Both the position numbers and the translations under genes were made by a program. A DNA stretch of 64,000 nt, taken from Ranitomeya imitator. Its lineage: Eukaryota. How positions within the stretch are numbered: the stretch's first letter is position 1; each line of letters opens with the position of its first letter. Of the stretch, positions 1-64,000 are shown piece after piece. The DNA is taken from assembly GCF_032444005.1 (NCBI RefSeq), contig NC_091291.1:101060001-101124000 (forward strand), given 5' to 3'. The notes beneath the pieces are model-generated. The model worked only from the letters and a program-made list of their open reading frames with translations. It did not search any database and was not told where the DNA came from.

Positions 1-480
1 CAGCTGAGGTGTATTATGAGGTTCTACAGCAGCTGAGGTGTGTATCATGAGGTTCTGCAGCAGCTGAGGTGTGTATTATGAGATTCTGCAGCAACTGAGG
101 TGTGTATTATGATGTTCTGCAGCAGCTGAGGTGTGTATTATGATGTACTGCACCAACTGAGGTGTGTATGATGTAGCACTGCAGCAACTGAGGTGTGTAT
201 TATGAGGTTCTGCAGGAGCTGAGGTGTATTATAATGTTCTGCAGCAGCTGAGGTGTGCATTATGAGGCTCTGCAGGAGCTGAGGTGTATAGGTGTATATT
301 ATGAGGTTCTGCAGCAGCTGAGGAGTGTGTTATAAGGTTCTGCAGCAGCTGAGGTGTGTATCATGAGATTTTACAGCAGCTGAGGTATGTACTTTATTTA
401 TGATGTTCTGCAGCAGCTGAGATGTGTTTTATGATATTCTGTAGCAGGTGAGATGTGTGTTAAGAGGTTCTGCAGCATCT
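1..480. repeat. ~31-bp minisatellite (consensus GCAGCAGCTGAGGTGTGTATTATGAGGTTCT); probably continues beyond the left window edge
   Basis: About 15 degenerate tandem units visible; 9 retain CAGCTG. Confidence 0.95.
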
Positions 481-718
481 TATGCTTTTTTGCTACTTTA
501 ATAGTATTACTACTAGAGGTAATAATTTTAGATGTGAGGGACAATTTGCTAATATTATAGATATATTATTATTATTTCTTTTGAATTTCTCAAATTTTCT
601 GTTAATAAGAATTAGAACATTTGAACATCTTTCACAGATAAAAAAAAAGATCAATAGTGAAACCATCAGTGGTCGGTGCAATGTGTGATCGGTGCAGGTC
701 CCATCTTGTGGCCGGGGG

Positions 719-880
719 TTCCCACACTCACATCTCCCCCCAGCAGCCTCTATTATCTCCTGTATTGGAGCAGATGGACACACGTCCATTGTCCCCGCTG
801 CGGTGGGATTGGAGGATGAGTGTGGGAACCTCTTGTAAGTCCGCTCTCCACACATCATTATGCAGGGAGAGGGGTATATA
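719..880 (+). promoter_or_regulatory. hes5-A promoter: distal RBPJ TTCCCACA 719-726, E-box CAGATG 771-776, ATTGG 808-812, RBPJ TGTGGGAA 821-828, cryptic partner TCTCCACA 845-852, TATATA 875-880
   Basis: Motifs read directly; same spacing upstream of genes C and D. Confidence 0.8.
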
Positions 881-957
881 GAGGGGCGGCCGCTCACTAG
901 TAGTCAGACAGCTCCTGCCCCACACAGCACAAGGCTACAGACTGCCGGACCTGCACC

Positions 958-1688
958 ATGGCCCCATGTAATATGAGGACCCCGGACCATCAGGCTGACA
1001 GCGGCCTCAGAAAGGTAAGAGCCCCCGACTAGTGACAGCGTCACCCCCATATCTCTACATGTAGACACTTATAGGAACAGGAGTCTGATGTTTACAAGTG
1101 ATCTTAGTTGTCCTCCATAGACATGGACACTGGCGCAGGGGAATAATGAGAGATTCTTCTTCTTTTCTACAGCTGAGGAAGCCGGTGATTGAGAAGATGA
1201 GGAGAGATCGGATTAACAGCAGCATTGAGCAGCTCCGCGTCTTACTGGAGAAGGAGTTTCAGAGACATCAGCTCCCCTCCAAACCGGAGAAAGCCGATAT
1301 CCTGGAGATGACGGTCACCTTCCTGCAGCGGCACATGGCGGAGAGAGGTGAGTGTCGTGTCCGCGCTCCTCACACCCCTCATGTGTTTGTTACTGAGAGC
1401 AGAGCAGCCGGCAATGGACGCTGTCACTGACATGTTGTCTTTCCTGTTCTAGATGTCACAGCCTCCAGCCAGACCCGGAGAGAAGGCTACTCCACCTGCG
1501 TCCAGGACGCCGTCACCTTCCTGACCCAGCACAAACAGGAGGAGCTCCAGATCCAGCTGCTGCAGAACCTCCCTGGGGCTCACACTGTGGTGTACAGGGC
1601 CGTATCTCCTCCTGTATCTCCTGTCTACCAGACCCCCAACAAATACAGCCCCCCAGACAGCAGCAAAACCTTGTGGAGACCCTGGTAG
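958..1688 (+). CDS. hes5: HES5-like bHLH-Orange-WRPW repressor (gene A), 155 aa; exons 958-1014, 1173-1347, 1453-1688
   Basis: GT-AG junctions with consistent phases (0 and 1); MAPCNMRTPDHQADSGLRK / [29 protein letters not shown]...[10 protein letters not shown] / EGYSTCVQDAVTFL...LWRPW-stop. Confidence 0.95.
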
Positions 1689-1719
1689 TGACTGTATCCA
1701 TTATGTGAGTGTGGACTGG

Positions 1720-2500
1720 GAGCTGTGCACCCCCATTATTCCTGAGAACTGGTAGCTGTGTACCCCTAGTATACCTGAGAGCTGTGTACCCCCATTATAC
1801 CTGAGAGCTGAGTACCCCCAGAATTCCTGAGAGCTGTGTATCCCCATTATACCTGAGAGCTGTGTACTTCCAGTATACCCAAGAGCTGTGTACTCCCATT
1901 ATACCTGAGAGCTGTGTACCCCCATTATACCTGAGAGCTGTGTACCCCCATTATACCTGAGAGCTGTGTACCCTCAGTATACCTGAGAGCTGGGAGCTGT
2001 GTACCCCAAGTATACCCGAGAGCTGTGTACCCCCATTATACCTGAGAGCTGTGTACCCCCAGTATACCTGAGAGCTGTGTACCCCCATTATACCTGAGAG
2101 CTGTGTACCCTCAGTATACCTGAGAGCTGTGTACCCCCATTATACCTGAAAGCTGTGTACCCTCAGTATACCTGAGAGCTGGGAGCTGTGTACCCCAAGT
2201 ATACCTGAGAGCTGTGTACCCCCAGTATTCCTGAGAGTTGTATACCCTCAGTATACCCGAGCGCTGTGTACCCCCAGTATTCCTGAGAGCTGTGTACCCT
2301 CAGTATACCTGAGAGCTGTGTACCCTCAGTATACCTGAGAGCTGGGAGCTGTGTACCCCAAGTATACCTGAGAGCTGTGTACCCCCAGTATTCCTGAGAG
2401 CTGTGTACCCCCAGTATACCCGAGAGCTGTGTACCCCCATTATACCCGAGAGCTGTGTACCCCCATTATACCTGAGAGCTGTGTACCCCCAATATTCCTA
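1720..2500. repeat. 26-bp minisatellite (GAGAGCTGTGTACCCCCAGTATACCT) starting about 30 bp after the hes5-A stop codon
   Basis: About 30 tandem units. Confidence 0.95.
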
Positions 2501-3510
2501 AGCGCAGGGGATGTGATGTCTTCTGTCACTAATGTCTCATGTGATGGGAGATGACGTTCCTTCTGATCTTGGTGTAATTTCTCTGTGATTTTCTCATCCA
2601 TCATATAATCTGCTGTCGGCTGCAGATCTCCTGTGTGCTCTCGGTCCTATATCCTTCTATGAAGAACAGTCCTGGTCCTATATGGACCCATTGTAGGAAT
2701 CTTCCCAGTGATACAATGTATCGGATTATATATAGTGTGTACTGGCTCTATAGAGAGTGATGTATTGTATGTAGATATCAGAGCTCCAGTGCAAAGCATT
2801 GCAGAATAATGGAGGTGAGACCTCCGGCCTGATATACACTGTAGATATTATGTATCAGTCCTGTAATACTACAGACGTCTGTATAGTAATATATACATTA
2901 TTGGATTCAGTATATAGATGTACTGTGTACAGCGCCCCCTATAGTTCACTATTATTAGTGGTAAATGTTCTGTATATTGAATATTCAGTAAATTACCAGG
3001 AGGCATATGTTCTGTGTATGATCATGATTAATGATTATAATGTAATGCTGATGTGTATTATGCAGGATGAGGTCATATACTTTGCCATAGTATACAATAT
3101 TTGTAGTAATTGCCTCCTTATAGTTCACTATTATTAGTGGTAAATGTTCTATATATTATACTGTATTATGTCCGTCTGATAAATTATCAGAATATTCTAA
3201 ATTCTATGAATTGTACATTATGTGATCTGTATTATGGATTATTATGCTCCATGGTTTTCCTATGTGGTATGCAATATTTGCATCAAATGTTAGAAAGTTA
3301 TGTATAATATACACTGTATGGTGCAATATTTGCAGTATTACATCAGTGATGTTGCGTATATTATACACTGACTGCGCGTGTCTGTATACTCTGTATACTC
3401 TTATCAGTGGACAATGTTCAGTTGTCATACATTGTGAGATAAGTTGCAATCAATAAAATAAATTATTATATATTAGTGTTGTGATGTTATTACAATGTTA
3501 TCATCATTAA

Positions 3511-4790
3511 CCCATTCCCCACCAAAATACTGGCGTTTCTCTTTGCAGAGTTCTCCTAATGACCACCTGCAGAAATGGGCCTAAGGATTAAATATATGGC
3601 TATAGTAATAAATGGGGTCAGATTGTGGGGCCGACTGGAGAGTTTAAGTTCTAGGACGCGAGCAATGAAACCTTCTCCTGTAATGGGGACAATGCCCAAC
3701 TCCCTTCTGCGAAACAGTATATTGATTATATTAATATTATTCATTATATTTCCCATAGAGTACTCCATCCTCTCCGGTGTTCACAGTAATGGGATCTAAG
3801 GGGTAGCATTTCTCCTTGTGGAGAGTGACAAGCCAGGCCTGGCAGGAGTGAGGAGACTTATATGCCATGCATGCTCCTCCTCTTCCTCTCTGAAGAAGCA
3901 ATTTGCATGGATAATGGGATCTCATGGGGATGTCAGCCATCTTTATCACACCCCCACATACTCTGTCCCTAGAGGCTAGAGTAGGGGCTCATATGCAGCA
4001 CATGTGGCTATCATCAGCCATGAGGTCATGGTAGTTATTATCCACAGGTCTGAGACAATGCTGTGATCATGCGTATGTAATAAGAAACTCACCAATCTCT
4101 ATGTGTTGGATAAATCATAGCCCTGAAAATCAGTGTTACCGGGACACTGTAATATTCTGACCCCACATACCGTGGTGTGGGGAGCATACATATGTTCATA
4201 CTATGAAATACATCAGTAGGGTAAAAATACACTTTACACGGCTGGAGAAATAATTCTTGATGCCATAGTGGCAGAAAAGGGTTTTTATTTAACAACGCGT
4301 TTGGTGTATTTTTCTATTACAAAAAAAACGTTGCTTTTGTACATTAGTTTTGGCATCAAAACAAGTTTTTTTTTAACAACGCGTTTCGTTTCCAAACTGG
4401 CATCTTTTTAAAGTACAAAAAAGTCGTTTTTTTTAATATTTGAGAAAAACACCAAATTGGCGTCAAAACGCATTATTAAATAAAAAAAAAACTGCTTCTA
4501 TTACTAGAGCAGCAAGAATTTTATTTTTTTTCCAGCCACACAGTCTACATTTTAAGGTTTTTTGTTTTTTAACCCTAGTGGGATGAAATTTTATCTGCCA
4601 CAAGGCAGCTGCAACTTTGATTTTTAAGGGGGGAGACCCTTTTTTCCCTAGGGGGTGCAGCACCATCTTTTGGACATATTTTTTCACCTGTGCTAGGGTC
4701 ACCCAATGGTTGCGTGTTCCTTTCCCTCCACAGCACCTCTTGCATGCCCACGGGCCACTAGATAATAGGAGCCCGCTGCCATATCCCAAA
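3511..4790 (-). mobile_element. Possible degenerate piggyBac-like remnant
   Basis: TTAA-CCC end at 3507-3513; minus-strand frame 4463-4789 contains HPTRVKKQKTLKCRLCG, reminiscent of a piggyBac C-terminal cysteine-rich domain; second end not found. Confidence 0.35.
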
Positions 4791-5507
4791 CTATGAAGCC
4801 GCAGATTCCTTCAGTCTATTTGATTGCATGTAAGGAGTTACAGAATTTCTTATCTCACATTGAAACGATGCAAAATAATAAAAAAGATATTTACAAGCAG
4901 TAACAAGAAAGATACAAATAATAAAACAAGTCATTTCTAAATATTTATTAATATATATTCTAATTTTTCAATAAACGTATATTCATTAAACAGCACGCTT
5001 GACATGTAATAACACATGATACAATGTATTCTACAGATATACATCATAGATGTGACATCACAATTATTAGATATTGCACCATTACATATACAGCAATAAG
5101 ACAATGCAGCGGAAGAAACCTTCTCTTACATAAGACTTGTACATATTCTACATATATAGCACAATCTATAGGGGGCATTAATTTAATATTGGTTCGAATA
5201 TACTGTATATCTGTACATGTTGTACATATCATGTACATAAGACCAGTCACAGCCAACCTCTGGCTTACCAGTTGTTGCAGAACTACAACTCCCAACATGT
5301 CATGATAGCCTGTGTAGAATAAAACATTTGATTTACATATCAAATTAAATGAATTTACATAACTCTAAACACCAGTAACTGTAAGTTCCCATAGGGACCA
5401 CTATGATACAGCATGAAAAATGCTCTCCAAATTTCAAAGACTCATTATTGAGTGCTGGAGAAAACATCCTCATAGGATATTATGAAGTCCATCAAGGTGA
5501 TCTCCCA

Positions 5508-5575
5508 CTGCCAGGGTCTCCACAAGGCTTTTCCACTGTCTGGGGGGCTGCTTGCTGGGGGTTTGGTAGACGGGG
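5508..5575 (-). pseudogene. hes5: Relic of a hes5 last exon (SPPDSGKALWRPW) with the stop mutated TAG>CAG and a 2-nt deletion relative to genes A/B
   Basis: Aligns by eye to the 3' end of exon 3 of gene A; WRPW codons at 5511-5522. Confidence 0.8.
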
Positions 5576-6010
5576 ACTGTATGTGTGTATAACCATCTAT
5601 TGGATATTCTGATATAATTCTGATACATTGATACTTACAAATATCTGTAATCACCCAGTATACTACAGATTATATTTATATATCAGGGTCCTTTTGCAGG
5701 TTTCTAGTGTTTTTTTTTTCTATTTTTTGTCATCCTTGATATTCATAGGGGGAAGCCTTATTATTACATATTGATTGATTGTTGAAAAATTGGGATTAAT
5801 GTGCCCTACTCTGCCCACAGTCATGCATGTCTTCGTGTTTTGTGTTTTTTATTTGTTTTTAAAGAGTTTTGCACTTGTTTCAATAAAGCCTTGTTGTGCT
5901 GTTTTTATGTTTGGGTGTGCACTATGATTCTATGTAGCTTTTCTTTATACAAATTCATTTTCCTTTTTTGCGCAGATTGTAGCACCCTAATATTATTTTA
6001 TGGTGCCCAC

Positions 6011-6069
6011 CTTTCTTTTTCCATTACGTGCGTGGATCATTGAGTCTGGATGAGGCTGTAAGCGGCCAT
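6011..6069 (-). pseudogene. Putative relic hes5 exon 1 (ATG GCC GCT TAC..., in-frame TGA at codon 11, ends AAAG/gtgggc)
   Basis: Lies just downstream of the copied TATA box; ATG-GCC start and AAG/GT donor like genes A/B; 59 nt, so out of phase. Confidence 0.45.
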
Positions 6070-6143
6070 CAGTCAGGGAGTGTGCAGAGGTGTCCTCTCT
6101 GCAAATGGGATATCAGTGATGTGTAGCCAGGGGGACAAACGCA

Positions 6144-6352
6144 GCCCCTCTATATACCCCTCTCCCTGCATAATGATGTGTGGAGAGCGGACTTACAAGA
6201 GGTTCCCACACTCATCCTCCAATCCCACCGCAGCGGGGACAATGGACGTGTGTCCATCTGCTCCAATACAGGAGATAATAGAGGCTGCTGGGGGGAGATG
6301 TGAGCTGGAGTGTGGGAGCCCCCGGCCACAAGATGGGACCTGCACCGACCAC
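6144..6352 (-). promoter_or_regulatory. Third copy of the hes5-A/B promoter (pseudogene promoter); 6144-6304 identical to 727-887
   Basis: Base-by-base comparison 161/161; distal RBPJ site changed to CTCCCACA. Confidence 0.9.
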
Positions 6353-6459
6353 TGGTTCTTTCCCTAATGATTTTAGTTTTAGGCCATGTGCTTACTGTCA
6401 TTGTAATGTATGTTTGAAGTAAGGACCAGGAAAAAGCAAAGGTCAAATATATCTATATA

Positions 6460-6745
6460 CAACCCCTGGCAAAAATTCTGGAATCACCGGCCTTGGAGGA
6501 TGTTCATTCAGTTGTTTAATTTTGTAGAAAAAAAGCAGATCACAGACATGGCACAAAACTAAAGCCATTTCAAATGGCAACTTTCTGGCTTTAAGAAACA
6601 CTAAAAGAAATCAAGAATATGAAATATTGTCGTCAGTAATGGTTACTTTTTTAACCAAGCATAGGGGAAAAATTATGGAATCACTCTGTAAATTTTCATA
6701 CCCAAAACTAACACCTGCATTAAATTAGATCTGCTGCTCGTTATT
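6460..6745 (+). mobile_element. Tc1/mariner left-end fragment (TA-CAACCCCTGGCAAAAATT)
   Basis: TA-flanked terminus with internal direct repeat GGCAAAAATTCTGGAATCAC / GGAAAAATTATGGAATCAC. Confidence 0.6.
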
Positions 6746-6755
6746 CTGCATCTAA

Positions 6756-6948
6756 GCAGTCATCAAAGCAAAAGGTGGCTACTTTGAAGAACCTAGAATA
6801 TAAGACATCATTTCAGTTGTTTCACACTTTTTCGTTAAGTATATAATTCCACATGTGTTAATTCATAGTTTTGATGCCTTCAGTGTGAATGTACAATTTT
6901 CATAGTCATGAAAATACAGAAAAATCTTTATATGAGAAGGTGTGTCCA
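6756..6948 (+). mobile_element. Tc1 right-end fragment, same family as 50810-52393, running into the gap
   Basis: Near-identical to about 52195-52380. Confidence 0.8.
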
Positions 6949-7598
6949 NNNNNNNNNNNNNNNNNNNNNNNNNNNNNNNNNNNNNNNNNNNNNNNNNNNN
7001 NNNNNNNNNNNNNNNNNNNNNNNNNNNNNNNNNNNNNNNNNNNNNNNNNNNNNNNNNNNNNNNNNNNNNNNNNNNNNNNNNNNNNNNNNNNNNNNNNNNN
7101 NNNNNNNNNNNNNNNNNNNNNNNNNNNNNNNNNNNNNNNNNNNNNNNNNNNNNNNNNNNNNNNNNNNNNNNNNNNNNNNNNNNNNNNNNNNNNNNNNNNN
7201 NNNNNNNNNNNNNNNNNNNNNNNNNNNNNNNNNNNNNNNNNNNNNNNNNNNNNNNNNNNNNNNNNNNNNNNNNNNNNNNNNNNNNNNNNNNNNNNNNNNN
7301 NNNNNNNNNNNNNNNNNNNNNNNNNNNNNNNNNNNNNNNNNNNNNNNNNNNNNNNNNNTTATCTTTCTATTANNNNNNNNNNNNNNNNNNNNNNNNNNNN
7401 NNNNNNNNNNNNNNNNNNNNNNNNNNNNNNNNNNNNNNNNNNNNNNNNNNNNNNNNNNNNNNNNNNNNNNNNNNNNNNNNNNNNNNNNNNNNNNNNNNNN
7501 NNNNNNNNNNNNNNNNNNNNNNNNNNNNNNNNNNNNNNNNNNNNNNNNNNNNNNNNNNNNNNNNNNNNNNNNNNNNNNNNNNNNNNNNNNNNNNNNNN
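6949..7598. other. Assembly gap (N runs 6949-7358 and 7374-7598)
   Basis: Ns in sequence. Confidence 1.
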
Positions 7599-7599
7599 N

Positions 7600-7644
7600 A
7601 TCTGTTATCTATCTATATATATAAATATCTCTATCTATCTATCC

Positions 7645-7707
<63 letters not shown>

Positions 7708-7710
7708 GTC
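7600..7710. repeat. (TATC)n microsatellite
   Basis: Tandem TATC units. Confidence 0.95.
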
Positions 7711-10044
7711 TTTTGAGGTTTGGTATTTGCCTGGGGGGCTCTGCACCCGGACTCTTTCTTTGTGGTGCTCTAATTCTCTTTTTTTCTATCTATCTGCCTA
7801 GCTATTGATCATAAATTTAATAATAACAATACTATTAGTCGCCAACATTCACTACAATGATCTTCAATCTATGGCGCTACAGCTGTTATTATACTAGTTA
7901 AGTAAATAAGGTAGCACACTGCAGCGCTAGAACATACAAACTTGAAATACGAAATTTGAACTGCATTACTGCACTAGAAATATGAAAAATGAGAGCGTTT
8001 AGCGCATAAAAATGGCCAATTTTATGTGTACCTGGTAGCCCCTTTACGGCATCTCTCTTATACCAGGTCCTAAACTTGCCTTACCTCGCTGAAAATAAAC
8101 GTCTCCATCCATTATACTAGAGCTCCATGCTGAGAGTTGCAGTTCCATGACAACTTTAGAACTCATATTGACAAGTGATTATTGAAAAAAATGCACAGCA
8201 AGGCTACCGTAATTGACAGCTATTTATTTATGTATCAACGCTTTTATCATTTAATTAGTAATAAACTATAAACTAATGTGATATGTGATAGCTGAGTATC
8301 TGGTCTCTGGAGAGAGGATGTGGTGGTGTGATAAGAGACGTCTGACATCTCGGTGACACCTCATTATCCTCAACATCAAAGGGGAAGGTGTACTGGACAG
8401 TGTCTGGGGTATATATTATTTTTGTTATTTATTTTTAAAGCACCAAAAATTACAGGCTGCACTGCTGTATACATGGTACAAGGTTTAAGTATATAACAGA
8501 AGACTTAAACACATCTATATGAGTGATAGACTGTGTCAATATAACAATGCAAGACACATATTATTATTTATTTATGTGTGGCTGGAAGTATGCAAATCGC
8601 GGAAAATCCTCTGAACATGCGGTGTGTGCAATGTGAGGATTCACAATTCTCCAGTCACATAGAGTAACTGCAGACTTGTAGCTGAACTGCTGTCAGTCAA
8701 GATATGACAGTGCCTAGTATGCACATTGAGGGGATGTAATAGTGCACCATATCACGGATGCACCAAGATGCCCCCAAATTTGCATACAAAATAAATAATT
8801 TGTCTTAACGCCAACTAAACCATTACAATCTGTATTGTTTATTTGATTTTTATAGGTTCAAAGTCCAATATAGATACCTACCGGTAAGTGTTTTCCTCAG
8901 TGTTTGGGGGGGAGCAGACTCCTTTTAAATGGTACCTGACACATCACATGACTCAAGATGCCCTCAAAATCTAGCAGCTTCATTATCATCGTTTTAATAA
9001 ATTACTAATGATTAAAAAAAAATCTAAACAAACAATGGACAGTGTTCAAGGAAACATTTTATTGCAGAGAATCCACGACAACTTTCATAAGCAAAAGCAT
9101 CTGATATTTACGGAAATACTCACTAATTTATCAGGCAAGTATAGAGATCTAGAAATATCACATCGCAAATATAAATGCGTTACTATAACACAATACACTT
9201 TAAATTATATTATAAGATATATATGACATGGTGACAATTCTTGCAAATGTTGCATACCCCCCAAAAAAATAAATATATAGTACTGACTGCAAATATTGCA
9301 CACCTTGCTATATACTGTAAGTAGCTGAACAAGTCCTTTACTAATAATATACATTGTATATAGGATTACTGCAAATATTGCAAACATAAAATAAAGTAAC
9401 AAAGTACTAAAATCCCAATGTAATGTACATGGCAGATATACATTCATATATAAAATATGATACAACTAAGGCCAATATGTGACCACACTAATCATCCATA
9501 TCATCCGATATACATGACAGCATGCTAGGACTCTATATAAAGCTGATACACGCTGAAAGTGCATATTGTTATACAGACGTCTGTAGTATTACAGGACTGA
9601 TACATAATATCTACAGTGTATATCAGGCCGGAGGTCTCACCTCCATTATTCTGCAATGTTTTGCACTGGAGCTCTGATATCTACATACAATACGTCACTC
9701 TCTATAGAGCCAGTACACACTATATATAATCCGATACATTGTATCACTGGGAAGATTCCTACAATGGCCTCAATTTATCAAAGAGATTATGCCAAAATTC
9801 TAGTGCAAATCACTTTGAAAATTTGAAAACACAAAGTTGCACAAAAACTTTGCCGGGCTTGATGAATTGGGGCCATAGTGTCCTTGTAGCACTGGGACGG
9901 TGTCTACATAGGAAAATATAGAACCAATAATATGATTGATTAGTAAATCACGTAGTAATTACATCAACTCCCATCACATGATGAGACATTAGTGACTGGC
10001 AGAAAACATCTCATCTCCTCTGGGGTGTGCTGGTATACACAACT

Positions 10045-10637
10045 CTCGGGTTTACTGGGGGTACACAGCTCTCAGGTATACTGGGGGTACACAGCTCTCA
10101 GGTATACTGGGGGTACACAGCTCTCAGGTATACTGGGGATACACAGCTCTCAGGTATACTGGGGGTACACAGCTCTCAGGTATACAGGGGGTACACAGCT
10201 CTCAGGTATACTGGGGATACACAGCTCTCAGGTATACTGGGGGTACACAGCTCCCAGCTCTCAGGTATACTGGGGGTACACAGCTCTCATGTATACTGGG
10301 GATACACAGCTCTCATGTATACTGGTGGTACACAGCTCTCAGGAATACTGGGGGTACACAGCTCCAAGTTCTTGGGTATACTGAGGGTGCACAGCTCTCG
10401 GGTATACTAGGGGTACACAGCTCTCAGTTCTCAGGTATACTGGGGGTACACAGCTCCAAGTTCTTGGGTATACTGAGGGTGCACAGCTCTCGGGTATACT
10501 AGGGGTACACAGCTCCCAGTTCTCAGGTATACTGGGGGTACACAGCTCTCAGCTCTTAGGTATGCTGAGGGTACACAGCTCTCGGGTATACTGGGGGCAC
10601 ACAGCTCTCAGGTATACTGGGGGTACACAGCTCCCAG
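10045..10637. repeat. 26-bp minisatellite 3' of hes5-B (same family as 1720-2500, shorter array)
   Basis: Tandem GGTATACTGGGGGTACACAGCTCTCA units. Confidence 0.95.
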
Positions 10638-10664
10638 TCCACACTCACATAATGGATACAGTCA

Positions 10665-11395
10665 CTACCAGGGTCTCCACAAGGTTTTGCTGCTGTCTGG
10701 GGGGCTGTATTTGTTGGGGGTCTGGTAGATAGAAGATACAGGAGGAGATACGGCCCTGTACACCACAGTGTGAGCCCCAGGGAGGTTCTGCAGCAGCTGG
10801 ATCTGGAGCTCCTCCTGTTTGTGCTGGGTCAGGAAGGTGACGGCGTCCTGGACGCAGGTGGAGTAGCCTTCTCTCCGGGCCTGGCTGGAGGCTGTGACAT
10901 CTAGAACAGGAAAGACAACATGTCAGTGACAGCGTCCATCGCCGGCTGCTCTGCTCTCAGTAAGAAACACATGAGGGGTGTGAGGAGCGCGGACACGACA
11001 CTCACCTCTCTCCGCCATGTGCCGCTGCAGGAAGGTGACCGTCATCTCCAGGATATCGGCTTTCTCCGGTTTGGAGGGGAGCTGATGTCTCTGAAACTCC
11101 TTCTCCAGTAAGACGCGGAGCTGCTCAATGCTGCTGTTAATCCGATCTCTCCTCATCTTCTCAATCACCGGCTTCCTCAGCTGTAGAAAAGAAGAAGAAT
11201 CTCTCATTATTCCCCTGCGCCAGTGTCCATGTCTATGGAGGACAACTAAGATCACTTGTAAACATCAGACTCCTGTTCCTATAAGTGTCTACATGTAGAG
11301 ATATGGGGGTGACGCTGTCACTAGTCGGGGGCTCTTACCTTTCTGAGGCCACTTTCAGCCTGATGGTCCGGGGTCCTCATATTACATGGGGCCAT
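10665..11395 (-). CDS. hes5: HES5-like repressor (gene B), 155 aa; exons 11395-11339, 11180-11006, 10900-10665
   Basis: Same exon structure as gene A; 5 nt differences in 468 nt of CDS (D14E, T85A, P134S, V135I, one silent); ends WRPW-TAG. Confidence 0.95.
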
Positions 11396-11472
11396 GGTGC
11401 AGGTCCGGCAGTCTGTAGCCTTGTGCTGTGTGGGGCAGGAGCTGTCTGACTACTAGTGAGCGGCCGCCCCTC

Positions 11473-11634
11473 TATATACCCCTCTCCCTGCATAATGATG
11501 TGTGGAGAGCGGACTTACAAGAGGTTCCCACACTCATCCTCCAATCCCACCGCAGCGGGGACAATGGACGTGTGTCCATCTGCTCCAATACAGGAGATAA
11601 TAGAGGCTGCTGGGGGGAGATGTGAGTGTGGGAA
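11473..11634 (-). promoter_or_regulatory. hes5-B promoter: TATA 11473-11478, RBPJ 11525-11532, CCAAT 11541-11545, distal RBPJ 11627-11634
   Basis: Inverted copy of the gene A promoter. Confidence 0.8.
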
Positions 11635-12864
11635 CCCCCGGCCACAAGATGGGACCTGCACCAATCACACATTGCTCAGGATGGGATTAACTAGCTGGAA
11701 TATTTATTGATTTATTGATAAAATCCACTTAAAAACAAAATTGCAGCACCCACTATGGCATTACACAATGTCACACACATTACCTATACAGCACATAAAT
11801 AAACGTTCTGACACGATAACTTGGGTGGATAAAATTGGCCACGGCCTTTAAAATTTATAATCATACAAATGCAAAATATCCATATCCAGCAGTTTGCTAC
11901 TAATAACTGCAGCTTAGCAAAAGCTCAAACCTGATAACCAAAAACCTTCTGTTCATTCAGATACCTGAAACCTCCAAGGCTGTGATAATTAACAAGGGAG
12001 GGAGGGCAGGACAGCTTTGCCAGGTAGGAGATACTGGGGGTCAAACACAGACCCCCTAGTGACACCATCCTTTTATCCATCGACCGTTCTTTGTGGATGA
12101 AAATCTGACATTTTTTGGTGTGAACTATGCATATAAGTTTTATATAGGACCCCCCTACGCTCGATAGATCATATGTACTTTGGCTGCAAACAGTTGTCAT
12201 GGCGGCCATGTTCGGCCCTCTCAGGCAGGCGGCCTTCACCTCAGACATTTTACAAGCTCCTGTCTGTGAAGGGAGCCTGACGTGTGCCTGTGAATTACAA
12301 CTCCCATCATCAAAGCCAGGAAGTGTGCCTTTAATAGTCAGCACATGGAGGAACCTGGCATTGAACATGAAAAAAACTCACTCACAATAAGAGCTCATAA
12401 CAACAAATCTGATAGACCAGATAGAGACTGAACGGGAACAGCGTGTGAGGTAAATGTATAGCACAAAGTGTTAGCAGAAGATGTGTCATTTTCAGTCACA
12501 TTACTAGTGTCTAATAATCCCAAACATCTCATTATTCTGGACCCATCAATCCCAGATTTAATACATTTTGTTGTTTTCAAGGGGTTATTGTAATACAAAG
12601 GACATTTTTCACACTTCCAAGGATAGGCGTAATTGTGTGACTGTGTGATCACTAGGGTCCCATTTCTCCCACTCCCACCAGTCATTAGAACAGCGGTCTC
12701 CAGCCCCGGTCGTGCAGTAAGGGTTCACTCACGCTGGCTTCGATTCTCTCATGCGAGCGCATCGGGCCGATTATACCAATGTCACTCTGATCAAACTCTG
12801 TCCGACCTATTGATCTTAACAGCTCATTTACATATTAAGAAAAACATGGATTCCTTACGAATAA

Positions 12865-13173
12865 GGCCGGGCTCACACTGCGTTAAACAGCAGCCCGTTC
12901 AACATACGCTAACGGGCTGCTGTCAATGCAAGTGCCGGTATATGCAGAGCGCTAGCGCAGATAGAGCATCTGCTAGCTAAATCTGCGCTAGCAGTGACGG
13001 ACCCGGAAACGCTGCAGCCCGTGTCTCAGGGTCCGTCACTCAATGACGGCACATCGCTAGCACACGCCCATTGGGGATAATGCCTGCGTTAGACGGACTA
13101 CATTACACCGCGTTTATGCCGCGGTGTAACGTAGTCCGTCTAACGGACGCCACAACGTAATGTGAACCCAGCC
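12865..13173. mobile_element. PIF/Harbinger (Tourist-like) MITE
   Basis: TAA on both flanks; TIR GGC(C/T)GGG(C/T)TCACA. Confidence 0.75.
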
Positions 13174-14100
13174 TAAGATATCAGATCACAGATATTAAGG
13201 TATATTTTTATTAATCTTTCTATGACCTGCATGCTCATATAGACGGCTTATGGGGGTTGATCCTACTGACAGATCCCCTTTAAAGTTCCTGGGCTCAAAT
13301 GCAAAATGTGTAACACAATAAATCTCTCCCAATTCCCTCATTCACAAGAACGCTCAGCTTATGCTACATTCTCTAAAAAGTGCCTTCCTTAAACCAGAGG
13401 CTCCCTTACCAGGATAGACACCGGTTCAATTGATCCACGTTTCCCACCATTAAGAAATCTTAAACAGTAACCAGGGATGTAGCTACCGCAGTCGTAGCGA
13501 TCACCTCAGGACCCGGAGGATGAAAGGCCTGCCGACACCTGCAAATAGTTTCGCTGGATGCGTGTCCTTGTATGCACATACAGCGGAAGTCTGTTGCAAT
13601 GCAAAGACCCATTGGGTCCGTGCGAGGTAATATACGCTGCCGGTCATTCAGAGGCCAACATCTTACATTGGCATGTACATGACTGGGGGCGTATAGCAGT
13701 GTTTTTATGCGCTCCTGTCACTTGCACAACCCATAGTCCTCCATATAGTATAATGCACAGCCCATAGTCATCCGGGCCACCAATACACCTTAAAGGGCAC
13801 TGTGGTGCTGAATGGAGGTGGTGGAACGTAAAGGAAGCCCGGAGGCAGAGTTTTCTTCCAGGTTCTGTATTTTCCAGAGCCTGAAAGAAATCATTAGCAT
13901 AAAGAAATGACGATTTCTCAACAAGATATGGGCATACAGGTATGACTAGTTTAACCATTCTATCACCTGTAAGCCCATATTAATAGTTTAAAAACTTCAC
14001 AGAGGGTGACAGATTCCCTTTAAAGTAAAATCAATTTTGGTGTAACCCTGCTTTATATGAGTCTCTCACTTTGCTCAGAGCTGTGCTTGTGACCACAATC

Positions 14101-14137
<37 letters not shown>

Positions 14138-16314
14138 TGAATGGGGGAAAACACACATAAACAACATACTGGATAGTGGTGCAGAAAAATCTGCTGCAAA
14201 TACGCACCTTATAGTTTGACATGACATAGGGCTTGTTCAGCGGAGCGTTTTATAGATATATGATCTGTCCCTGTTGAAATTGGAAAATACATAGGCAACA
14301 CGTGACCAATATTCCTGACTAGAGCAGTCCAGATGATAATTTGTCCGTATAAAAAAAAATCGCAGCGTGCACTATTCTCTTCTGTATTTCAGATGATACT
14401 CCCCTATTCAAATCTACAGGTGCGCAACAAAAAATGGGATATCGTAAGGCTCATTCTTAGTGCTTCCAATTTTTATGGATACATTTAAATTATTAACATA
14501 GGAAACGGGCAACCAGATGACGTTTAAGAAGGTGGACTGCTGATGTCGAATTCCTTCACCTGAAGACACAAATCGCGTTATTGTAATGTCATATGAACTG
14601 TTTTGTGTAATGTGAATGGTGTAATACGTTAATGATGTGTTTAATTTCACCATGGCAATAGTGAGAGTTAATATATATGTTGATATGTGCTGTGATGTGA
14701 AGCAGTATAATATCCTACATTATTAATGATGTTCTGCCCAGCAACAGGTAGCTGAAACAGACAGTGAGAGTTAATAATTGGGACTAGCCCACGGTGGGAG
14801 GGTCTAGTTTAAGGGAAAGTGATTGTTTTCTGTTACGAAGACTGATAGGGCCTAGAATGCATAGTTAGTGGACGTATAGGTCCAAGGCGAGCAGTGCCGC
14901 ATTCTGGGGTGACCCTAAGTGAAAGGAGACAGAAGAGAAGGGATATCGAGATCCAGATGACATGTGACTAACAGACAGAGTGGCCTTCTGGAGACGGGTC
15001 CTAGGAGAGGATGCCTAGCCGTGAGATCCTGAATTTATAATGCTGGAAGGTAATGGACTGAGTACATGGGACTAGTAAAGGGTCGCGAGCGAGTGTTCTA
15101 GAGCGCCAGAAAGAAAAATAGGAGCACGGAACAGCAGAACAAGTTGATAACACTTGCTGATCAGGACTGTAGAGTTAAAGCTGGGTTATGGTGACGTTGG
15201 GAAAATCAGTGTACTCGTACATAGAGAGCCCTGGAGAAAACTACAGAGGAAAGAAAACGTGTGGAAAATGCTTCAAGTTGTAAAGGAAACACTCATAAGA
15301 CTATATGCCTGCTATCTCTTGTATAGAATCCTTATCAAGTTGCAGTTCAGTAAAATGTGTTGGTCTACCTCATTGAACTGTGAAACATCTGGTCCTGGCC
15401 AGACCACAACGTCGGCTGCCTGTGGCCTGCACGGCACTAGTCCACACACCCAGCCAGGACCTCCACTTTCATGTAACATGTCAGGGCACCACAGACGAGT
15501 GTCTCGCTCACGGCCATCGCTCTGCGCCACGTTATAGACACACGGATGAAATACGGATGACAATATGGATGAAAATCGGATGATTTTTCATACCCTCGTC
15601 TGAATTCGGCCTTATAACAATGCCCATTAGCATTCGGCTGCCAGTCTCGTACATGTTCTTGCCGACTATACATAAGCGCTGATGTCATGTCCTTAGCGAT
15701 GACATGTCAAGTGACCAAGTATTTTGCAATTGTTTGTGCACCAGAGGCAACCTTCTTAAAATAAGGCAAATAGCTCAAACTTTATATACCCTGGGGCCGC
15801 CCATTTTGCACATCGATTTAATCATTTATAGTTAAATATATGAAGAAAACTAACAAATAAAAACCCGAGAAAGTACAGTAAAACAAGCCATGAGTCCTAG
15901 GACAATACAGGACGTTGCTTGGGTAAAGCGTGGCCACCATTCCCCACGGGTCTCCGGACAGAGATGTTATTTCTGTCATCACAATGTAAATGTTCCCTCA
16001 ATGAATTTGTTGAAATTTCCCACAGATCGCGGCCCGTAGAGAACAATAGACGTGTGTCTGACTGAACTGCGCGGCTCAACAAAGCAACAGCTGGAGACAG
16101 GGTCACCCAACTCATGAAAGGCCTCGATGTGGGAACAGAGCGCTGGAAACGCGCAGTAAATGTGACCCTCCTCACAAGCTAAGCACAATTTAATAGTAAG
16201 TGACACATTCCATTTCTGGGAACTGTCCCTGAGCCCGTTCCAGGAGGACAAAGCAGGGACCATTACCTCATTGCGTCATCTCCCCCATGATTTATCAACA
16301 CGGGCAAGAATTAA

Positions 16315-16957
16315 AGGGGTCTTCCAGTCTTTTGGAGAAAAAAAAGCCGTCTTACAATATAATTTTGTTCTTAATATAAATATTTTTTCAAGATCTCTGC
16401 TTGCCATCGAATCGAAACGTGTCTAGGTCAAGTCCGGTTCACACAACTGCGACTTGTTACATCGTATCACCTTTCCGAAAAGCAGATATAGCTAAAAAAT
16501 GGCAAAATAAAATTTAGTTTGAACCCCATAAAAATGAATGACTTTTTTTCCAATGGCTATTTTTTTGTTCTTTTTTAGTTAAAAGGGGTTTTAAGGTTTC
16601 AGAAAACCCCTATTCCTAAAAACAAACAAACTGAGCTTTACTCACCCTTGCCGGATTCAGAGTTGAGTCTCTGTCCCTGTTCCTGGTTATTGTTTTCGTC
16701 TGCAGCATTGAAGTCACGTCAGAAGCGCTGCAGCCAATCAGTGTGCTCAGAAGTTGCAGCATTTTCAACGTGACATCGGTGCTGCAGATGATAACAGACA
16801 CTGGAAACAGTGACAGAGACTCAGAATTGAACCTGGGGAAGGTGAGTAAAGCACAGTTTAAAAAAAAAACTGCAGACAGTGGACAGTGGTTTTCCAAAAC
16901 TAGAAAACCATTTACAGTTCACAAATATTAATATTATACATATCCCAGACAACCCCT
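16315..16957. mobile_element. T2/Kolobok-type MITE(s) with internal inverted repeats
   Basis: TTAA flanks, AGGGGT...ACCCCT termini. Confidence 0.6.
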
Positions 16958-19038
16958 TTAACTCCCCAGTAATGCAATGGAAAAAATGTATTGAATATTT
17001 TTGGGGTGAATATTATGCAGCACAGACGTTCTGCCCTATTTTAGAATGAATTCATTTTTGTTTCTGTCTGACTTCATCACATTCCTGCATGGAAAGAGTC
17101 CGCAGCCAGGCTGGGTGGTCCTGTATATAATTCTCCGGGGACTGGAATTCATCATATAATCTCATTCATTTACAGCCGGTGACTGGGAAACTCTTGTATC
17201 AATGGCCATTTACCACTGAACACTCTGAGAACAGTTAATTGAATGAAGCGGCCATTGTTCCTTCTTGCCTAGAACTCTCCGCCACTTGTAGATATCTCCT
17301 CCTTCTTACAAGATTAATTCAAAATGACAATTATCTGCAGAAAACAGCAAAAATTAACTGTACGCCGCCTCGTAGGTAAGTGCAAAAAAATTAGGTTGAC
17401 ATTGGGCACCCATGGGTGAGTGCTGCGATGTCCTTTACACTTGTAACGACAAATCATCACTAGAGTCCAAGTGTACAAACGTCGGCATAAGGAAATCCAG
17501 ATGGAGAATCCACCTTAAGAAAATATTTTATTCTTACTATAGGTGCTGAGAGCCGTAGATTCTCTCATCCGAGAGAATCGGACCGATTATGCCAATGACA
17601 CTCTGATCAGAGCATTGTGTGATCCGATTCTTGCGGACAAGAGAGGACTGAGGAGAAGATGGAGATCAAAATTTCTCCATCTTCTTCATTGTGTCAGTGC
17701 ATGAAAATCGAACTGCACTTAGATGTCATATGAATGCAGTCAGATATTTCCCACGCACTAATTGACTAGCGTGGCTGAGTGTCGGATCAAATTTGGGGAT
17801 TTAGCAATTTTTTTCCTCGTCTAGAATCTTTCCAAAGAAAAAAATCAGAGATGGGCATGGCCCCAGAGAATACCATTGCTCTGAGTGCTATCCGATGTTT
17901 TGTTTGATCGCCCTCGGACCAATAATACGGCCTTTTGAAAGAGCGCTAAGGTAAGTTTCACAACTCCGACATTCACGGCTCAAGCATGGACTGAAACGTA
18001 TGGAGACTGCTGTGTTCCGGCCAGGAGTCCTGCGGCACATCACCTCTGCTTGTTGTCATTTCACAGGAATCTTCATTATGTCAAGTGGGTAATTAATAAT
18101 CTATCGTGGTCGAATCATGGACTCAGAGATACACAACTCTTTACTGTATATTTATCCAAGCTGCATCCGTCAAGCAACCAAAATACATTTATTGAATCCC
18201 CTGTTAGAATTATTATTATTATTTATTATGCCTTTCTTATATAGCACCATTATATTCTGCAGCGCTTATCATCACTGTCCCTATTGAGGCTCACAATCTA
18301 AATAGAATTTCCAATATTCTATGGCAGCAATGCAGTTCCAATGTTCTAAAGTTATGATTCTTAGCAATTCAGGGTGTAAATTAATCTTCTTCTATAGTCA
18401 TTTGGCACCTGTTCACACTAGTTTTTGGATATGCTGATCATTTTCTTCTATTTGTAATATAAATTATCCCTATCAGTGCACCAGTGAGGAAACCAATGCA
18501 GATACAGGGAAAACATACCTTGCAGATGTTGTTCTTGGTGGGATTTGAGCCCAGAACCCCAGCGCGACATCAACAGTGCTAACCACTGAGCCACCGTGCT
18601 GCCCGATCCCCTAGATGTAAGCAACGAAAATCCCCATTGAGTGACAGCAAGCAGAGATCTTCAAATAAAAACTGAAACACAAAGTATATTGGAAAAATTA
18701 TAATAATAATAATAATATTAAAAACATTGTGACATCTTCCATGAAATAAAATATTGTTTCTAGAAGATTAATTTGGTAATTTGTGAAACCATATGGTATC
18801 TCACTGAGTCCAGACCGTTGACTCTGTGTGCCGCAAAACAGACACTATCGCGTGCGTGAGGCTCAATGGTCAAAGTGACTATAAGGTAGGAGCAGGTAAA
18901 CAACACAGTAACATGTCGAGTGTCCCAGTCCCTTGTCCCAGTCCCTTGACTTTTCCCATTTGTCAATGAAACTTGATGAAAGCACTGGTTACCTTGACCC
19001 CTAAGTAGAAAGCACTTGCTGGGAGCAGTGATGCCCGG

Positions 19039-19160
19039 CAGGTGTCAGCCCATGGGGCAGCGGCTGCTCGGACATGCTTCTTGGCAGTACTGTGTGAGTT
19101 TGAGTTTGCTAAGTTTTCCCACACTGTTTTCCATTGAAAGTATTCATCCTGAGCACAATG
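19039..19160. promoter_or_regulatory. Candidate Notch-responsive enhancer: E-box CAGGTG, TGTGAGTT-N15-TTCCCACA pair, Sox-like ACAATG
   Basis: Motif cluster in apparently non-repetitive DNA; function unproven. Confidence 0.35.
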
Positions 19161-19385
19161 GAAGTGTGCCGCTCCCCATTCATCATGGGGGATCTGACCT
19201 CACTGGGTGCTAAGCTGTAATTCTGCTCTATAGACCATCTGGAGGCCGGGTCACCTTTACATGTTCCTCATGATCTCACAACCTAAGAATTTACATGAAT
19301 AAATGGTCTGTCCAAAAAAAAAAAAAGTATTATGAAATCGAGTGACACATAAATGGCTTGACTCCTTCACCCTTTTTGCGATATA

Positions 19386-20931
19386 CAGGTGCTTCTCACA
19401 AAATTAGAATATCGTCAAAAAGTTAATTTATTTCAGTTCTTCAATACAAAAAGTGAATCTCATATATTATATATAGTCTTTACAAACAGAGTGTTCTATT
19501 TCAAGTGTTTATTTATGTTAATGTTGAGGATTATGGCTTACAGCCAATGAAAACCCAAAAGTCATTATCTCAGTAAATTAGAATACTTTATAACACCAGA
19601 TTGAAAAATGATTTTAAAATCTGAAATGTTGGCCTACTGAAATGTATGTACAATAAATGCACTCAATACTTGGTCGGGGCTCCTTTGGCATCAATTACTG
19701 CATCACTGCGGTGTGGCATGGAGGCGATCATCCTGTGGCACTGCTGAGGGTTTATGGAAGCCCAGGTTGCTTTGATAGCAGCCTTCAGCTCGTCTGCATT
19801 GTTGGGTCTGGTGTCTCTCAGCTTCCTCTTGACAATACCCCATTAATTCTCTATGGGGTTAAGGTCAGGTGAGATTGCTGGCCAATCAAGCACAGCGATA
19901 CTGTTGTTTATAAACCAGGTATTGGTACTTTTGCCAGTGTGCCAAGTCCTGCTGGAGAATGAAATTTCCATCTCCAAAAAGCTTGTCGGCAGAGGGAAGC
20001 ATGAAGTGCTGTAAAATTTCCTGGTAGATGGCTGCGCTGACGTTGGTCTTGATAAAACACAGTGGACCTACACCAACAGATGACATGGCTCCCCAAACCA
20101 TTACTGATTGTGGAAACTTCACACTAGACCTCCAGCAGCTTGGATTGTGGCCTCTCCACTCTTCATCCAGACTCTGGGACCTTGATTCCCAAATGAAATG
20201 CAAAATTTACTTTCATCTGAAAACAACACCTTGGACCACTGAGCAACAGTCCAGTTCTTTTCTCCTTGGCCCAGATAAGACACTTCTGGCGTTGTCTATT
20301 GGTCATGAGTGGCTGACACAAGGAATGTGACACTTGTAGCCCATGTCCTGGATACGTCTGTGTGTGGTGGCTCTTGAAGCAATGACTCCAGCAGCAGTCC
20401 AGTCCTCGTGAATCTCCCCCAAATTTTTGAACGGCCTTTTCATAACAATCCTTTCAAGGCTGCGGTTATCCCGGTTGCTTCTGCACCTTTTTCTACCACA
20501 CATTTTCCTTTCACTCAATTTCCCATTAATATGCTTGGACACAGCACTCTGTGAACAGTCAGCTTCTTTAGCAATGACCTTTTGTGGCTTACCCACCTTG
20601 TGGAGTGTGTCAATGACTGCCTTCTGGACATCTGTCAAATCAGCAGTCTTCCCCATGATTGTGGAGCTACTGAAACCGACTAATGTACCTTTTTAAATGC
20701 TTAGGAAGCCTTTGCATGTGTTTTTGTTAATTATTCTAATTTAATGAGATAATGACTTTTGGGTTTTCATTGGCTGTAAGCCATAATCATCAACATTAAC
20801 AGGATTAAACACTTGAAATAGATCACTCTGTGTGTAATGACTCTATATAATATATGAGATTCACTTTTTGTATTGAGGAACTAAAATAAATTAACTGTTT
20901 GATGATATTCTAATTTTGTGAAAAGCACCTG
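19386..20931 (-). mobile_element. Tc1-like DNA transposon, transposase disrupted (fragments 20303-20656 and 19886-20203)
   Basis: TA target duplication; long TIRs starting CAGGTGCTT(C/T)TCACAAAATTAGAATATC; MGKTADLTDVQKAVIDTLHK HTH and VMVWGAMS...FILQQDLAH motifs. Confidence 0.92.
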
Positions 20932-21323
20932 TATGTGCCTGGTGCTAGGATTGGGAACCCACCAAAGAAAACAAAATAAAACAATCAGCCTTGGTCACTA
21001 AGCTATTTAGACACAGGCCTAGGCTGGACAGCAATCTGCATCTTTGTTTTAATGAAAGAATAGCTACTTTGGTCAAGGAAAGAGGATGTGTCAGGACGTA
21101 CCGGTACCATCTTACATCTAAATATATATGCACATATATAAATAGCCTTATAGAGGTCTAGTTGGTTAGGTAAAAATGCCTCTTCTGTAAGAGACACTTC
21201 GAAAACTGCTCGGAGTAGATGATTACTAAAGTACTGGCACAAGACTGATATTTGATAGATTTATGCCTAGAAAGGGATAATCGCGTTGTATTTTTAACTG
21301 TTAATTTTTTGTACCTACGTATA

Positions 21324-21908
21324 GGCCTCTTTCACACATCCTTTATTTAGAATCAGTCAGTGTTGAAAAGACGGATCCTGTGCCGATTGTAAAAAACTGA
21401 TGTGCTGGATCCGTTTTTTTTACGGATCTGTCGAAGTAGCTGCAGCCGGAATTTAAAGAAACACAATTCGGGGGGAGAAAGAGAGAGAGATTTTTTTTCT
21501 CCCTGCATGGAAAAATGGGTTAAATTAAAGGAATAGAAATTCTTCCGGGCATGTTCAGTTTCAAAAAACGGAATCCGTCACTGGATTCTGTCTTCTAACG
21601 GACAGCAATGGATCCTGTGCCCATAGGCTTCCATTATAGCCAACGACAGACGGCGCAGGATCCGTCGCTGTCCGACTTTTCGACTACACAAAAAACGTTC
21701 CTAGGTCTGTTGTGTCTGGCCGACGGACAACGACTTTATGACGGATCCGTCAAACGACGAATTAAGCGGATGGCCATCCGTCACAATCCATAGCTAATAC
21801 AAGTCTATGGGAAAAAACCGGATCCAGAAGCAACATTTGCTGGATCCGTTTTTTTCTAAAAACAACGGATTGTGACTGATTCTAAAAAGCGGATGTGTGA
21901 ACGAGTCC
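21324..21908. mobile_element. PIF/Harbinger-type MITE
   Basis: TIR GG(C/A)CTC(T/G)TTCACACATCC; ATA and TTA flanks; internal GGATCCG repeats. Confidence 0.7.
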
Positions 21909-22029
21909 TTAGTCTGTGTTATTGAGAGGAACTGCTGTCATTGTATTTGTTACTTTTACGCTGTTTGCCTACCATCCTTTCCCTTGTTTATAAACTGTTT
22001 AGTAAATATTTCTATTATATTATCTAATA

Positions 22030-23680
22030 CAGTTAGGGCCAGAAATATTTGGACAGTGACACAAGTTTTGTTATTTTAGCTGTTTACAAAAACATGTTCA
22101 GAAATACAATTATATATATAATATGTGCTGAAAGTGCACACTCCCAGCTGCAATATGATAGTTTCCACATCCAAATCGGAGAAAGGGTTTAGGAATCATA
22201 GCTCTGTAATGCATAGCGTCCTCTTTTTCAAGGGACCAAAAGTAATTGGACAATGGACTCTAAGGGCTGCAATTAACTCTGAAGGCGTCTCCCTCGTTAA
22301 CCTGTAATCAATGAAGTAGTTAAAAGGTCGGGTGGATTCCAGGTGTGTGGTTTTGCATTTGGAAGCTGTTGCTGTGAGCAGACAACATGCGGTCAAAGGA
22401 ACTCTCAATTGAGGTGAAGCAGAACATCCTGAGGCTGAAAAAAAAAGAAAAAATCCATCAGAGAGATAGCAGACATGCTTGGAGTAGCAAAATCAACAGT
22501 TGGGTACATTCTGAGAAAAAAGGAATTGACTGGTGAGCTTGGGAACTCAAAAAGGCCTGGGCGTCCACGGATGACAACAGTGGTGGATGATCGCCGCATA
22601 CTTAATTTGGTGAAGAAGAACCCGTTCACAACATCAACTGAAGTCCAGAACACTCTCAGTGAAGTAGGTGTATCTGTCTCTAAGTCAACAGTAAAGAGAA
22701 AACTCCATGACAGTAAATACAAAGGGTTCACATCTAGATGCAAACCATTCATCAATACCAAAAATAGACAGGCCAGAGTTAAATTTGCAGAAAAACACCT
22801 CAAGAAGCCAGCTCAGTTCTGGAAAAGTATTCTATGGACAGATGAGACAAAGATCAACCTGTACCAGAATGATGGGAAGAAAAAAGTTTGGAGAAGAAAG
22901 GGAACGGCACATGATCCAAGGCACACCACATCGTCTGTAAAACATGGTGGAGGCAACGTGATGGCATGGGCATGCATGGCTTTCAATGGCACTGGGTCAC
23001 TTGTGTTTATTGATGACATAAGAGCAGACAAGAGTAGCCGGATGAATTCTGAAGTGTACCGGGATATACTTTCAGCCCAGATTCAGCCAAATGCTGCAAA
23101 GTTGATTGGACGGCGCTTCATAGTACAGATGGACAATGACCCCAAGCATACAGCCAAAGCTACCCAGGAGTTCATGAGTGCCAAAAAGTGGAACATTCTG
23201 CAATGGCCAAGTCAATCTCCAGATCTAAACCCAATTGAGCATGCATTTCACTTGCTCAAATCCAGACTTAAGACGGAAAGACCCACAAACAAGCAAGACC
23301 TGAAGGCTGCGGCTGTAAAGGCCTGGCAAAGCATTAAGAAGGAGGAAACCCAGCGTTTGGTGATGTCCATGGGTTCCAGACTTAAGGCAGTGATTGCCTC
23401 CAAAGGATTTGCAACAAAATATTGAAAATCAAAATATTTTGTTTGGGTTATGTTTATTTGTCCAATTACTTTTGACCTCCTAAAATGTGGAGTGTTTGTA
23501 AAGAAATGTGTACAATTCCTACATTTTCTATCAGATATTTTTGTTCAACCCTTCAAATTAAACGTTACAATCTGCACTTGAATTCTGTTGTAGAGGTTTC
23601 ATTTCAAATCCAATGTGGTGGCATGCAGAGCCCAACTCGCGGAAATTGTGTCACTGTCCAAATATTTCTGGCCCTAACTG
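22030..23680 (+). mobile_element. Young full-length Tc1 element
   Basis: TA TSD; TIR CAGTTAGGGCCAGAAATATTTGGACAGTGACAC at both ends. Confidence 0.95.
22387..23425 (+). CDS. Tc1 DD34E transposase; one +1 frameshift in the A9 run 22438-22446, otherwise open (ORF 22475-23425)
   Basis: WTDETK, QMDNDPKH, SPDLNPIE with 34 residues between the second D and E; N-terminal HTH. Confidence 0.9.
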
Positions 23681-23899
23681 TATTTGTGCGTGTCTGCTGA
23701 TTGCTGCTGCACCCCTCATCCTGTGGACGTCCCTCGTCTACGTTTCACAGATGCAAGAGAACTGACTGTTTAGGCAATGCTGTGACCATGCTCCAAAAGC
23801 TAATGGCTAAATATGCATTAGTGTGGTTCTGCAAGAGTGTGCACAGATTTTCAATAGGGAGAGGGTAAAAAGTAGCCACTACTGTAGACTCCTCTAGTA

Positions 23900-24420
23900 G
23901 AGTCCAAACCTCCTCTAGTATTACCTTCAGCACAAAAACTGTGCCCCCGTCAGAATCTTCATGGCGGAGTAGTTGCATGCAGGCTCATATCACCAAGCAC
24001 AATGCCGAGCATCGGATAGAATGATGTAAAAATCTTACCCCAGTCCCTTACTGAAGAAAGATTTGCAGCTCGTCCGACGCTCGTCAGACGCTCGTCAGAT
24101 ACTCCTGATATTCATTAAGAGGTGTGTTCCTCTTAATTAACGAAGCACCTCTGACTCCAGTATGCTCCCTCATCATGACTGGCATGAACATTGCTGCTCT
24201 TGATGAATTGGAGCCATTGTTCTTAGAGTTTGGTGTGGATGAACAGGACCAGCTGCACGGAGCTCAGTCCTCTACCCCATCCCTCACCCCCAGAACAGAG
24301 ATTTTGAACCCGACCTCTCCTCCAACATCAGTGTCTAACCTTACAAATGTTCTTCTGGATGAGCAGGCAAAGATTCCCACAAACACCTCCAAAATCTTAT
24401 AGAAAACCTTCCCAGAAGAT
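23900..24420 (+). mobile_element. Highly degenerate Tc1-like fragments
   Basis: Resemblance to Tc1 transposase DNA (CACAAAAACTGTGC, CATATCACCAAGCACAATGCC); no intact ORF. Confidence 0.45.
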
Positions 24421-24455
24421 CAGTAACTGGTACAGCTGTAAAGGGACCAACTTCA

Positions 24456-25170
24456 TATTATTATTATTATTATTATACATTTTTATAGCGCCATTTATTC
24501 CATGGGGCTTTACATGTGAATACGGGGCAAATATAGACAAATACAATAAACATGAGCAAAAAACAAGGCACACAGGTACATAAGAAGGGAGGACCCTGCC
24601 CGCGAGGGCTCACAGTCTGCAGGGGATGCGTGAGGATACACTAGGAGAGGGTAGAGCTGGTTGTTCAGTAGGTTGAGGGTCACTCAGGTTGTAGGCTTGT
24701 CAGAAGAGGTGGGTCTTCAGGTTCTTTTTGAAGGTTTCTATGGTAGGCGAGAGTCTGATGTGTTGGGGTAGAGAGTTCCAGAGTAGGGGGGAAGCACGGG
24801 AGAAGTCTTGGATGCAGTTGTGGGAAGAAGAGATAAGAGGGGAGTAGAGAAGGAGATCATGAGAGGGTTGGAGGTTGCGTGTAGGTAAGTACCGGGAGAC
24901 CATGTCACAGATGTATGCAGGAAACTGGTTGTGTATGGCTGTGTATGTCATAGTAAGGGTTTTGAACTGGAGTCTCTGGATGATAGGAAGCCAGTGAAGG
25001 GCTTGGCATAGGGGAGAGTCTGGGCAATAGCGGGGAGACAGGTAGATTAGTCAGGCAGCAGAGCGTAGGATGGATTGGAGTGGTGCCAGAGTGCTAGAGG
25101 GGAGGCCAGAGAGTAGGAGGTTGCAGTAGTCAAGGCGGGAGATGATAAGGGCATGCACTAGTGTTTTTGT
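24456..25170 (-). mobile_element. 5'-truncated, decayed L2 LINE (RT C-terminus plus (TAA)n tail)
   Basis: LVHALIISRLDYCNLLL and QDFSRASPLLWNSLP match the C-terminus of the L2 ORF at 32930-35767. Confidence 0.85.
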
Positions 25171-25444
25171 GGTGTCTATATTAATTAAAGCTTGTAATGG
25201 TGTAATGTGAGGGTGTCCCGACACTTTGTCCATATAGTGTATCTATCACATGTCTTATGCAATAGCTATAGACAGCCTCAGCCCATGTTAGCCATTTTAT
25301 AGGCATTATGCACTTGCTCAGTGGTTTCTCAAAGAGCCAGTACATAACACAACTGTTTCTGTAGGCCTCAAGGAAAATAGCATAGCAAAGCACGGTGCAA
25401 AATAACATTACAGAGCAAGGACCACAGATTACTGTCCTAGAGAT

Positions 25445-27903
25445 TGGAGATGAACAAACTTGTTCACCATTCGGATTCGTGTTTGGATTCCTGACCATTT
25501 TCCCTCAAAGTGTGCAAAATTCAGAGCAGTTTAGTAAATGATCACATGTCCACTAATGGTTTTGTTAGGACTAGGATAATGGTGCAGTATGATGAGCAGG
25601 AGGGACGTTTTTTATGAGGGGATGGGGAGGGGTCAGAGGAGCAGTGGACTGTTATTTATTTTTTTTAAGTAACTTAATGTGTGGAGATTCCGGCTGACAA
25701 TCAAGGCGCAGAAACCATCCACAACATCCAAACACAAGGGCTTCTGTCATTGGCTGCTGAAGTCACATGTCCCTCTCCATATAAAAAGTGAACATATTGT
25801 TTTGGTGACACCATTTTGAGAATGTAACTGCGCAGAGAGGCTGCTCCTGCTGCAATTTGTGAGATAGTTAGATAAGCGGTTTATCGTCAGATACTTCAGC
25901 TAGATAGGATCCTGTGTGAAATCGACCTTCCAGCATCTAACTAGTTTGTGATAACAGTGTTGTGCAGGCACAGACCACATTTCCTAATCAAAATCGTTTG
26001 GGCTAATACTGTGGTGCAGGCATCAGGCCACATTGTCTAAGCAAAATCGTTTGGGCAAATACTTTTGTGCAGGCACCAGGCCACGTTTCCTAATCAAAAT
26101 TGTTTGGGCCAATACTGTGGTGCAGGCACCAGGCCACATTGTCTAATCAAAATCGTTTGGACTAATACTTTTGTGCAGGTACCAGGCCACATTTCCTAAT
26201 CAAAATCGCTTGGGCTAATACTGTGGTGCAGTCACCAGGCCACATTTCCTAATCAGAATTGTTTGGGCTAGTACTGTGGTGCAGGCACCAGGCCACATTT
26301 CCTGATCAAAATCGTTTGGACTAGTATTTTTGTGCAGGCACCAGGCCACATTTCCTAATCAAAATCATTTGGGTTGATACTGTGATGCAGGAACCAGGCC
26401 ACATTTCCTAATCAAGATCTTTGGGCTAATATTATTTTGCAGGCACCAGGCCACATTTCCTTATCAAAATCTTTGTACTAATATTGTTGTGTAGGCAACA
26501 GACCACGTTTCCTAATCAAAATCGTTTTAGCTAATACTGTGGTGCAGTATTAGCAGCAGCAGCAGTGTAAGTGGTAGAAGTAATTTCTGTGAGTCCGTTT
26601 CACACATTTTTTTTTATACCAGCCCATGCACCAGCAGAACAGAGTACAAGTCTGACATGTTTTCATCAACTGGAGAGGATGGTGTAGGAGTATCTTGAGC
26701 TCAATATCAATGCCATCAGTAGGGTTTGGATCCTTATGCATCCAGCTGTCCCCTGAAAGTGTAGACCACCTAACTTTCATCAAAATAAACAAGTCATGAA
26801 TCTCCAATGACTTTTGCACCCCAGTCGCAGACTAGGCAGTGGTGTAGTTTTTAGTGTGATACACTGATCTTGCATTATTGAGTCTGTGACACCTTTGTTG
26901 TGGCTGCTGTTGCTACTGCTGCTGATGCTGCAAACATTTTTTTGAAATGTGGAGATTCCAAGTTGGGTCTCCATCTTGTGACTTGCCTGTAGTAGAAGGT
27001 GTTTTAGAGCCCAATTATACTATTTCTACTCTGGGAAAATTGATGCCACTTTAGTGGTGTGTGGCAATCATTTTTGGAAATGTGGAGAATCCAAGTTGGG
27101 TCTCCATCTGCTGGGTTACCTGTAGTGGAAGAGGTATTTCGACTTTGGCGAAATTGATGCCACTTTAGTGGTGTGGGACAATAATTTTTTTAAATGTTTG
27201 GACTCCAAGTTGGGTCTTAGTTGCCTGTAGCAGTAGGGTTCCCAGATCAGCAGGACTGCACTTACTTTCAGTCAATTACCTGTGCTACTATCCATAAAGG
27301 TTTCTGACAATAGTAGTCTACAAAGCTGATAATTGTGCCACCTGAGGCTGAGCAGAAGAACAATTTGAGCTGTTGCATGAGGTATCACGGTTCCCAGCAC
27401 AGCCGGTCTACACTGGTCCCTCACCCACCTCGTCTCAATTTAAACTTAAGTTCAAAGCTGTAAATTCTTGCCCAGACCCTGATATCTCATGCATGGCCTA
27501 TGGCTAACTGCTCCTGTGCTGTTATCAAATTTCTACTGTGGGTCAATTGATGCCCCTTTTCATGATGTCTGCCCCTAATTTTTGCAAATGTTTGGACTCC
27601 AAGTTGGGTCTCCTTCATGTGTGCAGCTTGAATTTTGCAGGCCTGATCAATGTTTCAGCTGGAAATGCTGGCCCAGGCCCTGTCCCATGCATCCATCCTG
27701 CACATTTATACTATTTGTACTCTGGGTCAATTGATGCCACTTTTCCTGGTGTCTGCCCATAATTTGAGCTGTTCTGGCAGCTTTTTGCCCCCCTCTCCCC
27801 CTGAAGGTTTTTTTTCTATGTGCTTTGTTTTGCCTCCCATTGAATTCAATGGGGTTTTTTGTATGTTCGGCCAAACGAACCTTGAAAGGTTCGCTCATCT
27901 CTA
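25445..27903 (+). mobile_element. Non-autonomous hAT element with transposase C-terminal remnant
   Basis: 8-bp TSD CTAGAGAT (25437-25444, 27904-27911); TIR TAGAGATGAGCGAAC with a degenerate left copy; IQLSPESVDHLTFIKINKS at 26740-26796 resembles the hAT dimerisation domain. Confidence 0.75.
25950..26550. repeat. ~53-bp minisatellite inside the hAT element
   Basis: Tandem GCACCAGGCCACATTTCCTAATCAAAATCGTTTGGGCTAATACTGTGGTGCA units. Confidence 0.9.
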
Positions 27904-27916
27904 CTAGAGATCTTAA

Positions 27917-28850
27917 AGGGCCACTGTCACCCCCCTGCAGCCGTTATAAACTAAAAGAGCCACCTTGTGCAGCAGTAATGCTGCATTCTAACAAGGTGGC
28001 TCTTTTAGTTTTGTGTTCAGGTATTACTAAAATAAAGCAGTTTGAAACTTTGCAAAAATACCTGTCTTTGTCCACGGAGGCGGGTCTGAAGCCTCCTCTG
28101 TGAAGCGCCCAACTGCCGTCACTCATCTCTTCTGGGCGATGTTCGCCGCCCCCTCCGCGCTGTTTTCTTTTCAAATCCGGCGCTGGCGCTGTGTAAATAT
28201 TTGTGGGGCAGGCGCACTAAGCTCTGGCGGTCTGACGTCCCAGCCAGGCTTGCAGACTGCGCCTGTGCTGGCAGTGCGGCCACCCACCTCGGTAATCCCT
28301 GCCCCGCACTGTGTTATGCATTATGCACAGTGCGGGGCTGGGATTCCTGGGCATGCACACTGCGTGTGTCAGCCACTCACTCAGGTCCCCCCGCTGACAC
28401 ACGCAGTGCGCATGCCCAAAAATCCCAGCCCCGCACTGTGCATAATGCATAACACAGTGCGGGGCAGGGATTACCGAGGTGGGTGGCCGCACTGCCAGCA
28501 CAGGCGCAGTCTGCAAGCCTGGCTGGGACGTCAGACCGCCAGAGCTTACTGCGCCTGCCCCACAAATATTTACACAGCGCCGGCGCCGGATTTGAAAAGA
28601 AAACAGCGCTGAGGGGGCGGCGAACATCGCCCCAGAAGAGATGAGTGACGGCAGTTGGGCACTTCACAGAGGAGGCTTCAGACCCGCCTCCGTGGACAAA
28701 GACAGGTATTTTTGCAAAGTTTCAAACTGCTTTATTTTTGTAATACCAGAACACAAAACTAAAAGAGCCACATTGTTAGAATGCAGCATTACTGATGCAC
28801 AAGGTGGCTCTTCTAATTTATAACGGCTGCAGGGGGGTGACAGTGGCCCT
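27917..28850. mobile_element. 934-bp fold-back T2/Kolobok-type MITE (near-perfect palindrome, centre about 28385)
   Basis: TTAA TSD at 27913-27916 and 28851-28854; AGGGCCACTGTCA termini; arms complementary along their length. Confidence 0.9.
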
Positions 28851-29330
28851 TTAATTTTCTGTGGAGTGAGTTTGTATAATGCTCAGACAGTTCTCATGAA
28901 ATTAACCTCCCAAAACCCAATTAATCACCCTAAAGCAGGCTCAATACAATACCCACTTATCCAAATGAAGCCTCGGAAATCACATATTTATATGCAAATG
29001 AAGTGATGTAATAGATTGAACACAAGGATAGAAAACTGGCATGAATGGGGGGCCATGGGCCAGAGACCCTCAGTGATAATCCAATTAGGCAATTGTGATC
29101 CCAACTTCCTCTTGTGCGCGATTTATTACTGTCATCATCAAGCGGCTCACATGTTCCTCAGAAAAACATTGCGATGATGTATTATATTTAGTGATGAGCG
29201 AATATACTCGTTACTTGAGATTTCTTGAGCATGCTCGGGGGTCCTCTGAGTATTTTTTAGTGCTCGGAGATTTAGTTTTCATCGCCGCCGCTGAATGATT
29301 TACTGTACATCTGTTAGCCAGCAAAAGCAA

Positions 29331-29378
<48 letters not shown>

Positions 29379-30383
29379 TGACTAGTAGTATCCTTTTTTT
29401 TTTATGGATAGCACTCGTCCCATATTATTCAACGAGGCTGTGCACGTGTCTGATTTTTTTCCTCTCACCGTGTGGTCCGAGAAAAAAAAACGCAGCATTC
29501 TTGATTTGACAATCAGATTGCACCATTCAAGTCTATAGGGCAGTGGAATACATCAGACCACCCTCGGATGACATCTGAGTGCATTGCGATTTTCACGGAC
29601 AGACTGAATGAAGAAGGTGCAGAAACGTTTTTTTTATTTTCTACACCTGCAAGAAAGTCAGATCACACTATGATCTAACTCTGATCAGAGTGTGATTAAC
29701 ATAACTGGTCCGATTTTCTTGGATGAGAGAAAAACAGTCATGCGACCCTAGCCTTGGGGTGGCAGTATCAAATGTAAAAAAATTATAAAATAGAAAGGCT
29801 CACATCACCTTCTGACTTTTCTCGAAACATAAATAAAAAACTAAAAAAAAAAGAACACATGGTATCGTTGAGTGCAAGGCTCTCCTAAATAATAAGATAT
29901 TATCATATATTTTCCAATACTCAACTCCAAAATGAGAAAATTAATATGTAAGTGGTCGCCTCCCCAAAAATTGGACCTCGAAGAGCAATAAGAGGGGCCC
30001 ACTAGGACTGTGTCTCCCCAAGGGCCTGGATAAACCTGGACTGGGTAAGATTTTTGCTAATTACAGTTATATGTTGTATACTCACCCATGAAGACAAAGG
30101 CACAATGTAATAGATGATGACAACTGTCACGCGGCGGTCTTGGCACAGTGTCCTCTCCTGAGTTTCCCTCCAATGTCAGATATTTGATCCAGTGGATGAA
30201 GCACGTGTCTGGAGGCCACACGAGCCTTTCCCAGAATCTAGTGTATCATTACCAGCCCCGACCCCATTGTCATTCCATCCTCCACCTGCTGCTGAACAGA
30301 GGGTTGTTATCCTGAGGCAGTTCCACAGATAATTTAGCATCTAGTAATTGAAGCCCTCCGTATTGTTTGGGGGGGGTTCCTCG

Positions 30384-30458
30384 ATTGGCTGCCGACTGTG
30401 GGAAACTTCACAGAGCTCAGGACTCACAGATTCAGCTGCTGATATGCACTTATAAATA
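30384..30458 (+). promoter_or_regulatory. hes5-C promoter: ATTGG 30384-30388, RBPJ TGTGGGAA 30397-30404, cryptic GACTCACA 30421-30428, TATAAATA 30451-30458
   Basis: Same spacing as the A/B/D promoters. Confidence 0.8.
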
Positions 30459-30533
30459 GGAGATGGTCTCACATCTGCCACAAGGAGAATTATCAGTCAT
30501 CAGAGATATATCTGTAAGACCAGTGCATTAAAA

Positions 30534-33500
30534 ATGGCGCCCACCGGCACGTCTGCAGAGTCTTGCAATAATGGTCAAAAGTGCAAAAATGCCTTCAGGG
30601 TAGGTATTAGGTGATGTAAAAAAAAATCTTAAACTCACAACATAACTTGTGGATGGAATGGTCCTGTCCATTAGAGCTAGCAATCGATATATGTGTCAAT
30701 CAGGGCTTAATCGATTTTATGTATTTATTTTTTTACAGCAACTGAGAAAACCGGAGGTGGAAAAGCTGAGACGAGACAGAATTAACAGCAGCATTAGACA
30801 ACTTAGATTGCTGCTGGAGAGTGAATTTCAGAGCCATGAGCCTAACACCAAACTGGAGAAAGCCGACATTCTGGAGATGACAGTCAGTTATTTGAAAAAG
30901 CGCCACATGCTGGTGAATGGTAAGTACTGCACTGCGCACTCTTACGGTAATGGTGTAAAGTGTTCATTTATCCACTGGCGGAATCCTATCTATGTGAGGT
31001 GCATAAGTAATAGTTAGACATGAGCATTATTCGGAAAGGGGCCCAAGGGCTTCCCGCTAAGAAGACTCCGGTATTATAGAGGGCACATGTTAGGCAAAAA
31101 CACTATTATAGATTTTCAGTTGCTTCAGGTTATATCAAATTGTCAGATATGAAGCCTAGGACTGTTTTATGAAGGTTGCACTTGCATCAGGCTACCACTA
31201 TCTGGAGGTCCGGGCTATCCTTAGCTGCATAGGATGCCCATTTTATGACACCATTTATCGATCAGGATCATAGGTTCCTAATATAAGTGGGATCTGATAG
31301 GTGCCAGATTACGAAATGCTCCTGATTATCAGATGTTGGATTATTAGAATTTTGTTTAATTGACTGGAGGTTCGTGATTTTCTCAGGTGCATTGCATTGG
31401 ATACAGCCTTCGTTTGTCATTTCACAGTAAAAGCTTTATCTACAATCGTCCGGAATTATCTAAATTTATCTGAATTAATTAATCACCAATCTTAATATCT
31501 GGAACAAACATATCATTGGTACAAACTGTGCAGGCACCAGGGGCCCAAGACACAAGGGGGCCCACTTCTACCTCCAAGCCAGCAAATAGCTTCTATCACA
31601 GACACGTAAAGGGGTGAATGATGATGCGTTTTGGAATGCAAAGGGCCACAGACTTGAACAGGGGCCATTTTAGCCCAGGTCAGCCCATGCTTATTAAACT
31701 ATTCATTGGTCCAAGTATGCATGTACCTGATAGTTGCCATTGATGGACCTGATAACTTTCATATTATGAAACATTTCAGATCAGATGTCAGAATCATGGA
31801 TTTCTATGGTGCACTGTAATCATAGTGCTAAAAGTATTTGGCTCCCCTTGACCAATGCTCAAAAGCAGGGCTCCCCAACCTGTAGCTCGGGAGCCACATG
31901 TGGCTCGCGGCCCCATGAATTGTGGCTCGCGACTGTCTGTCAGCTTGATGCATTAGGTCCAAGTCTAGCAAACAGGTATGAAAAGCACATCTCAAAAGGG
32001 TGAATTTTGTGAGTAGCCCTGCACAGAAGATCAGATCTGGATGCACATTTACTGGTCTTAGGGGTTTAGAGATGTTTTAGGTATGGTACGCTGGAGGTTT
32101 GTACTACCTGTTAGAAGAGGTGCTCAAAGCTGGATGTGACAATGTGTTGGGAGAATACTGAATGGGGATATTGTGGGAACCCCTGGATCTCAGTGTACTG
32201 CTCTGGAGTGATTTCTGTGGAAAAGCTTTGGTTATCATTATACCTGTAATGGGGGCTTTGGTTGACACTACTTTGAAGGGGGTGGGAGCTGGATGTGGCT
32301 CGCGACCCTCTCGCTAAGCTGAATGTCTCAACTGAGTTAGATTGATTGCTAACGAGCTTTAACACAAAAAAAAAAAAAAAAAAGAGATCTAAGGGCTAGC
32401 CTTCTATAAATGTAGATGTAGCTTGGGGATGCATTCGTGCACTGTTATTCGTGTATTTTTTATTCAAAGTACTTTTTTTTCTAAGTACTCGGCAGTTATA
32501 ACATGGCAGTTAGACAGGGCAGGAGACAGGTAAGAAAAACTAAATCTAAACCATATTCACTTGAAACAGCACAAATACTCACCATATTTATTTGTATAAT
32601 CTATATTCTGGCTGCTGCATTCACTCACATTCACCGCCCTCGCATTAACTCTCTACACTCCATCCATATCGGCCCCTCTGTCCTTGCCTCTCCTATGTAT
32701 AGCACTCATGCTCTGTTCACATTGCTTAACAGCACAGATCCATTCAGTCCCAACATCCAACACAAGAGACGCTCTCACAAATCACTTAACCATCTGCTCA
32801 CTCTTTCGATCCTCCTTCTCCTAGTCGCTGGAGACATTTCGCCAAACCCCGGCCCCCCCATGTTATAGCCAGTCAAACCTCCCAATTGCTACACCCAGAA
32901 ACCCCTCTAACCTTATTAATATTCCCTGCATGCCTGCTGTCTCTTTCAATTGTGCCCTTTGGAATTCTCGCTCTGTGTGTAATAAACTCTCCTTCATTCA
33001 TGACTTCTTCCTTTCTAATTCTCTTAATCTCCTGGCTCTAACTGAAACCTGGATCCAGCAGTCAGACACCACCGCTGCTGCTGCTCTTTCATATGGTGGA
33101 CTACACTTTTCTCATACCCCAAGATCAGACAACAGAGCAGGTGGAGGCGTTGGTCTGCTCCTTTCACCCAAATGTACTTTCCAAGTTATCCCCCAAGTAC
33201 CCTCACTTGTCTTCCCTTCCTTTGAGGTCCATGTGGTCAGACTCTACGTCCCCTTCTCCATGCGAGTGGCGGTGGTGTATCGTCCTCCCGGCCCCTCTCA
33301 TCAGTTCCTGGATCACTTTGCCACCTGGCTTCCACACTTTCTCTCCTGTGACACCCCCACCCTTATCATGGGTGATTTCAACATCCCCATTGCCTCTCCC
33401 CTCTCCCCATCTGCTTCTCACCTTTTATCTCTATCCTCCTCTTTTGGCCTCTCGCAGCATACTAACTCTCCAACACATGAAGATGGAAACTCCCTTGACT

Positions 33501-36500
33501 TGGTCTTCTCCCGACTTTGCTCAGTGGATGACTTCACAAACTCCCCTCTCCCGCTCTCTGACCACAACCTTCTTTCATTCTCTATCAAGAACTGCCATTC
33601 TGCTCAGGTCACCCCCACTTTCCACACCTATAGAAACATACAGGCCATTAACACCCAGAAACTTATGATGAACTTGCAGTCCTCATTGGCCCCTATTTCC
33701 TCCATCTCATGTCCTGATTCTGCATTGAAGCATTACAATGAAACCCTGCAAAGTGCTCTGGATGAAGCTGCTCCTCCTATACATAAAACAACTCGGCACA
33801 GACGGCAACAACCGTGGCACACGCTGCAAACACGTTTCCTGCAGCGGTGCTCCAAGTGCGCAGAACGTCTGTGGAGAAAATCTAATCTACCCGAAGATTT
33901 CATCCATTATAAGTTCATGCTAAAGACATACAATTCTGCCCTTCACCTCTCCAAACAAACCTATTTCAACACCCTCATCACCTCCCTGTCCAATAACCCT
34001 AAACGTCTCTTTGACACGTTCCAGTCCCTACTCAACCCAAGAGAGCAGGCCCCAACAACGGATCTCCGTGCTGACGATCTGGCCAATTACTTCAAAGAAA
34101 AAATTGACCACATTCGACAGGAAATCATCTCCCAATCTCTTCATACCATGCACTGTCCTCCCTCCCCCACTGCATCTAGTTCACTCTCTGACTTTGAAGC
34201 AGTTACAGAAGAAGAAGTAAGCAGGCTCCTTGCATCTTCTCGCCCGACCACTTGCACCAGTGACCCCATTCCGTCACATCTCCTCCAGTCCCTTTCCCCG
34301 GCTATCACCTCTCACCTAACAAAAATATTCAACCTTTCCCTCACTTCCGGTATTTTTCCCTCCTCATTTAAGCATGCCATCATACATCCATTACTTAAAA
34401 AACCATCCCTCGATCAAAACTGTGCCGCTAATTATAGACCTGTCTCTAATCTTCCCTTCATCTCTAAACTCCTCGAACGCCTGGTCCACTCCCGTCTTAC
34501 CCGCTATCTCTCAGATAACTCTCTTCTCGACCCTCTTCAATCTGGCTTCCGCTCTTTACACTCTACTGAAACTGCCCTCATTAAAGTCTCTAATGACCTA
34601 CTAACAGCTAAATCTAATGGTCACTACTCCATGCTAATTCTCTTGGATCTCTCTGCAGCATTCGACACTGTGGATCATCAGCTCCTCCTCACTATGCTCC
34701 GCTCCATCGGCCTCAAGGACACCGTTCTCTCCTGGTTCTCCTCCTATCTCTCTGACCGATCCTTCACTGTATGTTTTGCTGGTTCCTCCTCCTCTCACCT
34801 TCCCCTTACTGTTGGGGTTCCTCAAGGATCAGTCCTAGGCCCCCTACTCTTCTCGTTGTATACTGCCCCTATTGGACAAACAATCAGTAGATTTGGTTTC
34901 CAGTACCATCTCTATGCTGACGACACCCAATTATACACTTCTGCTCCCGATATCACACCGACCTTTTTAGAAAACACCAGTGATTGTCTTACCGCTGTCT
35001 CTAACATCATGTCCTCCCTCTATCTGAAACTAAACCTGTCAAAAACTGAACTCCTCGTGTTCTCTCCCTCTACTAACCTACCTTTGCCTGACATTGCCAT
35101 CTCCGTGTGCGGTTCCACCATTACTCCAAAGCAACATGCCCGCTGCCTTGGGGTCATCCTTGATTCTGACCTTTCATTCACCCCCTACATCCGATCACTG
35201 GCTCGCTCTTCTTACCTGCATCTCAAAAACATTTCTAGAATTCGCCCTTTTCTTAATTTCGACTCTGCAAAAACTCTGACTGTTTCACTTATTCATTCTC
35301 GTCTGGACTATTGTAACTCTCTACTAATCGGTCTCCCTCTTGCAAAACTCTCCCCGCTCCAATCTGTCCTGAATGCTGCAGCCAGGATCATATTCCTCAC
35401 CAACCGTTACACCGATGCCTCTACCCTGTGCCAGTCATTACACTGGCTACCCATCCACTCCAGAATCCAGTACAAAACTACTACCCTCATCCACAAAGCA
35501 CTCCATGGCTCAGCACCACCCTACATCTCCTCCCTGGTATCAGTCTACCACCCTACCCGTGCCCTCCGCTCCGCTAATGACCTCAGGTTAGCATCCTCAA
35601 TAATCAGAACCTCCCACTCCCGTCTCCAAGACTTTACACGTGCTGCGCCGATTCTTTGGAATGCACTACCTAGGTTAATACGATTAATCCCCAATCCCCA
35701 CAGTTTTAAGCGTGCCCTAAAAACTCATTTGTTCAGACTGGCCTACCGCCTCAATGCATTAACCTAACGATCCCTGTGTGGCCTATTTATAATAAAAAAA
35801 AAAAAAAAAAGGTTCCTCGCATCATGTTCTCATACACTTTATGCAGTATTAGCCCTCTGTGTCTGTACTGCTACATACTTAGGCAGGTAACTGGTTCATG
35901 CAGCTTTACATGAACACCTGAGCCTTACACTATAGCTGGTCCGAATAACTAAAGCAATTGTTACCATCCACCTCTCGTGTCTCCCCTTTTCCCCATAGTT
36001 TGTAAGCTTGCGAGCAGGGCCCTCACTCCTCCTGGTATCTGTTTTGAACTGTATTTCTGTTATGCTGTAATGTCTATTGTCTGTACAAGTCCCCTCTATA
36101 ATTTGTAAAGCGCTGCGGAATATGTTGGCGCTATATAAATAAAATTATTATTATTATTATTAGAATGTGGCTCTCAAGGTCAGAAAGGTTGGGGACCACT
36201 GCTCAAAAGTATGGCTGCTGGTGCTTCTTCCACCCCTGATATTGGTGTCATGTGGCCTGCCCTACTGTAACCACATAGGGGTAGCACCTGGGGAAACTAC
36301 GAACACTGCCTTTAAGAAATTGTGCATAATTATTATTTTATCTTACGGTACTGTATAGTCTTTGCCCATGTGAATGTAAAGGATGTTGATTTTTACATAT
36401 TTTTTTGTTTTATATTTTTTTTCTTCCTATATAGCAACATCAAGCTCTACAAAAAAAACTTTCCAAGGCTACAGCCAATGTCTACAGGAGACTTTGCACT

Positions 36501-36649
36501 ATCTATCGTATCCCAGGAAAATGGACCAGGCCAATGAAAAAGTCATGCAGTATTTCAGCAGAAGCTACATAATGGGCAGCGAAGCACCTGGTGCATCACC
36601 GACCAACTCAGAGCGGACCCTGAAACATGTCATCTGGAGACCATGGTAA
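30534..36649 (+). CDS. hes5: HES5-like repressor (gene C), 153 aa; exons 30534-30599, 30739-30919, 36435-36649
   Basis: GT-AG junctions in phase; [22 protein letters not shown] / [22 protein letters not shown]...[10 protein letters not shown] / [14 protein letters not shown]...VIWRPW-stop. Confidence 0.92.
32503..32868 (+). CDS. L2 leader ORF ending in a 2A-like StopGo motif ([15 protein letters not shown], 32830-32856)
   Basis: Resembles the D(V/I)ExNPGP motif; removing one C from the C7 run at 32853-32859 fuses it in frame to ORF2. Confidence 0.75.
32930..35767 (+). CDS. L2 ORF2: apurinic endonuclease plus reverse transcriptase, 945 aa, no stops
   Basis: LWNSRSV, LTETW, GDFNI, SDH (APE); [43 protein letters not shown] (RT). 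Confidence 0.95.
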
Positions 36650-37201
36650 AGGACTGTGATGCTTTGTCATACAGACTTGTATTTCACCCTCTGTCAGCTA
36701 CTTTTCACTCTCTGTCACCTATGGACTTGGTGACATTACTAATACCAGGGGCCAATTCAACTCATGTGTCCCATAGTAGAAAAGGTTTTTTTTTAACCAA
36801 TAGTTGCTTCATGTTGAAGTTATAAATATTATTTCCCATAAAGTTAGCAAGCACCTTCTATCTATATTGTACATAAGAAGGTTTTATAACAACTAATAAT
36901 GCATGTGGAAAGAACTGGATACTATATGTAGATATTATATTTGAAAGATAATAAAACAATTATATTTTACATCACAAAATCTGTTGACCTTGTAATTCAA
37001 GTTTAATAAAAACAGTATTTGCTGATTATTTTAACAAAGAAAATCAATTATGTAAAACTATGTTCGCAATTCTGATGGTTGCCCTTGGAAACAGACTACA
37101 GTTTAGCTTCAATCTGCTGTCAGACATGTGACCGCACAGTTTGGCTTTACAGTGCTGTGCAAATTAATTGGGACAAAGCAAAAAAATTAAATGTTATAAT
37201 G

Positions 37202-37396
37202 CAGGGATGTCAAACTGCATTCTTCGAGGGCTGCAAACAGGTCATGTTTTCAGGATTTCCTTGTACTGCACAGGTGATAATTTAATCACCAACTCATTAT
37301 TTGTGTAGGTGATTAAATTATCACCTGTGCAGTACAAGGAAATCCTGAAAACATGACCTGTTTGCAGCCCTCGAGGAATGCAGTTTGACACCCCTG
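37202..37396. mobile_element. Palindromic hAT MITE
   Basis: 8-bp TSD TTATAATG; TIR CAGGG(A/G)TGTCAAACTGCATT. Confidence 0.9.
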
Positions 37397-37639
37397 TTAT
37401 AATGCACTATTACATACTAATTCTGAAAATTACCTTGTTCCACTGGCTAGTTGATCAAGATTTATTTATTATATATTAAAACTGGTTTGAATCACTGACT
37501 GGTAACCAACTTACAATTTTACTTAAATTAAATTAATTTGCGCAGCACTGTATCTGTGCAACTGACATCTGAGCAAAGGTGTTTGCAAAGATCATTTTAA
37601 AGTGTAACTGCGGTTTCAGAAGAACTTGCAGCAGAATGT

Positions 37640-38280
37640 CCAAGTCTGCCTCTAGCTCCTCCCTAAAATGTCTGTCGGTCTCTAGCTCCTCCCTAGAATG
37701 TCTGTCTGCCTCTATCTCCTCCCTAGAATGTCTGTGTCTGCCTCTAGCTCCTCCCCAAAATGCCTGTGTTTGCCTCCAGCTCCTCCCTAGAATGTCTGTG
37801 CCTGCCTCTAGCTCCTCCCTAGAATGTCTGTGTCTGCCTCTAGCTCCTCCCTAGAATGTCTATGCCTGCCTGCAGCTCCTCCCCAGAATGCCTGTGTTTG
37901 CCTCCAGCTCCTCCCTAGAATGTCTGTGTCTGCCTCTAGCTCCTCCCTAGAATGTCTATGCCTGCCTGCAGCTCCTCCCCAGAATGCCTGTGTTTGCCTC
38001 CAGCTCCTCCCTAGAATGTCTGTGCCTGCCTCTAGCTCCTCCCTAGAATGTCTGTCTGCCTCTAGCTCCTCCCTAGAATGTCTGTCTGCCTCTATCTCCT
38101 CCCTAGAATGTCTGTGCCTGCCTCCAGCTCCTCCCCAGAATGCCTGTGTTTGCCTCCAGCTCCTCCCCAGAATGCCTGTGTTTGCCTCCAGCTCCTCCCT
38201 AGAATGTCTGTGCCTGCCTCTAGCTCCTCCCTAGAATGTCTGTCTGCCTCTAGCTCCTCCTAGAATGCCTGTGTCTGCCT
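37640..38280. repeat. ~28-32-bp minisatellite (CCTCTAGCTCCTCCCTAGAATGTCTGTGTCTG)
   Basis: About 20 tandem units. Confidence 0.95.
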
Positions 38281-38463
38281 CTCACTCTGCCTTCACACTT
38301 TATACAATTTCATCAGCACCAACTGTCATCTCCTATCTCAGTAATGTAATAGTCTGTATTAATTGAAGACATTTTACCCATGTATTGAGAATGTTGAGAA
38401 TGAATGATCAGTCCAGGAGGAGAAAGAAGCAGAAATATATGATACAGAGCTGCTTGTATTCAT

Positions 38464-39870
38464 ACTAGATGGTGGCCCGATTCTAACGCATTGGCTATTC
38501 TAGAATATGTATGTAGTTAATTTATGAAGAATAAAGCAATGAATACACGGGATTCGGATGGGCGCGACCAATTAGCGAAGTGTGGTTCAAATCCCTCGCC
38601 AATTCGCGGCCAGACTGCACCTTTTGCTGATTGTTCGCGGCCGGCCAGCTGCGACCAATCAGTGAAGCCAGCGCCAGCTGCAGGTTTTTGAAGGCCCCGG
38701 GCGAAAGAGTCTCACAGCCCAGGTAGCATATAGTATATAGCACAGCCACATAGTATATAGCACAGCTGCGTAGTATATGGCACAGCCACGTAGTATATAG
38801 CACAGCCACCTAGTATATAGCAGCCACATAGTATATAGCACAGCCACGTAGTATATAGCACAGGCACGTAGTATATAGCACAGCTACGTAGTATATAATA
38901 CAGCCACGTAGTATATAGCACAGCCACGTAGTATGTAGCCCAGCAACGTGGTATATAGCACAGGCACGTAGTATATACCACAGCCCACACAGTATTTAAC
39001 ACAGCCACATAGTATATAGCACAGCCACGTATTATATTGCACAGCCACATAATATATAGCACAGGCACGTAGTATATAGCACAGCCACGTGGTATATAGC
39101 ACAGCCACATATTATTTAACACAGCCACGTAGTATATAGCACAGCAGCGTAGTATATTGCAGAGCCACATAGTATATAGCACAGCCCACGTAGTATATAG
39201 CACAGCCCACGTAGTATATAGCACAGCCCACGCAGTATATAACACAGCCCACATAGTATTTAACACAGCCACGTAGTATATAGCACATCCACGTAGTATA
39301 TTGCACAGCCACTTTGTATATAGCACAGCCCACATAGTGTAGAGCACAGCAACGTATATAACACAACCCACGCAGTATATAACACAGCCCACGCAGTATG
39401 TAACACAGCCCACGTAGTATGTAACACAGCCCACGTAGTATATAACAAAGCCCACGTAGTATATAGCAATGTGGGCACCATATCCCTGTTAAAAAAATAA
39501 TTAAAATAAAAAATAGTTATATACTCACCTTCAGGCGGCCCCGAATCCAGCCCAGGCGTTTAGCGATGCTCCGTTCCCAGTAATGCCTTGCGGCAATAAC
39601 CCGTGATGATGTAGCGGTCTAGCGACACTGCCATGTCATCACGGGTCATTGCCGCAATGCATTCTTGGGACTGGAGTGTCACGAGGAGTGGGAAAGGCTG
39701 CCGCTGACGCCGGAAGGTGAGAATATAGGTTTTTTTTTATTATTATTTTTAACATTATATGTTGTTACTACTGATGCTGCATAGGCAGCATCAATAGTAA
39801 AAAGTTGGTCACACTTACAGGGTTCATGGCAGTGTTAACGGACTGCGTTACATCGCGTTATGCCGATATA
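38464..39870. mobile_element. Non-autonomous Helitron/Helentron-like repeat carrying a 20-22-bp minisatellite (38720-39470); right end approximate
   Basis: ACTAG start followed by a short GC hairpin; array of CACAGCCCACGTAGTATATAG. Confidence 0.5.
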
Positions 39871-40044
39871 TAAAAAATTTAACTTTACAGATATTGAGGG
39901 AAATTTATCAAAAGTAGTGTAAAGCAAATAGTGGTGTAGTTGCCAATAACAACCAATCAGATTCTAGCTCTCATTTTCCAGAGGACCTTCTGGAAAATAA
40001 GAGCAGAGACCTGATTAATTGCTAAGGACAATGGCTTCACTTTT

Positions 40045-40240
40045 TTGTTTTTCTGCACAAGTTTTGATAAATGTTTTCCACCAGTTGCATACATAGAAAT
40101 CAAGGGGCACCATAGCAAAAGCCTGAATTGGGCCAACCACCTCTACCCCATTTGTGAGCAGTCTGTATGGTCTAAATGTTCTACCATGACTCAAGACTTG
40201 TCTCCCATCAAGCACATCTGGGACGCCATTGGTTGGTAAT
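40045..40240 (+). mobile_element. Degenerate Tc1 transposase remnant
   Basis: QDLSPIKHIWDAIG resembles the SPDLNPIEHxWD motif. Confidence 0.5.
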
Positions 40241-40586
40241 CACACAGGAGCTGCCAGCAGCGGATCTTGATGCATTGTCCATCCGCATTTAGTACTGCAG
40301 TACATTACAATCATTGACAACCTAATTTATTGCAGTGAGACTGTAAGTATCGGTATTTCTGCAGGTGACGCTCATGCACAATACTGAATAAATCATGAAG
40401 TTTTGAAACTTTTTTCGACATTTTTTCACAATTTTCAATTCATTACTATGTCTATCCGTCCTGCGATTTCCATAATTTCATCGTTCTACCTTCTTAATGT
40501 TGTTACATAGTTACATAGGTTGAAAAAAGACATAGGTCCATCAAGTTCAACCTTTCTCAAGGAGTGCATAAAAACATTATATTTAT

Positions 40587-41890
40587 ACTAGATGCAGGCC
40601 TGATGCTATCGCATCGGGAGGGCGGTAATGTCACGATGGGAGCAGGCTTTGCAGCGTTGAGCATCTCTCCCCCATGTGTTCACCCACCTACTCTCTCTTT
40701 CCCCATGTGCTGACTTCTCGCGTCTGTGCTCTTTTCTTTGACCTGTCTACCCCATGTGCTTTCCCTCTTGTCTGCTGTCTCTCTCCTTCCTGTGCTGTGT
40801 TCTTCCCTCATGTGCTGTCCCGTTTGAGCTGTCTCTCCCCTGTGCTCTCTCTCACCCCTGTGCACTTTCTCTCTCCCCATCTGCTGTCGTCTCCTCTTAT
40901 GTTATCTCTTCTCTGACCTGTATACACTATGTGCCCTCCCCCTTGTGTGCTCTCTTTTTCTCCACCACTGTGCAAGGGGTTTTCCCACAAAAGAAAGTTC
41001 ATTTTAAAAATTGTCTGTGTCTGACCATGTACAGAACATACCACAGCTCCTGGGCAGGGGAGGAAGCAAAAGACAATACTGACATTACAGCAGGGGATCG
41101 CAGAGGATACATTTTGTGAGGTAAAATATTGTTTAAAAACAGTCAGCGAAATATTTTACCCGACAACATGAATCCACTGTGATCTCCTGCTGTAATGTCA
41201 GTATTGTCTGTTGCTTCCTCCCCTGCTCAGGAGATGTGGTATGCGCCGTACACGGTCAGACACAGTCAATTTTTAAAATGAACTTTTATTCGTGGATAAA
41301 CCCCTTTAATGTGACCGGCTTCCTCTGCCTGTAGACATGTCGTGCATCTGCCGCCAGGATCAGATGAATTATTCACTGCACCTGCGCGGAATTTGCGCAG
41401 TAAATCAGATGCCGCCATCTTTGTGCAGACAGATAGAGGCTGTCACATTAAAACTGCGCATGCACTCCTCCTGTACAAAGATGGCGGCAGTCAGTGAATC
41501 ATTCGGCTGATCCCTGCGGTGGCGTGTTCGCGATGGTGTTCCGCTGGTGGTACCACGCAAGAGGCTGCGTACGGCGTATACAGTGTGTGTGTGCATGTGT
41601 GATGCGTACGGCATATACAGTGTGTGTGTGTGTGTGGTGCGTACGGCGTATACAGTGTGTGTGTGTGTGTGGTGCATACGGCATATACTGTACAGTGTGT
41701 GTGTGTGGTGCGTATGGCGTATAGAGTGCGTGTGCGTGTGGTGCGACGGTGTTCCGCTGGTGGTACCGCGCAAGAAGCTGGTACCACCAGCAGTTTCCAT
41801 ATTGAGACACCCATGACTTGGGTGCCCCAATATGGTGGACGGTGAACTTACACCGCTTGCAATTTTGGGATCCGGATACATCTAGACGGA
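40587..41890. mobile_element. Helitron/Helentron-like repeat with CT-rich and TG-rich tracts and a nested T2-type MITE (about 40975-41305); right end approximate
   Basis: ACTAG start with hairpin; MITE ends CCCCT-TTAA. Confidence 0.45.
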
Positions 41891-42795
41891 ACATGATGTG
41901 AAGACATTACAAGGTAAGTATATATTAAGATATATATTATATATTTCCATTATATTCTATACTTCAACCAGTCACTTTTTTTTATATTTCGATAAAAAAA
42001 ATAATTAAAACCTTAGAACCAATATTAAAAATAAAAATCTGAATTTATCATACATTACACTGTATAAAAATAAACTACAGATATATTTTGTAAATATAAT
42101 TTTTCATATTATTATCCTTATTATTATGAACTTTCTTGCTTCAGTGGAAGTATTCATAAAAAAAAATTCCATCCAGAGTTTATATCAGCATTTTCATTCA
42201 ACGCAAATAAACTCGCCTCCCTTTTATTTCTTTATGCAGCTACAATCGGAATGACTTTTACCATTTTTTTATACAGGGGGCTAAAAAATGTGGTAATTTC
42301 CCACCAAAGAAATCTATTGTATCATGAATTTGTAAAGGTAAATTCTGATCTAATTTCCTTGGGAACGATACTCGCTTTAATTCTCCTCCTGTTTGCCATG
42401 ATCTCATCAAAAAATAGATATCAACTTGGTAAAAAAAAAAAGTAAAACAAAAAACAAAGAGGCTTAAAGAATTAGTGAATTTTTCTTGAAGTTGTGGGAG
42501 AGACTGGGCAGTGTCTGAATAGGTTTAGACATCCTGTCTTTTGATCTTTTTGTTTCCCGCCTTGACGTGTGTCCCTATTTATGGTTGTCATTGGAATGTC
42601 TCTGATTCCAAACATTAGGCTGTGTCGGTTTCTCTCTTGGAGCCATTAACACTCTCGCCATTTCTGGCTTATTCAATTGCCCCTCTGTTATTTGGCACGT
42701 ACCCTCCACCTGTTCATCTGTCATTATTCCAAGGTCATTCACAGTCAATTTAGCGCAGCAGTAATTTAAGCTTCTATTGTGGCCACCAGTTAACA

Positions 42796-42870
42796 ATTGG
42801 TAGCCGAGTGTGGGAATGAGCGGAGAGGTTGGGGCTCAGCAACTGTGGCCTTCAAGGACGCCATTATACA
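42796..42870 (+). promoter_or_regulatory. Orphan hes5-type module: ATTGG 42796-42800, N8, TGTGGGAA 42809-42816, TATA-like ATTATACA at 42863
   Basis: Same ATTGG-N8-RBPJ spacing as all four genes; no bHLH exon found downstream. Confidence 0.6.
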
Positions 42871-43302
42871 GCGGAATCCCGCGTAAATTACGTCAGAGGT
42901 GACAGTGAACTCAGCCTCATTCAGAAGTGCGCAGTCCATTGTTGGAGAGATTTGCTGACTTCATTTCTCAGTACTGGGACCTAGAACAAGCACAAGCCTC
43001 GCTGGCGACTGGGTCTTTTGAATACATTGATGGGTGAGGTTTGGGCAAAACAAGGGGGGTTAATTGGTGTTGTCATGGACACACAGGAAGAAATAATGAA
43101 ATTCATTGACAAGGGAGATACTTTTCTTTGCTGTGAGGATAATACCCAATGGCAGCAAAATCTTCAATGGTGAGATATTGATGAATAGCTATGACGACAT
43201 CTTTATGCAGATGTGTGTGAATGCAAATGTAATGTCTATCTAGCTATAAGAAAAGATTTCATTTTTTTAAAATAACACTGCAATATAATACTCATAAATT
43301 TG

Positions 43303-43355
<53 letters not shown>

Positions 43356-43439
43356 TTATTATTATTTATTTATATAGCATCACCATGGTGCTGTACATGA
43401 GAAAGGGGTTACATACAGAGTTATACATATCGTCTACAG

Positions 43440-43601
43440 CAGAGGTCCCCAACTCCAGTCCTCAAGGCCCACCAACAGGTCATGGTTTCAGGATTTCCTT
43501 AGTCTTGCCCAGGTAATAATTGCATCACCTGTGCAATGCAAAGGAAATCCTGAAAACATGACCTGTTGGTGGGCCTTGAGGACTGGAGTTGGGGACCTCT
43601 G
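43440..43601. mobile_element. Palindromic hAT MITE
   Basis: 8-bp TSD GTCTACAG; TIR CAGAGGTCCCCAACTCCAGTCCTCAAGGCCCACC. Confidence 0.9.
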
Positions 43602-43686
43602 GTCTACAGCACACAGACTTACAGGTTTACAGTGACAGACTGGTACAGAGAGGAGAGGACCCTGTCCTTGTGGACTTACATTCTAT

Positions 43687-43724
<38 letters not shown>

Positions 43725-43726
<2 letters not shown>

Positions 43727-46700
43727 TAGCTGAAGAGCCCGGCGTTGCCTGGGCATAGTAAATATCTGTGGTTAGTTATAGCACGTCACTTCTCTTATTT
43801 TCCCATCACGCCTCTCATTTTCCCAATCACATCTTTAATTTTCCCCCTCACATCTCTCATTTTCTCCCTCACACCTCTCATTTTCTCCCTCACTCCTCTC
43901 ATTCCCGCCTAACACTTGTCAGTTCGACCTCACATCTGTCATTTTCCGATCACTACACTATTTTCCCTCACTCCTCTCATTTTGCACTCACACCTTTTCA
44001 TTTTCACCTCACACCTCTCATTTTCAATTCAGTATATACATGTTTGTCATCTCCCTTATATATAGTATACACCTGTATGTCATCTCCTGTATATAGTATA
44101 TACCTGTATGTCATCTCCCCTGTATATAGTATATACCTGCTGTGTGTCATCTCCCCTGTATATAGTATATACCTGTATGTCATCTCCTCCTATATATAGT
44201 ATATACCTGTATGTCATCTCCTCCTATATATAGTATATACCTGTATGTCATCTCCTCCTATATATAGTATATACCTGTATGTCATCTCCTTCTATATATA
44301 GTATATACCTGTATGTCATCTCCTCCTGTATATAGTATATACCTGTGTGTCATCTCCCCTGTATATAGTATATATCTGTCTGCCATCTCCTCTTGTATAT
44401 AGTATATACCTGTATGTCATCTTCTATATATAGCATATACTGTACCTGTATGTCATCTCCTCCTGTATATAGTATATACCTGTAGGTAATCTGCTCCTGT
44501 ATATAGTATATACCTGTGTGTCATCTCCTCCTGTATATAGTATATACCTGTATGTCATCTCCTCCTGTATATAGTATGTACCTGTATGTCATCTCCTCCT
44601 TTATATAGTATATACCTGTGTGTCATCTCTCCTGCATATAGTATATATCTGTGTGTCATCTCCCCTGTATATAGTATATACCTGTGTGATCTCCTGTATT
44701 AGACCTCGTTAACATGTTATTTGCTCAGTATTTTTACCTCAGTATTTGTAAGATAAATTGGCAGCCTGATAAATCCCCAGCCAACAGGAAGCCCTCCCCC
44801 TGGCAGTATATATTAGCTCACACATACACATAATAGACAGGTCATGTGACTGACAGCTGCCGTATTTCCTATATGGTACATTTGTTGCTCTTGTAGTTTG
44901 TCTGCTTATTAATCAGATTTTTATTTTTGAAGGCTAATACCAGACTTGTGTGTGTTTTAGGGCGAGTTTCGTTTGTCAAGTTGTGTGTGTTGAGTTGTGT
45001 GTGGCGACATGCATGTAGCAACTTTTGTGAGATGAGTTTTGTGTGGCAACATGTGTGTAGCAACTTTTTGTGTGTCGAGTTGCATGTGACAGGTTGGTGT
45101 AGCAAGTTGTGTGCAGCAAGTTTTGCGCATGGCGAGTTTTGCGCGTGGTGAGTTTTATGTCTGGTGCCTTTTGAGTATGTGCAAGTTTTGTGTGAGGCAA
45201 CTTTTGCATGTGTTGCAAATTTTGTGCATGTGGCAATTTTTCCGCATGTGCAAGTTTTGCGTGTGGCGAGTTTTCCATGAGGTGAGTTTTGCACTTGTGG
45301 CGAGTTTTGCGTGAGCCTATTTTTTGCATGTGGCGAGTTTTGCGCGTGGTGAGTTTTGAGCGGCGACTTTTGTGTTTCGACTTTTATGTGGCGAGGTTGG
45401 TGTATGTGTGGTGAAATGTGTGCTGAGGGTGGTTTATGTGTTCAAGCACGTGGTAGTGTGTGGCGCATTTTGTGTGTGTGTTCATATCCCCGTGTGTGGT
45501 GAGTATCCCATGTCGGGGTCCCACCTTAGCAACTGTACGGTATATACTCTTTGGCGCCATCGCTCTCACTCTTTAAGTCCCCCTTGTTCACATCTGGCAG
45601 CTGTCAATTTGCCTCCAACACTTTTCCTTTCACTTTTTCCCCATTATGTAGATAGGGGAAAAATAGTTTGGTGAATTAGAAAGCGCGGAGTTAAAATTTC
45701 ACCTCACAACATAGCCTATGATCAGGGCCGGCTCCAGGTTTTTGAGGGCCCCGGGCGAAAGAGTCTCAGTGGGCCCCCCCTTTAACACATGCCCCGATTC
45801 ATGATCGCATATAAACACAGCCATGTAGTATATAACACTGCCCACGTAGTATATAGGAGCCCACGTAGTATATAGCAGCCCACGTAGCATATAGCAGCCC
45901 ATGTAGTATATAGCACAGCCCACGTAGTATATAGCAGCCCACGTAGTATATAGCAGCACAGCCCACGTAGTATATAGCAGCGCCACTCACTCATGCACTG
46001 GTAGGACTAGGAGCTCTTCCTGAATCTGCCTCATAACTTCAGCAGCACGGCAGCCAGCCAGGGGAGGAGAGCAGAGCAGAGAGCAGAGAAAGTGCTCTCT
46101 CCGCCCACAAACAATGTCACACTGGCTGCCTTCTCTTAACCCCTATGTGTGCCTGCCTGGCTGCACTCACTGAGTGATAAGATGCTTGTGTCAGAGCTGG
46201 CACATAGGGGTTAAGAGAACGCAGCCAGCAGTGACTTTGTAGGCAGAGAGAGCATGTTATCTCCTGCTCTGCTCTCCCAGCTGTATCTATGACAGCTTGA
46301 GTGGGCCCCCCTCTCTCCCCAGGGCCCCGGCATTTGCCCGCTGTGCCGGGTGCTGACGCCGGCCCTGCCTATGATGCTCTCAGGGTCCAGACGTGTGACT
46401 GTGCAAAATTTTGTGGCTGTAGCTGCGACGCCTCCAACACTTTTCATTTCACTTTTTCCCCATTATGTAGATAGGGGCAAAATTGTTTGGTGAATTGGAA
46501 AGCGTGGGGTTAAAATTTCACCTCACAACGTAGCCTATGACGCTCTCAGGGTCCAGACGTGTGACTGTGCAAAATTTTATTTCTGTAGCTGCGACGCCTC
46601 CAACACTTTTCCTTTCACTTTTTTCCCCATTATGTAGATAAAGGCAAAATTGTTTGGTGAATTGGAACGCACGGGGTTAAAATTTCGCCTCACAACATAG

Positions 46701-46843
46701 CCTATGATGCTGTCGGGGTCCAGACGTGTGACTGTGCAAAATTTTGTGGCTGTAGCTGCGACGGTGCAGATGCCAATCCCGGACATACACACACACACAC
46801 ATACACACACACACATACACACATTCAGCTTTATATAGTAGAT
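43725..46843. mobile_element. Helentron/HINE-like non-autonomous element with several internal minisatellites (~29-bp TATATAGTATATACCTGTATGTCATCTCC, ~18-bp GCAAGTTTTGCGTGTGGC, ~123-bp tandem unit)
   Basis: Starts ACTAGCTGAAGAGCCCGGCGTTGCCTGGG within (TA)n; ends (CA)n-TTCAGCTTTATATAGTAGAT. Confidence 0.6.
45723..46367. mobile_element. hAT MITE nested in the Helentron-like element
   Basis: 8-bp TSD CCTATGAT; TIR CAGGGCCGGC. Confidence 0.9.
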
Positions 46844-46954
46844 ATATATATATATTAGAAGAAAAAAAAAGGAATAGCACAACTCTAGTACTTATCTTCA
46901 GGTGCAGGGCCTCAGGCAACCAGTCCAGCGATTGCACCAAGTTTACAGTCACTC

Positions 46955-47060
46955 AAAAAAGAGGCAGCACTCCATAGTTTAAGTGAAAAATGTGGAAGGT
47001 TTAATCGACCCACATAGCCGGGCGACGTTTCAGCTCCATCTGAGCCTTTATCAAGCAGTG
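46955..47060 (-). mobile_element. Penelope-like terminal repeat (pLTR) end with hammerhead-like core
   Basis: Minus strand reads TTGATAAAGGCTC...GAGCTGAAACGTC...ATTAAA...GGAGTGCTGCC. Confidence 0.65.
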
Positions 47061-47655
47061 AGTAACCATTCCTAGTGTCTATTTATATGTGTCTCAACTC
47101 ATGTTAAATTAGGTCCAATTATAAATTACATATTATTAGTGTTCATAATAACATATACAATATTCATTATTCATTTATATTTGCATCCAGTGCTCATATA
47201 TAAGGTGCGTTGTGCTTATGTGCATTAAAACCATGCTATCTATACCCCAGCAGATTATCCTGAAGATATTCACAATTACAATAATAGATATATTAATGTT
47301 AATTATGTTTACATTCCTCTGCACTCACCCTTGTCTCTCATGTGGGCTCATGGAGGACGACATGCCTGCAAGTCGGCGTTCTCTGCCGCTCACTGCGCAT
47401 GTCACAAATCCATCATCATGATGAAACGCCATATCAGCCAATGAGGCGCTCTGTGTGGCATTTTACACACGGCGCATGCGCAGTAGCGCCGAAAACCGCC
47501 ATGTTGGTACTGGCTGATCATTCACTCTATTATCTATGTGAACTTATGCATATTAATAGTGCTCGCGCTGCAGCGCTAAGCAGGTACATACCGTAAGGAC
47601 ACTCATATGTCAGCGCCTGCACAGTTGCACATAAAAGGGCCTTGTGTTAATTTAA

Positions 47656-47983
47656 AGGGAACCTGTCACCTGAATTTGGCGGGACTGGTTTTGGGTCATA
47701 TGGGCGGAGTTTTCGGGTGTTTGATTCACCCTTTCCTTACCCGCTGGCTGCATGCTGGCTGCAATATTGGATTGAAGTTCATTCTCTGTCCTCCATAGTA
47801 CACGCCTGCACAAGGCAAGATTGCTTTGTGCAGGTGTGTACTATGGAGGACAGAGAATGAACTTCAATCCAATATTGCAGCCAGCATGCAGCCAGCGGGT
47901 AAGGAAAGGGTGAATCAAACACCCGAAAACTCCGCCCATATGACCCAAAACCAGTCCCGCCAAATTCAGGTGACAGAGTCCCT
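47656..47983. mobile_element. Palindromic T2/Kolobok-type MITE (same family as 53122-55566)
   Basis: TTAA TSD; AGGGA(A/C)(C/T)CTGTCACCTGAATTTGG termini. Confidence 0.9.
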
Positions 47984-48289
47984 TTAAGATCAGCCATTTA
48001 CCATAGAATGCTGTCTGGCTACACATAGCACCCACACCCAAAATAAAGCGGATCTAACACCCAATTGGGAGTATGTATTATTTTATGTTTATTTCAGATC
48101 TATAAGGACCAAATATATTTCTTTATGGACTTAAATGGACTATATAAGATGCATAAACATACCTCGGCACTACGGACGACTGCTTATCAAAGCATATAAT
48201 ATTAAGGTCAGAAATGGCGCACTCTATGATACAAGGAGGTGCTCAGAAGGAATAAATATGAATCAAAAAGGAGAATAACCTTCGGCACT

Positions 48290-50400
48290 CAATAAGGTCC
48301 ACAATAGCTTCAACTCTCAAAGGGTAGATTTATTACAGAACAGCCGATTAATAACAGACATCACAGTTTCCAACGCTTCGGCAACTCATGCCTTTGTCAA
48401 GGAAGTCTGTAGGGAGTAATCACTGCCTTTTGGAAGCCATAAGCAGAATCTGCTATACAGGGGAACGGCAGCATAGGCTGTAACAGCGGTGAGATCGGTG
48501 TGCGTCCGGTAACCAGGGAGGTGGTGGGGCTTGGGCCCGCAGGACCGACAGGTATATATACATTTAGTATTACGTCTATTCCCATATATCTTACAGCGGA
48601 CATTGGCGCGCATGTATTTGTTATTATAGTGCAGCGGAGGACATAAGGCACATAGTTGATTTTTGCCCTTGTTTTTATGCACCTTGCACATATAACTTAT
48701 GGTTACACCTACTTGCACACTTTGCTATTGAGGATACATTTGCACATAAGTTATTTATTATATATATATTTTTTATTTGTGCCCAGCACTTTTTTTGCAC
48801 GTGCAACACTATCTCCTCTGTATGCACATAAAACCTTTTTTTACATGCGCTTATAATTAGATTGTGGGACCGTTTTTAGATATATATTTTTTTATCGTAT
48901 ATTTTACCTGTTCACCTGTGTGTACTTATTCCCCAAGCACATGCACTTTTGTGCTAATGTTGCCATACTATAAATAAAGGCTTTTTATCTGATTTACCCT
49001 TTTGTGGCCTTTTTATATATATAAGTATATTTCTTTGCTTTATGTATATACATATATAGTCTGTTTACCAGTATTGGGAGTCCCTTTTTTTAGTTTTTTT
49101 ATATTTTTATATGGTATTTGCACCATTGTCCTGGTCCACTTATCTCATATACTAAAGACATTCAACACCTCAATTGTTTTTACTGTTTATTTAGATGAGA
49201 AATCCACCCGGGTCATAGGCACTGTAATAGCCAAACAGCAAGAATTACATTTAATATTCGTATATATTTAGTAATAACAAAAAATAAAAAGAAGCAAAAG
49301 TAAATTAATATCTTTGTCCTCCATGATACCACATTCTGTCCAGGTGACTTTTTTCAGGAATAGCATCTGATGGGTAAAAAATAAGATAAAAATTACTGAT
49401 ACGAAGTATCCAACATATCTTAAAATATCCTGGCCCCAATTATACAGGAAGGAAAAAAGGTTAGTACATACCCCCCTATAACACCGCATGAATACTAAAA
49501 TCTACATTTAATCCTTTCGGTTTGAGTGTTTTCAACTCATAGATGCATTTGAGCTCCCTCTTTTTTAGAATCTGTTCCCTATTACCTCCCCTCCTCTGGA
49601 TCGGGACCACATCAATAATCCTACATTTCAGATCTTTTTCTTGATGGTTACAGTCCACAAAATGTTTAGGGACTGGAAGGTCCATTCTTTTCTTTCTGAT
49701 GGTATACCTATGTTGGTTCATCCGCACTTTAAATGCACATATTGTTTCGCCAATATACCAAAGATTACACAGGCAGGTTAAGAGGTATATTACATGGTCT
49801 GTATCACATGTCAGGAACTCTTTTATCTGATAGACTTTACCTGTTTCAGGGTGCTCAAAAGTGGGGCCCTTCAACATATGTGTACAATTCACACAGGACA
49901 AACAAGGATAACAACCCCTTTTCTTCCTGCCCGTTAGTGTCAATTGTTGGTTTCTCATTAAAGGCCCAATGTCTGATTTTATTAAGTAGTCCCCTATATT
50001 TTTGCTTCTTTTATAGGAGTAAAGTGGTGACATTGAAAATTCACTTATTTCTGGGTGGCACCTACCAAGCATACCCCAATGCTTTGAGATAATCTTGCTC
50101 ACCTCCCTGCTTTCTTCCACATATGTACTCACAAACGGAACACGGTTAATTCGTTTTTTATCCTTCGTAGCTTTCATAATTAGTGCCTTTCTATCCTTCT
50201 TTACATTTTCTTTAACCGACCTTAAAAGCTTTCTAGGGTACCCTCTCTCTATAAATTTTCTTACTAATGACTCCAATGCTTCGTCCACATCCTCCTCTTT
50301 TTTGACTATTCGCCGTACCCTCAACAACTGACTCAGCGGTATTGACTCGATCATTTTACGTGGATGTTGGCTGTCGTATACTAATAGATTATTTCGGACA
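48290..50400 (-). mobile_element. 5'-truncated Penelope-like retroelement (RT C-terminus, GIY-YIG endonuclease, 3' terminal repeat)
   Basis: ORF 49476-50354 plus a terminal motif at 48368-48404. Confidence 0.85.
49476..50354 (-). CDS. Penelope ORF fragment: RT thumb/linker, CxxCxxC motif, GIY-YIG endonuclease (292 aa)
   Basis: IPLSQLLRVRRI, FIERGYP, CYPCLSCVNC, VIYLLTCLCNLWYIGET, KRELKCIYELKTLKPKGLN. Confidence 0.9.
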   Translation of the reverse strand: MIESIPLSQLLRVRRIVKKEEDVDEALESLVRKFIERGYPRKLLRSVKENVKKDRKALIMKATKDKKRINRVPFVSTYVEESREVSKIISKHWGMLGRCHPEISEFSMSPLYSYKRSKNIGDYLIKSDIGPLMRNQQLTLTGRKKRGCYPCLSCVNCTHMLKGPTFEHPETGKVYQIKEFLTCDTDHVIYLLTCLCNLWYIGETICAFKVRMNQHRYTIRKKRMDLPVPKHFVDCNHQEKDLKCRIIDVVPIQRRGGNREQILKKRELKCIYELKTLKPKGLNVDFSIHAVL

Positions 50401-50809
50401 GATAGACAGATTATTTTAGACAGATAGAAATAAGTGGTGAGACTAGCGTCCTTGCCAGCCAGTGCACTAGCCAGGGTAAAGTGAGGTGACAGCTAGGCAT
50501 AGGCATGTGATGGCGGCGGGGGAAAGGACCCACATAGGGCATTAGAAGATCTTAGGAATAGGCACAGATTGTAGTTTAAGAGGTGCACCATCCCTTGTTC
50601 CCTATCGTTAGGGTCTTCCTCCCCCTTTTTCTATCCCGCTGTATGTGTGTTGTGCCGTCCGCTGGACCGAACCTTGTTGGGTCGTGACATATATGTATTA
50701 TAATATATCTAGAATATATCCATATTTATACATGTATATATATATACTGTATATTAAAAAATATATATATACGCATATACACTGTATATATCATTTTACT
50801 GTATATATA

Positions 50810-52393
50810 CAGTACAGACCAAAAGTTTGGACACACCTTCTCATTTAAAGATTTTTCTGTATTTTCATGACTATGAAAATTGTACATTCACACTGAAGGC
50901 ATCAAAACAATGAATTAACACATGTGGAATTATATACTTAACAAAAAACTGTGGAACAACTGAAAAAATGTCTTATATTCTAGGTTCTTCAAAGTAGCCA
51001 CCTTTTGCTTTGATAACTGCTTTGCACACTCTTGGCATTCTCTTGATGAGCTTCAAGAGGTAGTCACCCGCAATCGTTTTCACTTCACAGGTGTTCCCTG
51101 TCAGGTTTAATAAGTGGGATTTCTTGCCTTATAAATGGAGTTGGGACCATCAGTTGTGTTGTGCAGAAGTCTGGTGGATACACAGCTGATAGTCCTACTG
51201 AATAGATTGTTAGAATTTGTATTATGGCAAGAAAAAAGCAGCTAAGTAAAGAAAAATGAGTGGCCATCATTACTTTAAGAAATAAAGTTCAGTCAGTCCA
51301 AAAAATTGGGAAAACTTTGAAAGTGTCCCCAAGTGTGGTGGCAAAAACCATCAAGCGCTACAAAGAAACTGACTCACATGAGGACCTCCCCAGGAAAGGA
51401 AGACCAAGAGTCACCTCTGCTTCTGATGATAATTTTGCAGGTTAACAGCAGCTCAGATTAGAGACCAGGTCAATGCCACACAGAGTTCTAGCAGCAGATA
51501 CATCTCTACAACAACAGTTAAGAGGAGACTTTGTGCAGCAGGCCTTCATGGTAAAATAGCTGCTAGGAAACCACTGCTAAGGACAGGCAACAAGCAGAAG
51601 AGACTTGTTTGGGCTAAAGAACACAAGGAATGCACATTAGACTAGTGGAAATCTGTGCTTTGGTCTGATGAGTCCAAATTTGAGATCTTTGGTTCCAACC
51701 ACCGTGTCTTTGTGCAGAAAAGGTGAACGGATGGACTCTACATGTCTGGTTCCCACCGTGAAGCATGGAGGAGGAGGTGTGATGGTGTGGGGGTGCTTTG
51801 CTGGTGACACTGTTGGGGATTTATTCAAAATTGAAGGCATACTGAACCAGCATGGCTACCACAGCATTTTGCAGCGGCATGCTATTCCATCCGGTTTGCG
51901 TTTAGTTGGACCATCATTTATTTTCAACAGGACAATGACCCCAAACACATCTCCAGGCTGTGTAAGGGCTATTTGACCAAGAAGGAGAGTGATGGGGTGC
52001 TACACCAGATGACCTGACCTCCACAGTCACCAGACCTGAACCCAATCGAGATGTTTGGGATGAGCTGGACCGCAGAGTGAAGGCAAAAGGGCCAACAAGT
52101 GCTAAGCATCTCTGGGAACTCCTTCAAGATTGTTGGAAGACCATTCCCGGTGACTACCTCTTGAAGCTCATCAAGAAAATGTCAAGAGTGTGCAAAGCAG
52201 TCATCAAAGCAAAAGGTGGCTACTTTGAAGAACCTAGAATATAAGACGTAATTTCAGTTGTTTCACACTTTTTTTTTAAGTATATCATTCCACATCTGTT
52301 AATTCATAGTCTTGATGCCTTCAGTGTGAATGTACAATCTTCATAGTCATGAAAAAATACAGAAAAATTTGTCCAAACTTTTGGTCTGTACTG
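50810..52393 (+). mobile_element. Full-length Tc1 element with decayed transposase (start about 51224)
   Basis: TA TSD; TIR CAGTACAGACCAAAAGTTTGGACA; VKHGGGGVMVWGCF motif; multiple stops and frameshifts. Confidence 0.92.
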
Positions 52394-52399
52394 TATGTG

Positions 52400-52467
<68 letters not shown>

Positions 52468-52711
52468 GATAGTATAATTGTATTAGATAGCAAAATAAAT
52501 ACTAAAATTGAAAATATAAGACATTTGATATGTGTTCAATTTTTATTCAATTATATTATTATATTTCTTACAATATACAATTAGCTTTATATATAGTTAT
52601 AACACGTTGGTTTTCTGAGTCAATCATTTTATACTTTTATCAATAATAATACTATTTTTTAATTATATAATTACAATTACACAAATCTAATGTATTTGCT
52701 TGATATATTAA

Positions 52712-53117
52712 AGAGGTTTCCACTTTTTTTAACATTTATGGTTTATACCTAGGATGTCTGATCAGTGAGGTTTTGACTCCATGCACCCCTGCAGATCAGC
52801 TGTTCTCAGTGTTGGCGGTCGGACTATCAGTTTCGGAGCTGCACAGCATGGCATCTTCAATGGAATAGTGGTCACGGCCGGGTACTACAGATCCGCTCTC
52901 TATTGATTTGAATAGGGGCAGATGTGCAGTACTCGGCCGCAGCCGCTAGTCAGTAGATGAAGCTGTGCTGGGCGGTACCATAACTGAGCAGTTTCAGTTG
53001 CTGCCAACACTTGAGAACAGCTGGTCGGCGGAGTGCATGGAGTCGCACCCTCACTGATCAGACATTGATGACCTATTCTAAGGATAAGCCATCAATGATA
53101 AAGTAGTGGAATCCTCT
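52712..53117. mobile_element. T2-type MITE sharing its right TTAA with the next MITE
   Basis: TTAA at 52708-52711 and 53118-53121; AGAGG...CCTCT termini; internal inverted repeats. Confidence 0.7.
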
Positions 53118-53364
53118 TTAAAGGGACTCTGTCACCTGAATTTGGAGGGCACAATCTTCAGCCATAGGGGCGGGGTTTTCGGGTGTTTGATTCACCCTTT
53201 CCTTACCCAGTGGCGTATCCAGGGGGGGGCAGGCGGGGCATTTGCCCCGGGCGCAGCTGACAGGGGGCGCCAGCGGGGCCGCCTGAATTGATGATGTGAT
53301 GCGGCATTGCAGCTGTTAAAAGCCAGGCTCCTCGTCGGCGCCCGGCACATTCTGCCGCCCGCGG

Positions 53365-54114
53365 TGTTGTGAATTCTGTGGCTGAGTTCACTTCTGTGGT
53401 CACAAGTGGTATTGCAGTCTCTGGGCTTCCTCCCTCAGGTGTTTTGGTGAGCTCGTTGGCTGCCTTGCTATTTAGCTCCACCTGAGTCTGTCTTCCTGGC
53501 TCCTTGTCAATGTTCCAGTGTTGGATCTGAGCTACTGCATCTTTCCTTGGGCCTGCTGCTCTGCTAGATAAGTGCTTCTAGTTTGTTTTCTGTTTTTTTC
53601 TGTCCAGCTTGCTATTGTCTTTTGCTGGAAGCTCTGAGAAGCAGAGGGGTGCACCGCCGTGCTGTTAGTTCGGCACGGTGGGTCTTTTTGCCCCTTTGCG
53701 TGGTTTTCGTTTTAGGGTTTTTTGTAGACTGCATAGTTCTCTTTGCTATCCTCGCTCTGTCTAGAATATCGGGCCTCACTTTGCTGAATCTATTTCATTC
53801 CTACGTTTGTCTTTTCATCTTGCTAACAGTCATTATATGTGGGGGGCTGCCTATTCCTTTGGGGTATTTCTCTGAGGTAAGTCAGGCTTGTATTTCTATC
53901 TTCAGGCTAGTCAGCTCCTCAGGCAGTGCCGAGTTGCATAGGTAGTTGTTAGGCGCAATCCACTGCTGCTTATAGTTGTGTGAGGATAGATCAGGTACTG
54001 CAGTCTACAGAGATTCCACGTCTCAGAGCTCGTCCTATTGTTTTTGGTTATTGCCAGATCTCTGTATGTGCGCTGATTACTGCACGCTGTGTTGCCTGAT
54101 TGCCAGCCATAACA
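53365..54114. mobile_element. 750-bp solo LTR nested in the hAT element
   Basis: TGTT...AACA termini; 6-bp TSD CCGCGG on both sides. Confidence 0.75.
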
Positions 54115-54589
54115 CCGCGGCCCGTCCTCCCCCCCCCCCCCCCGCAGTGAGATAATCCCGTGCCGCTGGAGGTTCGCTTGCTTCAAGGAAGGAGCCCCTT
54201 CCTTTTCAGTCTAAGCGCCTGGCCGGCTGCGCCCCGCCCCCTGACGACCGCTGAGAGGCACAGGCTGACGTCACAGTCTGACTGAGCGTGTGACTCACTG
54301 TGACACATCTCACACAGGCAGGCTGCTTCATAACCGCTGGTCGTTCGTTGCGCCCCTGTACCGGTGACTGAGACTCGGTTTGTTCGTTCGCTCGGGGTTC
54401 GGGCGTGTCGTCGTGCAGTCAGTGCTCGTGTGTAGTATTACTAGTAGTCACTCACTGTAGGAGGAGGGGGAGCCGGGGAGGGAGCGCTCAGCAGCGGCCA
54501 GGGCAGGGGCAAGTTGCAAACTGGGTATGTAACGAGACTGTCAGACTCACTCACTCACTGTTGTGAGAATGAGTCTGACGACTGTGATG

Positions 54590-55257
54590 GGGGCACAGAT
54601 CAGGACAGTATGGGGGCAAAGATCTGGACATTATGGGGGCACAAATCTGGACAGTATGGGCCATAATGTCCAGATTTGTGCCCCCATAATGTCCAGATCT
54701 GTGCCCCCATACTGTCCAGATTTGTGCCCCCATACTGTCCAGATGTGTGCCCCCATACTGTCCACATCTGTGCCCCCATACTGTCCACATCAATGCCCCC
54801 ATACTGTCCACATCTGTGCCCCCATACTGTCTACATCTGTGCCCCCAAAGGGGGCACAAATCTGGATAGTATGGGGGCACAAATCTGGACAGTATGGGGG
54901 CACAAATCTGGACATATGGGGGCACAAATCTGGACAGTATGGGCCATAATGTCCAGATTTGTGCCCCCATAATGTCCAGATTTGTGCCCCCCATACTGTC
55001 CTGATCTGTGCCCCCATACTGTCCAGATTTGTGCCCCCATACTGTCCAGATCTGTGCCCCCATACTGTCCAGATCTGTGCCCCCATACTGTCCAGATCTC
55101 TGCCCCCATACTGTCCACATCTGTGCCCCCATACTGTCCACATCTGTGCCCCAAAGGGGACACAAATCTGGATAGTATGGGGGCACAAATCTGGACAGTA
55201 TGGGCCATAATGTCCAGATTTGTGCCCCCATACTGTCCAGATTTGTGCCCCTTATAC
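54590..55257. repeat. 21-22-bp minisatellite (ATACTGTCCAGATTTGTGCCCCC) in alternately inverted blocks
   Basis: Orientation flips at about 54660, 54848, 54945, 55153 and 55205. Confidence 0.9.
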
Positions 55258-56070
55258 TGTGGGGGAGGGGGGGGGGCGCCGAACTGATCCTTTGCCCCGG
55301 GTGCAGGAAAGGCTAGATACACCTCTGTCCTTACCCGCTGGCTGCAACATTGGATTGAAGTTCAGTCTCTGTCCTCCGTAGTACACACCTGCGCAAGGCA
55401 AGATTGCCTTATGCAGGCATGTACTACGGAGGACAGAGAATGAACTTCAATCCAATATTGCAGCCAGCATGCAGCCAGCGGGTAAGGAAAGGGTGAATCA
55501 AACACCCGAAAACCCCGCCCCTATGGCTGAAGATTGTTCCCTCCAAATTCAGGTGACAGAGTCCCTTTAATCTTTTGAAACAGAGCAATGAAAATGAAAC
55601 AATAATACAAAAAATAACATATAAAGACATCTTAAAACCTACAGATAAGTACTGCAATCCGTTTTATTACAAGGTTCACAGCAAATTCCATACAGTTATA
55701 CAGTATGTGCTCCTTCTCATTTTTTTTTTAATATATCCTTTATTCCACATATTTTTTCCTCTTCTTACAGTTCTAGAACTTCTAATTCCACTGCAAATCC
55801 TGAGAAACAGAATAGAAAACCTCACTTCTCTCAGCGTCAGTAGTACCGGTGGTGAGAGCACTGTATTAATGACGTCGTGATTGCAGAACATCTCTGTGGA
55901 TGTGAGTTCAAGTACCAACTGGGCTTCTTTGTTTTTTTTTTTTTTAAATAATAACAAAATAAGATCTGCTGTAAATAGAATGTTACAATGTGTCTCATGA
56001 AAAATGTATCACTGCCTTTGTTATGAAAGAGCTAATTTTTGCGCCTTAATTATTTTATTTGTACCTGCTC

Positions 56071-56083
56071 TGTAGGTGGCGCT
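56071..56083 (+). promoter_or_regulatory. CTCF-like motif (CTGTAGGTGGCGCT)
   Basis: Matches the 3' half of the CTCF core; unverified. Confidence 0.35.
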
Positions 56084-56317
56084 GTTTGCACTGCACTGTA
56101 CAGGCTTCACCTGGAGACAGAACAATACAAATAATACTGCCACACTTTGCATTTATAATACCGTCATATAATAACATTGACATATAGTGATTCCCATACA
56201 TGTTCACTTTGTCTACCTGCAGTCAGTGAGTAGGAATATTTTTATTTTCATCCAAGGCTAAACACCCTGTAGACATATACACTTGCATAGATGACTCACA
56301 TGGATAGGATACACGGA

Positions 56318-56407
56318 GCTCCAGTGGCGCAATCGGTTAGCGCGCGGTACTTATAAGACAGTAGCTGAGCAATGCCGAGGTTGTGAGTTCAAGCCTCACC
56401 TGGAGCA
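56318..56407 (+). tRNA. trnI-UAU: tRNA-Ile(UAU) with a 16-nt intron (56356-56371); anticodon TAT 56352-56354
   Basis: GCTCCAGTGGCGCAATCGGTTAGCGCGCGGTACTTATA-[intron]-ATGCCGAGGTTGTGAGTTCAAGCCTCACCTGGAGCA; intact acceptor stem, A and B boxes. Confidence 0.95.
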
Positions 56408-56409
56408 GG

Positions 56410-56415
56410 TTTTTT
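56410..56415 (+). terminator. Pol III terminator (T6) of the tRNA-Ile gene
   Basis: TTTTTT 3 nt after the discriminator base. Confidence 0.85.
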
Positions 56416-57239
56416 GCCAGATTCTGCATTTTCCCCTACCCCCTTTGGTGATTTTCACTCTTATGTTTGCTCAATAGTCATTTCAATAGCAAACACTAAA
56501 GCTATGGCACCTCAATAAAGATAAAACCTTAATCCTGGAAAATAACAAGTTCCGCTACTTTCTCATATACTTTGTACTTAAAGGGTTTGTCCTGTGAAAA
56601 CAAGTTATCACCTATCTGCAGCATAGTGGACTGACCTCTGGGATCTGCACCGATCAGCGGAAAGGGGAGCCTTATACCCAGTACAAAATGGAGCAGCAGG
56701 TGAGATGGACAACCACAGCTCAACTCATTTTCTATGGAGCTGCCGGTAAAAGCAGAAGGCAGCGTTTGGCAGCACCATGGGGAATGAATGCAGCGGTGGC
56801 GGGGCATGTGCACTGCGCTCCATTCTAACAAGGATAACAGTACTGATTGGGGCAAGTCCCAGTGTTTCTGCCTCCACTGATCAATAAGTTGTAACCTGTC
56901 CGGTAAAAAGGTAAAAAGGTTATAGCTTTCACTAGGATCAACCCTCCTTAGCAGGAGTGACTGAATAATACCGCATACAAGGAACAAATACCACCACACC
57001 ATGATCAGTCCTCATATTACCACCAAATGGTGGCCGAATTATGCCACATACAAAAAACAAATACCGTCACATCATTAACCGATCACATATTACCATCACA
57101 TTGTAACTGAATAATACCACATGCAAGGGAGAAATACTGCCGCACCACGAGAAGACCACAATTACCACCACATAATGACCAAATAATACAATAGTGATCA
57201 TTAATTTAAAAAAAACCACAATACTAAATGCCATTACAC

Positions 57240-58080
57240 ACAGGAACTCTGCATATATTGTCAGTGTACAGGAAATACAGTGATCACCAGTGACGTTATA
57301 CACAGGAGCTCTGTATATAGTGTCAGTGTACAGGTAGTACAGAGATCACCAGTGACATTATACACAGGAGCTCGGTATATAGTGTCAGTGTACAGGTAAT
57401 ACACTGATCACCGGTGACATTATAGACAGGAGCTCTGTATATAGTGTCAGTGCACAGGTAATGCAGTGATCACCAGTGACTTTATACACAGGAGCTCTGT
57501 ATATAGTGTCAGTGCACAGGTAATGCAGTGATCACCAGTGACATTATACACAGGAGAGCTGTATGCATTGTCAGGGTACAGGTAATACAATGATCGCCGG
57601 TGACATTATAGACAGGAGCTCTGTATATAGTGTATAATGTACAGGTAATACAGTGATCACCAGTGACATTATACACAGGAGCTCTGTATATAGTGTCAGT
57701 GCACATGTAATGCAGTGATCACCAGTGACATTATACACAGGAGAGCTGTATGCATTGTCAGGGTACAGGTAATACAGTGATCGCCGGTGACATTATAGAC
57801 AGGAGCTCTGTATATAGTGTATAATGTACAGGTAATACAGTGATCACCAGTGACATTATACACAGGAGCTCTGTATATAGTGTCAGTGCACAGGTAATGC
57901 AGTGATCACCAGTGACACATTATACACAGGAGAGCTGAATGCATTGTCAGGGTACAGGTAATACAGTGATCACCGGTGACATTATAGACAGGAGCTCTGT
58001 ATATAGTGTATAATGTACAGGTAATACAGGGGTCACCACTGACAATATACACAGGAGCTCTGTATATAGTGTCAGTGTAC
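57240..58080. repeat. ~62-64-bp minisatellite followed by (TATC)n
   Basis: Tandem CAGGAGCTCTGTATATAGTGTCAGTGTACAGGTAATACAGTGATCACCAGTGACATTATACA units. Confidence 0.95.
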
Positions 58081-59846
58081 AGTGTCTATTATCTATCTAT
58101 CTATCAATCTATCTATCTATCTAGCTATCTATCTATCCATCCATCTATCCATACACCCATCTATCTTATTTCTAGCACAATAGGAACATTGTTTTACTCC
58201 ACCATGATCACAGACGCATTCTCTCATCTCCTCCAGTTCACTGTAACTTTATGTTAAATATGAAACAGCAGATCCTGAATTTCCAGTCACACAGACCCAT
58301 CACAGACATGTCCGGGGGCAGCCACATCCCTGCTATGTGCAGAGTGGATCTCACTGGAGGTCAGAAGCATCGCTGTCTTGTCGACATATAATTCCCTGAT
58401 AAATGATAATGAAGTGGTCAGTTATTGTGTCTCAGGATCAGACATCATTGCTGTGTGATATCACTTACAGAGAACCTGTCACCAGGTCAAAATGGTCCTG
58501 TTTTTACTCCCATTATATTTCCACCGCTCCCCTGAATATTCTGTTATTTTTTAGTTATTTTTATAAATCCGTCATATTGTAGCAGAGGTATGGGACTTTT
58601 TATTTAGTGTTAATTATTATTGCCTTTACAAAGGGGCGGTACTCGCAAGATAATTATTCAGAGAACTCTAAAGACACGCCCCCGAGGATCCTGTGAGCCA
58701 CAGCCCATTGTAAAGACCGTAAAAATTAGCACTAAATAAACAGGGCCGTATCTCTGGAGGCATATGGTGGGTTTCAACAAAAAAGCACACAAAATGGATT
58801 CTTAAGGGGAGCCGTGGGAATATAATGGGAGCAATAACTGGTCACTTTTGACCTGGTGAAAGGTCTTCTTTAAATGAGCGTTACATTAGAGTCTGTGGTG
58901 TTTGTGAAAAATAGTAGGAGTCACAGATTGCTGAAAATTCAACCAAGCCCATTCAGAGTCATCCTTAAAGTCAGTGCTCCCCAGCTACTGCAGGACAGTA
59001 ACCCTCAACCTGCCTTAAAGCTGTCAGGGCAGGCTGAGGTTTGTAGTTCCAAAAAAGTTTGGAGAGACCCTTTTTGACAACCAGTGGCGCAGTCAGCGGT
59101 GTGGCTATAAGGGGACCAGAAATAGCATTTGCATCTGAATTCTGCCATGTGAGGGGACACAAAGGCCATGAGTGACCTGACAACTCCCACCCATCTGAAT
59201 TTTATATGGGTATCATCGGGGGCATAACTATAAAAGGTGCAGGGGTTTCAATCGCACCCGGGGCCCTGGAGCCTAGGGGGGCCAAAAAGTTGGAGCTTTG
59301 CATTCGGGCCCCTGAGATTCAAGTTATGCCATGAAAACACAGTACCTGTACTGCCTTGGCTCTATCAGTCTCATAGACAATGAATGGAGGATGGTGCACA
59401 TACTCGGCCATTGCTCTATACAGATGGAGGGATTGATTGTCTATGCAGCGATCGGCAACTTATCTCATATCCAGTTGATAGTTCATGTTGTTATGGCGGG
59501 ACAACCCCATTAAACGTGTCGGGGGCATATTTGCTTATCTAGGTCGTACTCCTACAGTGTGGCCATAGAGCAGTAACACAATACTCAGTTCCACCCTGGG
59601 GGCAATCACCGCTGTGTGACGGCTCCTTGCCCCCTTCATGTGGCAGCAGGTTGCAAACACTATGGGTGGAACTTTCCCAGGTCTTGACAGCGCGGCCATG
59701 TGTACGGACCCCGCGTCCTTTATACAGCACACATGCCTGACATCTGGGGGGGGGAGTGAGGAGTGTGTGTGTGTGTTCTTTCTTTTTTTGGCTAGGATGA
59801 CTTCAGAAGCATGAATGAAAGTGGCTGTTGTCCTGCGGCCGCAGTG

Positions 59847-59920
59847 ATTGGACTCTGAGTGTGGGAAACCATGTGTTGGCTGCCGTCCATACATTCACAT
59901 ACTGAGGAAGGGGTATAAAA
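59847..59920 (+). promoter_or_regulatory. hes5-D promoter: ATTGG 59847-59851, RBPJ TGTGGGAA 59860-59867, TATAAAA 59914-59920
   Basis: Same spacing as A/B/C. Confidence 0.8.
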
Positions 59921-59953
59921 AGAGCATCGAACCATCACATTAAACAGAACCCT

Positions 59954-61349
59954 ATGATGATGGCAGCGAACAGCGCTCTGTGCACCATATCTAAGGAATA
60001 CGCATCAGAAACCCTCACCACAAAAGTGAAAAATAGGGTAAATTCATATTAACTATATATATATATAATTTTTTTTTCTAATGTCAGTGTTACAATTGCT
60101 ATAAAAAATATATCTTTTTCTTCTTGACCAGATGAGAAAGCCAGTTGTAGAAAAGATGAGACGGGATCGCATTAATAGCAGCATCAACCAACTGCGGAAA
60201 CTTCTAGAGCAAGAATTCCAGCTTCTCCAGCCAGACTCCAAGCCGGAGAAGGCTGACGTCCTGGAAATAGCCGTACAATTCCTTAAACAGCAGCAGAGAT
60301 GCACCCACCAAGGTAAGATTAAAAACTGCAAAAGAAAAAAAAAGTTTGCAAAACTTTTAGAATTGTTCTGTGTGCCCCCTAGTGGGTAGATTTGGTATTA
60401 CACCATCTAACTTCAATCTTTTCTCTTTTTATAATCACTGCTATAATTAATCTTTTTTTAATGCACGGGGAATAAAAATGTGAAGATCTACAATACTTAT
60501 TTGATACTTGATTGCATATGGATTCTATATGCATGTAAAGGATCGTTTCAAAAATGATCAAGGATAGCAATCGTATATGAAAGCTGGACATCTGTATGAG
60601 CCCTAATAGTGACCACTGACAAATAATATAACTTATTACTCCTTATGTGCCCAAACGTGCCGTCTACCTTTGCAATCACTATAAATTACATAATGTGACT
60701 TCTCCCGAGCTAGGCACTACTGGGGGGACTGGGCTGAGCCAGGAGTGGGAATGAAACCCACCTAAATTCCCATGCCTGAAAATGGAAGTATTCCGCACAA
60801 CCATCTGGTGAATAAAATGTTGATATTTATTAGAGACGTCTTAAAACATTGGATCCATTCGAAATAGGTTAAAACTGGCAATACAAATCCTCTAGCCCAC
60901 TATGATCACCCACCTACTACAGGGATCTCGGCTTTTGAATTTTCGGCAAGTGTGGGGAGCTTCCAACTTATACCTAAATTGCCACCACCAATGTTTGGAC
61001 ATCTGGCAATTCCCTATCCTATATAAATTGTATTCCTGTGACTATATACTATTTATTACATAGGACTGCCATTGCAATGTTTCACTAGTTTGATGTTATT
61101 CTTTTAGGAATGAAATCAGTTCATGGAGCAGATCACCAGGAATACAGACATGGCTACTCCAAGTGTCTTTATGAAGCCCTCTCATATCTATCAGCCCATC
61201 ACACGGGGCAGGAGGCGCAGCTCCACTTACTGAATCACTTCCAGCAGCTGGAGAGCCAACCGAGAAATCTCAGCTGCCTCCAGACACCTCCTAAGCAGCA
61301 ACAACAGCCTCTCATGGCCAACACCAAGTTCTTGTGGAGACCCTGGTAG
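59954..61349 (+). CDS. hes5: HES5-like repressor (gene D), 168 aa from the first of three tandem ATGs; exons 59954-60037, 60132-60312, 61108-61349
   Basis: GT-AG junctions in phase; [29 protein letters not shown]...KPEKADVLEI / YRHGYSKCLYEALSYL...FLWRPW-stop. Confidence 0.95.
60373..60385 (-). promoter_or_regulatory. CTCF-like motif (CCACTAGGGGGCA) in hes5-D intron 2
   Basis: Close match to the CTCF core; unverified. Confidence 0.45.
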
Positions 61350-61395
61350 ACGATCCACATCATTTCTTAGAGACATATCATTCATATGATTCTAT

Positions 61396-61532
61396 GGCGG
61401 TGAGTTCTCCTTCAATGGAAGTCTTCAGAGGCTGGATGGACATCTGTCGGAGATGGTTTAGTGAATCCTGCATGGAGCAGGGGGTTGGACACGATGACCC
61501 TGGAGGTCCTTCCAACTCTACCATTCTATGAT
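61396..61532 (+). mobile_element. CR1 LINE 3'-end fragment just after the hes5-D stop codon
   Basis: GGGGTTGGACACGATGACCCTGGAGGTCCTTCCAACTCTACCATTCTATGAT is a typical CR1 tail. Confidence 0.75.
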
Positions 61533-62955
61533 AAGTGGTGAGGACTTGCAAAAAGGTGGGACTTCCTCTTATGTTCCGAGTGTCTGCTTCATAATGAAGA
61601 TGCACTTAAATCGGACCATCGCTTGCTATAAATACGCCGCCGTTCTCCTGAATCCGGAGATGTTTCTTTTATGTTCTTACATTTTTCCATCCTGAGATGA
61701 AGCCCCTTCTTCCCCTCTATGTAAATGTAGGGTTCTTTTTTTTTTTTTTGCAAAATGGGTGTGATCATGATCATGAACTCTTCTTTGCGGGTGTCTTTAT
61801 GAGGACCACGCCAAGTTCGCTAAAAAGACTAGATTTATAGAGAAGAAAGATGGGACCATATCTCAGGAGGAGAAAGGATGAAATGAACAACTTCTTTAAG
61901 TGCCTAGATACAAATCCAATCTTCAGCATGAAGGGTTAACTATATAATAGGTCATCATTCTGAGCGAGCACGTTACATTGGTGGGAGCCAAGCCTGCAGA
62001 CCAGTCCAATAATTTGATAAGAACCAGACAACCCCCTATAAGGTAAAATGTAATGCAATTAATACACCTTCCAAGAGTTGGTGCCATATTACTTAAAGGG
62101 GTTGTCCAGGCTGGGGGCTCATCTGCAGTTACTATGTGCACACTGTCAGGATTCTCCGGTGGTCATGTGACTGCAAGTATGCGATCTACACACATGAGGT
62201 CACATGCCGACTAGACGTGCACAGAATCACCCAATGCAATCATATTGAGCGAGGTAGGACAAGTCTAGTCGGAATGTGGCCGGAAGCATACAAAAGACAT
62301 AGACCCACAAGTGGGCTGTGTAGCGAACCTCAATTGGTCGGTGAATCCTTTACTGTTACCTATGGCAACACTGTAATAACTAGATTCAATGTATAGCTAT
62401 TAAATTATTATGTTTTTATTTTGAATAAACCTTGCAGATTTTGTACAGTTTATTAAGGAAAGGAGTAATTAATCTTTAGAAGATGCATATGGGTGTACAT
62501 TTTTTAATCTTTGTGAAAAGCTTATAATACATTTTTATTTCTTCAAATGTGAATAATTGTGCAGTTTTTATTGTGCATTTCGGCGGTACCTTTACTACTG
62601 CCCGAAAAAATAGAATACAGTGCAGCTGAAAATAATAATAGCATCAAAAAATGCTGCAAAAACGCAACATGTGAACATAAGCCCAAGTAAGATCCCCAGG
62701 TTCCTAAGTACTAGTATGACAATAAGACCTTATATGAGGCGTTCCCTGTCATTTTATATTCGATCAATATTCAGTTTGTTGGGAAAACGCTCATCTGAGA
62801 CGCTATTTCTTTTTCACACAAGCAATACAAAAAAAATGAAATAAGTGCCCTCTGAATGAGGCCACACAGTGCCAATGGTAACCAATCACACAGGTCCCGA
62901 CTGGGGCAATGTTTGCACTTCCTAAATAAACTCCACTGGGATTTCCAGTGCTAGA

Positions 62956-62969
62956 GCGCCATCTGCTGG
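62956..62969 (-). promoter_or_regulatory. CTCF-like motif (CCAGCAGATGGCGC)
   Basis: Strong match to the CTCF core; unverified. Confidence 0.5.
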
Positions 62970-63654
62970 AATGCAAAAAAAAAAAAAAAAATGCAATATG
63001 GGATTTTCATACATTCCCTTTAATGCAAAGTTGGTAACAGGACTCCACAGGACCTCAGGATCCGGGGTCTGGTTGCAATTGTTATCCCTGTACCCTCTGA
63101 GCTAAGTGATACAAGAATAAACTGTCACAATCTGAAAGGCGACTTCTACTAAGTGTTTAAATGCCGAGGGACGACGAAAAAAATGATTATAAATCTACCA
63201 GCTATCATGGTGAACCTCAGGTATCAGGGGAGGGGGTGCATTCATTCTGGAGCCCCTGCCTGGGGCACCAAGAGAGCTTGTATGGCCCCTAGGAATAAAC
63301 CATAATCCTTGCACCCTTGCAGGACTTATTATCCAGTAAATGTCCTGTAATCCATCTAATACCTCCATTCTTGTGGTGCGCAGTGCTCCCAGGTACCTGA
63401 GCAACCCCCTCAGTAAGCAATCACACAGCACAGGAAAATACAAATAGTTTCTTTACCACATTTAAATGCAGGAAGGTAAAGAAAACAAGCACGGTAGTCA
63501 TATGAGCCCGGAGCAGCAACATAAAGCAGGTACACGTGGATACGGGCAGAAGTGACGGCACTGCTCTGCACTTATACATAATTCTAGATCTCTGCATTTT
63601 ATATTTTTTCCATACAATAGTCATATTGGAAAAATGTCCTCTTGTCATCATCAC

Positions 63655-64000
63655 ATAATGTACTTACTGTAAGCAGCACAGGTAGTGTGTAATAAGCAGT
63701 ACAGGCAGTGTGAAATAGGCAGCACAGGTAGTGTGTAATAAATAGCACAGGTAGTGTGTAATAAGCAGTACAGGCAGTGTGAAATAGGCAGCACAGGTAG
63801 TGTGTAATAAATAGCACAGGTAGTGTGTAGTAAGCAGAACAGGTAGTGTGTAATAGGCAGAACAGGTAGTGTGTAGTAAGCAGTACAGGCTTTGTGTAGT
63901 AAGCAGCACAGGTAGTGTGTAGTAAGCGGTACAGGCTTTGTGTAGTAAGCAGCGCAGGTCATGTGTAATAGGCAGCACAGGTAGTGTGTAGTAGGCTGCA
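63655..64000. repeat. ~23-bp minisatellite (AGCAGCACAGGTAGTGTGTAGTA and variants) running off the right edge
   Basis: Tandem units. Confidence 0.95.

What the first reader, a model, noticed from the sequence alone, without database searches (positions are those of the whole stretch)
808..59920. Rigid promoter grammar shared by all hes5 paralogues: ATTGG-N8-TGTGGGAA-N46-TATA
Seen: in genes A (808/821/875), C (30384/30397/30451), D (59847/59860/59914) and, inverted, B and the pseudogene, an inverted CCAAT box lies exactly 8 nt before the RBPJ site, and the TATA box begins exactly 46 nt after it. The spacer sequences of A, C and D are unrelated. In A and C a degenerate inverted half-site (TCTCCACA, GACTCACA) sits 16 nt after the RBPJ site. 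Established: TGTGGGAA is the RBPJ/Su(H) site, ATTGG binds NF-Y, and paired Su(H) sites (SPS) use 15-17-nt spacers. Inference: base-exact spacing across diverged paralogues suggests a stereospecific NF-Y/Notch-complex/TBP module. SPS-type motifs in frog Esr/hes5 promoters have been described, so only the fixed spacing may be new.
Basis: partly seen in the sequence, partly recalled or inferred. Interest (0 to 1): 0.7.

Follow-up and report, generated by a model that had tools for sequence, protein, structure and literature searches.

The report
Conserved Notch-responsive hes5 core promoter
The repeated motif string is the real, already published core promoter of frog hes5 genes (CCAAT box, Notch/RBPJ site pair, TATA box); its spacing is conserved across land vertebrates but is not strictly base-exact.

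Summary
Observation confirmed. ATTGG-N8-TGTGGGAA occurs six times in the window against 0.01 expected. A TATA box follows at 46 nt in five copies and a degenerate TATACA at 48 nt in a sixth, orphan copy (42796) that this finding did not list.

Only four copies are independent, because A, B and the pseudogene promoter are 93-96% identical recent duplicates. The spacers are not unrelated: A and D share 52% ungapped identity, and the 8-nt spacer has a consensus close to CTnCYGAG.

I compared 27 hes5 promoters, about 20 independent lineages, from four frogs, a caecilian, crane, alligator, anole, platypus, opossum and sheep.
- ATTGG to RBPJ site: 8 nt in 18 lineages and 9 nt in 2 (one archosaur paralogue).
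- Second, inverted, degenerate site: in register at 16 nt almost everywhere.
- RBPJ site to TATA: 45-47 nt, mode 46. One intact Xenopus tropicalis paralogue has 34.

A cDNA contig carrying a template-switch adapter puts gene D's transcription start at 59944, 30 nt after the TATA.

The architecture is already published: an inverse CCAAT flanking paired Su(H) sites next to the TATA in X. tropicalis Hes5 genes (PMC7699193), and a chick/mouse/human Hes5 promoter alignment (PMC3201213). NF-Y binding and stereospecific cooperation remain inference. Ordinary to mildly interesting.

The parts
786..881 (+). Gene A core promoter: Sox-like CCATTGT 786-792, inverted CCAAT (ATTGG) 808-812, RBPJ site 821-828, degenerate inverted partner TCTCCACA 845-852, TATA 875-881. 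A distal inverted RBPJ site lies at 719-726. CDS exons are 958-1014, 1173-1347 and 1453-1688.
11472..11567 (-). Gene B core promoter, a near-identical inverted duplicate of A: ATTGG 11545-11541, RBPJ 11532-11525, partner site 11508-11501, TATA 11478-11472. A distal RBPJ site lies at 11627-11634.
6150..6245 (-). Pseudogene promoter copy. It is part of a 210-nt fragment (6141-6352) that is 96% identical to A's promoter and diverges about 10 nt after the TATA. ATTGG 6223-6219, RBPJ 6210-6203, TATA 6156-6150.
30360..30457 (+). Gene C core promoter: Sox-like ATTGT 30362-30366 (17 nt before ATTGG, through a G run), ATTGG 30384-30388, RBPJ 30397-30404, partner GACTCACA 30421-30428, TATA 30451-30457. 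Probable ATG at 30534; bHLH exon at about 30760.
42774..42870 (+). Orphan module E: Sox-like ATTGT 42776-42780, ATTGG 42796-42800, RBPJ 42809-42816, decayed partner GGCTCAGC 42833-42840, degenerate TATACA 42865-42870 (48-nt gap). No hes coding sequence was found in the 2 kb downstream.
59825..59921 (+). Gene D core promoter: GTTGT 59827-59831, ATTGG 59847-59851, RBPJ 59860-59867, weak partner CGTCCATA 59884-59891, TATA 59914-59921.
59944..61427 (+). Gene D transcript as seen in public cDNA-type contigs. The 5' end at 59944 is preceded by a template-switch adapter tail. Exons are 59944-60036, 60131-60310 and 61106-61427 or beyond. ATG at 59954.

Best explanation
These are the proximal, Notch-responsive core promoters of a tandem hes5 (Esr-type) gene cluster in a dendrobatid-like frog. 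All descend from one ancestral Hes5-family promoter.

The unit is about 100 bp. Positions in brackets are relative to the mapped start of gene D.
- A Sox-like C(A/T)TTGT (about -117).
- An inverted CCAAT box (-97 to -93).
- A high-affinity RBPJ site TGTGGGAA (-84 to -77).
- A degenerate inverted partner 16 nt downstream (-60 to -53), forming a 'cryptic' sequence-paired site.
- A TATA box at -30.

Inferred mechanism: RBPJ sits on the strong site. On Notch activation, NICD-MAML complexes load there and cooperatively on the weak partner, which needs the 16-nt register. A CCAAT factor, most likely NF-Y, and SoxB1 proteins give promoter competence. TBP on the TATA fixes the start site.

The constant spacing reflects purifying selection on a densely packed composite element. 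It is strict for CCAAT-N8-RBPJ and for the 16-nt pair, and tolerant to plus or minus 1 nt between the pair and the TATA.

Shown here: the motif positions, their conservation and spacing across tetrapods, and transcription, splicing and the start site of gene D. Inferred: which proteins bind, and any cooperation among them.
For: Statistics in the window. The genes downstream are hes5-like (bHLH and WRPW motifs; 100% exon-2 identity to dendrobatid HES-5-like proteins).

Cross-species table of 27 promoters: the 8-nt gap is seen in 18 of 20 lineages. The partner site (CCCACA or CTCACA core) sits at 16 nt in nearly all. The TATA lies at 46 (12 lineages, 13 if the ambiguous Mantella TATATATA run is read at 46), 45 (4) or 47 (1).

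Controls that vary: Sox to CCAAT 15-18 nt, distal RBPJ about 100-175 nt, RBPJ to ATG 94-160 nt.

In pairwise alignments the core shows 0-1 gap events per 73 nt, against 2-6 per flank of roughly 200 nt.

Gene D start at 59944, 30 nt after the TATA, from an adapter-tailed contig; spliced contigs in four runs.

Literature: inverse CCAAT + paired sites + TATA in X. tropicalis Hes5.9, Hes5.2, Hes5.5, Hes5.7 and Hes4 (PMC7699193). Conserved TATA, CCAAT and CSL sites in chick, mouse and human Hes5 (PMC3201213). Hes5 cryptic paired site with a 16-nt gap and strict 16-nt preference (PMC7685452). Conserved SOX2 sites in the Hes5 promoter (PMC10141063).
Against: No binding or Notch-induction data exist for this frog. 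The start site is mapped for D only, from one contig.

The partner site is poor in D (CGTCCATA) and lost in E. One intact X. tropicalis paralogue (L007 9245-) has the TATA at 34 nt and no 16-nt partner, so the layout is not obligatory.

ATTGG followed by CT also contains an NFI-type TTGGC half-site in many species. However, A, D and E lack TTGGC while keeping ATTGG.
Confidence: 0.85

Rival explanations
1. The identical spacing carries no separate function. It is inherited from one ancestral promoter, and indels are excluded only because nearly every base lies in some overlapping binding site. This would be general sequence conservation, not stereospecific phasing.
For: The core is more conserved in sequence (60-86% identity) than the flanks (about 45-60%) in the same pairs. 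The 8-nt spacer has a consensus, CTnCYGAG, leaving few free positions. A-D spacers are 52% identical. The TATA distance drifts by 1 nt in several lineages, and one intact paralogue lost 12 nt.
Against: Between paralogue classes (A, C, canonical Hes5) the segment from the partner site to the TATA is almost unalignable, yet it stays at 21-23 nt. The 8-nt gap survives changes at up to 5 of its 8 positions.
Confidence: 0.4
2. Gene conversion among tandem paralogues keeps the promoters, and hence their spacing, alike within a genome.
For: A, B and the pseudogene promoters are 93-96% identical. Three X. tropicalis promoters and pairs in Ascaphus and Rhinatrema are identical or nearly so.
Against: C, D and E differ from A at most non-motif positions but keep the spacing. 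The same spacing holds in species with a single Hes5 gene in the locus fetched: platypus, opossum, sheep and anole.
Confidence: 0.15
3. The ATTGG element is bound by a factor other than NF-Y, for example NFI through TTGGC, or it is part of an extended RBPJ-flanking site.
For: ATTGGCT, which contains TTGGC, is the commonest form across species. No paper in the searched library links NF-Y to Hes5.
Against: All five bases of ATTGG are invariant in 27 of 27 promoters, whereas the following C is not: A has ATTGGA, D has ATTGGA and E has ATTGGT. The position, about -95 in a TATA promoter, fits the known NF-Y preference; that preference is from my own knowledge and was not checked here.
Confidence: 0.15

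Closest known systems
Xenopus Hes5/Esr-cluster promoters (Hes5.9, Hes5.2, Hes5.5, Hes5.7 and Hes4; PMC7699193 Fig. 2A. The earlier Esr1/Esr10 analysis by Lamar and Kintner 2005 is cited from my own knowledge; the paper is not held in the library.)
   Same: [quoted passage not shown] My X. tropicalis loci L001 and L007 show the same 8/16/46 layout as the window.
   Different: This is a different frog family (dendrobatid-like). The paper does not state the exact distances. The window adds an orphan module and a promoter-only duplicate.
Amniote Hes5 promoter (chick Hes5-1, mouse and human; PMC3201213) and the mammalian HES5 'cryptic' sequence-paired site (PMC7685452)
   Same: Conserved CCAAT box, proximal high-affinity CSL site, a cryptic inverted partner at 16 nt, a TATA box, and a second, distal CSL site. 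Sheep, opossum, platypus, anole, crane and alligator loci show the 8-nt (or 9-nt) and 16-nt registers.
   Different: The TATA distance is 45 in sheep, opossum and the archosaur type-2 paralogue. The CCAAT gap is 9 in archosaur type 1. The TATA is degenerate in opossum and platypus. No human sequence was fetched.
Drosophila E(spl)-complex SPS architecture (from my own knowledge, not tested here)
   Same: Inverted paired Su(H) sites with a fixed spacer close to the promoter of Notch-target bHLH repressor genes in a tandem cluster.
   Different: The partner motifs there are proneural E-boxes. No CCAAT-N8 rule is known to me there, and no sequence homology was tested.

Membership tests
Sequence-paired-site (SPS) Notch target promoter | High-affinity RBPJ/CSL site (C/T)GTG(G/A)GAA | tested here: met
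   Exact TGTGGGAA in all six modules. There are 15 sites in the window against 2.8 expected.
Sequence-paired-site (SPS) Notch target promoter | Second site in inverted orientation with a 15-17 nt (optimum 16) spacer | tested here: inconclusive
   At exactly 16 nt: TCTCCACA (A, B, pseudogene), GACTCACA (C), CGTCCATA (D), GGCTCAGC (E). These are degenerate, like the published Hes5 'cryptic' site. The CCCACA/CTCACA core is conserved at that register in most other species (PMC7685452). Whether such sites support dimer loading cannot be judged from sequence.
Sequence-paired-site (SPS) Notch target promoter | Transcription induced by NICD/RBPJ | not testable with these tools
   No functional data for this species. 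Notch dependence is shown for X. tropicalis Hes5.9 in PMC7699193.
NF-Y-dependent CCAAT-box promoter | Intact CCAAT pentamer in either orientation | tested here: met
   ATTGG is invariant in 27 of 27 promoters from 12 species.
NF-Y-dependent CCAAT-box promoter | Position about -60 to -100 from the start site | tested here: met
   For gene D, ATTGG at 59847-59851 lies at -97 to -93 from the mapped start at 59944. For the other genes this is inferred from the identical distance to the TATA.
NF-Y-dependent CCAAT-box promoter | NF-Y trimer occupancy | not testable with these tools
   No ChIP or CUT&RUN data are available. No paper linking NF-Y to Hes5 was found in the library.
TATA-box core promoter | TATA(A/T)A about 25-31 nt upstream of the transcription start | tested here: met
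   For gene D, the TATA starts at 59914 and the adapter-tailed cDNA contig starts at 59944. This was not tested for A, B, C or E.
hes5 (Hes/E(spl) bHLH-Orange repressor) genes downstream | bHLH with the Hes-type basic region and a C-terminal WRPW | tested here: met
   bHLH and WRPW motifs are present for A, B and D. C has a bHLH only, and the pseudogene a WRPW exon only. Best hits are HES-5-like proteins carrying Pfam HLH. Exons were searched singly and were never joined.

The most novel reading that the evidence does not exclude
The near-invariant 21-nt composite ATTGG-N8-TGTGGGAA is an obligate co-binding platform. On it, NF-Y, bound 8 nt upstream, helps a Notch complex load on the strong site and so enables dimer formation on the weak 'cryptic' partner. 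This would be the 'missing promoter element' that Crow et al. (PMC7685452) postulated after the isolated Hes5 paired site failed to show dimer dependence while the full promoter did.
Probability: 0.2. Interest if true: 0.55.

Novelty: already known. Interest (0 to 1): 0.3.

Why it matters
Hes5 promoters are the standard read-out of Notch signalling in vertebrate neurogenesis and somitogenesis. Knowing which distances are fixed (CCAAT-8-RBPJ and the 16-nt pair) and which are tolerant (pair to TATA, 45-47 nt) helps in designing minimal reporters. It also points to the CCAAT box as a candidate co-element for the poorly understood cryptic paired site. The architecture is already in the literature, so the gain is a cross-tetrapod quantification and a testable hypothesis, not a new kind of element.

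Tried and rejected
(1) Fish her4/her15 and true Hes1/Hes4 promoters could not be reached. All three word-based protein searches list only the best 120 hits, and these were amphibians, sauropsids and mammals.

(2) The Lamar and Kintner 2005 Esr1/Esr10 paper is not held, so the comparison rests on PMC7699193.

(3) Read laying returned assembled contigs only. It cannot give start sites for A, B, C or E, or expression levels. Only D's 5' end was informative, because one contig kept its adapter tail.

(4) I compared indel density in the core against the flanks. The core has fewer gaps, but the flanks are only about 45% identical, so their gap counts are unreliable. I do not treat this as proof of a length constraint.

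(5) Exons were never joined. The protein query was the stop-free reading frame window:1098-1427, scored on exon 2 only. blastx of genomic stretches was used in place of a spliced model.

(6) No human HES5 sequence was fetched or compared.

(7) The assembly gap was neither filled nor looked up.
Full report
**1. What is in the window**

ATTGG-N8-TGTGGGAA occurs six times: 808+, 6223-, 11545-, 30384+, 42796+ and 59847+. Dinucleotide shuffles predict 0.01. When the gap is allowed to vary from 0 to 30 nt the same six hits are found, all at 8 nt. Adding TATA at 44-48 nt gives matches at all six places and none in the shuffles. The gap is 46 nt for five of them and 48 nt for 42796.

Downstream of 808, 11545 (inverted), 30384 and 59847 lie Hes-type bHLH exons. 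For A, B and D there are also WRPW ends. Gene A has exons 958-1014, 1173-1347 and 1453-1688. Its exon 2 is 100% identical to HES-5-like proteins of Ranitomeya and Phyllobates, so the window comes from a dendrobatid-like frog.

**2. Independence of the copies**

A and B are arms of an inverted duplication (678-2322 against 11675-10036, 92.6% identity). The 'pseudogene' promoter is a 210-nt copy of A's promoter at 96% identity. It ends about 10 nt after the TATA. There are therefore four independent modules: A-type, C, D and the orphan E at 42796. E has no hes coding sequence downstream, a decayed partner site and TATACA in place of a TATA box.

The assembly gap (6949-7599) lies between the pseudogene and gene B, 726 nt from the nearest module. 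It touches none of the measured distances. It was not filled.

**3. Are the spacers unrelated?**

Not entirely. Ungapped identity of the 46-nt spacer is 52% for A-D and 24-41% for the other pairs. The flanks give 25-40%. The 8-nt spacer ends in GAG or GAC in every copy. Across species it has the consensus CTnCYGAG.

Exactly 16 nt after the RBPJ site lies a degenerate inverted site: TCTCCACA, GACTCACA and CGTCCATA in A, C and D. A Sox-like (A/G)TTGT lies 15 nt upstream of ATTGG, or 17 nt in C.

**4. Transcription**

Public cDNA-type contigs cover gene D as three spliced exons. One contig starts at 59944 directly after a 20-letter tail ending ...AGAGTACGGG. From my own knowledge this tail is the 3' end of a SMART template-switch oligo, so it marks a cDNA 5' end.

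That position is 30 nt after the first T of the TATA (59914). It places the RBPJ site at -84 to -77 and ATTGG at -97 to -93. This rests on one contig from one run, and no start site was obtained for A, B, C or E.

**5. Other species**

I fetched hes5 loci from these species:
- Xenopus tropicalis (two loci)
- Ascaphus
- Mantella
- the caecilian Rhinatrema (two loci)
- crane
- alligator
- anole
- platypus
- the opossum Gracilinanus
- sheep

Every promoter was measured, 27 in all, and these collapse to 20 lineages once near-identical tandem copies are merged.

| Distance | Result across 20 lineages |
|---|---|
| ATTGG to RBPJ site | 8 nt in 18; 9 nt in 2 (crane and alligator type-1 paralogue, one event) |
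| RBPJ site to partner site | 16 nt, with a CCCACA or CTCACA core, in nearly all |
| RBPJ site to TATA | 46 nt in 12 (13 if the ambiguous Mantella TATATATA run is read at 46); 45 in 4 (archosaur type 2, opossum, sheep); 47 in the caecilian canonical Hes5; 48 in orphan E; 34 in one intact X. tropicalis paralogue (L007 9245-), which has also lost the 16-nt partner |
| Sox-like site to ATTGG | 15-18 nt |
| Distal inverted RBPJ site | about 100-175 nt upstream |
| RBPJ site to ATG | 94-160 nt |

In pairwise alignments the core has 0-1 gap events per 73 nt, against 2-6 per flank. The flanks are too diverged for this to be a clean test.

**6. Reading**

It is tetrapod-wide, not only shared among frog paralogues. 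It is graded rather than rigid:
- The contiguous ATTGG-N8-TGTGGGAA block and the 16-nt pair are near-invariant.
- The stretch down to the TATA tolerates plus or minus 1 nt, and in one case a 12-nt loss.

Because several spacer positions are themselves conserved, fixed length may follow from dense packing of sites rather than from helical phasing as such. Sequence alone cannot separate these two readings.

**7. What is already known**

[quoted passage not shown] It aligns Hes5.9, Hes4, Hes5.2, Hes5.7 and Hes5.5 with all three elements.
- PMC3201213 aligns chick, mouse and human Hes5 promoters and marks conserved TATA, CCAAT and CSL sites.
- PMC7685452 describes the Hes5 cryptic paired site with a 16-nt gap and the strict 16-nt preference of all four Notch paralogues. 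It also notes that the isolated Hes5 pair is not dimer-dependent whereas the full promoter is, and it predicts other promoter elements.
- Conserved SOX2 sites in the Hes5 promoter are reviewed in PMC10141063.
- No paper in the searched library connects NF-Y with Hes5. This is not proof of novelty.

**8. Verdict**

The architecture is already known.

What this work adds is a table showing which distances are fixed across tetrapods, a natural spacing variant, a mapped start site for gene D, and a testable idea: that the CCAAT box 8 nt from the strong RBPJ site is the co-element the cryptic pair needs.

No human sequence was used.

Noticed in passing
window 19123(-) and 16024(-); also L001 13944-/16118-, L007 22284+, L004 1065+/2700-/15099-/17009-, L006 2155-/7624-/14715-/17452-, L010 4824+/5933-, L003 15404-, L008 285-: Intergenic modules lay out like the promoter: Sox-like C(A/T)TTGT, then about 27 nt on AAT(A/G)G-N7/8-TGTGGGAA, then ACTCACAC 15-16 nt after. 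They lack an intact CCAAT and TATA. They recur between hes5 paralogues in every tetrapod examined. They may be conserved Sox+paired-site Notch enhancers, possibly decayed promoters of lost paralogues. L003 15404- is clearly a decayed promoter copy, and orphan E at 42796 could be an intermediate stage.
   Followed up: partly
window 5508-6352: The 'pseudogene' keeps only a 210-nt promoter fragment (6141-6352, 96% identical to A's 685-890) and a WRPW-ending exon (about 5511-5590). Similarity to A stops about 10 nt after the TATA, so the duplication breakpoint lies just inside the promoter. Whether it drives an antisense or non-coding transcript was not tested.
   Followed up: partly
L007 9245(-) (Xenopus tropicalis, gene 7662-9130): An apparently intact hes5 paralogue has a promoter that keeps ATTGG-N8-TGTGGGAA but has its TATA only 34 nt downstream. 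A TTCACAC lies 7 nt after the site in place of the 16-nt partner. This is a natural spacing mutant worth testing for Notch inducibility.
   Followed up: no
window 1716-2515 and 10036-10637: The 3' flanks of genes A and B carry a tandem array of repeats at about 85% identity, with offsets of roughly 26-60 nt in self-BLAST, starting right after the stop codon. Its nature was not examined.
   Followed up: no
window 59954-59962 and 61106/61124: Gene D has a 5' UTR of only about 10 nt, followed by three tandem ATGs. Contigs from different runs use two junction forms at the last intron: 60310 to 61106, or 60313 to 61124 with 11 other letters between. These probably reflect allelic or species differences among the runs.
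   Followed up: no
window 7600-7670: The right edge of the assembly gap is an (ATCT)n-type microsatellite. A 14-nt island (7359-7372) sits between the two N runs.
   Followed up: no

What the first reader, a model, noticed from the sequence alone, without database searches (positions are those of the whole stretch)
5508..6352. A dead hes5 gene with a perfectly preserved promoter aimed antisense at gene A
Seen: on the minus strand a 161-bp core promoter (6144-6304) is identical to that of gene A, including NF-Y, RBPJ and TATA. The gene behind it is destroyed: a probable exon 1 with an in-frame stop, no recognisable bHLH exon, and a diverged, frameshifted WRPW exon with TAG>CAG. Pristine promoter and decayed body differ sharply in apparent age. 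Inference: either recent gene conversion from A/B refreshed only the promoter, or selection keeps it as a Notch-responsive ncRNA promoter or enhancer. It points toward the 3' end of gene A about 3.6 kb away, so a Notch-induced transcript could be convergent or antisense to hes5-A.
Basis: partly seen in the sequence, partly recalled or inferred. Interest (0 to 1): 0.7.

Follow-up and report, generated by a model that had tools for sequence, protein, structure and literature searches.

The report
Dead hes5 copy with homogenised promoter
A decayed copy of the Notch target gene hes5 keeps a promoter letter-for-letter identical to its two working neighbours, most likely because the neighbours keep overwriting it by gene conversion; no RNA from it was found, so it is a tidy but fairly ordinary case of concerted evolution in a frog-type hes5 cluster.

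Summary
On the minus strand, 6144-6304 (161 nt) is identical to the promoters of two intact, convergent hes5 twins: A (+, 958-1688) and B (-, 11395-10668). This tract carries two CCAAT boxes, one TGTGGGAA RBPJ site and the TATA box. Behind it lie an exon-1-like stub with a stop after 10 codons, 435 nt of unique filler with no bHLH or Orange coding, and the last ~70 nt of the WRPW exon. That exon remnant is 84.5% identical to A, has a 2-nt deletion, and reads CAG where A has TAG.

New evidence:
- DNA contigs of a second organism (~4.4% diverged in the pseudogene body) show the same junction at 6143/6144. They also show a single unbranched 137-nt promoter contig with no differences. The arrangement is therefore real and is not a recent one-off copy.
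- Two RNA-like runs cover gene A's 3'UTR but give no contig on the pseudogene's exon-1 stub, filler or 3' region, apart from one unexplained small signal over the WRPW remnant.
- Six poly(A) hexamers lie between its predicted start and gene A's end.
- Its only substitution near the core destroys the distal RBPJ site.

Best reading (0.55): an unprocessed pseudogene whose promoter stays in the A/B gene-conversion pool. A selected regulatory role (0.26) is not excluded. The scan noted related orphan or chimeric hes5 modules elsewhere in this genome.

The parts
6144..6304 (-). Promoter core, 161 nt identical to genes A (727-887) and B (11466-11626). It holds two reverse CCAAT boxes (6267-6263, 6223-6219), the proximal RBPJ site TGTGGGAA (6210-6203), TATATA (6156-6151) and 4 intact CpGs.
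   Evidence: The organism B contig 6144-6280 has 0 differences.
6305..6375 (-). Older, imperfect upstream part of the promoter homology. It has a 6-nt insertion CTCCAG (6310-6305), a T>C change at 6318 that turns the distal RBPJ site TTCCCACA into CTCCCACA, and a 16-nt indel against A. Homology to A and B ends here, at the same place where the A/B homology ends (A 678).
6070..6143 (-). Pseudogene-specific sequence from 8 nt after the TATA box. The predicted transcription start is about 6126-6120. It has no similarity to the 5'UTR of A or B.
   Evidence: DNA contigs of both organisms end at 6173, which puts the branch point at 6143/6144.
6011..6069 (-). Exon-1-like stub: ATG 6069-6067, in-frame TGA 6039-6037, donor AAAG|GT at 6011|6010. 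It is 59 nt long against 57 nt in A. TATA to ATG is 87 nt against 83 nt in A. It resembles paralogue D's start region, not A's.
5575..6010 (-). A-rich single-copy filler where the intron, bHLH exon and Orange coding should be. No HLH or Orange similarity. The first minus-strand AATAAA is at 5853-5848.
   Evidence: Single-copy depth in X1 and X3.
5506..5574 (-). Remnant of the last ~70 nt of the WRPW exon, 84.5% identical to A 1620-1690. It has a 2-nt deletion (frameshift), WRPW codons at 5522-5511, and CAG at 5510-5508 in place of the stop.
4925..5505 (-). Possible former 3'UTR, down to the minus-strand AATAAA at 4949-4944. No similarity to A's 3'UTR.
   Evidence: No RNA-like contig except a 32-nt dispersed repeat at 5268-5299.
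685..890 (+). Promoter of intact gene A, a likely conversion donor. Gene A: exon 1 958-1014, exon 2 1173-1347, exon 3 1453-1688, AATAAA at 3452.
11463..11668 (-). Promoter of intact gene B, the second likely donor, in the same orientation as the pseudogene and 5.3 kb from it.

Best explanation
This is an unprocessed (duplication-derived) hes5 pseudogene lying between two convergent, near-identical working hes5 genes.

Its coding body was lost by deletion or replacement and decay. Only an exon-1-like stub and the last ~70 nt of the WRPW exon remain.

Its ~210-nt promoter module is still long and similar enough to pair with the promoters of A and B, 5.3 kb away on either side. Recurrent non-allelic gene conversion from those selected promoters therefore keeps overwriting it. 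This is the same process that holds A and B at 99.3% identity through their introns.

The identical tract (161 nt) ends downstream where homology itself ends, 8 nt after the TATA box. Upstream it ends inside older, imperfect homology.

The relic is transcriptionally silent, or gives only a rare, short, unstable RNA. It does not reach gene A.

Shown: the anatomy, the identity, its presence in a second organism, and the lack of RNA contigs. Inferred: conversion as the maintaining force, and silence.
For: - 161/161 identity against 84.5% in the exon-3 remnant, Fisher p = 1e-6. At 15% divergence the chance of such a run is 3e-12.
- A and B are 99.3% identical over 1074 nt, with 0 and 2 mismatches in the 100-nt windows that hold their two introns, and with block-like homology ends. 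This shows strong ongoing homogenisation at this locus.
- The tract length of 161-212 nt fits the ~250-nt mean tract of non-allelic conversion (bioRxiv 10.1101/135152).
- Upstream of the identical core the homology is imperfect: one substitution and two indels in ~70 nt. This is what an old homology block with a younger converted centre should look like.
- Promoters of paralogues C and D share only CCAAT, RBPJ and TATA with A. Identity is therefore not what selection alone produces in this family.
- Organism B (run X3, separate study) has a 2264-nt contig over 3879-6173 with 102 substitutions and 65 gap letters that ends at 6173. It also has an unbranched 137-nt contig over 6144-6280 with 0 differences, at depth 30.7 against 6.8-12.9 for single-copy neighbours. 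The pseudogene copy of organism B therefore flows into the same shared promoter sequence.
- RNA-like runs X7 and X8 cover A's 3'UTR (2560-3430; X7 contig depths 25-116). They have no contig on 5605-6329 or 3575-5169.
- The single substitution next to the core destroys one of the two consensus RBPJ sites. Two high-affinity CSL sites are reported as essential in Hes5 promoters (PMC3201213).
Against: - Downstream, identity runs right up to the homology break, with no diverged homologous flank. A conversion tract is usually flanked by such a flank on both sides.
- The promoter homology is only ~210-230 nt, which is short for efficient ectopic pairing.
- Zero differences in 137 nt between two organisms that differ by 4.4% next door is also what direct selection on this copy would give. 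The chance is 0.002 if neutral and unconverted, and about 0.05 at the 2.1% seen in A's 3'UTR.
- The genome-average conversion rate estimated for humans would not hold 161 nt identical. A locally much higher rate has to be assumed, though A/B identity suggests one.
- The RNA evidence comes from contigs of two runs of guessed type and unknown tissue or stage. It cannot show absence.
- X7 has a small unexplained signal in bin 5460-5604.
Confidence: 0.55

Rival explanations
1. The promoter relic is kept by selection as a working Notch-responsive element. It could be an RBPJ/NF-Y landing pad or shadow enhancer for A and/or B, a decoy promoter, or the promoter of a short unstable non-coding RNA. Conversion may help but is not the reason it persists.
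For: - The core is identical in two organisms whose flanking pseudogene DNA differs by 4.4% (p about 0.002 under neutrality without conversion).
- All core motifs and all 4 CpGs are intact.
- The same CCAAT -67 / RBPJ -54 / TATA 0 grammar is found in every working paralogue.
- A second orphan hes5-type module exists at 42790-42870.
- The element sits midway between the convergent twins.
Against: - No RNA contig in two RNA-like runs where A is well covered.
- The distal consensus RBPJ site is lost.
- Conversion from two selected donors explains the cross-organism identity without any function.
- Selection does not normally freeze every one of 161 letters. Paralogues C and D keep only the motifs.
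- No Rfam family is hosted in the putative transcript.
Confidence: 0.26
2. A Notch-induced transcript from this promoter runs convergent or antisense into gene A and regulates it.
For: Geometry only. The promoter points at A's 3' end, about 2.7 kb away, and has the same core as A.
Against: - No RNA-like contig anywhere between 3575 and 5169 or between 5605 and 6329.
- Six minus-strand AATAAA/ATTAAA hexamers lie on the way, the first 267 nt from the predicted start.
- A's own transcript ends near 3430-3475, so the two do not overlap.
Confidence: 0.04
3. A single recent neutral event in this lineage, either one conversion or one small duplication of the promoter fragment, that has simply not had time to decay.
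For: Perfect identity and a sharp downstream break 8 nt after the TATA box.
Against: Organism B, 4.4% diverged in the adjoining DNA, has the same break at 6143/6144 and the same core. A single event before that split, followed by neutral drift, would give about 6 differences in 137 nt (p = 0.002).

A fragment landing by chance at the right distance upstream of an exon-1-like ATG (87 nt against 83 nt in A) is unlikely.
Confidence: 0.1
4. Assembly artefact: a promoter piece of A or B was wrongly stitched in near the N runs at 6949-7599.
For: Three identical copies within 11 kb, N runs 600 nt upstream, and high-copy repeats from 6458 onward.
Against: - Short-read contigs bridge both junctions in X1 (5507-6173 and 6317-6482).
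- The downstream junction is also bridged in the independent X3 (3879-6173).
- The copy has private features, the 6-nt insertion and T>C at 6318, that A and B lack.
Confidence: 0.02

Closest known systems
Expanded hes5 gene clusters of frogs (Kuretani et al. 2021, PMC8320183)
   Same: Tandem or inverted arrays of many small three-exon bHLH-Orange-WRPW genes. The paper draws pseudogenes and 'partial' hes genes inside such clusters. Genes A, B, C and D here fit that picture.
   Different: The paper does not use the words promoter, conversion or concerted at all (0 occurrences). A promoter-only homogenised relic is not described there. I did not determine the species of this window.
Non-allelic gene conversion / concerted evolution of close duplicates (Harpak et al. 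2017, bioRxiv 10.1101/135152). From my own knowledge: the human fetal globin pair and palindrome arms of sex chromosomes.
   Same: A short tract (161-212 nt against a mean of ~250 nt) of perfect identity between copies a few kb apart, embedded in older divergence. The donors are under selection and the acceptor is a pseudogene. A and B form an inverted pair kept at 99.3%.
   Different: Only the promoter is in the conversion pool, and the rest of the acceptor gene is gone. There is no diverged homologous flank on the downstream side. The required rate must be far above the human genome average.
Canonical vertebrate Hes5 proximal promoter: TATA, CCAAT and two high-affinity CSL/RBPJ sites (Vilas-Boas et al. 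2011, PMC3201213)
   Same: CCAAT, TGTGGGAA and TATA at fixed spacing. A and B have two consensus RBPJ sites.
   Different: The relic keeps only the proximal site, because the distal one is mutated (CTCCCACA). The two sites in A and B are ~100 nt apart, so they are not a classical closely paired site.
Pseudogene-derived or relic-promoter non-coding transcripts (general class, my own knowledge)
   Same: An intact core promoter in front of a dead coding body.
   Different: No transcript was detected here. No hosted small RNA was found.

Membership tests
Hes5 / E(spl)-type bHLH-Orange-WRPW gene (as a working member) | bHLH domain exon | tested here: not met
   Gene A exon 2 hits Pfam HLH at E = 3.5e-12. 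tblastn and blastn find nothing between 6010 and 5575.
Hes5 / E(spl)-type bHLH-Orange-WRPW gene (as a working member) | Orange domain | tested here: not met
   Only the last ~23 codons of exon 3 remain. ORFs over the remnant hit no Pfam family.
Hes5 / E(spl)-type bHLH-Orange-WRPW gene (as a working member) | C-terminal WRPW followed by a stop | tested here: not met
   WRPW codons are present at 5522-5511. A 2-nt deletion lies upstream of them, and CAG replaces the stop.
hes5 pseudogene of the unprocessed (duplicated) kind | Retains non-transcribed promoter and exon/intron layout in a paralogue cluster, with no poly(A) tract or target-site duplication | tested here: met
   There are 212 nt of promoter homology, an exon-1-like stub with a GT donor at the family's usual spacing, and an exon-3 tail in colinear order. 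The relic lies between paralogues A and B.
Non-allelic gene-conversion tract | Identity much higher than in the rest of the same paralogue pair | tested here: met
   0 differences in 164 nt against 11 in 71, p = 1e-6.
Non-allelic gene-conversion tract | Tract flanked on both sides by older, diverged homology | tested here: inconclusive
   Upstream yes (6305-6375: one substitution, two indels). Downstream no, since homology stops at 6143.
Non-allelic gene-conversion tract | Copies co-vary: the acceptor tracks donor changes across species | not testable with these tools
   Only one other organism was seen, and it has no change in the core. Assemblies of several relatives are needed.
Notch-responsive Hes5 promoter | CCAAT, high-affinity RBPJ site(s) and TATA in the family's spacing | tested here: met
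   CCAAT at -67, TGTGGGAA at -54 and TATA at 0, as in A, B, C and D. The distal RBPJ site is lost.
Notch-responsive Hes5 promoter | Drives a transcript | tested here: not met
   No contig on 5605-6329 in RNA-like runs X7 and X8, which do cover gene A's 3'UTR. Contigs cannot prove absence, and the run type is a guess.

The most novel reading that the evidence does not exclude
The promoter relic is a selected, free-standing Notch-responsive module: an RBPJ/NF-Y platform or shadow enhancer placed between the convergent hes5 twins. It has outlived its gene. Together with the orphan module at 42790-42870, it would show that frog hes5 clusters recycle dead genes' promoters as cluster-level regulatory elements.
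Probability: 0.2. Interest if true: 0.55.

Novelty: new member of a known kind. Interest (0 to 1): 0.3.

Why it matters
The locus is a clean natural example of gene conversion keeping one short module of a dead gene 'young' while the rest decays. This matters in three ways.
- For annotation: a perfect Notch promoter here does not mark a gene.
- For mapping ChIP, ATAC or CAGE reads in hes5 clusters: three identical 161-nt copies sit within 11 kb.
- For dating duplicates: the promoter and the body give very different ages.

If the relic turned out to be bound and active, it would be a handle on how the oscillating, Notch-driven hes5 twins are co-regulated.

Tried and rejected
- **A/B-type exon 1.** Local and global alignment of 6000-6143 with A's 5'UTR and exon 1 is no better than shuffles. 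True exon 1s of A, C and D are themselves barely alignable. Only a weak match to D's start region was found (20 of 1000).
- **Hidden bHLH or Orange coding or A-like 3'UTR in the filler.** None found.
- **Hosted small RNA.** Rfam at E<=1 gives only far-sub-threshold plant miRNA and bacterial sRNA noise.
- **Palindrome centre.** The relic lies near the midpoint of the A/B inverted pair. The spacer, however, holds high-copy repeats and N runs of unknown true length, and the only 'inner' inverted match (3909-3980 against 8299-8369) lies in a high-copy repeat. I treat the position as coincidence.
- **Exact-product look-up of the 69-aa ORF over the WRPW remnant.** Not on record.
- **The sigma-70 promoter scan** is irrelevant to a eukaryote.

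Full report
**Setting**

The window carries a frog-type hes5 cluster. Exon-by-exon tblastn with the peptides of the first gene finds four genes.
- Gene A (+): exon 1 958-1014, exon 2 1173-1347, exon 3 1453-1688, ending in WRPW and TAG.
- Gene B (-): 11395-10668.
- Gene C: bHLH exon 30742-30909.
- Gene D: 60132-61346.

A's exon 2 is a Pfam HLH domain (E = 3.5e-12). Its exon 3 gives a weak Hairy_orange hit (E = 0.02, below the curated cut-off).

A and B are convergent inverted twins. They are 99.3% identical over 1074 nt, both introns included. Their homology ends sharply at A 678 and A 2892. Each has its own 26-nt tandem array in the 3'UTR. Expanded hes5 clusters with pseudogenes and partial genes are known in frogs (PMC8320183).

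Base by base, 6144-6304 on the minus strand equals A 727-887 and B 11466-11626. That is 161 nt, and the first private base is 6143.

Homology continues upstream to about 6375. It has a 6-nt insertion (6310-6305), one T>C change (6318) and a 16-nt indel.

The identical tract holds two reverse CCAAT boxes, TGTGGGAA at -54 and the TATA box. This is the spacing shared by A, B, C and D.

The T>C at 6318 changes the distal consensus RBPJ site of A and B (TTCCCACA) to CTCCCACA. The relic therefore keeps one of two sites. Two high-affinity CSL sites are reported as essential for Hes5 promoters (PMC3201213).

Downstream, similarity to A and B stops 8 nt after the TATA box.

Behind the promoter lie three pieces.
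- An ATG (6069-6067), a TGA ten codons later, and an AAAG|GT donor at 6011|6010. The spacings match the family: TATA to ATG is 87 nt against 83 in A, and the coding stub is 59 nt against 57.
- 435 nt of A-rich single-copy filler with no bHLH or Orange similarity.
- The last ~70 nt of exon 3 (5574-5506), 84.5% identical to A. It has a 2-nt deletion, intact WRPW codons, and CAG in place of TAG.

**A mosaic, not one age**

The promoter shows 0 differences in 164 nt and the exon-3 tail 11 in 71 (Fisher p = 1e-6). The 5'UTR and exon-1 region cannot be aligned to A at all (432 of 1000 shuffles reach its score).

True exon 1s of A, C and D are themselves hardly alignable. The stub matches D's start region weakly (20 of 1000). 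It is therefore probably a real hes5 exon 1, but not of the A/B type.

Patchy homogenisation seems to be the rule in this cluster. A and B have block-like homology.

**Evidence from public runs**

I laid 2560-6900 on four runs of Logan contigs.

X1 (DNA, organism A, possibly the assembled sample):
- Contigs 5507-6173 and 6317-6482 bridge both junctions of the promoter copy.

X3 (DNA, organism B, another study):
- A 2264-nt contig covers 3879-6173 with 102 substitutions and 65 gap letters, about 4.4% substitution divergence. It ends at exactly the same base as the X1 contig.
- A 137-nt contig covers 6144-6280 with no difference, at depth 30.7 against 6.8-12.9 for neighbouring single-copy contigs.

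These contigs appear to be non-branching paths built from 31-letter words. That is my reading: the run index uses 31-letter words, and the contig ends fit it exactly. On this reading, an end at 6173 and a start at 6144 place the branch at 6143/6144. In organism B, too, the pseudogene body then flows into a promoter sequence shared without variation by all connected copies.

Three conclusions follow.
- The arrangement is real.
- The break after the TATA box predates the split of the two organisms.
- The identity is not a private, very recent event. Under neutrality without further conversion, about 6 differences would be expected in 137 nt (p = 0.002). At the 2.1% divergence of A's 3'UTR, p is about 0.05.

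X7 and X8 behave like RNA. They cover A's 3'UTR from 2560 to 3430 (X7) or 3377 (X8), X7 at contig depths of 25-116. They have nothing on the single-copy intergenic DNA. They give no contig on 5605-6329 (exon-1 stub, filler, promoter) or on 3575-5169.

Two small signals need comment.
- A 32-nt piece at 5268-5299 sits inside unrelated contigs, so it is a dispersed repeat.
- X7 shows mean depth 8.9 in bin 5460-5604. I take this for a short cross-laid piece of an A/B-type exon-3 contig, because 5506-5531 is 24/26 identical to A. I cannot prove it.

Their RNA nature is a guess from the coverage pattern, and contigs cannot show absence.

**Can it act antisense to A?**

A's transcript runs to at least 3430 and has AATAAA at 3452. 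The relic's predicted start is about 6120, so the gap is about 2.7 kb.

Six minus-strand poly(A) hexamers lie in that gap, the first only 267 nt from the predicted start. No RNA-like contig lies there. No Rfam family is hosted.

**Mechanism**

The simplest account is concerted evolution. A and B are visibly homogenised, introns included. The relic's ~210-nt promoter module lies 5.3 kb from each. It is the only part of the relic still similar enough to pair, so it stays in the same conversion pool, while the short exon-3 tail has escaped.

The tract size fits the ~250-nt mean of non-allelic conversion (10.1101/135152).

Because A's and B's promoters are under selection, conversion biased by two donors against one acceptor drags the relic along in both organisms.

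There are weak points.
- There is no diverged homologous flank downstream.
- The homology is short.
- The conversion rate must be well above the human average. With 0.7% divergence between A and B, the expected number of differences in 161 nt is about 1, so zero is unremarkable if the relic shares their regime.

Direct selection on the relic as an RBPJ/NF-Y platform, enhancer or decoy predicts the same sequence pattern. It stays open at roughly one chance in four. The lost distal RBPJ site and the missing RNA speak mildly against it.

**Verdict**

This is a new member of a known kind: a duplicated pseudogene with a conversion-maintained promoter in a known expanded gene cluster. It is of modest interest, mainly as a caution for annotation and read mapping, and as a testable candidate regulatory relic.

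The N runs at 6949-7358 and 7373-7599 were left untouched.

Noticed in passing
window 678-2892 (+) and 9563-11675 (-): Genes A and B are convergent inverted twins, 99.3% identical including both introns. Their homology ends sharply. 2500-2687 and everything beyond 2892 (including A's poly(A) signal at 3452) are unrelated between them, so the twins have different 3' ends.
   Followed up: partly
window 1754-2499 and 10036-10637; also 1-477: 26-nt tandem arrays fill the 3'UTRs of A (28 copies) and B (about 21 copies), with different higher-order structure. A separate 31-nt array (15 copies) lies just upstream of A's promoter.
   Followed up: partly
window 42790-42870 (+): Orphan hes5-type module: ATTGG, then GTGTGGGAA, then 46 nt to a degenerate TATA (ATTATACA). 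tblastn finds no hes5 exon nearby.
   Followed up: partly
window 30742-30909 and 36431-36646: Gene C's bHLH exon and the nearest WRPW-exon hit are 5.5 kb apart. In between lies a strongly C-rich stretch (GC skew -0.25 to -0.43 at 32-36 kb) with no tandem repeat. Either the intron is very large for this family or these are two separate gene fragments.
   Followed up: no
window 3720-4009 and 6458-6900: Very high-copy dispersed repeats (summed word depth 1e4-1e6 in both DNA runs) with sharp borders near 3824-3879, 6458, 6686 and 6754. The second begins only about 100 nt upstream of the relic's promoter homology.
   Followed up: no
window 6754-6948, 50828-51022, 52195-52368: An element with ~235-nt terminal inverted repeats (50847-52370). 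One arm copy abuts the N run at 6949.
   Followed up: no
window 5268-5299: A 32-nt motif (…gcagaactacaactcccaacatg) is embedded in unrelated RNA-like contigs of X7 and X8, so it is a transcribed dispersed repeat, not expression of this locus.
   Followed up: no
window 6185-6329 (run X1): Summed depth is about 149 against about 9 for single-copy DNA in organism A. This hints at more than three copies of the A/B-type promoter in that genome, presumably in hes5 copies outside the window.
   Followed up: no
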